Assembly (NCBI GenBank): GCA_045863395.1
Contig: BTVJ01000081.1
Span: forward strand, 1-33,638
Direction of reading: 5' to 3'
DNA: 33,638 bases
DNA from: Myxococcales bacterium
Lineage (GTDB): Bacteria > Myxococcota_A > UBA9042 > JABWCM01 > BTVJ01
Part shown: piece after piece, positions 1-33,638 of the stretch
Position numbering within the stretch: position 1 is the stretch's first letter
Layout of the letters: the number at the start of each line of letters is the position of its first letter
Made by a program: the position numbers and the translations under genes
Notes under the pieces: model-generated
What the model was told of the DNA's origin: nothing
Databases searched by the model: none
Seen by the model: the letters and a program-made list of their open reading frames with translations, nothing else

Positions 1-129
1 CCGCCAAGGCGGCAGAGGCGGAGGCCGCGAGAGCCGCCAAGGCGGCAGAGGCGGAGGCCGCGAGAGCCGCCAAGGCGGCAGAGGCGGACGGCGCGAGAGC
101 CGCCAAGGCGGCAGAGGCGGCCGCCGCGC
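1..129 (+). repeat. 33-bp coding tandem repeat, about 3.7 copies visible, encoding AKAAEAEAARA
   Basis: ccgccaaggcggcagaggcggaggccgcgagag at 1-33 and 34-66, a variant at 67-99, and a partial copy from 100. Confidence 0.9.
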
Positions 130-500
130 AAGGCGCGAAGCAGGTGCCCGAGCCGGGGCCGGCCGCGGCTCCGCCCGACCCGACAGTCCCCCCGCGCGCG
201 GGCTCCGTGGACGGTTTCAAGCCCGTCTTGCAGCTCTCCCGCCTCGCGAAGCTCTACACGGGCGACAACGGGCGAGCCATCAAGCTGCGAGAGTGGCCCG
301 GTGGTGCGGCGCTCATGGGTCGCTGCGCGGTCCAGCCGCTGCCTTCGGCTGAGGTTGGGTTCCGTATCTACACCGGGTACCGGGCAGGGAGGCTCCTCTG
401 CACGGGCGACCTCGCCCCCCTCTGCGACGCCCTCGGCTGTTCCCCCGGCAAGCCCGTGTGCAACGTAGGCATGGCCTGGCTACAAGGCTGCGAGAACTGA
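3..500 (+). CDS. 5'-truncated hypothetical protein: Ala/Lys/Glu-rich helical repeat, Pro-rich linker, small Cys-rich C-terminal domain
   Basis: Frame of ORF 144..500 is open back to the window edge (AKAAEAEAARAAK...). Ends TGA at 498-500, 19 nt before hisS. Six Cys in the last ~60 aa. Confidence 0.7.
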   Translation, partial: AKAAEAEAARAAKAAEAEAARAAKAAEADGARAAKAAEAAAAQGAKQVPEPGPAAAPPDPTVPPRAGSVDGFKPVLQLSRLAKLYTGDNGRAIKLREWPGGAALMGRCAVQPLPSAEVGFRIYTGYRAGRLLCTGDLAPLCDALGCSPGKPVCNVGMAWLQGCEN

Positions 501-519
501 CCCCTCCGGAGAGAGACCC

Positions 520-1848
520 ATGGCAGCACAGAGCGCGCGGGGGACCCGCGACTTCCTCCCGACGGACATGACGCGGCGCAACCGCGTGCTCGGCACCATC
601 CGCGAGGTCTTCGAGCGGTACGGGTTCGAGCCGCTGGAGACGCCGGCCATCGAGCGCATCGAGACCTTGATGGGGAAGTATGGGGATGAGGGCGACAAGC
701 TCCTCTTCCGCATCCTGAAGCGCGGCGAGGGCTCCGAGCGGGGCGAGGCGGACATGGGGCTCCGGTACGACCTCACGGTCCCGCTGGCGAGGGTGGTCGC
801 GATGCACCACGCGGCGCTCCCGCAGCCCTTCAAGCGCTACCAGATCCAGCCGGTGTGGCGGGCTGACCGCCCGCAGCGCGGCCGCTTCCGCGAGTTCTTC
901 CAGTGCGACGTGGACGTGGTGGGCACCGCCTCCTTGGTCGCCGACGCCGAGCTGGTCGCCATCGTGCACGAGGCCCTCTCGGCGCTCGGCTTCTCGGGCT
1001 ACCGCATCCGCGTGAACCACCGCGGGGTACTCCGCGGAATGATCGAGGCCATGGGGGTCGCGCCGGAGCGGGAGGGCGACGTGCTGGTCGCGCTCGACAA
1101 GCTCGACAAGGTGGGGCGTGACGGCGTGCGCGCCGAGCTCCTGGCGCGCGGCCTGGGGGAGCGGGTGGCGGACAGGGTCGACGCGCTCGCTGCCTCGGTC
1201 GGCGTCGCGGATGGGCTGGACGTGATGCGCGACCTGGCGACTGCGACAGAGGCCGGCGCGTCAGGGGTCCGCGACCTGGAGGCCCTGGCCGCACACCTCC
1301 AGGCGTTCGCGGTCCCGGCTGGCGTCGTCGCCTTCGACCCGACCCTCGCCCGCGGCCTCTCGTACTACACCGGGCCCATCTTCGAGGCGACGCTGGAGGG
1401 CTTCCCGGGGAGCATCTCGGGCGGGGGCCGCTACGACGAGCTGGTCGGCATGTTCCTCGGCCGCCGTCTCCCGTCGACGGGCATCTCCCTCGGCGTCGAG
1501 CGCCTCCTCGCCATCATGGAGGAGCGCGGCATGCTTGCGGGCGTGCGCACCTCGACGGAGCTGCTCGTGACCGTGTGGGGCACCGACATGCGTCCCGACG
1601 CCATCCGTGTGGCCACGGCGCTGCGGGCCGTCGGGCTGCGGGCCGATCTCTACCCAGACGACGACAAGCTGAAGAAGCAGCTCAAGTACGCGGATAGCAG
1701 AGGCATCCGCCACGCGGTCATCCAGGGGCCGGATGAGCGGGATCGGGGCGTCATCGCAGTGAAGGACCTGCAGACCGGCGCGCAGTCCGAGGTGGCTCTG
1801 GACGCGCTCGCGGATGCGCTGGTCCCTCTGGTTCGCTCCGTGATCTAG
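520..1848 (+). CDS. hisS: Histidine--tRNA ligase
   Basis: RGTRDFLP N-terminus, LRYDLTVPLAR, motif 2 WRADRPQRGRFREFFQCDVD, LARGLSYYTG, GGGRYD, SLGVERL, anticodon domain KLKKQLKYAD. Confidence 0.98.
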   Translation: MAAQSARGTRDFLPTDMTRRNRVLGTIREVFERYGFEPLETPAIERIETLMGKYGDEGDKLLFRILKRGEGSERGEADMGLRYDLTVPLARVVAMHHAALPQPFKRYQIQPVWRADRPQRGRFREFFQCDVDVVGTASLVADAELVAIVHEALSALGFSGYRIRVNHRGVLRGMIEAMGVAPEREGDVLVALDKLDKVGRDGVRAELLARGLGERVADRVDALAASVGVADGLDVMRDLATATEAGASGVRDLEALAAHLQAFAVPAGVVAFDPTLARGLSYYTGPIFEATLEGFPGSISGGGRYDELVGMFLGRRLPSTGISLGVERLLAIMEERGMLAGVRTSTELLVTVWGTDMRPDAIRVATALRAVGLRADLYPDDDKLKKQLKYADSRGIRHAVIQGPDERDRGVIAVKDLQTGAQSEVALDALADALVPLVRSVI

Positions 1849-1852
1849 CCCC

Positions 1853-2914
1853 TCAACCGTCCACCCGGAAGGTCGCGCGCCCGACGAGCTGGCCGTCCAC
1901 GGTCTCCACGTCGATGCTCCACTCGCCCGTCGGGTCGTCGGGCACCTTCCTCAGCTTGGAGCGCAGCGAGACCACGTTCGGGTCGTCCGTCGCGACCGGC
2001 AGCACACGCGCCCGGTCCACCTCGTCCGCGTTGCGCCGCCAGACGTGGACCAGCTCATCTCCGGTCCCGCCTGGCGCGGACACGAGCGTCTCGCCGTGGA
2101 GCGCCGGCACCAGAGAGCGATGGATCGCGGTCACGGCCATGGCGGGGCGGTCTCCCTCGATGAGCAGCGGGCTGACCGCCCACGACTTGAGGTGGAGCGG
2201 CACCGGCGGGATGGCCACACGGCCGAGCCAGACCAGCGTCGCGGCGAGGGCAGCCACCGGGAGCAGCAGCGCCTGCGTCCTCCACCGGACGAAGGTGCGC
2301 AGCGGCATGTTGAGGCTGGCGAAGGCGATGACCGTGCAGGCGGCCGCCGCCATGAGCGTGACCGAGGTGCGCACGCGTGGGAAGAGAGCCGGGATCGCCA
2401 CGTTGAGCACCGCGAACAGGGTCCAGCCGTAGAAGGTCACGGCCAGCCAGCGGCGCTTCATCAGGAAGTGGTCGAACACGATGTCGAACGTCGAGAGGAC
2501 CGCGCAGACACCGATGGCGACGACGAACCAGCGGTTGGCGGCGCTGAAGGTCGTGGACTCCCAGTAGAAGGGCAGGGAGAAGAACAGCATGCCCTGGTAC
2601 ATGTTCTTGAGCGCGTAGGTCATCACCAGGAAGCGCACCTTCTGGCCCTTGGTGGCGACGGAGAGGTCCCGGTGAGCGACCCGGTAGAACACGACGAGCA
2701 GGATCCACACGAAGCTCAGGGTCAGCACCAGCCAGCGCGCGTGATCGAAGCCCTTGCGGGCAAAGAGGACGACGCACATGCCCAGGGCGAGGGCGTAGAG
2801 CGAGTGCATCCACCACAGCGCCGTACCGTGGCTCGCCAGGAACAGGCGGGCGCGCGCGACGACGGTGGGCGGCCGCGCTGGCTGCTCGGGCGCGTAGGTG
2901 TGGTAGTGCTCCAT
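1853..2914 (-). CDS. Multi-pass membrane protein with C-terminal DUF2914-like domain (DUF5924/DUF2914-type architecture)
   Basis: Start moved to MEHYHT (2914). About 7-8 hydrophobic helices (QGMLFFSLPFYWEST), then a soluble domain ending LVHVWRR...GEWSIDVETVDGQLVGRATF. Confidence 0.75.
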   Translation of the reverse strand: MEHYHTYAPEQPARPPTVVARARLFLASHGTALWWMHSLYALALGMCVVLFARKGFDHARWLVLTLSFVWILLVVFYRVAHRDLSVATKGQKVRFLVMTYALKNMYQGMLFFSLPFYWESTTFSAANRWFVVAIGVCAVLSTFDIVFDHFLMKRRWLAVTFYGWTLFAVLNVAIPALFPRVRTSVTLMAAAACTVIAFASLNMPLRTFVRWRTQALLLPVAALAATLVWLGRVAIPPVPLHLKSWAVSPLLIEGDRPAMAVTAIHRSLVPALHGETLVSAPGGTGDELVHVWRRNADEVDRARVLPVATDDPNVVSLRSKLRKVPDDPTGEWSIDVETVDGQLVGRATFRVDG

Positions 2915-2999
2915 GAGACAGTCCCGCCAGGGTGGGCTCGACCCACCCGGGCAGGATACGGGAGCGTCCGTCAGGATGCCAGGAGCTGCCCCGCGCCCA

Positions 3000-3818
3000 T
3001 CAGAACGACGCGCCCACTCCAAAGCCGACGACGACCGGCGCGATGTTGCGGGAGGTCTCATCCACGGGGATGCGGGCGTTGAGCGAGAGGTTGACCACGG
3101 GCGGGCGCGCGACGATGCCGACGCCGACCTGGTACTGCGGGTCCAGCTTCTCCTCGAACGGGTGTGACCCGAGGAACTCGGCCTGGACGGTGAGGAAGGA
3201 GATCGGGGTCACGGCCACGCCGATCCCGCCCTGGAGCGAAGACAGGGTGTCGCCGTCATCCGTCGGGATGGAGAAGCTCGGGGCCACGCTGGCGTAGACG
3301 TCCACCATGGAGATTCCCACGCGAGCCGCCACGGCGGGCTGTACGGTGAAGTCCTTGAACGCCCGGAAGCCCGGGTGGTTGATCGACGCGATGGACAGGG
3401 CCCCGTTGGCCACCTGCGCTTCGATGTTGCCGGACGAGGAGGGGACGAACAGGTGGAGCGCGCCGCCGGCCTGGAGGCGCACGGCTCCGAGCTTGAAGCC
3501 GAAGCCCAGGCGCGCCGCCAGGTCGGCGTTGCCCTGGACGGTCTTGGAGGAGCCCGCGTCGGGGATGTAGAACCCGAACGGCATCGCCACCTCGACCCCC
3601 AGGAAGGGGAGGACCTGATAGCCGCCGGAGGCGAGCAGCTCGATGCCGCTCCAGTCGACGTTGCCGGTGGTGCCGGGGATGTAGCTCGCGTCCAGGCGGA
3701 CGCCAGTGTACGGCGCTGCGGGCTCCACGAGGATCGGGGCGGCGCTGGCGTCGGGTGCCACGGACGCGATCAGGCCGCCGACGAGCGCCGCGGCGAGGGG
3801 ACGTGAGGTCATGCGCAT
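3000..3818 (-). CDS. Putative outer-membrane beta-barrel protein
   Basis: GGAGG RBS (3828-3824) before ATG 3818. Signal peptide (RPLAAALVGGLIASVAPDASA), alternating amphipathic beta-strands, C-terminal Phe (GFGVGASF). Confidence 0.7.
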   Translation of the reverse strand: MRMTSRPLAAALVGGLIASVAPDASAAPILVEPAAPYTGVRLDASYIPGTTGNVDWSGIELLASGGYQVLPFLGVEVAMPFGFYIPDAGSSKTVQGNADLAARLGFGFKLGAVRLQAGGALHLFVPSSSGNIEAQVANGALSIASINHPGFRAFKDFTVQPAVAARVGISMVDVYASVAPSFSIPTDDGDTLSSLQGGIGVAVTPISFLTVQAEFLGSHPFEEKLDPQYQVGVGIVARPPVVNLSLNARIPVDETSRNIAPVVVGFGVGASF

Positions 3819-4029
3819 GACTTCCTCCATGCTTCGGGTCAACCGGCGCCAAGGGTGGCTGGCGCCGGGTCTGGCGTCAAGTTTTCCCTGGGGGCGTGAG
3901 AGGGCGTCCACCCCCGTTTCCCTGCCGCGCCGCTCCCTGTACGCTGAGCGGCGGCCGGCATCAGACTGAGGGTCTGGCCGGGAATTCACAGGGAGTTCGA
4001 GGCGCCCGGACGTTCGGGCAGGAGCGGTG

Positions 4030-4983
4030 ATGCTGTCAGAGCATGCAGCGAGGACCTTCCGGGAGCTCCAGGGTCGCATCTGCCAGGCGCTGGAGGACGT
4101 GGACGGCGCGGCGCGGTTCCGGGAGGACGCCTGGGAACGCGAGGGCGGAGGCGGCGGCCGCAGCCGCGTGATGACCGACGGCGCCGTCTTCGAGAAGGCC
4201 GGGGTCAACTGGTCGCTCGTGCACGGTGACCTCCCGGCTGAGATGGCAGATCAGCTCCCGGGCGACGGTCCCTTTCTGGCGACCGGTGTCTCGCTGGTGC
4301 TCCACCCCTGGAGCCCCATGGTCCCAGCGACCCACGCCAACTTCCGCTACTTCGAGCGCGGCGGGGCGGCCTGGGTCGGGGGCGGGTGTGACCTGACTCC
4401 CACCTACCCTTGGCTCGAGGACGTGGTCGCGTTCCACGGTGCCCTGGCGGAGGCGTGCGCGCCCCACGGGGAGGGGCTCTATCCACGCTTCAAGGCGTGG
4501 TGTGACGAGTACTTCGCATTGCCGCACCGCGGGGAGACCCGTGGCGTCGGGGGGCTGTTCTTCGACTACGTGGGCGTGGCGGCGGGCTCCCTCGGCCCGC
4601 GGGTCCGGGCCCACGCAGCGCGCGCCCTGCCTGACGCCATGGATCTGGACCGGGCGTTCGCCTTCGTCCAGGCCGTGGCCGACGCCTTTCTCGCAGCCTA
4701 TCTGCCGATCGTCGAGCGGCGCCGGGGGGAGCCCTGGACCGAGGCCGAGCGCGAGTTCCAGCTCATCCGCCGTGGCCGCTACGTGGAGTTCAACCTGCTC
4801 TTCGACCGGGGGACCGTCTTCGGGCTGCGCACGGGCGGGCGGACGGAGAGCATCCTGATGAGCCTGCCGCCCCTCGTGCGCTGGACCTACGACTACAGGC
4901 CCGCGCCCGGGTCACGGGAGGCGGAGCTGGCCGACTGGCTGCGCCCCCGAGACTGGCTCAATTGCCGAAGCCCGCACCCGTGA
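4030..4983 (+). CDS. hemF: Oxygen-dependent coproporphyrinogen III oxidase
   Basis: [91 protein letters not shown]. Confidence 0.97.
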
Positions 4984-7900
4984 TGTTGACGTAGGCGCTG
5001 TTGATGGACCAGGAGTCCCACAGGAAGGGGAAGAAGGCGATGTAGAACTCGAAGGAGTCGATGTCGAAGCCCGCCGCGCGGATCCGATCCACCTGGAGGT
5101 AGACGTTCGCCCCCTTGAAGTTGGTCTGACCGAATATGGTCTGAAAATCAGGAACTTGGACGCTCTGCACCGGGCCGTCCGTGATCATGTTCCAGATGGG
5201 GAACCACCACTGCGCTCCAAGCTGCACGTAGTTGAAGTCAGGCAGGGCTCCGCCGGGCGTCGTCCACGCGATGGTCCTGTCGACCAAGGAGCCGAGGGCG
5301 ATGGGGCCCTCGAAGTTGGGGAGCTCCATCAAGGGGCCGAAGAGGTGGGCGTCCTCTCCGCCGATGAGGAGCGGGGCGCTCCCGACCCCGCACACGTCGC
5401 GGAGCCGCGCCCCGGACCCGGGGAGGCTTGCCGCGGTGGCCTTGGTCCCGTCGATGTGCAGGATGGTCCCCCGGTTGCCCACGGCCACGGCGGAGGATCC
5501 GTCGGCCGCGACCCACACGCCGTGGAGGTTCTCGGTGGTGCCGCTCGCGATGGTCTGGGTCGTGACGCCGTCGAACCGCTTGACCGCGCCGAAGCTGCCC
5601 ACGAGGACGAGGTCCGTGTCGGACGAGCCGCCCACGGCGCGCAGGTCGAACGCGCTCGATCCGTCGATTGGTGAGAAGATTCCGTTCGTGTAGTAGAGGA
5701 CCGTGCCTCCGTCGCCTACGACCCAGACGGTCCCCGAGGGCGAGGTCCACGCCCCCCGCAGGGGCGCGATGGTCCCGGTCGCGCGCGGCTCGAGCTGCTC
5801 TCCCGTCCACTCGGCGGCTTGGCCGCCCTCGCCGACGATCAGCAGGCCAGCGGGAGTGCCGGCGATGGCCGTGGGCACGAAGCCGACCGCGGCGACCTGC
5901 TTCCACGCGAAGCCGTCGGAGCGAATCAGCGCGCCGCTGACCCCGACCGCCCACACCTCGGTAGCGGAGCGTGCCCAGACGTCGAGCCACGCCGTCTTGA
6001 CCGGACCGCCCTGGAGCCCCCAGGTGCCGCCCTGCCGTCGCACGATCAGGCCGTCGCGCCCGACCGCGTAGATGTCGTCGGGGCTCACTGCCCATACGGC
6101 GAGGACGGGGCCGACGCCGGAGGGGTCCTCCTTCCAGCCGTCACCCTCCGGCACGTAGAGGTTGCGAGCCGCCAGGTCCGGGAGCTCCCGCTGGATGGTT
6201 GCGCTCAACGGGATGGCGCTCGGGTTCCACCAGTCGGTCCAGCTCGTATTGGAGAAGGCGCCCCCGATGACGAGGTACGAGACCCCGGTGAGGGACCCGT
6301 TGAGGGTCTTGGGCAGGCGGCTCAGCGTCAGGCTCCCGTCCCCGGGCGTGATCTCGGAGCGGTGGAGCTCCAGCACGCCGGCCTCCCCGAAGTCGAGCAG
6401 GGTGCGCAGGCGGTGCAGAGGCAGGGCCATGAGCTTCGATGGCGGGTAGTCCATCTGCACGAGGACGTCGCGGTTCGTCGGCACGTCCAGCGACACCTCG
6501 ATGCCGTCGACATGCTCCGCGGGCTCCACGAAGAAGGACTGGGACGCCCCCATGGACAGCGACACGGAGGAGCCCGTCTTCTCGTCGTACAGCTCTGCCC
6601 GGCAGACGACGACCAGTGGGCCGGTCCGCGTCTGGATGGTGAAGTTCCCGTTGATGTCCGCGACCTTGCCAACGCCCGGGTCCGGCGTCGGCGTCAGCAC
6701 GTCGCTCATCGTGGTTCCACAGACGATGCGAGTCTGGCCGGCCACCGGCATGCAGCGCTTGTCCTCCCCCAAGGCCGGCGCCATGCAAGCCCAGCCGGAC
6801 GGGCAGTCCCCCCCTGCGCCGCAGGGGGTGGTGCAGTAGCTCTGCCCGTTGAGCATCGCCGTGCAGCGGTTCTGTTCGCCGCACTCGACATCCGCCGTGC
6901 AGGGCTTGCACAGCACGCCGCCCGGGTCCTTCTTGCCCTCGCACGTTCCGGGTGGGGGGATCAAGTACTTCTCATAGACGGACACGTGGCCGGAGACCAC
7001 CCCTGGCAGGTTCAGCCCGCCGCCGCCTCCTCCGCCGCTGGACGGGGGGATCTTCGGGAAGAGCAGGATGGTCACGTTCTCGGCGTCGAACTCGATGATC
7101 GACGACCCCGAGTACTCGGGGTGCCACGCGCTGGCCGACTGGCCCCCCTGCAGGTCGGGGCCGTTGAACGTGATCTGGCCGAGCCAGTCCGTATACCCCT
7201 GGTAGGGGGTGGATGGGTCCGAGCCGAGGATGACGTAGGCGCCTTGGACGCCCTCCTGGCGGAAGAGGTCCATGACCGTGACGTTCAGCGTGCCGGTCAC
7301 CGGCGGGCCCCACGTGCCCCCATGGGCGGAGGCCGGGTTGTAGTAGGTGTACGCATTGGGCAGGTCTGACAGGGGCAGCCCTTCCTTGTCTTTCAGCACG
7401 ACGTCGACGGTGGTGGGCACCTCGACCCCGACGCTACTCGTGCGGAGCACGGCCGGGCTGAGCCACTCGACGCTCAGCGACTCGTCGAGCCCGAAGAACA
7501 CGCGCGCGTCCTTGGGCAGGTCCGTGCCGTAGAGGTTGACGACGGTGCCGCCACCCATCGGGCCGCCGTCCGGATCCACCGCGAGGAGCTGGACCTTGCC
7601 CGCCTCGTAGACGAAGGCACCCTTGAGCTTGGACTCCAAGGGGCCGCTGCGCACGCGGACGGTGACGGGGCCGGGGCTGCCCGGCGGCGTAGTCACGGTG
7701 AGGGTCTTGTCATCGACGACCTTCAGCGCCGTTGCGGGCAGGGCGTCGAACCAGACGCCGTCCACGCCCGCCAGTGACGTGCCGGTGAGCGTGACCGGGG
7801 TGCCCCCCGCAGCGGGACCCGACGCCGGCGAGGCTCCGCTGAGCGACGGGATCGCCAGGTAGGTGAAGGCTGCGGGAGCCACGTCCGTTCCCAGCGCAGT

Positions 7901-9136
7901 GGTCAGCTCCAGGTCGACCACTGACGGCGCCAGCGCCGCAGGCGACAGGACCTCCAGCACGCCGTGGTCCGGGTCTATGGCTGTCACGGTCGCCCCCTTC
8001 TGGCCGAAGCGGACCTTCGCGTCCGTGACCGACGTCAGGCCGTTTGCGACGATGGAGACCGGCGTACCGCCGACCTGAGGGCCTTGCTTCGGGGAGATGG
8101 ACAGGATCTTCGTCGGGCCGTCCAGGGCCTGCTGATCCACGAAGGTGAAGCTGTCCCACAGGGTGGCCTCACGGCCCTCCAAGGCCACCGTCACATCCAC
8201 CTGGCCCGGGGCGTGCGCTGGGGTGATCGCCTCGACGCGCGTCCCGTCGTCGGACACGGACACGATCTCCGCCTCGGAGGCGCCAAGGAACACGGACGTC
8301 GCCTCCGCGGGCGCATCGAAGCCGGCTCCGTGGATGGTGATGGTCTCGCCCCCTGTCGTGAAGCCCGCGGGGGGGGTCACCGCCGTCACGCCCAGGTCGG
8401 CGGTGTAACGGAACCCTCGCTCGAGCAGCGCGACCCCTGCGGGCGTCGTGACCCGCACGTCCACCTTGCCCGGAGCCTCCGCCAGCGGTGAGATGCACAG
8501 GATGGTCTCTGGATCGACCACCTTCGTCTGGATGGCGACCCTGTCCCCGAGCATCACCATGGACTCGGGGAGGAAGCCGTAGCCCTTGATGGTCAAGGCG
8601 GTGGCTCCCGCGACGGGCCCCTCGGCGGGTGTCACGGCGTCGACGCCGAACACGTCATAGTAGAGGAAGCCCTCGGGTACGACGAGCTCCTCGCCGTCCC
8701 CGTTGAGGAGCCGGACGTCCTTGCGGCCGGCGGTCCCCGGGGGCGTCAGGATCGAGACGAGGGTGGGGTTCAACATCACGGGGGAGAGGGCCTCCTCGTC
8801 GCCAATCCAGACCTGGACGGGTTCCGTGAAGCCACGACCCACGATGGTCACAGGCTCCGACCCGTCGGTCTTTCCCTTGGCGGGCACGATGCCCGTGATT
8901 GCGACCGGGTCCTGGACCGGGCCGATGCCTGGACCAGCATCGTGGGCGTCCACGCCTGTGTGTCCGTCGACCGGGTCCGAGGAGTCGCCGCCGAGGGAGC
9001 CGTCGGGGATCGCCTCGTCGCTGGGCGATGCGCCGCAAGCCCCCAGGAGGGCCGCCAGGAGGGCGGCGACGAGGCGCGCGCGGTGGCCTGTGAGCTGGCG
9101 GCCAGCGTCGTGGGCCACGATGTGTACGAGGTTCAT
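4958..9136 (-). CDS. Large surface lipoprotein: six IPT/TIG domains, a Cys-rich module and a beta-propeller-like repeat region
   Basis: Lipobox LLGAC. Six P..G...G...V.I.G..F/L IPT repeats (~7340-8905). Cys-rich block [23 protein letters not shown] (~6750-6945). Repeated VW....VWAVG..G.I blades (~5350-6110). Confidence 0.85.
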
Positions 9137-9163
9137 CGGGGGGGCCCCGCAGGGGGTTGGAGA

Positions 9164-9727
9164 TCAGCGGGCAGCGAGCACACGGCGGCGCATGGCGACC
9201 AGGGTCGCAAACAAGAGGGCCGAGAGCCCTCGCGCCGGCGTGGGGGATGTGGCGCAGCCAGCGGCCTGTGCGCCAGCCTCGTCGGACTCCGTGAGGGCGC
9301 TCGCAGCGGTCGCCAGGTCCGCAGGCTGGTCGCTCTCGGCCGACGGGCGGTCCAGTGTGATGGCCTCGTCGCCCCGCCGCTCCGGTCGAACGTGGGGGGG
9401 CGGCGTGTGGGCCATGTCGTCGGTGGCGGGGAGGAGCGACCCGGGCTCGAACAAGATCCCCACGTGGGCGAACATCCACTGGAGCTGAAGGTCCGTCGCC
9501 ACGGCCGGAACCAGCGCGTCCTTGGGGAAGCCTCTCTGGGCCCCGCCGTTGCCAGCGTCGTCGGACTTGCCGAAGTTCAAGCCCTCGAAGGACTTGACGC
9601 GGGTGAAGCCGCCGTAGAGGTCCATGTCCGGGTTCGGCTCGGGGGAGTGCTCCTCGATGCCCGCAAGGGCAGGGACCGAGACGAGCAGCAGAGCGACCGC
9701 AGCGGCGCGGCCGAAGCGAGCGATCAT
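9164..9727 (-). CDS. Secreted protein with MYXO-CTERM-like C-terminal sorting signal
   Basis: Signal peptide ending ALA. C-terminus AGCATSPTPARGLSALLFATLVAMRRR (GC motif, TM helix, Arg cluster). GGAGGAG RBS and ATGA overlap with the upstream gene. Confidence 0.75.
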   Translation of the reverse strand: MIARFGRAAAVALLLVSVPALAGIEEHSPEPNPDMDLYGGFTRVKSFEGLNFGKSDDAGNGGAQRGFPKDALVPAVATDLQLQWMFAHVGILFEPGSLLPATDDMAHTPPPHVRPERRGDEAITLDRPSAESDQPADLATAASALTESDEAGAQAAGCATSPTPARGLSALLFATLVAMRRRVLAAR

Positions 9728-10500
9728 GTCTCCTCCACGCCGGACGTCGACCCCGAGGGCTGCGAGCCCGGCTCACCCCACAACCCAGGCGCACCGTTGA
9801 CCAGCACGCTGTAGTCCGTGGTGTCTTCGATGGCGGCGCCGCGACAGAGGGCCTCCTCCTCGCGCAGCACGCGGCTGACCGCGTCCCGGAGCCGGTCGGC
9901 GACCTCCTCGGCGCGGTCACGGCGGATACGGTACTGGTACCGGCTGCACACCGCGCTGGCGTCGCCGTGGACGTACGCCTGGACGGTGGACAGCAGCGTC
10001 GTGAGGCGCTTGCGGGCACACTCGGCGCGCTCCTTCTTCTCGGCCCGCTCCACCACCACGAGGTGGGTCGCGCGGTAGCGCCGCGACGAGCCCTGTCCGG
10101 TGGCCTCGACCTGGCCCAGGTCCCCGAGGCCGGAGAGCAGCCGCTGCACCCGGCGCGGGCTCGCCACCTCGCCGTCGGCCCGCATGGCCTCCAGCAGGTC
10201 GCCGAGGGACATCCAGCCGCCGCTGAGCTGGAGGAGCAGCAGGATGCGCCGCCCGTCGGAGGCCGGCGTGGTCGCCGGCTTGGTGTCACCGAGCATGCGG
10301 AGCCAACGATCAGAGATGCCGAGCAGATCGGCCAGCACCTCGTCGGTGACGTCCTGGCGGTCCTTGACCTCGTACACCATCATCATGACGTCGCGCTTGA
10401 GGTCCTGGATGGACTCCTTGAGGCCCCCACAGGCCATGATGGAGCGCGCGTGCAGGTTGGAGAACACGTCGCGCACCGTTACGTCGGTGTCATAGAGCAT
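9724..10500 (-). CDS. Putative DNA-binding protein (HTH plus winged-helix)
   Basis: VLADLLGISDRWLRML is HTH-like. RRVQRLLSGLGDLGQVEATGQGSSRRYRA is winged-helix-like. Start at MLYDTD (10500) is uncertain; 10524 or 10575 are possible. Confidence 0.6.
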   Translation of the reverse strand: MLYDTDVTVRDVFSNLHARSIMACGGLKESIQDLKRDVMMMVYEVKDRQDVTDEVLADLLGISDRWLRMLGDTKPATTPASDGRRILLLLQLSGGWMSLGDLLEAMRADGEVASPRRVQRLLSGLGDLGQVEATGQGSSRRYRATHLVVVERAEKKERAECARKRLTTLLSTVQAYVHGDASAVCSRYQYRIRRDRAEEVADRLRDAVSRVLREEEALCRGAAIEDTTDYSVLVNGAPGLWGEPGSQPSGSTSGVEET

Positions 10501-10596
10501 CGGTGATTCCCAATCAGGTGGCATGTGCGCGGTGCAGGCACCGTTCACCGTACCGAGGTGCGCACGCCATTTCAACAGGGAATCTTCGCCCCCAGG

Positions 10597-12246
10597 TCAG
10601 GGGAGGCCCAGGGACACGTACTTCAGCAGGTGGACGTCCATGGACTGTGGCTCCAGGCCCTGGACGAAGGGCTTGAGGAGGTAGTACCGGACCGGGAAGT
10701 ACAGGGGCGCGAGGATCTGCGCCTCGTCGAGGATCCGCTCGCCTTCCGCGATGAGGGCGTGGCGGCGCCCCGCGTCCGGCTCGGCGGCGATGCGCCCCAG
10801 CAGCGCGTCATACTCGGGGCTCGAGAAGCCCCCGTAGTTGCTGCCGGCTCCCGTGCGGAAGGCGTCGAGCCACAGGGACGGGTCGGGCAGGCCGCACCAG
10901 CCGCCGCGGGCCATCTGGAAGGTCCCCTCCGCGAGGCGGGCCAGGAACGACTTCCACTCCAGGTTCTCCAGCTCGATCTGGACCCCCAGGTTCTCTTTGA
11001 GGCTGCGCTGCAGGAACTCGGCGATGGAGCGGTTGGTGTCGTAGGTGTTGTAGACGTACACGATGGGCGGCAGCCCTGCTCCCTGGGCGTGACCCGCCTC
11101 GGCGAGCAGCGCCCGGGCCCCTTCGGGGTCGTAGCGCACGCCCTCGGGCCCGCGATAGCCCGAGAGGGTCTCGAACAACACCGGAACATAGGTCGAGGCG
11201 GGGGTGTCGCCGCGGCGCAGGACGTGCTTGACCAGGCGGTCCCGGTCGATGGCCATGGCGAAGGCTCTTCGTACCCGGACATCGTCGAAGGGGGCGCGGT
11301 CCAGGCGGAACACCACACCGATGTGGCACAGCATGGGGCCGCTGTGGAGGTCCTGTCGCCCTTCGGAGAGGAGGCGGATCACCTTGTCCGGCGCGACCGT
11401 GTTGAGCCAGTGGATGCGCCCGGACTCGTACCAGCGCATGCTGGTGTCTTCGGTCTCGCTGTGGAGCATCGTCGCCCGAGGGAGGGCGACGTTTGCCCGG
11501 TCCCAGTAGTGCTCGCTGCGCTGGAGGATGATGCGGTCCCGCGGCTTCCACTCCGCGAGGGTGAAGGCGCCGTTGCCCACGATGTGGGCGGGCAGGGTCC
11601 AGCGCTCCCCGTGGGCCTCGACCACGTCCCTGCGGACGGGGAAGAACGGCGGGGTCGCCGTCTGCGCGAGGAAGTAGGGGACCGGGTTCACCAGCCGCAC
11701 CACGAGGGTGTGGTCGTCGGGCGCCTCGACTCCCAGCGTCGCAGGGTCGGTCGCCTTGCCGTCGAGGAGGGCGTCGGCGCCCGCGATCACCCGCATGTCC
11801 TCTGCGTTGGGGCTGTGGGTGGCGGGGTCAACCGTGCGGCGCCACGCGTACACGAAGTCGCCCGCCACCACGGGGCGCCCATCGGACCACCGGGCATAGG
11901 GGCGGAGGCGGAAGGTCCACGTCAGACGATCCTCGCTGGGGATCGGGGGCTCGGCGGCGACCCCGAGGCGCGGGGGACCGTCCCCGGGTGCTGGCACCAG
12001 CAGCCCCTCGAAGACGTTGACGCCGATCCACCAGGCGGACAGGTCGTGGATCTTCGCCGGGTCGAGGGTCTGCGGGTCCACGCCCGACCACACGAGCTCC
12101 GCAGGGATCTCCACAGGCTCGACGGGGCGCGCGGCGTCCCGCACGGGAGGTGCGCTCGAGACCGGTGGTGGAGGCCTGGGCGCCTCGCACCGACACCCGG
12201 CAAACAGCGTCGCGGTCAGCAGGAGGAGGGGGATTCGGCGGTCCAT
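10597..12246 (-). CDS. oppA: Peptide ABC transporter substrate-binding lipoprotein (OppA family)
   Basis: Lipobox LFAGC, DPQTLDP, FEGL, WTFRLR..ARWSDGRPV.AGDFVYAWRR, VGNGAF.L.EW, FDDVRVRRAFAMAIDR, YDPEGARALLAEAG. Confidence 0.92.
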   Translation of the reverse strand: MDRRIPLLLLTATLFAGCRCEAPRPPPPVSSAPPVRDAARPVEPVEIPAELVWSGVDPQTLDPAKIHDLSAWWIGVNVFEGLLVPAPGDGPPRLGVAAEPPIPSEDRLTWTFRLRPYARWSDGRPVVAGDFVYAWRRTVDPATHSPNAEDMRVIAGADALLDGKATDPATLGVEAPDDHTLVVRLVNPVPYFLAQTATPPFFPVRRDVVEAHGERWTLPAHIVGNGAFTLAEWKPRDRIILQRSEHYWDRANVALPRATMLHSETEDTSMRWYESGRIHWLNTVAPDKVIRLLSEGRQDLHSGPMLCHIGVVFRLDRAPFDDVRVRRAFAMAIDRDRLVKHVLRRGDTPASTYVPVLFETLSGYRGPEGVRYDPEGARALLAEAGHAQGAGLPPIVYVYNTYDTNRSIAEFLQRSLKENLGVQIELENLEWKSFLARLAEGTFQMARGGWCGLPDPSLWLDAFRTGAGSNYGGFSSPEYDALLGRIAAEPDAGRRHALIAEGERILDEAQILAPLYFPVRYYLLKPFVQGLEPQSMDVHLLKYVSLGLP

Positions 12247-12345
12247 CGTGGACCGATACTAACAGCGTGCGATCACACCTGTCACGGTCGTCGGGTGACC
12301 TTTGGTGGCCACCGTGGTAGATTCCAGCGGCCTATGGAGGTGCCC

Positions 12346-13626
12346 ATGGAGAACGTGCTGGAGACGCTGGTCGATGTGCGCCAGCGGGCGGAGGACAAGG
12401 AGCTGACCGGCTGCCAGGTGCGGCAGGTCGACATGCGGCCCCTGGACATGAGCGGGTGGCGGTTGCGGGACGTGGTGCTCCGCCAGGTCGGGCTCGGGAG
12501 CGTCAACATGCAGCGGTCCCACCTGCTGGACTGCCGCGTGCAGGACGCGTCCATGCGTGCGGTGGAGCTGGCCGAGTGCCGAATGGCCGGGACCAGCTTC
12601 TTCAACTGCGAGCTCATCGAGGCGCGCATGGGGCGCGTGTCTCTGGTCAACACCAAGTTCTATGACTGCCGCCTGCCCAACGCCCGGCTGGATGGGGCCC
12701 GCCTGATCAGCTGCGTCTTCGACGGCTGCGACATGCGCTACCTGCAGGCGCCAAGGGCCTTTCTGGTCAACTGTGCCTTCGAGGACCGGCGCCTGGGCAA
12801 CATCGACATGAACGGCGCGGATCTCCACGACGCGGTGCTCGTCGACGTGGACCTGCGGGACGCCAACCTCTTCCGAGCCAACCTGTCGGGCGCGCTGCTC
12901 GTGAACGTCGACCTGCGGGGCGCGAACCTGGCGGGCGTCAACGTCACCGGCGCTCACCTCGTCAGCGTCAGGACGGAGCGGGCAGAGATGGACGACGACA
13001 CCAAGGAGCTGTTTGCGGCGCGCGGTCCCGTGGACATCGGAGCCGCGCTGAGCGGGCTCACTCCGGACATGCTCCGGGAGCTGTCGTCGCACCTCATCGG
13101 GACCTACGTGCTCGGCGGGCAGGAGCCGGTGGACACGGCCGGCCCGGCGCCGCGGCCGCCGGCGGGGTTGTCCGGGCTCTCGTTCCAGCAGCTCGTGACG
13201 ACGCTGAAGATGCAGCTCGAGCTGCCGGAGCTGGACCTGTTCAGCGTGAGCGGTCCCGACGTGTTCGTGCGCATCGGCGGGCGAGACGTGCCCCTCTCTG
13301 CCGCGACGGCGGAGCCGCCACCCCGGGAGGTCCCGCAGCGCGCCGCCAGGCCGCCCGCGCCCCGCGAGGAGCGGCCCGAGCCGGCACCGGCGCCAGAGGG
13401 CCGGCGAACCGAGGGGCGCCCGGCCGGCGGTGCGTCGCCATTTGGTCAGTCGCCTTTCGGAGGGTCGACCGGGAGGGAGGCCCCCGCAGAACGCGCCGCG
13501 CGAGAGGCCGCGGATCGTCGATCAGCGAGACAGGAGCCCGAGCCGGCGCCCGCCAGGGCGAAGCGCGCGGAGCCGCCGCCACCGGCATCCAAAGACGACC
13601 GGTTCGGGATGCTCGAGATCGACTGA
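12346..13626 (+). CDS. Pentapeptide-repeat protein with disordered C-terminal region
   Basis: GGAGG RBS at 12336-12340 and ATG at 12346. Repeats such as ADLHD AVLVD VDLRD ANLFR ANLSG. Pro/Ala/Glu/Arg-rich tail ending DDRFGMLEID. Confidence 0.88.
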   Translation: MENVLETLVDVRQRAEDKELTGCQVRQVDMRPLDMSGWRLRDVVLRQVGLGSVNMQRSHLLDCRVQDASMRAVELAECRMAGTSFFNCELIEARMGRVSLVNTKFYDCRLPNARLDGARLISCVFDGCDMRYLQAPRAFLVNCAFEDRRLGNIDMNGADLHDAVLVDVDLRDANLFRANLSGALLVNVDLRGANLAGVNVTGAHLVSVRTERAEMDDDTKELFAARGPVDIGAALSGLTPDMLRELSSHLIGTYVLGGQEPVDTAGPAPRPPAGLSGLSFQQLVTTLKMQLELPELDLFSVSGPDVFVRIGGRDVPLSAATAEPPPREVPQRAARPPAPREERPEPAPAPEGRRTEGRPAGGASPFGQSPFGGSTGREAPAERAAREAADRRSARQEPEPAPARAKRAEPPPPASKDDRFGMLEID

Positions 13627-13653
13627 CGAGCAGAGGGCTCCAAGCCCGGGCGG

Positions 13654-15048
13654 TCAGCCCCGGGGGAGGGGGGCCGGGCGCGCCGCCGCCAGGAGAGCCT
13701 GGAGCTCCTCGTCCGGCAGGTGGGTCACCGGCGTGGCCGGCCGGGACACCAGCGGGGCAGGGGGCTCCGCCTCGGGCTCCTTCATGGCCGTAATGCTGGG
13801 AAGCGTGACCTCCTCGGGCGCCTCGTAGGCCGGCGCTCGCGGTGTCTCCGCATCCCCCGACACATCGACGGAGGGGTCGATGATCGGGACCGGCTGGGTG
13901 TCGCGGAGCCGCACCTCGGGAAGAGGTTCCTTCGGCTTTCCCTTGGATGGGACGTCCACCTCTCCCGAGGACACAGTGACGCCGATGCGCTGACCGGCTC
14001 CCACCCTGCCGGTGGCGGCCGCGGCCGGCGCAGGGGCCTCCGCTGGGGTGGCAGCCTGTGCGGCCTGTGCGGCCTTCGCGGCCTTCGCGGTCTGGGCAGC
14101 GGCCGGCGTGGCCGCTGCGGCCGCGCGCATGGGCCCCGTGTCCACGAGCGACATGGGGTGGGGCTGCGTTCGCTCCGCGACGATGCCCCCGTCCTCGAAC
14201 AGGAAGTCCGAGGTGTCGAGCTCCTCCACCTCGAAGTCGGCGCGCATCGGGCGGGTGGCGCGGGCGTCCGACGGCGCGTCACCCACGACGCGGAGCAGCA
14301 TGACCGTGATGTTGTCCTTGCCCCCGTTCTGGTTCGCGATGCGAACCAGCGCGTGTCCCATGGCCTCGAGGTCGTCCTCGTTGCCTGCGATCACCTCTTG
14401 GATGATCCAGTCGTCCACCAGGTCGCTGAGGCCGTCGGAGCAAAGGAGCCAGATGTCGCCGCGCGACTTGTCCGTGCGCTGGACGTCCGGCTCCACGTAG
14501 TCCTTGAGGCCCACGGCGCGGACGATGACGTTCTTCGACTTGAACGCCTTGATCTCCTCCTCGGTCATGCCGCGGGTGCGGATGTAGTGGTTGAGGAGGG
14601 AGTGGTCTTCCGTGATCTGGGCGATCTGCCCGTTCCTGTAGCGGTAGGCCCGGCTGTCACCCACGTGTGCAATGACGAGGCTCTCGCCCGCGCCGGCGAC
14701 GGCGACCAGCGTCGTCCCCATGTCGTCGTACCGGCGGTCCTTCATGGACTCGATGAACACCCGGTCATTGGCGTACTGGATCGCGTTGGACAGGGCGATC
14801 TCTTCGAAGGTGGTCGCCTTGGACTCGGGGGGGTAGGGCCAGCGGAAGCCGTCTACGCGGCAGGAGGTCGTAAAGAACTCCATGAGGTTCTCGACCGCCA
14901 GGCGGCTGGCCACCTCGCCCGAGGCGTGGCCGCCCATGCCGTCGGCGACGACGAACAGCTCAAAGGCGTCGTCGATGCCGTAGTAGTCCTCGTTGTGGTC
15001 GCGCTTGCACCCGACGTCGGTGACCGCGAAGGACTCGATGCGCAGCAT
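13654..15048 (-). CDS. PP2C/PPM-family Ser/Thr phosphatase (Stp1/IreP-like) with ~200-aa low-complexity tail
   Basis: TDVG.KR.HNED, VVADGMGGHASGEVAS, MGTT, AHVGDSRAY, TEDHSL, LLCSDGL, GGKDNIT. Confidence 0.95.
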   Translation of the reverse strand: MLRIESFAVTDVGCKRDHNEDYYGIDDAFELFVVADGMGGHASGEVASRLAVENLMEFFTTSCRVDGFRWPYPPESKATTFEEIALSNAIQYANDRVFIESMKDRRYDDMGTTLVAVAGAGESLVIAHVGDSRAYRYRNGQIAQITEDHSLLNHYIRTRGMTEEEIKAFKSKNVIVRAVGLKDYVEPDVQRTDKSRGDIWLLCSDGLSDLVDDWIIQEVIAGNEDDLEAMGHALVRIANQNGGKDNITVMLLRVVGDAPSDARATRPMRADFEVEELDTSDFLFEDGGIVAERTQPHPMSLVDTGPMRAAAAATPAAAQTAKAAKAAQAAQAATPAEAPAPAAAATGRVGAGQRIGVTVSSGEVDVPSKGKPKEPLPEVRLRDTQPVPIIDPSVDVSGDAETPRAPAYEAPEEVTLPSITAMKEPEAEPPAPLVSRPATPVTHLPDEELQALLAAARPAPLPRG

Positions 15049-15049
15049 G

Positions 15050-15499
15050 TCAGAACGGCCTCAGCGGTCGGTACGCAGGCGCGTCCGCGGTGATCTGGAT
15101 GGTGTAGTTGGAGCGATCACGCGAGCTTGCGGCCGCTACCTTCACGAAGTTCATGCCCGCGGGGAGGCTCCCCTTCAAGACCATCCTGGAGTTGTCGCTC
15201 TTGCGCTTCTTGTCCTCTGCGATGGGCATGCCGTATCGATCATATAGGCCGATGTTGGCCTCCACGCCGTCGTCCTCGAACACCACGGTCACCGTCACAT
15301 CCGTGGGAGCGTCGATCTTGAAGGTCTTCCAGTCAGTAGCGTCGCCGTTCGGGCCGTCGAAGTCGTCCGTGATCCACAGGTCCAGCTCGACCTCGGTCGC
15401 CTCGTTGCGCCAGGCGTCGGGGCCGGAGCTTGCCTCGGGCCCGGTGGCGCAGCCCGCCAGGATCAGGAGGAGGGAGGCGAGAGCTGCGAGTTCCTTCAT
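15050..15499 (-). CDS. Small lipoprotein with PPC-like beta-sandwich
   Basis: MKELAALASLLLILAGC lipobox. GDATDWKTF..I.LYD..G..I..G..FVKV..YTIQI resembles a pre-peptidase C-terminal fold. Stop lies 1 nt before the phosphatase start. Confidence 0.75.
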   Translation of the reverse strand: MKELAALASLLLILAGCATGPEASSGPDAWRNEATEVELDLWITDDFDGPNGDATDWKTFKIDAPTDVTVTVVFEDDGVEANIGLYDRYGMPIAEDKKRKSDNSRMVLKGSLPAGMNFVKVAAASSRDRSNYTIQITADAPAYRPLRPF

Positions 15500-15576
15500 G
15501 GGCTCTGCAAAGGTTGGCAGCGTTGTGGACCCCGCGGTCGTCGAGCACACCCGAGCGCCCGCGACACGCCGCAACC

Positions 15577-15606
15577 GTGGTAGCACGCGACGCGAAGCAG
15601 TGTCAA
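15577..15606 (-). promoter_or_regulatory. Candidate sigma70 promoter for the lipoprotein-phosphatase operon
   Basis: Minus strand reads TTGACA-N18-TACCAC with an extended TGn, about 80 nt upstream of the 15499 start. Confidence 0.5.
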
Positions 15607-15693
15607 GGCACGCGCCACCGAGCAGCGCTCGTTGCGCACCATCGGCCTGGGCGGGCGGGGATGGCGCGGCGGGCTGTGGCATGGACGGTTCGG

Positions 15694-15729
15694 TTGACGT
15701 CGATCACGCCGCCACTTGACGCTGGTCAA
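15694..15729. promoter_or_regulatory. Pair of FNR/CRP-family boxes (distal)
   Basis: TTGAC-gtcg-ATCAC (15694-15707) and palindromic-arm TTGAC-gctg-GTCAA (15716-15729), 22 bp apart. Confidence 0.6.
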
Positions 15730-16009
15730 GGCGGCTTGCGAGAGATGCAGGCATGCTTCTCGTCGACGCCGCGCTGGGAGGGCCTTGACGGCGGCGCTCT
15801 CTGGAATCCCACCCTGGCTGGCTCGTCGTGAGCCGGTCGAAGCCCCTGCACGCATCCCTGCCAACACATCCTCGCGGTCGGCCCGCTCCGCTCCCGGCTC
15901 GACGCCGGTGAGCGGAGCCGGTCACCGCACGCGCCCTGCTCCCCGCAGGCCCATGCGGGGTGAGGGTTGGCGCCCGAAGCGCATTGTTTCAGGCGCGAGG
16001 ACGCGATAG

Positions 16010-16045
16010 TTGACCTGGATCAATCGGAGTCTTGATCCACACCAA
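16010..16045 (+). promoter_or_regulatory. Pair of FNR-like boxes (proximal to korA)
   Basis: TTGAC-ctgg-ATCAA (16010-16023) and TTGAT-ccac-ACCAA (16032-16045), each one mismatch from TTGAT-N4-ATCAA and 22 bp apart. A -10-like TAGGTT lies at 16068-16073. Confidence 0.7.
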
Positions 16046-16142
16046 GGTCGAGCGAGGCCGCATTCACTAGGTTGCGCACCGTGGGATGGGGACGGTGAAG
16101 CCGCCCCGATCAGAACCCCGCTTCAAGGAGATGATCAGCACC

Positions 16143-18047
16143 ATGAGCGCTCTCAATGCACTGTCGGGCGATCTGGCGTCGGGGAGCCCCAGCGCCGCCG
16201 CACCCAAGGTCAAGGTCGTCAAGCAGCAGATCGTGGAGTTCGTCTCCGACTCGGGTGAGGGTGCCCAGACGGCCGGCCAGCTCTTCGGGACCGTCAGCGC
16301 CAAGATGGGCAACGGCGTCTGGACCGTGGAGATCATCCCTGCGGAGATCGAGCCTCCCGTCCGCTCTCGCGCCGGCGCCAGCGGCAACCGCATCCGCATT
16401 GGCACGGACCCCGTGACCAACACGGGCGATGCCGCAGACGTGGTGGTCGCGTTCAATGAGCAGGTCATCTACAGCCGCATCGACGTGGGGGCCTTCCGGC
16501 AGGGGACGGTGATCTTCCTGGAGAACAAGTGGGCATCCGACCCGCAGCAGGAGATCCGCCAGGCCTACGCCGAGGCGGTCGCGGACTTCGAGGCCCGTGG
16601 CTACGAGGTGCGCGAGGTGCCGATGGAGGCGAAGTGCCTCGAGATAGTGCCCGACCCTCGGCGCGGCAAGAACGTCTGGTGTCTGGGGATGCTGTGCGCC
16701 ATCTACGAGCGGGACCTCGGCGTCGTGCGCGCGGAGATCTCCAAGAAGCTCAAGCGGAAGGGCGACGCCATCGTCGAGCAGAACTTCCGGCTGCTGCAGT
16801 CGGGCTACGACTGGGCCGTCGAGAACGTGCCCTTCCGCTACCGTGTGCCCGTGCGGCAGGCCACCGAGGCGATGGTCGTCATGAACGGCAACCAGGCCGC
16901 GGCGCTCGGCATCATGGCGTCCGGCGCCGAGATGTGCGCCATGTACCCCATCACGCCCGCCACCTCGGCGTCGCACTACCTGGCGAGCATCTTCCACAAG
17001 AGCGGCGGCTTCCTGCACCAGGCGGAGGACGAGATCTCGGCCATCGGGTTTGCCATCGGCGCCTCCTATGCCGGGAAGACCGCGTTCACCATCACCTCCG
17101 GGCCGGGCCTCGCGCTCAAGACCGAGTTCATTGGCCTCGCTGTGATGGCCGAGGTGCCGCTCGTGATCCTCGTGGTGCAGCGCGGCGGACCCTCCACGGG
17201 CCTGCCGACCCGCGTCGAGCAGGGCGACCTGCTGGCGTCCCTGTTCGGGGAGCCCGGCGACGCCCCCAAGATCGTGCTGGCGGCGAGCACCATCGAGGAG
17301 TGCTTTCACTTCATGATCACCGGCCGCAAGCTGGCCGAGGCGTTCCGTGGGCCGGTCATCGTCCTGACGGACGCGAACCTGGCCACCGGGCAGCAGCCCT
17401 TCCCCCGGCCCAAGCCCCTCGACGAGTGGATGGCGCCGCCCATCGACCAGTCGCCCTGGGACTCGACGGTCGCGCCCTACGCATGGGACCCGGACACGGG
17501 CCTCTCGGAGCGGCCGGTGCCCGGGCAGCCCGGCGGGCAGTACGTCCTGACGGGGCTCGCCCACGACGAGCGCTCCAAGGTGGCCTACGACACGGCGATC
17601 AACCAGCGCAGCTCCGAGATGCGGAGCCGCAAGCTGGCGACCCTGCTCAAGACGCTGCGTCCTCCGAAGATCTACGGGGCGGACTCGGGAGACCTCCTGG
17701 TCGTCGGGTGGGGCTCCACCAAGGGCGCCATCGAGGAGGCCGTCGACCGGGTCCGCGCGGACGGCGCCAAGGTGTCGGCCATCCACCTGCGGTTCCTGTC
17801 GCCTCTGGAACCCGGGCTCAAGGAGATCTTCTCTCGGTTCAAGAAGGTCTTCACGGTCGAGATCAACTACAGCGACGACCGCAGCGACGCCCACGTGACC
17901 CCGGAGAACCAGCGGTACGCCCAGCTCGCCTACGTGCTGCGCGCACAGACGCTGGTCGACGTGGACTGCTGGTCCAAGGTGCCCGGCGTGCCGCTGGCGC
18001 CCGCTACCATCGAGAACGAGCTGCGACGCCGCCTGGCGCAGGCGTAG
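16143..18047 (+). CDS. korA: 2-oxoacid:ferredoxin oxidoreductase subunit alpha (fused gamma-alpha type)
   Basis: DSGEG, MNGNQAAALG, YPITPAT, QAEDEISA, TSGPGLALK.E, QRGGPSTGLPT, GWGSTKGAI. AAGGAG at 16125-16130; start could be 16131 or 16143. Confidence 0.93.
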   Translation: MSALNALSGDLASGSPSAAAPKVKVVKQQIVEFVSDSGEGAQTAGQLFGTVSAKMGNGVWTVEIIPAEIEPPVRSRAGASGNRIRIGTDPVTNTGDAADVVVAFNEQVIYSRIDVGAFRQGTVIFLENKWASDPQQEIRQAYAEAVADFEARGYEVREVPMEAKCLEIVPDPRRGKNVWCLGMLCAIYERDLGVVRAEISKKLKRKGDAIVEQNFRLLQSGYDWAVENVPFRYRVPVRQATEAMVVMNGNQAAALGIMASGAEMCAMYPITPATSASHYLASIFHKSGGFLHQAEDEISAIGFAIGASYAGKTAFTITSGPGLALKTEFIGLAVMAEVPLVILVVQRGGPSTGLPTRVEQGDLLASLFGEPGDAPKIVLAASTIEECFHFMITGRKLAEAFRGPVIVLTDANLATGQQPFPRPKPLDEWMAPPIDQSPWDSTVAPYAWDPDTGLSERPVPGQPGGQYVLTGLAHDERSKVAYDTAINQRSSEMRSRKLATLLKTLRPPKIYGADSGDLLVVGWGSTKGAIEEAVDRVRADGAKVSAIHLRFLSPLEPGLKEIFSRFKKVFTVEINYSDDRSDAHVTPENQRYAQLAYVLRAQTLVDVDCWSKVPGVPLAPATIENELRRRLAQA

Positions 18048-18058
18048 AGGAGGACCGC

Positions 18059-19012
18059 ATGTTTGGACTGAAGCAGGACTGGGATCTGGAGAGCAAGTCG
18101 CGGTTCTTCGTGCTCGACGACTACCAGGGCGGTGTGCCCCGGTGGTGCCCCGGGTGCGGTGATCACGGCGTGCTGACCGCCGTGCAGCGCCTGGCCCGGG
18201 ACGAGCAGCTCGAGCCGGAGAAGACCGCCGTGATCAGCGGCATCGGCTGCTCGAGCCGCTTCCCCCACTACATGAAGACCTACGGGTTCCACGGGCTTCA
18301 CGGGCGCGCCCTGCCGGTGGCCTCCGGCGTGCGGTCCCGCCGCCCGGACCTCCACATGTTCGTGGTGACGGGCGACGGGGATTGCACCGCCATCGGCACG
18401 GCCCACTGGATCCACGCGATCCGCTACAACATGAAGATGACCGTGCTGTTGCTCGACAACAACATCTACGGTCTCACCAAGATGCAGACCTCGCCGACCA
18501 CGCCCAAGGGCAAGACGTCGTTCACCCACCCGACGGGGGCGCTGTTGAGCCCGCTCAACCCCCTGACCGTGACCATCGGCATCACCAACGCCTCCTTCGT
18601 CGCGCAGACCGTGGACTGGAACCCGGCGCACATGTTCTCGGTGCTCAAGGCGGCGCATCGCCACCCGGGGCTGGCCTTCGTGCGCGTCCTGCAGCGCTGC
18701 CCTCACTACATGCCCGGGTACTGGGATCCGATCATGCGCGACGCGCAGAAGGTGCTGCTCCTGCAGCACCCGGATGGGATCCAGCTCGATCCGGGCCTGG
18801 AGAAGTCCTTCCCCAACAAGACCGTCCACGATCCCCACGACCGGGGGGCGGCCTTCAAGATGGCGATGCACGACGACGTCGTGCCCATCGGGCTCCTGTT
18901 CCGCGACGACGAAGCGGAGCGCTACGACGAGATGTGCGCTCGCGGGCTCGGGATGGACAACGCCGACAAGATTCGGGCCCTCGATGCGGAGCTGGACCGG
19001 TTCCTGATCTGA
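18059..19012 (+). CDS. korB: 2-oxoacid:ferredoxin oxidoreductase subunit beta (TPP-binding)
   Basis: GAGGAGG RBS. WCPGCGD, SGIGCSSR, HGRALP, GDGD, DNNIYGLTK.Q.SPT and the third cluster Cys (QRCP) are all intact. Confidence 0.94.
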   Translation: MFGLKQDWDLESKSRFFVLDDYQGGVPRWCPGCGDHGVLTAVQRLARDEQLEPEKTAVISGIGCSSRFPHYMKTYGFHGLHGRALPVASGVRSRRPDLHMFVVTGDGDCTAIGTAHWIHAIRYNMKMTVLLLDNNIYGLTKMQTSPTTPKGKTSFTHPTGALLSPLNPLTVTIGITNASFVAQTVDWNPAHMFSVLKAAHRHPGLAFVRVLQRCPHYMPGYWDPIMRDAQKVLLLQHPDGIQLDPGLEKSFPNKTVHDPHDRGAAFKMAMHDDVVPIGLLFRDDEAERYDEMCARGLGMDNADKIRALDAELDRFLI

Positions 19013-19015
19013 ACC

Positions 19016-19041
19016 AGCCGCGCGCAACGAGGCGCGCGGCT
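19016..19041 (+). other. Perfect 10-bp stem-loop just after the korB stop, no U-tract
   Basis: agccgcgcgc-aacgag-gcgcgcggct. Confidence 0.55.
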
Positions 19042-19157
19042 CGATGTGCGCCCACCACGCTCGCCGCGTGGGAGAACGACCCGGGGGCGCGAGTCTGGAG
19101 GCGTCCCGAGGGTGATCCCCGCCTCCGCTCCGCTCCCCTTCCCCAAGGGAGGCCGCC

Positions 19158-22100
19158 GTGAGCACGGCGATCGCAACGGAATCCGAACGGATGGGTGCCT
19201 CGACGGCTGCCACGCAGGCGTCCGGCGGCAGTGTTGGAACGATCCTCTCCGGGCGCGACGCCATCAACGCGGCCGAGCGTGTGCTGTGCGGGGCCGGCGC
19301 TGTCGCCGATCCGGCGCGCGCCGAGGGGCTCGGCCTCGCAGGGCTCTCTGCGGCGAGCCTCCTCGGAGGCCGCGAGGCGGCGGTAGCGGCGGCCCCCTAT
19401 GTCGCCCACCGGCGCCGTCTGTCGCCCCCAGTTCCCGCCTTCGGAGCGTTCGAGCTGGTCGCGGAGAGCGTCCAGCAGGGCGTCGACCACTGCGTCGTGG
19501 CGCACAGGCTCGTCTCCGCATTGGGTGGTGCTGGGGCCTGCGTGCTGCCGGGGGCGCTTGCCTCCGACGTGGCGTTCGTGCGGCTCCCTGGCGCTGACGC
19601 CGCCCGCGCCGAGGGTGCGGCGGACGGAACCGAGGACGTCGTGGGCGCGTTCGAGGCGGCCGCTCGGGCTCTCGGGCGTCCGTGCAGGCCGTTCAGCGCC
19701 CTCCACGTAGACGGGGCCGATCACGTGATCGTGGCGGCTGGACCCGCGGCGTCGGTGGCGCGGCGGCTCGTCGATCTGCTTCGGGGGCGCGGCGTGTCGT
19801 GCGGCGCGCTCTCCGTGGCGCTGGTCAGGCCCATGGTCCCGCCGCTGCAGGAGCTGCTGCGGGCGCGCTCGTCGGTCATCGTCATCAGTGACGAGGCTGA
19901 CGAGGCGGGCTCGCTCCTCGCTCACGTCCGGCGGGCGCTCGCCCACGGGGGGCCCACCGTGGTCGGCGTTCCCTTCGTCGCAGGCGGGGAGTCCGAGCTG
20001 GTCGCCAGGGTCGCCGCTGCCCTTGGCGCCGAGATCAACGGCGACGCCAACGGCCTGCGCCTGGGTCCACCGCCGATGCCCGCGCGCTCCTTGTTGGCAG
20101 GCGCCGCTCCGGCCAGCCAGTGGAGCGACGAGCTCCTGCGAGGCGCCCTGTCGTGGGTTGGTGAGCGGATCAGCGTTGCACAGCCGGCACAGGGCGGTTT
20201 CGGGGCGTCGGTGCTCTCGGTGGCGAGGGCGGGGCTCCGTCCCGGTGCCGTGGAGGCCACCGCCGGGCTCGACATGCTGTTCGTAGCGCACCCCCGCCTC
20301 GTGAGCCCTGCGCTCGTCGCGCGGCTGCGGAGGGGGGGCGCGCTCCTCGTTCAGAGCGGCGCCGCCGACAGCGACGCCCTCTGGGCGGAGCTGAGCCCAG
20401 CACGCGCCAGGGCGATCACCGAGCAAGGCGCCAGCCTGCAGTGGGTGGATGCGGCGCAGTGTGCGCCCGCTGGCGATCCGGTCTGCGACCCGCGCGTGTT
20501 TCTGCAGGGTGCCATCCTCGGCGCCTTCGACGCGCTGGAGTCCGTGCTGCCGCCGTCTCAGGGCGGTCGGGTCCCGCAGGGGGCGGGGGCGGAGCTGCTG
20601 GGCCTGGGCGCGAGCGCAATCCGCAGGGCCTCGGACCCTCCGGCGAGCCTGTCGCCTCGCCCACAGGTGGGGACACCGCGCGTGCAGGCCGGGCCGGACA
20701 CGGTGGATCTGTCCTGGCGTGACGCCATCCGCCACTTCCATGTGACCGGGGAGGGAGGGTGGACCGGGGCCGACCCGCTCCCTGCGCTGCCGCTCATGCC
20801 GCTCCGGCTGACCGGACTGCTCTCGGGCGCCCCGCGGGATCTCCCGCTGGTGCTGACCGGGCAGGCGACGGGCCCCATCGCCCTGCCCCTGGCGCGAGTG
20901 ATCGCCAACGCCGTGGAGTCCTACGAGGCGTCGGGCAGCCCCTCTCTGGCCGTCGGGCCCCGTGTGGACCGGCTGCTCCGGGTCGCTGCCCGAGCGCTGG
21001 GGAGCGGCGCTCCACAGGCGCTCTCCAGTGTGATGGGCGCTGCGCTCGACGCCTTCGTCGCCGAGTTCCAGGTCAGCGACAAGGCCGCGCAGGCGCTCGG
21101 GGCCGAGGTGGCTCATCTCAAGCGGAGCCTGCCCGAGGGAGCGGCTGCGGTGGGACTCGGGCGGCACGCCGTCTTGGCCCTCCACGCGGCGGCGACCAAC
21201 AGGGCCCGGGCCGGGGCCGTGGCCACCGTCACGGCGGAGGTGCGGGAGCTCTGCCGCAAGCTCCAGGACCTGCTCCGGGTCGACGACGCCAAGTCGCCCG
21301 CGGCCCGCAGCGCCAGCGCCCTCTCGGCGGGCGTCGGGGCCGGCGCGCAGGATCTCATCGATTCCACTGCCCTTGCGGCGTCTCTGAAGACCCGCCGTGG
21401 GGCGACCAGCCTGTCACCCTCCCGGCGGGCACACATCGAGGCGACCATCGGCGTGCTCGCCGGTTGGCTGGGTGGGCGGCGAGCCAACGCCGTCGTGCTC
21501 CACAGCGGCCTCCTGGATGGCGTGGAGCTGGCAGACACGGACGTCGTCGCGCACCCCGACCCGCTGGAGGCTGCCGTCGGGGTCTTCGACGGGCTCAGCG
21601 GCAAGGTGGCCGCGCTGCTTCGCGCCGTGCGCCGCGCGCGCCTCGAGGCCGCTGGCGCGTATGATCCAGCCCTTCACGACGCGCCCATCGCGCGCCTGGG
21701 CTGGGAGAGCTTCACCGCCGACGAGCTCCGCCTCGTGCCCCCGGTCATCGTCGTGCAGGACGCCTCCGCCGTCCGCCAGGCGCTCGCGTCGTTCGCCGGC
21801 CTGCTGCGCTCGGGGCGCACCGTGCAGGTCATCGCGCTCGAGGGCGCCATGGGCGGCGAGCCGTCGCCGGACCGCTTCGGTCTGGGCTATCTGGCCGTGG
21901 CACATCGCGACGTGTTCGTGCTTCAAGGGACGCTGGGCCGGCCGCTCCACCTGGCGGAGGGGCTCTGCCGCATGGCGCGGGCGACGCGACCCGCCGTCGC
22001 GCTCGTCGCCGAGCCCGCGTGGGGCAGCGCCGCGCCCGAGTCCGTGCAGCTCGAGGCAGCGCTGCAGGGCCGCGGGACCCCCTGCTTCATCCATGATCCC

Positions 22101-23033
22101 GCCGCCGGACCGACCTGGGCCGAGCGCTTCGACCTCTCGGAGAACCCCGCGCCGGAGGCCCCGTGGGTCACGGCCGGCGCCGACGTCATCGGGCCCGACG
22201 GGGCTCCCACGCGGGTCGAGGGGCCGTTCACCTTCGCCCACGCCGCCGCCCTGGACCCGGACGCCCGGCTGCACCTGCGCCTGATCCCCTCCGCTGCGTG
22301 GAGCGACGAGCAGGTGGAGGTGGCCGAGTGGCTCGCTGGCGATGGCGGCACGCCGCGTGTGCCGTATGTGGAGGTGGTCGACGAGGCTGGCCAGGTGCGC
22401 CGCGCGGTCATCTCACGGGAGCTGGCCTGGGCGGCGCGGGACAGGGCCCAGTTCTGGAGGGTCCTGCAGGAGCTCGCCGGAACCAACAATGAGTATGCCG
22501 AGCGTGCGGCCGCGGCGGCGCGGGCGCGCGCCATCGAGGAGGCCGACGAGCGGCTCGCGGCGGCCGCGGCGCAGCACGCGGCCCAGCTCGACCAGGCGCG
22601 GGCCGAGACCGCCCGCGAGGCCCTCGAGAAGGTGGCGCGGGTGCTCCTGGACCTGGACCTGGCGGCACCGGCGCCCGCGCGTGCCGTCGTGACGGCGCCC
22701 CCGGCGCTCACGGCGCCGCCCTCCGCGGTGGCCGAGGCGGTCGCGCCGGCCCCAGTGGTGGACGCGGCCGCCGAGGAGGACGCATCGTTCGACGAGGCGT
22801 ACCTGGACACCCCGCTGTGCACGACCTGCAACGAGTGCATCAACCTGAACCCGCGCATGTTCAAGTACAACGCCGACAAGCAGGCGCTGCTGGCGGACGT
22901 GACGGCGGGAACCTTCGCCCAGCTCGTGGCGGCGGCCGAGAAGTGCTCTGCCCGCTGCATCCACCCCGGCAAGCCCCGGAAGGGTGACGCGTCGGCCACG
23001 CCGGACGTGCTCGCGCGCGCCGCGGCGCTGTAG
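19158..23033 (+). CDS. Degenerate PFOR/NifJ-like protein with C-terminal single-cluster ferredoxin domain
   Basis: GGGAGG RBS and GTG start. PFOR-like remnants AESVQQGVDHCVVAHRL, GADHVIVAAG..LVDLLR..G.LSVALVRP, LAVAHRDVFVLQ, GPFTFAH, WRVLQELAG. C-terminal CTTCNEC...AAEKC. No YPITP and no GDG. Confidence 0.8.
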   Translation: MSTAIATESERMGASTAATQASGGSVGTILSGRDAINAAERVLCGAGAVADPARAEGLGLAGLSAASLLGGREAAVAAAPYVAHRRRLSPPVPAFGAFELVAESVQQGVDHCVVAHRLVSALGGAGACVLPGALASDVAFVRLPGADAARAEGAADGTEDVVGAFEAAARALGRPCRPFSALHVDGADHVIVAAGPAASVARRLVDLLRGRGVSCGALSVALVRPMVPPLQELLRARSSVIVISDEADEAGSLLAHVRRALAHGGPTVVGVPFVAGGESELVARVAAALGAEINGDANGLRLGPPPMPARSLLAGAAPASQWSDELLRGALSWVGERISVAQPAQGGFGASVLSVARAGLRPGAVEATAGLDMLFVAHPRLVSPALVARLRRGGALLVQSGAADSDALWAELSPARARAITEQGASLQWVDAAQCAPAGDPVCDPRVFLQGAILGAFDALESVLPPSQGGRVPQGAGAELLGLGASAIRRASDPPASLSPRPQVGTPRVQAGPDTVDLSWRDAIRHFHVTGEGGWTGADPLPALPLMPLRLTGLLSGAPRDLPLVLTGQATGPIALPLARVIANAVESYEASGSPSLAVGPRVDRLLRVAARALGSGAPQALSSVMGAALDAFVAEFQVSDKAAQALGAEVAHLKRSLPEGAAAVGLGRHAVLALHAAATNRARAGAVATVTAEVRELCRKLQDLLRVDDAKSPAARSASALSAGVGAGAQDLIDSTALAASLKTRRGATSLSPSRRAHIEATIGVLAGWLGGRRANAVVLHSGLLDGVELADTDVVAHPDPLEAAVGVFDGLSGKVAALLRAVRRARLEAAGAYDPALHDAPIARLGWESFTADELRLVPPVIVVQDASAVRQALASFAGLLRSGRTVQVIALEGAMGGEPSPDRFGLGYLAVAHRDVFVLQGTLGRPLHLAEGLCRMARATRPAVALVAEPAWGSAAPESVQLEAALQGRGTPCFIHDPAAGPTWAERFDLSENPAPEAPWVTAGADVIGPDGAPTRVEGPFTFAHAAALDPDARLHLRLIPSAAWSDEQVEVAEWLAGDGGTPRVPYVEVVDEAGQVRRAVISRELAWAARDRAQFWRVLQELAGTNNEYAERAAAAARARAIEEADERLAAAAAQHAAQLDQARAETAREALEKVARVLLDLDLAAPAPARAVVTAPPALTAPPSAVAEAVAPAPVVDAAAEEDASFDEAYLDTPLCTTCNECINLNPRMFKYNADKQALLADVTAGTFAQLVAAAEKCSARCIHPGKPRKGDASATPDVLARAAAL

Positions 23034-23042
23034 GGGGGGAGG

Positions 23043-23900
23043 ATGGACGCCCTGGCCACAGGGGGAGCGATCCTGCTCGGGGTGACGCTGGTCTTTGGCA
23101 CCGTGCTGGCCATCGCCAACAAGTACCTGCGGGTCATCGAGGATCCGCGCATCGACGTGGTCGAGGGCAAGCTGCCGGGCAGCAACTGCGGAGCCTGCGG
23201 GCAGCCCGGGTGCCGCGCCTTCGCCGAGGCGGTGGTCGGCGGCGCTCTCAACCCGGGCAAGTGCTCGGTGAGCTCCCCCGAAGGAATCGCCGACATCGCC
23301 GCCTACCTCGGCGTCGAGGCGGCGATGGAAGAGAAGCGTGTCGCGCGCCTCCACTGCGCGGGCGGCTCGTCGTGCGTCCCCAAGGTCGCGGACTATCAGG
23401 GCATGTCGTCCTGTCGTGCGGCCTTCGTCGTCAACGGAGGGGGGCGTGCGTGCGCCTGGGGGTGCCTCGGCCTCGCCGACTGCGAGGTTGCCTGCACCTT
23501 CGACGCCATCCGCATGAACGGCGACCACCTGCCGGTCGTGGACGTCGACAAGTGCACCGCCTGCAACGCCTGCGTCGAGGTGTGCCCCCTGCACCTGTTC
23601 ACGCTGGAGCCCATCTCACGCAGGCTCATCGTCCAGTGCAGCTCGCCGCTCGCGGCGGACGCCGCGCGCGCCACCTGCACCGTGGCCTGCGACGCGTGCG
23701 GGCGCTGCGCCCTCGACGCGAAGCCCGGGGTCATCGAGATGAAGCGTGGGCTGCCCGTCATCGTGAACCCGGCCGGCGCGACCGAGGAGGCGACCTTCCG
23801 GTGCCCGAGCGGCGCCATCCAGTGGGTGACCGGCAACCAGTTCCAGGCCGAGGACGCCCGGCCCGTCAGCCGACCAGTCAGGAGGATCCGCCATGCGTAG
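23043..23900 (+). CDS. rnfB: Rnf complex subunit B (membrane-anchored polyferredoxin)
   Basis: N-terminal TM helix, EDPRID..LPGSNCGACGQPGC, CAWGCLGLADCEVAC.FDAI, CTACNACVEVCP, CDACGRC...CP. Confidence 0.93.
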   Translation: MDALATGGAILLGVTLVFGTVLAIANKYLRVIEDPRIDVVEGKLPGSNCGACGQPGCRAFAEAVVGGALNPGKCSVSSPEGIADIAAYLGVEAAMEEKRVARLHCAGGSSCVPKVADYQGMSSCRAAFVVNGGGRACAWGCLGLADCEVACTFDAIRMNGDHLPVVDVDKCTACNACVEVCPLHLFTLEPISRRLIVQCSSPLAADAARATCTVACDACGRCALDAKPGVIEMKRGLPVIVNPAGATEEATFRCPSGAIQWVTGNQFQAEDARPVSRPVRRIRHA

Positions 23901-26900
23901 CTGGTTGGGGGCCGTCCGCAAGCTGCGGGCGCTGTTCGGGCGCGCCGAGGAGGCAGCGCCGGTCCCGTTCCCCGGGAGCGATGCCCTGGTCAGCGGGGAG
24001 CAGGCGGCGTTGGTGACGGAGGCCCTCCTTGCCGACGGCATCTGGCGCGCGACGGTGGGGGCGGGGGCGTCCTCTCGCTTCGACACCGAGGAGCTCGACC
24101 TTCCGCCCAACGCCTTTGGCGACACCGTGTCACACCACGTGGTCGGTGGGGGCGCAGACGCGGTGGCTGGAGCCGCCGGCCTTGCGATGACCGGGCAGCG
24201 CGCTGCGGTGTTCCTGACCGGCGAGCGCCTCCTGGAGGCCCACGGAGCGCTCCGCGCGGCCGTGGAGAGGCACCTGCCGCTCGTGCTCCACGTCTCCTGT
24301 GATCCTGGCCACGGGGGCGCCTCCGGTCCGGGCAACGGGCATGAGGCCGTCCACGCCATCGCGGATACGGGGGCCGTCGTGCTCTTCGCCAGTGACGCGC
24401 AGGGGGTGGTCGACGCGACGCTCATGGCGCGGCGCGTGGCCGAGCTGGCGCTGGTGCCGGTGGTCATCGCGATGGACGGGCCCGAGACGGCGTGGGGCGT
24501 CCAGGACGTGAAGCTTGCGGGCGCCGCGTTGATCGCCGAGTACCTTGGTGCGTCCGGCGATGCCATCGACGCGCCTACCCCGGCGCAGCGGCTCCTGTTC
24601 GGGGAGTCGCGGCGGCGGGCGCCGCGCTGGTTCGACCCGGACCGCCCCGTCGCCCTCGGGGCCTCCCTCGCTGGGGACGACCTGGCGATGGCGCTGGTCG
24701 GTGAGACCATCTTCTTCGGGGCCCACGCGCGGCCCATCGTCCACGAGTCGAGCGAGCGGCTCGTGGCTTTGACGGGGCGGTCACTCTCCCCTCTGGTGGC
24801 CCACCGAACCGACGACGCCGAGTCGGTGGTCGTCCTCCTGGGCGCATCCGTGGAGTCCGCGACCACCCTGGCCGACTCCCTGCGAGCCAGCGGAGCCCGG
24901 GTCGGGGTGCTCGGCGTGAGCCTCGTGACGCCCTTCCCCTCCAGAGAGGTCGCGGCGGCGCTCCGCGGCGCCCGGGTGGTGACCGTCGTCGAGCGCGTGG
25001 ATGGCGCCCTCGCAGCGGGCGGGCCGCTGTGGCACCAGGTCCGCGCTGCGCTGGCCGGATCCGAGACGCAGGTGGTCGCCGCGACCGCGGGCCTCGGCGG
25101 ACGGCCGGTCTCCGGCGCTCAGCTCGCGGCCGTCTTTCGCCAGATGGGCGAAGGGGGAGACCCGCGCTCGCTGCTGCACCTGGATCTGGCGCCCCTCGAG
25201 GAGCGCTCCCGCTTCCCGAAGCGCGAGATGGTCCAGCAGGCCGTGCGCCGCGCCTACCCGGATCTGGAGCGCTGGGCCGCCAAGGGGTCGAGCCCGACGC
25301 TGCGGCCGGCATCTGCCCGCGTCGTGGCCCTCTACGGCGGTGTGGCGGACATCCGGGAGGAGGCCATCGAGGCACTCGCGGTCGCTCTGAGTGATGCCGG
25401 TCCTCGCGTCCGGAGCTACGCCACCACGCTCGCCCAGGGCGTCTGGGCAGGGCGCGTCGGAGCGGCAAGAGAGCCAATAGGGGCGCTGGAGGGGCCCGTC
25501 GAGGCGGCCCTGGTGCGGAGCCTGGATCTGCCGGCTGCGCTGGACCCGCTCGTCGACCTGAGGTCCGGGGGGACGCTGATCATCGCCACCGACCTGCGCG
25601 GCGAGGCGCTCTGGCGCGCCCTGCGACCCGCCTGGCGAGAGGGCGTGCGGACCCGGTCGGCGCGCCTGCTCGCTGTCAGCGGTGGCTTCGAGGAGCTGGT
25701 GGCCGCGCTGCATGGTGGAGAAGAGGTCGCGTGGGCGGGCCTCGACTCCCCAGCGGCGCCTGCGGTCCCCGCTTCGTTGCCCATGGCGGTGCGGCGCTTC
25801 GGCGACCACGGCGCTGCCTTCGACAGCGTGCCTCGATTCCATGGCGAGGTGGTCGAGCCGCGCCTCGGGGGTGAGGCCCCGGGCACTGCGCCCGATCCCT
25901 TCCCGTCTCTGCGCCTCACCCCGGCGGGGACGGCGTCGCTGCGGGACCGCTCTGCGGTGCGCACTCATGTGCCCGTCGTCGACCTCGCCGGCTGTACGGG
26001 CTGCGGCGTCTGCTGGGCGGCCTGCCCGGACGGCGCGCTGGCGGCGACGGCGCTCCCCCTCGTCGAGCTGCTGGACGCGGCGGCGGGGCGGGTGCGTCGC
26101 GACGCGCCGGATCCCGCGGCGGACAAGCTCCGCCGCGCCCACAAGCAGCTCGCGGCGCGGCTTGAGGGCGACCTCGCAAAGGGGGCAGCCCTGGACCGCG
26201 CGACCCTGGACGCGGCGTGGGAGTGGCTCGCGGGCCGCATGGGCGTCGAGGGCGACGAGCGCGCTGCCATGGGAGTCGCCCACGCGGCGACGTCCGACGA
26301 GCTCCTCCGCGCTCCGCTGGCCGCCACTCGCGCCCTGTTCCATGAGCCCCACGCTGCGGAGAAGGGCACGGGCGCGATCCTCAGCCTCGTGGTCGACCCC
26401 CACGCCTGCCAGGGATGTGGCGTGTGCGTCAAGGAGTGCCCGGCGGGCGTCATCGCCAAGGTCCCACAGGACGGTCCCGCGGTGGATCGCCTGCGCCTGG
26501 GCTTCGCTGCCTGGGAGGCCCTGCCGGAGACGCCCGGTCCCGTGATCGCCAGGGCCCGGGAGCGGGTCCAGCCGGGGCCGCTCCCGGCCATCCTCATGTC
26601 CCGCGCCTGCCACTTCGCCCTCGCCGGTGGCGACGCGGCGGAGCCCGGGTCCGGGGAGCGGCTCGCGACCCGGCTGGTGGCGGCGACCACGGAGTATTCG
26701 CAGCAGCGCCGCTCCCTGGCCGCCCTGCGCGAGGCGGACGAGCTCCTGGAGGCGCTGCGGGCCAGGCTGCGGACTTCTCTCGCGGGCGGAGTCGCCACCG
26801 ACCGGCTGGACGTCCTCGACGCCGCGCTCCACGGCACGACGGGGAAGGGCGCCGGTGAGCTGGTCGTGCGTCTGGAGGCGTTGGGCGAGCGATCCACCAT

Positions 26901-28164
26901 CGACCGGAAGACCCTCGCGCGGCTCGTGCAGGCTGCGCGGGGGGTTGAGGCGCTGCGCGACTCCCTGGTCGACGGTCCCACGGGCTACGGGCGGGCGCGC
27001 TTCGGGTTGGTCGCCACGGATGGCACGGTGCGGGAGTGGGCCGCGGGCTGGCCCTACAACCCGTTCTCGGTTCCGCTGACCATGGATCTCGGTGGCAACG
27101 CCGTCGAGGTGGCGCGCGGTGTGGTTGAGGGGCTGCTGGCGCGCCGGGTGGACGAGGTCCGTGCGCTGCGCCTCGCGCGCCTCGCTCTGGATGCCCCCTC
27201 GGACGTCGTGGCGCGGGAGCGGGCGCTCACCGGGCTGCGCTGGTCCGACCTGAGCGACGACGAGCTGCTCCTCGCGCCGCCGCTGCTCCTGCTGGTGGGC
27301 GCCGAGGGCCTCTCCGAGCGCGCCCTGACCGGCCTCGGGCGCCTGCTGGTCTCGGATCTCCCCATCAAGGTCGTGCTGCTCGACGGGCGGGATCTGCTGG
27401 CACCGAGCCCCGACGCGACCCTGGTGGCGCTCGCCCACCGGTCGGCCTTCGTGGTTGCGGGCTCCGTCGCGCACCCGGACCACCTGTTCCGGGGCGTCGA
27501 GGGGGCCCTGGCCCACCCCGGGCCCGCGCTGCTGCACCTGCACGCGCCGTCCCCGCTGCGCCATGGCTACGCCCCCGAGCTGCTGCTCGTCCGGGCGCGG
27601 GAGGCCGTCGCCGCGCGGGTCCACCCGCTGGCCGTCTACGATCCGAAGGATGACGGGGTCTTCGGGCGGCGCTTGTCCGTCGATGGGAATCCCGACCGTA
27701 ACGCCACCTGGTCCCAGGATGGCGACGGGCGTGCCTTCACCGCTGCCCACTGGGCTCTGGGCGAGGCGCGTTTCGCTCCCCACATGGGTGTGGACGCGAG
27801 CGCCCCGGCCCTGGACCGCTGGGCAGCCCTCGGTTGGTCGGAGCGGCGCCGCTCCTCCGCCACCTTCGAGGCCGGCGGCACCCGGAGCCTGGCGCCACCT
27901 CTGGCCCGGGCGGTGGCCGAGCGGGCCGACCGCTGGCGGACCCTGCAGGAGCTTGCGGGCGTCGCGTCTCCCTTCGTCGACACGGTGAGAGCCCAGGTGG
28001 ATGGCGAGGTCCGGGCGACCTGGACCGCCGAGGTCGCCGCGGCCCGAGCCGAGGCCGAGCAGCGCATCGCCGCGGCGGCCAGGCAGCAGGAGGACGACCA
28101 GGTGGCGCGGCTCCGCGACCGGCTGATGGCGCTGGCCGGCTACGGCCCGGGCGCGCGGGGGTAG
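23893..28164 (+). CDS. Degenerate PFOR/NifJ-like protein retaining two [4Fe-4S] ferredoxin motifs
   Basis: PFOR domain order is recognisable (AGLAMTGQRA, GHE....DTG, DAESVVVLLG, PFP). CTGCGVCWAACP at 25993-26028 and CQGCGVCVKECP at 26407-26442. WPYNPF.VP and WRTLQELAG present; catalytic motifs substituted. AGGAGG RBS, 8-bp overlap with rnfB. Confidence 0.85.
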   Translation: MRSWLGAVRKLRALFGRAEEAAPVPFPGSDALVSGEQAALVTEALLADGIWRATVGAGASSRFDTEELDLPPNAFGDTVSHHVVGGGADAVAGAAGLAMTGQRAAVFLTGERLLEAHGALRAAVERHLPLVLHVSCDPGHGGASGPGNGHEAVHAIADTGAVVLFASDAQGVVDATLMARRVAELALVPVVIAMDGPETAWGVQDVKLAGAALIAEYLGASGDAIDAPTPAQRLLFGESRRRAPRWFDPDRPVALGASLAGDDLAMALVGETIFFGAHARPIVHESSERLVALTGRSLSPLVAHRTDDAESVVVLLGASVESATTLADSLRASGARVGVLGVSLVTPFPSREVAAALRGARVVTVVERVDGALAAGGPLWHQVRAALAGSETQVVAATAGLGGRPVSGAQLAAVFRQMGEGGDPRSLLHLDLAPLEERSRFPKREMVQQAVRRAYPDLERWAAKGSSPTLRPASARVVALYGGVADIREEAIEALAVALSDAGPRVRSYATTLAQGVWAGRVGAAREPIGALEGPVEAALVRSLDLPAALDPLVDLRSGGTLIIATDLRGEALWRALRPAWREGVRTRSARLLAVSGGFEELVAALHGGEEVAWAGLDSPAAPAVPASLPMAVRRFGDHGAAFDSVPRFHGEVVEPRLGGEAPGTAPDPFPSLRLTPAGTASLRDRSAVRTHVPVVDLAGCTGCGVCWAACPDGALAATALPLVELLDAAAGRVRRDAPDPAADKLRRAHKQLAARLEGDLAKGAALDRATLDAAWEWLAGRMGVEGDERAAMGVAHAATSDELLRAPLAATRALFHEPHAAEKGTGAILSLVVDPHACQGCGVCVKECPAGVIAKVPQDGPAVDRLRLGFAAWEALPETPGPVIARARERVQPGPLPAILMSRACHFALAGGDAAEPGSGERLATRLVAATTEYSQQRRSLAALREADELLEALRARLRTSLAGGVATDRLDVLDAALHGTTGKGAGELVVRLEALGERSTIDRKTLARLVQAARGVEALRDSLVDGPTGYGRARFGLVATDGTVREWAAGWPYNPFSVPLTMDLGGNAVEVARGVVEGLLARRVDEVRALRLARLALDAPSDVVARERALTGLRWSDLSDDELLLAPPLLLLVGAEGLSERALTGLGRLLVSDLPIKVVLLDGRDLLAPSPDATLVALAHRSAFVVAGSVAHPDHLFRGVEGALAHPGPALLHLHAPSPLRHGYAPELLLVRAREAVAARVHPLAVYDPKDDGVFGRRLSVDGNPDRNATWSQDGDGRAFTAAHWALGEARFAPHMGVDASAPALDRWAALGWSERRRSSATFEAGGTRSLAPPLARAVAERADRWRTLQELAGVASPFVDTVRAQVDGEVRATWTAEVAAARAEAEQRIAAAARQQEDDQVARLRDRLMALAGYGPGARG

Positions 28165-28169
28165 GGCAG

Positions 28170-29462
28170 ATGGCCACGTTCCGCCACGGGGTCCACCCGG
28201 AGGAGCACAAGGAGGCGACGGCGGGGCTCCCCATCGAGCGCATGCGCTTCGTGGGGGAGCACGTCCTTCACCTCGCCCAGCACATCGGGGCCCCGTCGCG
28301 CGCGCTGGTCCGCGCAGGCGACAAGGTCGTCCGCGGCCAGATGATCGGGGCGCCCGGAGGCTTCGTCTCGACGGCGCTCCACGCTCCGGTCACCGGGACC
28401 GTGAAGGCCATCGAGCTGCGCCCGCACCCGTCGGGGCGCCTCCAGGAGGCCATCGTCATCACGACGGACCCCTTCGCGACGCAGACCATCGACGCGCGCC
28501 TGCCGGTCAACGGGTCCCTCGTGAAGCAGGTCCAGGACGCGGGCATCGTGGGCCTGGGGGGCGCGGCGTTTCCAAGCCACGTCAAGCTGAGCGTCCCCGA
28601 GGGCAGGAAGGTCCGTCACGTCATCATCAACGGCTGCGAGTGCGAGCCCTTCCTGACCTGCGACCACCGGATCATGGTGGAGCGGCCCGAGGCGGTCGTG
28701 CGCGGCCTGCGGCTCCTCATGACGCACCTCGGCGCCGAGCGCGGCGTCATCGGGGTCGAGCGCAACAAGCCGGACGCCGTCGAGGCCCTGAGCAGGCTCA
28801 CCGCTGAGATGCCCGACGTGGAGGTCGTGGCGCTCCACGTCAAGTACCCCCAGGGCGCCGAGAAGATGCTCATCGACGCCGTCTTCAAGCGAGAGGTGCC
28901 GAGCGGCAAGCTGCCCCTCGACCTGGAGATGGTCGTCAACAACGTGGGCACCGTCGCCGCCATCGCGAACCTGGTCGACCAGGGGACGCCGCTGGTGGAG
29001 CGCGTCGTGACCGTGACGGGCCCGGGCATCCGGCGGCCGGCCAACGTGCTGGTGCCGCTCGGCACCCCGGTGCAGGCGGTCATCGACCACTGTGGGGGCC
29101 TCCTCCCCGAGACGCGCCAGGTGATCCTCGGCGGCCCCATGATGGGTCAGGCCCAGAAGTCGCTGGACATCCCGGTGACCAAGGGCACCTCGGGCGTCCT
29201 GGCGCTGCTGCGGCCCATGGAGCTGGCCGTAGAGGAGCCGTGCATCAAGTGCGGCCGCTGCCTCGAGGCCTGCCCCATGTTCCTGAACCCGTCGCGCCTC
29301 GGCCTGCTCGCCAGGGCGGAGGACCACGTCGGGCTCAAGCAGTACCACGCCCTCGACTGCGTGGAGTGCGCGAGCTGCTCGTTCGTCTGCCCGTCGTACA
29401 TCCCGCTGGTCCAGCTCATCCGCGTGGGCAAGGCGCTCGTCCGCCAGAAGGAGGCTCGGTGA
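28170..29462 (+). CDS. rnfC: Rnf complex subunit C
   Basis: TFRHGVHP, QHIGAP, HAPVTGTV, AGIVGLGGAAFPSHVKL, INGCECEPFLTCD, KYPQGAEK, GGPMMG, CIKCGRCLEACP, CVECASCSFVCP. Confidence 0.97.
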   Translation: MATFRHGVHPEEHKEATAGLPIERMRFVGEHVLHLAQHIGAPSRALVRAGDKVVRGQMIGAPGGFVSTALHAPVTGTVKAIELRPHPSGRLQEAIVITTDPFATQTIDARLPVNGSLVKQVQDAGIVGLGGAAFPSHVKLSVPEGRKVRHVIINGCECEPFLTCDHRIMVERPEAVVRGLRLLMTHLGAERGVIGVERNKPDAVEALSRLTAEMPDVEVVALHVKYPQGAEKMLIDAVFKREVPSGKLPLDLEMVVNNVGTVAAIANLVDQGTPLVERVVTVTGPGIRRPANVLVPLGTPVQAVIDHCGGLLPETRQVILGGPMMGQAQKSLDIPVTKGTSGVLALLRPMELAVEEPCIKCGRCLEACPMFLNPSRLGLLARAEDHVGLKQYHALDCVECASCSFVCPSYIPLVQLIRVGKALVRQKEAR

Positions 29463-30463
29463 TGGGCTCGCGCCCCGCAGACCTGCAGATCGCCACCGCG
29501 CCCTTCGTGCACCAGGGTCAGAGCACCCGCCGGGTGATGCTCGAGGTGGTCGCGGGGGCCCTGGTCATCGCCGCCGTGGCCACGTGGTACTTCGGCCTGG
29601 CGGCCATCCTGCTCATCGTGACCGCCGTCATCGGCGCGTGCGGCACCGAGTGGCTGCTCCAGCCGGCCCCGCGCAAGGGGCTCGGCAGCCTGCGCGACGG
29701 CAGCGCGCTCCTGACCGGCCTCCTGCTGGCGTTGACGCTCCCCCCGTCCATGCCCCTGTGGATGGCCCTGCTCGGCGGCGTCGTGGGCGTCGGCCTCGGC
29801 AAGGTCATCTGGGGTGGGCTCGGGCAGAACATGTTCAACCCCGCTCTCGTCGGGCGCGCCTTTCTCCAGGCCGCCTTCCCGACGGCGATCACCACCTGGA
29901 CCGCCCCGGGCCAGGAGTTCATGAAGATCTCCTCGAGCACCGTGGCCGCCCCGCTGCTCCACGGGAACGTGGACATCGTGACCAGCGCCACCCCGCTCGG
30001 CATGGCCAAGTTCGAGAAGCACTTCATGGACCTCGGGCCCATGCTCAGCGGCAACACCGCCGGGTCGCTCGGCGAGACGGCGGCCATCGCGCTGATCGTC
30101 GTCGGCCTGGTACTTGGAGTTCGGCGCATCTTCGACTGGCGCCTGCCGGTCTCCACGCTCCTGACGGCGGCCATCTTCGCGGGCATCGTCCACCTGGTCG
30201 CGCCGGAGTCGTACCCCAGCCCGCTCTTTGTCCTGACGTCGGGCGGGCTGCTCTTCGGCGCCGTGTTCATGGTGACCGACCCCGTCACGACCCCGATCAC
30301 GCCGAAGGGGGCCTGGATCTACGGCGTGGGCGTCGGGCTGCTGGTCGTCCTGATCCGCTTCTGGGGTGGCCTGCCGGAGGGGGTCATGTACGCGATCCTG
30401 CTCATGAACGGGGTCACCCCGCTCATCAACCGCGCGACCCAGCCGCGGCGCTTCGGAGGGTGA
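29462..30463 (+). CDS. rnfD: Rnf complex subunit D
   Basis: DGSALLTGLLLALTLPP, GGLGQNMFNPALVGRAFL, FMN-attachment motif TSATPL, GSLGET, FMVTDPVTTP, PEGVMYAILLMN. TGATG coupling to rnfC. Confidence 0.97.
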   Translation: MGSRPADLQIATAPFVHQGQSTRRVMLEVVAGALVIAAVATWYFGLAAILLIVTAVIGACGTEWLLQPAPRKGLGSLRDGSALLTGLLLALTLPPSMPLWMALLGGVVGVGLGKVIWGGLGQNMFNPALVGRAFLQAAFPTAITTWTAPGQEFMKISSSTVAAPLLHGNVDIVTSATPLGMAKFEKHFMDLGPMLSGNTAGSLGETAAIALIVVGLVLGVRRIFDWRLPVSTLLTAAIFAGIVHLVAPESYPSPLFVLTSGGLLFGAVFMVTDPVTTPITPKGAWIYGVGVGLLVVLIRFWGGLPEGVMYAILLMNGVTPLINRATQPRRFGG

Positions 30464-30464
30464 C

Positions 30465-31106
30465 GTGAGCACGAACGAGCCCTCTGCCTCTCGCCTGATC
30501 GCGACCATGGCCATCGCCGGCCTCACGTCGGGCCTGCTGCTGGTCGGCGCCTATCTGGGGACGCTGCCGACCATCCAGCGCAACCAGGCCGAGGCTCTCC
30601 GCGCGGCGGTGTTCCGCGTGGTGCCCGGCTCGGCGACCATCGACGCCTGGATCTGGAAGGGTGACCGCCTGGTGCGCTACGACGGCCCGAAGGACGCGCT
30701 CCCCGAGGGAGAGGCCGTCTATGCCTGCTCGGCAGAGAGCGGCGAGGTGGTCGGCTGGGCCATCCCGGGCGCCGGGCCCGGCTTCCAGGACACCATCGCC
30801 CTGATCTACGGCTACGACCCGGCCCGCAAGGTCATCGTGGGCATGGAGGTCCTGGAGAGCCGCGAGACGCCGGGCCTCGGCGACAAGATCCAGAAGGACG
30901 CCCACTTCGTGGCCAACTTCGACGCCCTGGCCGTGGAGCCGTCCATCGTGGCGGTGAAGCCCAACGAGAAGCACAACCCCAACGAGGTGGACACCATCTC
31001 GGGCGCGACGATCTCGTCCAAGGCGGTCATCCGCATCCTCAACCAGAGCACCGGCGTCTGGGTCGAGCGCCTCGCCGCGCACCCGGCCGCGGAGGTCGCC
31101 CCATGA
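30465..31106 (+). CDS. rnfG: Rnf complex subunit G
   Basis: N-terminal TM helix, GPGFQDTI, ETPGLGDKI, flavinylation motif DTISGATISS. Confidence 0.95.
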   Translation: MSTNEPSASRLIATMAIAGLTSGLLLVGAYLGTLPTIQRNQAEALRAAVFRVVPGSATIDAWIWKGDRLVRYDGPKDALPEGEAVYACSAESGEVVGWAIPGAGPGFQDTIALIYGYDPARKVIVGMEVLESRETPGLGDKIQKDAHFVANFDALAVEPSIVAVKPNEKHNPNEVDTISGATISSKAVIRILNQSTGVWVERLAAHPAAEVAP

Positions 31107-31723
31107 CGGACAGCCGCGCCGTCCAGGAGCTCGTCAAGGGCCTCTGGCGCGAGAACCCCATCTTCGTGGCCGTGCTCGGCCTCTGCCCGGCCATGGCCGT
31201 GACCAACTCGCTGCGCAACGGCCTGGTCATGGGCATCGCGACCCTGTTCGTGCTCGTCGGGTCGAGCCTCCTGGTCTCGCTCCTTCGCAAGGTCATCCCG
31301 AAGCCCGTGCGCATCTCGGTCTACATCATCATCATCGCGACCTTCGTGACCATGGTGGACTTCGCGCTCGCCGCCGCCATGCCCGACGCCCACAAGGAGC
31401 TCGGGGCCTTCATCGCCCTCATCGTGGTCAACTGCGTGATCCTGGGGCGCCAGGAGGCCTTCGCGTCGCGCAACACCGTGGGGCTGGCCGTGATGGACGC
31501 CGTCGGCATGGCCGGCGGCTTCACCATCGCCATGGCGATGATCGGCGGCATCCGCGAGATCCTCGGTAGCGGGAGCCTGCTCGGCATGCCGCTCTTCGGG
31601 GCGGAGTTCGAGCCGTGGGCCATCATGATCCTGCCCCCCGGAGGGTTCTTGACGATGGGCGCGCTGCTGATGACGTTCGCGTGGGTCAAGGAGCGCCGGG
31701 CGCTGGCCGAGCGGAGGGCCTGA
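31103..31723 (+). CDS. rnfE: Rnf complex subunit E
   Basis: GLWRENP, LGLCPAMAVT, LIVVNCVILGR.EAFA, IREILG.G, ILPPGGF. ATGA overlap with rnfG. Confidence 0.96.
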   Translation: MTDSRAVQELVKGLWRENPIFVAVLGLCPAMAVTNSLRNGLVMGIATLFVLVGSSLLVSLLRKVIPKPVRISVYIIIIATFVTMVDFALAAAMPDAHKELGAFIALIVVNCVILGRQEAFASRNTVGLAVMDAVGMAGGFTIAMAMIGGIREILGSGSLLGMPLFGAEFEPWAIMILPPGGFLTMGALLMTFAWVKERRALAERRA

Positions 31724-32301
31724 TGGGAGAGCTGGTCTTCATCTTTGCGTCGGCGAGCTTGATCAACAACTTCACGCTGGCCTACTTCCTCGGCCTGTGC
31801 CCGTTCTTCGGGGTCACGGGGCGCCTGGACACGGCCTTCCGGCTTGGCCTGGCCAACGTCTTCGTGCTGCTGATCACGTCCTTTGCCGCCTGGCTCCTCA
31901 ACACCTTCGTGCTGGTCCACGCCCCCTACCTGCGGCTGATCAGCTTCATCGTCGTCATCGCGAGCACCGTGCAGTTCGTGGAGATGGTCATCAAGAAGGC
32001 GTCACCGGCGCTGTTTCGCGCGCTGGGCATCTTCCTGCCGCTGATCACCACCAACTGCGCTATCCTGGGCCTCGCCCTGTTCCAGACGAGCAAGGGCTAC
32101 GGCCTCGTCGAGGGGCTGGTCTACGCGCTCGGCGCGGGCGTGGGCCTGACCCTGGCGCTGGTCATCATGGCGGGAATCCGCGAGGAGGCCGAGCTGTCCA
32201 CGGTGCCGCAGCTCGTGCGCGGCACGGCCATGAGCTTCTTCATCGCCGGCATCCTGTCCATGGCCTTCATGGGCTTCGCCGGCCTGTTCGCGGAGGCCTG
32301 A
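31723..32301 (+). CDS. rnfA: Rnf complex subunit A
   Basis: LINNFTLAYFLGLCPFFG, VIASTVQFVEM, LGIFLPLITTNCAILG, MAGIRE, AGILSMAFMGF. TGATG coupling to rnfE. Confidence 0.96.
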   Translation: MGELVFIFASASLINNFTLAYFLGLCPFFGVTGRLDTAFRLGLANVFVLLITSFAAWLLNTFVLVHAPYLRLISFIVVIASTVQFVEMVIKKASPALFRALGIFLPLITTNCAILGLALFQTSKGYGLVEGLVYALGAGVGLTLALVIMAGIREEAELSTVPQLVRGTAMSFFIAGILSMAFMGFAGLFAEA

Positions 32302-32302
32302 G

Positions 32303-32464
32303 ATGGAGCACCTGGTCGCGGTCGGGGGCCTGGCGGTCATGGCGGTGATCTGGTTCGTGCTCCAGCGCGCCACCGGCACCACGGAGACGGCGGGGCGAGG
32401 GCGCTGCGGCGGCTGTGGCTGTGGCGAGCGGTGCGAGAAGGAGGAGGGCGCGCCGCCTGCCTGA
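32303..32464 (+). CDS. 53-aa single-TM Cys-rich protein (not in the ORF track)
   Basis: GGAGG at 32292-32296, ATG 1 nt after the rnfA stop. MEHLVAVGGLAVMAVIWFVLQRATGTTETAGRGRCGGCGCGERCEKEEGAPPA*. Confidence 0.75.
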   Translation: MEHLVAVGGLAVMAVIWFVLQRATGTTETAGRGRCGGCGCGERCEKEEGAPPA

Positions 32465-32493
32465 GCACCCCTGCATCCCTCCGAAGTTGAAAG

Positions 32494-32507
32494 AGGGCCG
32501 CACGACG
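32494..32507 (+). repeat. 14-bp direct repeat of the tRNA terminator arm
   Basis: agggccgcacgacg at 32494-32507 and at 33565-33578. Confidence 0.5.
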
Positions 32508-32681
32508 CAGCCTTTGGCACGTCGCGACGATGGTCGCCGTCATGGTCGAGCGGGTTCGGGCCTCGCTGTGCCTCCGCGGACGCCTCGACGCGGACGACGG
32601 AGAGGAGCCGCCGCCCGACGCTCAGCCGGAGACCGGCGGCCTCCTGGATGTGCAGCCCCGTCCCAGCTACCATCGGGGGCC

Positions 32682-33488
32682 ATGGTCGGTTCGCTCCCCC
32701 TGGTGCTCCTTGCTCTCGTGGTGCCGCCCGTCCCGCTCGGGGCGGACCTGAGCGGCGACGGCGTGCCCGATGAGGTGTGGGCGGCGCACGACGGCGGCAG
32801 CGGCTACGCCCGGGACGAGGCCTGCGCCCGCGATGGCGCGTCCGGCGCCGTGACCTGTGCGGTCCTCGCCGACACGGCCTACGTGCCTTTCGCCGGCCTC
32901 CTGCTCACCCGTGATGGCGCCCCCCTCGCGTGGGCCGAGGCCGCCGCCGACCCCCTCGGCGCCGTCGTTCTACCGCTCTCCTGTGCGCCGCCCGACCCGT
33001 CGAGCCCCCGGCAGGGCGCCCTGTGGCGCCTCGCCTCGCCGAACCTGCCTGGCGGCATCATGGACCTGCCGCCCCTGCGCGTCCCCGGGCGCCCCCAGCC
33101 GCAGGAGCGCGTCTGCATGGACGCCGCCGCTGCCGCGCCGCTCGCAGGCGCCTTCGCCTGGGAGCCGTCAGGGACTCTGGACGCCGCCGGCGCCGCCCGG
33201 GAAGGCTGGCTCGTGGCGTGGCTCTTCGCGGGTCCCCCGTCCGTGGAGCTCGAGGCAGGGCCCCTCACCCTCTACCGGAGCCACGCGGCCGTCGCGGCGT
33301 GGCACCGCGAGGCCGACGTCCACGGCTGGCTCTTCAACCTCGCGGACGGCTCGGGCGAGGGCTTCAAGATCGACCGCTGGGCACGGCTCAGCGGGTTCCG
33401 GCAGGACGGGGAGAGGGTGTCCGTGGAGGTCGCCCACACGGGCCTCCCAGAGCGCCTCGTCGTCGATCTGCGCACCTGGAGGCCGTGA
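32682..33488 (+). CDS. Hypothetical secreted protein with DxxGDGxxD-type Ca-binding motif
   Basis: Hydrophobic N-terminus MVGSLPLVLLALVVPP, ADLSGDGVPDEV, four Cys. Start chosen at ATG 32682 within ORF 32415..33488. Confidence 0.6.
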   Translation: MVGSLPLVLLALVVPPVPLGADLSGDGVPDEVWAAHDGGSGYARDEACARDGASGAVTCAVLADTAYVPFAGLLLTRDGAPLAWAEAAADPLGAVVLPLSCAPPDPSSPRQGALWRLASPNLPGGIMDLPPLRVPGRPQPQERVCMDAAAAAPLAGAFAWEPSGTLDAAGAAREGWLVAWLFAGPPSVELEAGPLTLYRSHAAVAAWHREADVHGWLFNLADGSGEGFKIDRWARLSGFRQDGERVSVEVAHTGLPERLVVDLRTWRP

Positions 33489-33557
33489 CCGGCGGTTGCC
33501 GCGCCCGGAGAGCCGCCCCCATGCGCGCGATCCCCCTCCAGCGCGTCCCGATCACGC

Positions 33558-33594
33558 AAAAAGAAGGGCCGCACGACGTGAATCGTGCGGCCCT
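33558..33594 (-). terminator. Intrinsic terminator downstream of tRNA-Pro
   Basis: 12-bp stem agggccgcacga/tcgtgcggccct with a 6-nt loop, followed on the minus strand by TCTTTTT. Confidence 0.85.
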
Positions 33595-33597
33595 CTC

Positions 33598-33638
33598 TGG
33601 TCGGGGCGACAGGATTTGAACCTGCGACTCCACGGTCC
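33598..33638 (-). tRNA. tRNA-Pro, 3' half (truncated by window edge; anticodon not fully visible)
   Basis: Minus strand GGACCGTGGAGTC-GCAGGTTCAAATCCTGT-CGCCCCG-A-CCA: T-loop GTTCAAATC, G72/A73 typical of bacterial tRNA-Pro, encoded CCA. Confidence 0.88.

What the first reader, a model, noticed from the sequence alone, without database searches (positions are those of the whole stretch)
16143..32464. Candidate new energy-conserving supercomplex: KorAB, two PFOR pseudo-enzymes and Rnf in one operon
Seen: korA-korB-[1291 aa PFOR-like]-rnfB-[1423 aa PFOR-like]-rnfC-D-G-E-A-[53 aa Cys protein], all on the + strand. Gaps are 11 nt or less, or overlaps, except 145 nt after korB. The second PFOR-like gene sits between rnfB and rnfC and overlaps rnfB. 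Established: KorAB reduces ferredoxin, and RnfB is the ferredoxin-interacting entry point of the ion-pumping Fd:NAD+ oxidoreductase. Inference: the two non-catalytic PFOR paralogues form a scaffold or electron wire linking 2-oxoacid oxidation (or reductive carboxylation) to Rnf without a soluble ferredoxin, and no standalone ferredoxin gene is present here. From memory, unverified, related kor/por/rnf clusters with intact PFORs exist in other bacteria, so the novelty would be the double pseudo-enzyme version.
Basis: partly seen in the sequence, partly recalled or inferred. Interest (0 to 1): 0.88.

Follow-up and report, generated by a model that had tools for sequence, protein, structure and literature searches.

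The report
Rnf operon with ferredoxin-tethering dead enzymes
A conserved eleven-gene block places a likely 2-oxoglutarate-oxidising enzyme and the Rnf membrane ion pump beside two large relatives of pyruvate:ferredoxin oxidoreductase that have lost their catalytic residues; one is predicted to grip the enzyme and carries a ferredoxin on a predicted flexible arm, which would likely pass electrons to the pump and let the cell gain extra energy from this step of the citric acid cycle.

Summary
In detail: korA-korB-X1-rnfB-X2-rnfCDGEA plus a 53-aa membrane peptide. The five-gene front end recurs in 18 of 19 genome loci and 21 of 22 metagenome loci with enough flank. X1 and X2 keep the PFOR fold but lack the TPP and proximal-cluster motifs family-wide, and are under purifying selection (dN/dS about 0.15). 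Both likely derive from an intact ~1650-aa PFOR found in rnfB-PFOR-rnfCDGEA operons and split its iron-sulfur sites: X2 keeps domain V, X1 keeps the C-terminal ferredoxin. A helical insertion of X1 is predicted to dock on KorA (score 0.64, best control 0.00), and X1-like genes track korAB. The best reading is a tethered-ferredoxin adaptor coupling 2-oxoglutarate oxidation to Rnf, not a fixed wire. Binding to Rnf was not tested, and the genome does encode a stand-alone ferredoxin. The gene order is already in print, with the genes labelled 'por' and 'por-like' (PMC6315080). Eight searches found no paper on the loss of catalysis. This scan reported the same system on other genomes in six notes. 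Verdict: new variant of Rnf, interest 0.72.

The parts
16143..18047 (+). korA, 2-oxoacid:ferredoxin oxidoreductase alpha subunit (domains III-I-II), catalytic motifs intact; carries a 16-aa insertion (residues 576-591) seen in operon KorAs only
   Evidence: TIGR03710 516 bits, over cut-off; best solved match 6n2n_A, E 2e-84; YPITP at 268 and QRGGP at 346; insertion in 8 of 8 operon KorAs shown, absent from the genome's C4 KorA
17295..17810 (+). KorA surface (residues within 385-556) predicted to touch X1
   Evidence: these 41 positions are 12% identical in the non-operon KorA of contig C4 (40% overall) and median 67% in 40 operon KorAs (71% overall)
18059..19012 (+). korB, beta subunit (domain VI) with TPP motif GDGD...N and four proximal-cluster cysteines
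   Evidence: TIGR02177 231 bits (cut-off 261.9); 6n2n_B E 2.9e-50; C30, C33, C64, C214, G105-D106-G107-D108 and N134 invariant in 44 of 44 aligned
19158..23033 (+). X1, PFOR-fold pseudo-enzyme: no TPP, proximal or domain V cluster motifs; ends in long helix, low-complexity linker and single-cluster ferredoxin
   Evidence: AlphaFold2 model of residues 92-1291, pLDDT 80.7; Foldseek best match PFOR 6cin, E 9.7e-20
21267..21413 (+). X1 residues 704-752: helical insertion in domain VI predicted to dock on KorA
   Evidence: lies between the positions of the CxGC and TGC motifs, a stretch of 31 residues in NifJ-type PFORs and 114-133 in this family
22650..23030 (+). X1 Ala/Pro-rich linker (about 1165-1214) and C-terminal ferredoxin (C1221, C1224, C1227, C1263)
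   Evidence: pLDDT under 50 for residues 1160-1223; Pfam Fer4_13 E 0.00087, under the curated cut-off; motif in 52 of 55 locus-encoded X1
23043..23900 (+). rnfB (membrane anchor, FeS domain, polyferredoxin; 21 Cys)
   Evidence: NCBIfam RnfB models to E 5e-53, TIGR01944 66.5 vs cut-off 68.7; Pfam PF04060
23893..28164 (+). X2, PFOR-fold pseudo-enzyme: keeps two [4Fe-4S] motifs of domain V, lacks TPP and proximal-cluster ligands and the C-terminal ferredoxin
   Evidence: model of residues 224-1423, pLDDT 89.1; Foldseek 6cin E 6.8e-31, TM 0.52
25993..26439 (+). X2 domain V cysteines C701, C704, C707, C711, C839, C842, C845, C849
   Evidence: all eight kept in 77 of 86 homologues
28170..29462 (+). 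rnfC
   Evidence: TIGR01945 512 bits, over cut-off
29462..30463 (+). rnfD
   Evidence: TIGR01946 313 bits, over cut-off; SAT motif
30465..31106 (+). rnfG
   Evidence: TIGR01947 84 bits (cut-off 102), best family; SGAT motif
31103..31723 (+). rnfE
   Evidence: TIGR01948 223 bits, over cut-off
31723..32301 (+). rnfA
   Evidence: TIGR01943 226.9 bits (cut-off 229.3), best family
32303..32464 (+). 53-aa peptide: hydrophobic N-terminal stretch and Cys-rich tail; likely an accessory membrane subunit
   Evidence: a like ORF follows the last rnf gene in 56 of 70 loci examined by pattern; no Pfam family at E 0.001

Best explanation
The block encodes an intact 2-oxoacid:ferredoxin oxidoreductase (KorAB, likely using 2-oxoglutarate), a complete Rnf complex and two PFOR-fold proteins that lack the catalytic residues, of which X1 is predicted to grip KorA and likely swings its own tethered ferredoxin from KorB towards RnfB, while X2 likely serves as the platform on Rnf. 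Shown: gene order, loss of motifs, split of the iron-sulfur sites, purifying selection. Predicted: PFOR folds, the flexible linker, the X1-KorA interface. Inferred: an ancestral long PFOR with docking insertions and a C-terminal ferredoxin fed Rnf directly; duplicated copies lost catalysis and were kept as adaptors that plug KorAB, which has no domain V, into the same socket. X1 and X2 would pair as PFOR protomers do. In this organism electrons would run 2-oxoglutarate > KorB cluster > X1 ferredoxin > (X2 clusters) > RnfB > NAD+, with ion export, giving NADH plus an ion gradient where 2-oxoglutarate dehydrogenase gives NADH alone.
For: (1) Order korA-korB-X1-rnfB-X2 in 18 of 19 genome loci and 21 of 22 metagenome loci with enough flank. 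(2) 0 of 55 X1 and 0 of 82 X2 locus proteins have YPITP, GDG..DIG or YSNTG. (3) dN/dS median 0.16 for X2 (16 pairs) and 0.15 for X1 (5 pairs). (4) Intact long PFORs occupy X2's slot between rnfB and rnfC in 16 of 20 regions fetched. (5) The ferredoxin tail occurs once per operon: on the PFOR in all 16 intact-type operons, on X1 in 52 of 52 X1 proteins of X2-type loci, on no X2 (0 of 82), and not on the X1 remnants of the 6 operons that keep an intact PFOR. (6) Among intact-type operons, all 6 with korAB have an X1-core gene after korB, and all 8 without korAB (4 kb or more of flank) have none. (7) Model of KorA+KorB+X1 core: score 0.64, best of 3 controls 0.00; the mark was reached by 116 of 157 solved complexes and 2 of 215 mismatched pairs, counts that hold only roughly for this three-chain job with my own alignments; runs agree in at least 82% of contacts, partner pLDDT at least 80; replacing KorA gives 0.00. 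The X1 side lies in an insertion that NifJ-type PFORs lack. (8) sucCD follows X2 in L035 and L076. (9) The homologous genes are co-expressed in tubeworm symbionts (PMC6315080 Table S1; PMC11636981 supplement).
Against: No test of X1 or X2 against any Rnf subunit, or of X1 against X2, was run; no cluster distances were measured. The genome has a soluble FdxA, a NifJ-type PFOR, two more KorAB pairs and a second rnf cluster, so a soluble route exists. L027 has X1 without korAB in 7.7 kb upstream, L047 has X1 inverted against X2 with neither kor nor rnf in the locus, and L035 and L076 lack rnfC directly after X2. Nine of 86 X2 homologues lost half or more of the domain V cysteines. The KorA interface is not more conserved than the rest of KorA (0.73 vs 0.79), nor the X1 interface than the rest of its core (0.50 vs 0.51). 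Substrate and direction are inferred from motifs and neighbours only.
Confidence: 0.58

Rival explanations
1. X1 is only a KorA-bound private ferredoxin. The KorAB-X1 unit and Rnf are co-expressed but meet transiently, and soluble FdxA can stand in.
For: Only the X1-KorA contact has model support; FdxA is in the genome; in L035 and L076 rnfC-A do not follow X2.
Against: X2, or the intact PFOR, is held between rnfB and rnfC in 59 of 65 metagenome and 20 of 21 genome loci with flank and overlaps rnfB here. A 1423-aa dead protein kept under selection has no evident job in a purely soluble route.
Confidence: 0.18
2. One reading: X1 and X2 form a fixed chain of clusters from KorB to RnfB, with X2's domain V as the obligatory wire.
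For: All eight domain V cysteines are kept in 77 of 86 X2 homologues although the proximal site is lost; KorAB lacks domain V (PMC13768988 section 5).
Against: X1 has one cluster site, behind about 55 residues predicted disordered. Nine of 86 X2 lack the wire. X2's domain V sits in a PFOR-like arrangement next to its own dead domain VI (TM 0.52 to 6cin).
Confidence: 0.12
3. Same assembly, reverse direction: Rnf uses the ion gradient to reduce the tethered ferredoxin, and KorAB carboxylates succinyl-CoA.
For: The homologous cluster was listed as 'rTCA cycle cluster 2' in an autotrophic symbiont, and Rnf was proposed to recycle ferredoxin for the carboxylases (PMC6315080). The genome also has 2-oxoglutarate dehydrogenase E1 for the oxidative step.
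Against: No ATP-citrate lyase match here (no control genome rang, so this is weak). Three COX1-family genes. In Endoriftia korAB(3) and the 'PFOR-like ferredoxin' fall when the rTCA operon rises (PMC11636981).
Confidence: 0.15
4. X1 and X2 are regulators or oxygen shields of KorAB and Rnf rather than electron carriers.
For: X2's lost proximal site is replaced by a fixed E-x-x-S (E in 79, S in 84 of 86), which may bind something else. The host has oxidase-family genes.
Against: The ferredoxin tail is kept exactly once per operon, which fits a carrier role.
Confidence: 0.07
5. X1 and X2 are decaying duplicates of a PFOR gene.
For: Identity to intact PFOR is low (25-33%) and dN/dS is about twice that of rnfB and rnfC.
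Against: dN/dS at most 0.24 in all pairs; full-length homologues named from several phyla; X2 forms one supported clade; confident folds.
Confidence: 0.02

Closest known systems
Rnf complex (RnfABCDGE, ferredoxin:NAD+ oxidoreductase), gene order rnfBCDGEA
   Same: All six subunits are present and best match Rnf models; the order BCDGEA is described (PMC3534657 passage).
   Different: A 1423-aa dead PFOR lies between rnfB and rnfC, and korAB, X1 and a 53-aa peptide flank the set. Described Rnf takes electrons from soluble ferredoxin.
Tubeworm symbiont 'rTCA cycle cluster 2' (Escarpia laminata symbiont; Endoriftia KorAB(3) with 'PFOR-like ferredoxin')
   Same: Table S1 of PMC6315080 lists sucD, sucC, por, rnfB, por-like, korB, korA, nuoF* in a row, all expressed. 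PMC11636981 lists KorA(3), KorB(3) and a 'PFOR-like ferredoxin' at consecutive locus tags, regulated together. L035 and L076 show the same order with dead X1 and X2.
   Different: Those papers treat the genes as PFORs or possible PFORs. In the passages and supplements I saw, neither notes lost catalytic residues, a tethered ferredoxin or a KorA contact. I did not obtain the symbiont sequences, so their match to X1 and X2 rests on gene order and annotation.
PFOR between rnfB2 and rnfC2 in the Solemya velum symbiont (PMC4287430)
   Same: Same slot as X2; pyruvate was proposed as electron donor for that Rnf. It matches the intact-type operons.
   Different: Read as an ordinary PFOR gene; no korAB, X1 or pseudo-enzyme is mentioned in the three passages seen.
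One-subunit PFOR (Moorella 6cin, Desulfovibrio africanus 1b0p)
   Same: Fold and domain order of X1 and X2.
   Different: X1 and X2 lack the TPP, CoA-loop and proximal-cluster motifs and carry helical insertions, a C-terminal long helix and, in X1, a ferredoxin tail.
Two-subunit OGOR of Magnetococcus marinus (6n2n)
   Same: Best solved match for KorA and KorB, with aligned active-site residues.
   Different: This KorA has a surface that differs from 6n2n and from the genome's C4 KorA and is predicted to bind X1.

Membership tests
PFOR/OFOR enzyme (for X1 and X2) | PFOR fold with domains I, II, III, VI | tested here: met
   Foldseek best hits are PFORs for both models; domain I was wholly (X2) or partly (X1) outside the folded range; for X2 it matches by sequence
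PFOR/OFOR enzyme (for X1 and X2) | Domain I YPITP motif and catalytic glutamate (residue roles recalled) | tested here: not met
   YPITP in 0 of 86 X2 and 0 of 25 X1 homologues; Glu column E in 4 of 86 X2, gap in 25 of 25 X1
PFOR/OFOR enzyme (for X1 and X2) | Domain VI TPP/Mg motif GDG...N | tested here: not met
   window X2 reads GAEG, X1 reads DAS at the GDG columns; the YSNTGGQ loop is deleted in both; 0 of 82 and 0 of 55 locus proteins
PFOR/OFOR enzyme (for X1 and X2) | Four cysteines of the proximal [4Fe-4S] cluster | tested here: not met
   X2: E, S, T, S at the four columns (family E79, S84, S73 of 86 at three of them); X1: none in the window protein
PFOR/OFOR enzyme (for X1 and X2) | Domain III glycine-rich CoA loop | tested here: not met
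   not conserved in either family; alignment is poor there, and most X1 proteins are short forms without this region
PFOR/OFOR enzyme (for X1 and X2) | Domain V with two [4Fe-4S] motifs | tested here: inconclusive
   met in X2 (8 Cys; 77 of 86 homologues), not met in X1
PFOR/OFOR enzyme (for X1 and X2) | CoA-dependent 2-oxoacid oxidation | not testable with these tools
   needs purified protein
Two-subunit OGOR (KorAB) | alpha subunit III-I-II with YPITP, Glu, Arg; beta subunit with GDGD...N and four Cys | tested here: met
Two-subunit OGOR (KorAB) | 2-oxoglutarate specificity | tested here: inconclusive
   KorB R67 aligns with R63 of 6n2n_B, whose role in binding the distal carboxylate is recalled, not read; sucCD neighbours in L035 and L076; no equivalog cut-off reached
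Rnf complex | Six subunits A, B, C, D, E, G | tested here: met
   each best matches its Rnf family; C, D, E over cut-off, A, B, G just under
Rnf complex | Covalent-FMN threonine motifs in RnfD and RnfG (motifs recalled) | tested here: met
   SAT in RnfD and SGAT in RnfG
Rnf complex | Ion-coupled ferredoxin:NAD+ electron transfer; Na+ or H+ specificity | not testable with these tools
   needs vesicle assays
Stable KorAB-X1-X2-Rnf supercomplex (proposed) | X1 binds KorAB | tested here: met
   by model only: score 0.64, best control 0.00; mark reached by 116 of 157 solved and 2 of 215 mismatched pairs, counts rough here
Stable KorAB-X1-X2-Rnf supercomplex (proposed) | X1 or X2 binds RnfB/RnfC; X1 binds X2 | not tested
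   the single complex job went to KorAB-X1; gene order only

The most novel reading that the evidence does not exclude
A widespread, undescribed membrane-bound 2-oxoacid:NAD+ oxidoreductase ion pump: Rnf carries a socket first built for a long PFOR with a swinging ferredoxin arm, and dead copies of that PFOR now act as exchangeable adaptors that plug KorAB into the socket, making the 2-oxoglutarate step of the citric acid cycle an ion-pumping coupling site that needs no soluble ferredoxin.
Probability: 0.4. Interest if true: 0.88.

Novelty: new variant of a known kind. Interest (0 to 1): 0.72.

Why it matters
Rnf is described as taking electrons from soluble ferredoxin. If this assembly is real, 2-oxoglutarate and pyruvate oxidation can be coupled straight to ion pumping through a private tethered carrier, a coupling site missing from current energy budgets of Myxococcota, Planctomycetota, Acidobacteriota and sulfur-oxidising Gammaproteobacteria. 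It also corrects annotation: X2 homologues are widely named pyruvate-ferredoxin oxidoreductase and may have been counted as carbon-fixing PFORs in tubeworm symbionts, although they lack the active site. The X1-KorA interface is a specific prediction that can be tested with two soluble fragments.

Tried and rejected
Sequence search of solved structures with X1 found nothing; the fold link came from structure. The scan of genome contigs with X2 alone gave 2 loci. My first mapping of the GDG motif hit the wrong site and was redone. Promoter and terminator scans were at chance level (0 vs 0.3; 2 vs 2.8). RNA-labelled runs hold the stretch (6 runs, 3 studies) and one has overlapping contigs from 16000 to 32050, but these are contigs, DNA may be in the libraries, and they show neither transcription nor one transcript, so I do not count them as support. 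dN/dS could not be computed for the window's own lineage: no close DNA relative was fetched. The careful tree did not finish; the quick tree left out 18 rows whose end motif my pattern missed, and it cannot root or order the duplications. The interface is not more conserved than the rest of either protein. The ATP-citrate lyase search had no ringing control. A link to the M. marinus PFOR (Mmc1_1741/1742) was considered; PMC12337175 passages give no operon context, and four papers that might bear on it or on Rnf gene orders, among them the Biegel 2011 review, are not held. Decay and a uniform fixed wire were rejected for the reasons given under the rivals.

Full report
Observation. NCBIfam names KorA, KorB and all six Rnf subunits; RnfC, D and E pass their cut-offs and A, B and G fall just short. 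The window is the whole of contig C81 of an 8.8-Mb genome, 97% complete. Contigs of 4 of 4 runs laid on the stretch show no insertion or deletion. I call the 1291-aa protein X1 and the 1423-aa protein X2.

What X1 and X2 are. X2 matches PFOR domains I and II and two Fer4 motifs; X1 matches domain II and a C-terminal single-cluster ferredoxin, the latter under the Pfam cut-off. AlphaFold2 models of X1 92-1291 (pLDDT 80.7) and X2 224-1423 (89.1) both find one-subunit PFORs first in Foldseek. Homologue searches gave 108 proteins for X2 and 25 for X1, each among 8000 candidates scored. I sorted the 132 distinct proteins into 86 X2-type, 25 X1-type (each including the window's own), 16 intact long PFORs of about 1650 aa, 4 NifJ-type and 1 intermediate (P0096). 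The intact group was defined by its motifs, so its conservation is by construction. In a quick tree of domain VI (57 rows; 18 dropped) the 16 X2 rows form one branch (SH-aLRT 100) and 17 of 18 X1 rows another (99). Source names for these proteins include Acidobacteriota, Planctomycetota, Myxococcota, Deltaproteobacteria, Chromatiaceae and Thiohalocapsa, and many X2 are named pyruvate-ferredoxin oxidoreductase.

Catalytic motifs. YPITP is in 0 of 86 X2 and 0 of 25 X1. In X2 the first, second and last proximal-cluster cysteines read E (79 of 86), S (84) and S (73). The GDG motif is gone and the YSNTGGQ loop is deleted in both window proteins. In proteins read from loci, 0 of 55 X1 and 0 of 82 X2 have YPITP, GDG..DIG or YSNTG; one X2 matches CxGCxE. 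The roles of these residues follow from the PFOR literature (domain roles: PMC13768988 sections 4 and 5, read in full; residue numbers recalled). KorA and KorB keep every one of these motifs. What survives is complementary: X2 keeps the eight domain V cysteines (77 of 86; the other 9 keep three or four), X1 keeps the ferredoxin tail (first three Cys in 23 of 25, the misses being gaps). One X1 row shows cysteines in the domain V columns; I did not examine it.

Gene order. A profile of X2 matched 59 of 401 genomes of the phylum at E 1e-60, intact and dead types together. I fetched 40 regions chosen by hand, 20 of each type, and the best 80 of 198 metagenome loci. With 7.8 kb or more upstream, korA-korB-X1-rnfB-X2 is seen in 18 of 19 genome loci and 21 of 22 metagenome loci. 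With both flanks, the ten genes are in the window's order in 15 of 18 and 13 of 16, all present in another order in 3 and 1, and incomplete in 0 and 2. Exceptions: L027 (no korAB), L047 (X1 inverted, no kor or rnf), L035 and L076 (nuoF-like gene before korA, sucCD after X2). A hydrophobic, Cys-rich peptide follows the last rnf gene in 56 of 70 loci. Kin are not independent, so these counts are descriptive.

Three operon types. Of the 20 intact-type regions, 16 read rnfB-PFOR-rnfC onward, each PFOR with its own ferredoxin tail; 4 have no rnf. Six of the 16 have korAB upstream, and all six have a short gene (330-550 aa) after korB that holds X1's domain VI and no ferredoxin. Three of these six match an independent X1 profile strongly; of the others one matches at E 0.0002, one at 0.13 and one not at all, and they were aligned by hand-picked ranges. 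Eight with 4 kb or more of flank have neither korAB nor an X1 core; two are cut. So the X1 core tracks korAB, and the ferredoxin tail appears once per operon. Four genomes (G287, G294, G253, G033) carry both an X2 locus and an intact-PFOR operon, and L050 has them in tandem.

Selection. In 16 non-overlapping pairs picked from 131 close pairs, none including the window, Nei-Gojobori dN/dS medians were X2 0.16 (16 pairs, max 0.24), X1 0.15 (5), korA 0.12 (3), korB 0.09 (4), rnfB 0.06 (14), rnfC 0.07 (11). This is not decay.

A predicted contact. I modelled KorA 246-625, KorB 1-293 and X1 672-998, each with a 44-row alignment. Score 0.64, best of 3 controls 0.00; the mark was reached by 116 of 157 solved complexes and 2 of 215 mismatched pairs, counts that hold only roughly for this job; runs agree in at least 82% of contacts and partner pLDDT is at least 80. 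All confident contacts are between X1 704-752 (plus 833) and KorA; replacing KorA gives 0.00. That X1 segment lies between the CxGC and TGC positions, a stretch of 31 residues in three NifJ-type PFORs and 114-133 in this family, so the pass is unlikely to be a memory of the solved OFOR dimer interface; this last step is my inference. The 41 KorA positions are 12% identical in the genome's non-operon KorA (40% overall), median 67% in 40 operon KorAs (71% overall) and 37-41% in four KorAs from operons with the short X1 (63-67% overall). Against: surfaces diverge faster in general, and the interface is not more conserved than the rest of either chain. The model supports binding; it does not show it.

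Mechanism. X1 ends in a 53-residue helix, about 55 residues with pLDDT under 50 and the ferredoxin; the distance from the end of domain VI to the ferredoxin is 106-122 residues in the 38 X1 proteins where it could be measured. Two-subunit enzymes lack domain V and have one cluster. The simplest reading is that X1 holds KorAB and supplies a private swinging ferredoxin, and that X2 takes the intact PFOR's place on Rnf, its two clusters acting as an optional relay. The link to Rnf rests on gene order alone. The genome has 2-oxoglutarate dehydrogenase E1, succinyl-CoA ligase and three COX1-family genes and no ATP-citrate lyase match (uninformative control), which favours the oxidative direction: NADH plus an ion gradient from a donor near -500 mV (potential recalled). 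It also has FdxA, a NifJ-type PFOR, two further KorAB pairs and a second rnf cluster, so a soluble route is available too.

What is in print. PMC4287430 (three passages) notes PFOR genes between rnfB2 and rnfC2. PMC6315080 (passages, part 2 of supplement 1, passages of part 1, all of Table S1) lists sucD, sucC, por, rnfB, por-like, korB, korA, nuoF* as an expressed cluster and says two rnf clusters are cotranscribed with PFOR-encoding por genes; its Fig. S4 is not held. PMC11636981 (passages and supplement rows; one picture-only supplement not searched) shows KorA(3), KorB(3) and a 'PFOR-like ferredoxin' at consecutive tags falling together under sulfide limitation. The 2026 PFOR review PMC13768988 (abstract, sections 4 and 5, passages) does not mention such proteins in what I saw. 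PMC3534657, PMC5317091, PMC12337175, PMC13147460 and PMC4853749 were seen as passages and add nothing on this point. Eight full-text searches found no paper describing the loss of catalysis, the tethered ferredoxin or a KorA contact; subscription papers and the Biegel 2011 review were not searchable. Six earlier notes of this scan describe the same system on other genomes; they are not independent evidence. Two further look-ups returned nothing.

Verdict. Real, conserved and mis-annotated. The parts are known families and the gene order is in print, but the adaptor reading is not, as far as I could search. New variant of a known kind; interest 0.72; the full supercomplex reading has probability about 0.4.

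Noticed in passing
L133:6379-17440 (G000:C28): Second rnf cluster in the order C-D-G-E-A-B; its RnfC is divergent (28% to the window's), its RnfB is fused to a glutamate-synthase-small-subunit-like NAD(P)-binding domain (712 aa), and multiheme cytochrome and HmcB/HmcC-like genes follow.
   Followed up: partly
G000:C151:5556-6406 (L134): A second copy of the end of rnfE and all of rnfA, 97% identical in protein to the window's, without the other rnf genes on that contig; duplication or strain variant. Two laid runs show a cluster of differences at window 31830-31896.
   Followed up: partly
protein P0096: A 1647-aa long PFOR that has lost the domain I motifs but keeps CxGC, both domain V motifs and the ferredoxin tail; it branches next to the X2 clade (support 92) and looks like an intermediate stage.
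   Followed up: partly
proteins P0046, P0054, P0055, P0060, P0064, P0067, P0071, P0072, P0074; locus L080: A subgroup of X2 with only three or four of the eight domain V cysteines; the two named by taxon are Planctomycetota and Phycisphaerales.
   Followed up: partly
window 17868-17915 (KorA 576-591) and 18059-18090 (KorB N-terminus): A 16-residue KorA insertion present in operon KorAs and absent from the C4 KorA, and a conserved KorB N-terminal extension; neither is in the predicted X1 interface, so they may bind X2 or Rnf.
   Followed up: partly
loci with complete X1: X1 comes in three sizes: about 1270-1380 aa (as here), about 765-885 aa lacking the N-terminal domains (most common), and 330-550 aa without ferredoxin.
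   Followed up: yes
L035:52-16666 and L076:2061-17158: Variant nuoF-like, korA, korB, X1, rnfB, X2, sucC, sucD with no rnfC next; L035 also has a fumarate-reductase-like flavoprotein gene upstream.
   Followed up: partly
L129:11012-11881: A gene with an oxidoreductase NAD-binding domain (FNR-like) directly upstream of rnfB in an intact-PFOR operon.
   Followed up: partly
window 4958-9136 (-): 1392-aa protein with five IPT/TIG domains and a Cys-rich middle part, probably a surface lipoprotein.
   Followed up: no
window about 12350-13626 (+): ORF with pentapeptide-repeat-like sequence and a Pro-rich tail, judged by eye from the translation.
   Followed up: no
window 520-1848 (+), 4027-4983 (+), 10597-12246 (-), 13654-15048 (-), 1853-3061 (-): Ordinary neighbours: histidyl-tRNA synthetase, coproporphyrinogen III oxidase, family 5 solute-binding protein, PP2C phosphatase, DUF5924/DUF2914 protein.
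   Followed up: no

Follow-up and report, generated by a model that had tools for sequence, protein, structure and literature searches.

One-subunit PFORs of the NifJ type, such as those of D. africanus (1B0P) and M. thermoacetica (6CIN), share the domain order I-II-III-V-VI, the fold and the two-cluster domain V with the protein studied here, psB. The Magnetococcus marinus OGOR and the S. tokodaii OFOR are two-subunit enzymes described as using free ferredoxin. Both (6N2N and 5B46, respectively) are of the same kind as the KorAB encoded in the psB operon and lack domain V, as has been described for the two-subunit OGOR class (PMC13768988, section 5). The PorD/KorD delta subunits of four-subunit OFORs offer a functional analogy to psB, as non-catalytic two-cluster relays acting in trans. 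The Rnf complex (RnfABCDGE) has all six of its genes at this locus, arranged as B, C, D, G, E, A, and the Rnf passages of a review (PMC12174285) name no psB-like subunit. Genome papers have treated psB-type genes, and those of the second paralogue psA, as working PFORs; in the literature searched, with most subscription papers outside its scope, neither is described as inactive or as a pseudoenzyme.

We analysed a window of 33,638 nt, a contig stretch from a Myxococcales bacterium, in which these genes form the tight operon korA-korB-psA-rnfB-psB-rnfCDGEA (Table 1).

Table 1. Features of the operon, in positions of the window
Feature	Position	Strand	Observations
korA, OFOR alpha (domains III-I-II)	16086..18047	+	TIGR03710 above cut-off; YPITP/E/R intact
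korB, OFOR beta	18059..19012	+	Four proximal Cys and GDGD intact
psA, second putatively dead PFOR paralogue, 1291 aa	19158..23033	+	Distal clusters absent; remnant of domain VI, then a long helix, linker, ferredoxin
rnfB	23043..23900	+	Stop overlaps psB start by 8 nt
psB, putatively dead PFOR paralogue, 1423 aa (central finding)	23893..28164	+	Motifs, domain searches, alignments, AlphaFold model
psB domains I-II, alpha-like	23980..25197	+	PF01855, PF17147; fold preserved; YPITP missing; G87 and D137 at the Glu and Arg sites
psB domain III remnant	25300..25722	+	CoA-binding loop eroded; least conserved part; boundaries approximate
psB domain V, two CxxCxxCxxxCP motifs	25945..26472; motifs 25993-26028, 26407-26442	+	
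psB domain VI remnant	26602..27702	+	E917/S920/T1045/S1220; no GDG Asp; YSNTGGQ deleted
psB C-terminal region	27910..28140	+	Conserved W..LQELAG...PF, then helix-like run, LAGY
rnfC	28170..29462	+	TIGR01945 above cut-off; 5 nt after psB
rnfD	29462..30463	+	TIGR01946 above cut-off
rnfG	30465..31106	+	TIGR01947 best match, below cut-off
rnfE	31103..31723	+	TIGR01948 above cut-off
rnfA	31723..32301	+	TIGR01943 226.9 bits, cut-off 229.3

Motifs, fold and conservation of psB

The first-pass annotation had proposed that psB selectively lost the PFOR active-site motifs, and its readings were borne out by an alignment to D. africanus PFOR, whose register is direct for the N-terminal half of psB and goes via 17 motif-intact long relatives for the remainder. 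RATVGA stands in place of YPITP (aa 52-57, 24046-24063), the region of the ThDP-activating Glu reads VVGGG (aa 83-87), with G87 at the QSE Glu of D. africanus PFOR, and the proximal-cluster motif reads AEPGSGE (aa 916-922) at the position claimed (26638-26658). VLLD (aa 1161-1164) is followed by GRDLL, the YSNTGGQ segment with the Mg/ThDP Asn being deleted, the last proximal Cys region reads APSPLRHG (aa 1218-1225), and both CxxCxxCxxxCP motifs are intact (aa 701-712 and 839-850). The GAEG reported at the GDG Mg/ThDP motif is also present (aa 1136-1139, 27298-27309), but its register was off by one: the sequence there is VGAEG, the ungapped alignment places the GDG Asp on A1137, and the Mg/ThDP Asp is lost. 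Other changes were absent from that annotation, namely the third proximal Cys (ATGC motif), now T1045, the substrate Arg (TAR Arg in the D. africanus alignment), now D137, and the eroded CoA loop of domain III, which reads HSxGGWGA in 23 intact relatives. PF01558 is likewise absent from psB and present in an intact relative.

All nine key positions are changed, with E917, S920, T1045 and S1220 at the four proximal Cys sites. As psB contains only 10 Cys, eight of them inside the two CxxCxxCxxxCP motifs, there are no substitute proximal ligands, and no Cys is free for the proximal cluster. A second, independent contig of 10,055 nt spans psB with six differing letters and no gaps, so the motif losses are not a sequencing artefact. 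The scores of psB fall below the cut-offs of both the NifJ equivalog TIGR02176 (96.2 bits, cut-off 911.35) and the PorD/KorD profile (39.6 bits, cut-off 60). With the residues for the cofactor and the inner iron-sulfur cluster gone, psB is likely catalytically dead.

The AlphaFold model of aa 30-1229 (pLDDT 85.5) found its best structural matches among PFOR/OOR folds, with domains I, II and VI present; domains I-II alone superimposed on oxalate oxidoreductase alpha (5c4i) with Z 31.8 and an rmsd of 2.3 Å over 376 residues. As a whole chain the model deviates from solved PFORs in its domain arrangement (rmsd 25-29 Å), which may be either real or an artefact of modelling. Predicted helical inserts of ~80 residues, between the two CxxCxxCxxxCP motifs, and of ~105 residues, in the domain VI remnant, interrupt the fold. 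The C-terminal region, outside the fold model, appears helix-like when read by its likeness to psA.

Per-site conservation showed that the losses are family-wide. The motifs are present in 17/17 intact long relatives, whereas the 159 rows of the psB family in the alignment share the losses: the Mg/ThDP Asn occurs in 0/159, the Glu in 4/159 and any proximal Cys in 1-2/159. The domain VI reference of this alignment excludes four NifJ rows that are misaligned there. One exceptional row (P0097) is intermediate and partly decayed; a metagenome scan for it returned intact parent enzymes only, and its own context was not found. At the dead cluster site new residues have become fixed, Cys being replaced by Glu in 150/159 rows and by Ser in 154/159; the fixed residues nearby comprise E917, S920, R927, P1219-S1220-P1221 and R1223. 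The ThDP/CoA positions are free to vary, and the substrate Arg lost from this psB persists in 95/159 rows. All distal ligands are intact in 148/159 rows; among 114 representatives (<70% identity), 105 have the full set of eight. Across 11 pairs of relatives dN/dS was 0.10-0.29. Together, this range, the fixed residues at the dead site and the kept distal ligands confirm the proposal of selective retention over random decay. At sequence level psB has the features of a pseudoenzyme: an enzyme fold, catalytic residues gone and purifying selection.

The psB operon and its variants

The gaps within the operon range from -8 to 11 nt, with the exception of 145 nt before psA, and the same gene order is conserved in four named phyla. 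We counted synteny over 80 loci, with the evaluable ones as denominators. rnfB lies directly upstream of psB in 61/65 loci and rnfC downstream in 55/72, psA is adjacent in 54/60, and korB precedes psA in 49/55. psB is encoded within a complete, conserved rnf operon, as an accessory subunit of Rnf would be. Exceptions that speak against reading psB as a scaffold on Rnf are seven tubeworm-symbiont loci, in which rnfCDGEA is detached and does not follow psB, and the 6/60 loci with non-adjacent psA; in 5/5 such genomes tested, psA is located elsewhere in the genome. In one locus (L069) there is a single rnfCDGEA but a duplicated rnfB, with psB after one copy and an intact enzyme after the other.

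Searches for a sigma-70 promoter and for a meaningful terminator at the operon were both negative. Contigs from an RNA run span it, which only hints at transcription in this organism because DNA carry-over is possible. For a tubeworm symbiont, transcription of both dead genes has been published, and in Riftia korA, korB and the next gene were reported to be down-regulated in parallel.

KorAB is intact in all aligned copies (35/35 and 39/39) and best matches the two-subunit OGOR, with Magnetococcus OGOR 6N2N as the best PDB match of korA; its substrate would be 2-oxoglutarate, used in the oxidative direction in this genome. A 16-residue insert in korA is common to the operon copies and missing from the free-standing KorA of the genome, which also encodes an intact NifJ elsewhere (C54). 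We rejected an assignment of psA and psB as the 'KorCD' of Rubin-Blum et al., as the KorABCD of that work is another enzyme, one linked to Hdr/Flx.

psA and psB show complementary losses: psB kept the two-cluster domain and psA the tethered C-terminal ferredoxin. In the psA model, domain VI is followed by a 53-residue helix, a disordered, flexible linker (about 22650-22793) and a single-cluster ferredoxin (Cys at 22818-22838 and 22944-22946), whose four Cys are kept in 54/54 copies.

A motif-intact parent enzyme and intermediate operons

Both psA and psB were shown to derive from a motif-intact enzyme of the PFOR type, ~1650 aa long, that occupies the rnfB-rnfC slot. psB is about 31% identical to this parent, with inserts in common and the same slot. 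In parent examples (P0074-P0089) none of the nine key residues is missing and the C-terminal ferredoxin is still tethered; their activity and substrate are putative, and their scores fall below the NifJ cut-off, which weighs against the scaffold reading proposed below. Loci with the intact parent in the rnfB-rnfC slot occur both with korAB (L105, L109, L110, L119, L120 and, partially, L103) and without it (L112, L116, L117, L126, L127, L130). The korAB-linked operons are intermediates, combining korAB, a short dead beta-like subunit and the intact enzyme: a dead domain-VI paralogue homologous to psA lies between korB and rnfB, directly after korB, in 6/6 of them and ahead of rnfB in 0/6 korAB-free loci. 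The short X proteins carry no Fe-S motif. In a profile search X matched psA (83%, E 8e-6), whereas X as a single sequence against psA, and X against psB as a profile, gave no significant match. The psB positions common to korAB-linked or korAB-free parents (24 vs 15 sites) are scattered and form no distinct patch.

In a careful tree all psA fall into a single clade (100/99), as do all psB (100/100). The branching of the two is mirrored. Quick trees nested psB among the intact parents; since the careful tree collapses this nesting, we do not claim the order of events as shown. The cultured Thiocystis violacea DSM 208 encodes psB, psA and the intact parent. A gene noted between rnfB2 and rnfC2 of the Solemya velum symbiont (PMC4287430) is probably such a parent. 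In the Escarpia laminata symbiont, 'por' was counted as the PFOR of the rTCA cluster (PMC6315080, Text S1 Note 2 and Table S1); from the gene order in the symbiont record (L020), this gene is a motif-less psB.

Proposed role and comparison with known systems

The first-pass annotation took psB to be repurposed as an electron-transfer or structural subunit. Our data support this, the structural half better than the electron-transfer half, because 11/159 rows lack the distal ligands, two of them (L023, L074) from otherwise complete operons. The clusters are consequently not always needed, which argues against psB as an obligatory wire. Its neighbourhood of Rnf, KorAB and a second dead paralogue tells which electron-transfer system psB serves. 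We consider it reasonably probable that psB is a non-catalytic, Rnf-associated scaffold which, together with psA, wires KorAB, lacking a ferredoxin domain of its own, to Rnf. The ancestral parent would have docked on Rnf, with its tethered ferredoxin passing the electrons on. An adaptor recruiting KorAB would have arisen from a duplicate (psA, or the short form X), and in this lineage the parent copy would then have lost catalysis and persisted as the psB scaffold. Its two remaining [4Fe-4S] sites may relay electrons between KorAB and RnfB, on a path from the KorB proximal cluster through the psA tethered ferredoxin and the psB distal clusters to RnfB, and on to NAD+ with ion pumping. This path would be reversible in principle, with the psB clusters dispensable in one lineage.

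Alternatively, psB could be purely structural, an assembly platform or shield, with electrons passing from KorB via the psA ferredoxin directly to RnfB and the psB clusters stabilising or vestigial. The rows without distal ligands and the invariant psA ferredoxin Cys fit this reading, but retention of all eight ligands in most rows and representatives exceeds what drift would leave at 30-40% identity, and we regard it as unlikely. A role of the two dead paralogues as large soluble carriers of the ferredoxin kind, sharing the regulation of korAB and rnf without being stably bound to their products, is quite improbable. The split operons, with rnfCDGEA or psA detached, would suit such carriers, whereas a 150-kDa fold and clusterless forms (X and the cluster-less psB) would make no sense for them, and the insert specific to operon KorA also argues against them. 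We give still less weight to psB as a regulatory pseudoenzyme whose remodelled pocket would respond to a metabolite or to the redox state, with Rnf or KorAB gated accordingly: the residues fixed around the dead cluster site, which with the frequent substrate Arg suggest such a pocket, can be read as filler of an empty cavity, the Arg is lost here, and the ThDP/CoA positions vary freely. Catalysis by psB, whether alone, with other residues compensating for the losses, or through a hybrid active site shared with KorA/KorB, is very unlikely; the fully kept fold of domains I-II and the name PFOR given by databases and papers favour it, against nine changed key positions, no Cys free for the proximal cluster and the intact NifJ of the genome. 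Decay as a pseudogene, to which the higher dN/dS of psB than of korB and rnfB within the same pairs might point, is refuted by the selection data, the open frame and the single clade across several phyla.

Starting from the scaffold reading, we tentatively suggest a broader picture, in which the Rnf of many microaerobic and sulfur-oxidising bacteria would carry a hard-wired module: a PFOR turned two-chain adaptor, psB as two-cluster scaffold and psA as swinging-arm ferredoxin, coupling KorAB to the ion pump in either direction without free ferredoxin. Its stages would be seen in living genomes: the enzyme alone, the enzyme joined by KorAB and a minimal dead beta subunit, and the fully dead enzyme. 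Some tubeworm-symbiont 'PFOR' genes counted towards carbon fixation would be this adaptor. Metabolic reconstructions that treat psA/psB-type genes as pyruvate synthases count this step too often. If true, a pseudoenzyme-built OFOR-Rnf supercomplex would be a form of direct electron channelling absent from the literature searched, and T. violacea would be a cultured host at hand for tests.

Compared with one-subunit PFORs, psB lacks the ThDP, CoA and proximal-cluster residues and has two large helical inserts; compared with the ~1650-aa parent, it is without the tethered ferredoxin and has all nine key residues changed. Unlike in two-subunit OGOR/OFOR systems, dedicated dead paralogues with Fe-S domains are co-encoded here. 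psB differs from PorD/KorD in its size of 1423 aa, its score below the profile cut-off and the loss of clusters in some members, and the locus differs from known Rnf operons in the 4.3-kb pseudoenzyme gene wedged between rnfB and rnfC.

Loss of the active site in a conserved PFOR paralogue

The product of psB scored 96 bits against the model for NifJ, the one-subunit pyruvate:ferredoxin oxidoreductase (PFOR), whose cut-off is 911, and Pfam searches returned POR_N and PFOR_II, both degenerate, and two Fer4 motifs, with no gamma domain (PF01558) and no ThDP-binding domain. The motifs quoted in the first-pass annotation were all found where it had placed them, and its claim of a lost active site was borne out by alignment to Desulfovibrio africanus PFOR. 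For domain VI, 17 long relatives with intact motifs, themselves in register with that enzyme, set the register. All nine positions that we take, from the PFOR literature, to be the key ones were altered: Thr and Asn fall in gaps, the QSE Glu and TAR Arg are replaced by G87 and D137, Asp by A1137, and the four proximal-cluster Cys by E917, S920, T1045 and S1220. Erosion has also affected the domain III CoA loop. According to section 5 of PMC13768988, PFOR domains I and VI serve ThDP, III CoA, VI the proximal cluster and V the two distal clusters.

An AlphaFold model of residues 30-1229 (54 sequences, pLDDT 85.5, pTM 0.83) had PFORs as its top structural matches (E 2e-40), and its domains I-II superposed on oxalate oxidoreductase alpha at 2.3 Å over 376 residues. 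The entire chain fitted PFOR with an rmsd of 25-27 Å, so the relative placing of the domains is tentative.

A protein search with psB gave 108 matches from 8000 scored candidates, and a psB-specific pattern scan of genomes confirmed 367 relatives, the best 80 of which were retained (65 Pseudomonadota, 5 Myxococcota, 2 Planctomycetota, 1 Acidobacteriota and 7 without a phylum name). Of the 201 genomes searched from the phylum of the window, 25 gave a match at E≤1e-60, a mixture of dead and intact forms. We aligned 159 psB rows (158 distinct, 114 below 70% identity) with 17 intact long forms and 4 NifJ sequences. To enter as a psB row, a search match or locus ORF had to reach 1200 aa and to lack YPITP, which means that loss of YPITP is no independent count; P0002 (identical), three psA-like matches and short fragments were excluded. 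Among these rows the catalytic Asn was retained in 0, Glu in 4, Arg in 95 and Asp in 56, and the first two proximal Cys positions hold Glu (150/159) and Ser (154/159), the last one Ser (143/159). The earlier claim that both distal [4Fe-4S] motifs are kept extends to the relatives, with all eight distal Cys present in 148/159 rows and most of them gone in 11/159. In the lineage without distal ligands (L023, L074 and nine database proteins; complete operons in L023 and L074), what is left of each motif is mostly its first and its last Cys. One psB row, P0097 (1647 aa), has the four proximal Cys, the distal clusters and the C-terminal ferredoxin, with YPITP and the Mg/ThDP Asn gone; it is partly decayed and possibly an intermediate stage, and a metagenome scan did not find its genomic context.

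In 11 pairs of related loci, which are not independent and do not include the window, dN/dS was 0.10-0.29 for psB, 0.05-0.13 for psA and 0.01-0.09 for korB. Judged by sequence and selection, psB is a real, conserved pseudoenzyme that stands outside the active PFORs.

Operon and genome context

Ten genes form a same-strand run around psB (korA, korB, psA, rnfB, psB, rnfC, rnfD, rnfG, rnfE, rnfA), spaced by -8 to 11 nt apart from an interval of 145 nt ahead of psA. Among the loci of the best 80 of the 367 relatives, rnfB lay immediately 5' of psB in 61 of 65 evaluable cases, psA was adjacent on the upstream side in 54/60, korB preceded psA in 49/55 and rnfC followed psB in 55/72; five tested genomes without an adjacent psA all carried it elsewhere, two of them beside korB (≤1.5 kb). 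Catalytic motifs are all intact in the aligned copies of KorA (35/35) and KorB (39/39), the subunits of a 2-oxoacid oxidoreductase, and the best match of both is the Magnetococcus 2-oxoglutarate oxidoreductase, a type that passages of PMC13768988 and PMC12337175 describe as two-subunit and without domain V. A 16-residue insert in 31/35 operon KorA copies, present in the four aligned operons combining korAB with the parent enzyme described below and absent from the free-standing KorA of the window's genome, is a candidate docking element. That genome also carries intact NifJ, a second KorAB, a second rnfB/rnfC, 2-oxoglutarate dehydrogenase E1 and citrate synthase, so psB is not its pyruvate enzyme. 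One of four RNA runs (17 listed) yielded a 10,055-nt contig that spans korB to rnfC, is gap-free and differs at 6 positions; DNA carry-over is possible for it.

The last domain of clostridial RnfB has two clusters; that of the window RnfB and of 64 rnfB ORFs from the loci seems to carry one. These RnfB proteins have a single full CxxCxxCxxxCP motif and share an invariant C-terminal W..G.QF tail.

Features of the window and of comparison loci (L-numbers)
Feature	Position	Strand	Remark
psB	23893-28164	+	1423 aa
psA	19158-23033	+	1291 aa
rnfB	23043-23900
1392-aa protein	4958-9136	-	five IPT/TIG stretches, Cys-rich patch, likely lipoprotein signal
Pentapeptide-repeat protein	about 12350-13626	+	low-complexity tail
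hisS	520-1848		ordinary neighbour
DUF5924/DUF2914 protein	1853-3061		ordinary neighbour
Coproporphyrinogen oxidase	4027-4983		ordinary neighbour
OppA-like binding protein	10597-12246		ordinary neighbour
PP2C phosphatase	13654-15048		ordinary neighbour
X gene	L103:7440-8435		330 or 494 aa, unannotated
X gene	L105:8468-9490		330 or 494 aa, unannotated
X gene	L119:14873-16357		330 or 494 aa, unannotated
X gene	L120		330 or 494 aa, unannotated
NuoF-like gene	L020:1002-2291		upstream of korA, tubeworm-symbiont loci

psA, the related gene X and the parent enzyme

The second dead paralogue, psA, has neither distal nor proximal ligands; it starts near parent residue 700, with domains I-III missing, in 48/54 and keeps the four C-terminal ferredoxin Cys in 54/54. 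In its predicted structure (pLDDT 87), domain VI is followed by a 53-residue helix and then by a disordered linker, 45 residues long, that leads to the ferredoxin. Both dead genes are nearer to a motif-intact PFOR-type enzyme of ~1650 aa (the parent) than to NifJ. The parent shares the two helical inserts and ends in a ferredoxin. It also occupies the rnfB-rnfC slot, without korAB in L112, L116, L117, L126, L127, L130 and at the second rnfB copy of L069, and with korAB in L105, L109, L110, L119, L120 and the partial L103. A motif-intact enzyme stands alone, with no rnf, in L111, L121, L122 and L125; the last three hold a third type (~1570-1590 aa) lacking the C-terminal ferredoxin and rnf neighbours.

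All six korAB-plus-parent operons carry a clusterless gene, X, after korB and ahead of rnfB. Pfam gave no match for the 330- and 494-aa genes of L103, L105, L119 and L120. Over 434 aa, the 494-aa form shares 27% identity with psA (E 4e-32), and the ~330-aa form gave 83% (E 8e-6) against the psA profile and 293 matches, the named ones being Gemmatimonadota. Judged by sequence, the X genes are dead, clusterless domain-VI paralogues related to psA. None was seen ahead of rnfB in six korAB-free parent operons (1.9-6.5 kb upstream, three by BLAST only), and because loci were hand-picked from search matches, occurrence with korAB only is a pattern, not a statistic. In the tree, psA and psB each form one clade and psA joins X at 88/97, with the deeper order not settled; the psA and psB subtrees are mirrored across phyla, as would follow from the operon travelling as a whole.

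A putative KorAB-Rnf assembly and previous reports

Our analyses demonstrate a dead site, selection and synteny, and show that psB and psA have each kept a different one of the parent's two Fe-S modules. With moderate confidence, psB would most likely serve a KorAB-Rnf assembly as scaffold and relay. The parent may be an enzyme that docks on Rnf and has a swinging ferredoxin; KorAB would be recruited by a dead, beta-like duplicate, and psB would be the parent's positional heir, retained for its contacts. Electrons from the cluster of KorB would reach RnfB by way of the psA ferredoxin and the psB clusters. Cluster-less psB in the intact operons of L023 and L074 argues that the scaffold role would be primary and the relay optional. 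Tubeworm symbionts keep korAB-psA-rnfB-psB together, then sucCD, with rnfCDGEA elsewhere, an order that fits a module plugging into a shared Rnf core via RnfB and also fits 2-oxoglutarate as substrate. A NuoF-like gene precedes korA in these loci, and rnfC is absent after psB.

Passages of earlier reports describe PFOR genes between rnfB2 and rnfC2, with pyruvate assumed to be the electron donor (PMC4287430), and transcription of korA, korB, por-like, rnfB, por, sucC and sucD, the two por genes at log TPM 2.64 and 2.37 and por taken for PFOR (PMC6315080). Since L020, a tubeworm (Escarpia laminata) symbiont record, has the same gene order, these two por genes are psA and psB. A passage of PMC11636981 lists korA, korB and a 'PFOR-like ferredoxin', with consecutive locus tags, as down together (logFC -2.62, -2.57, -1.91); from its position we infer that the last is psA. 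The sections consulted of the 2026 PFOR review (PMC13768988), PMC12174285 and PMC12337175 contain no description of inactive PFOR paralogues or Rnf-embedded forms. Apparently undescribed in print, the psB assembly would be built of known parts.
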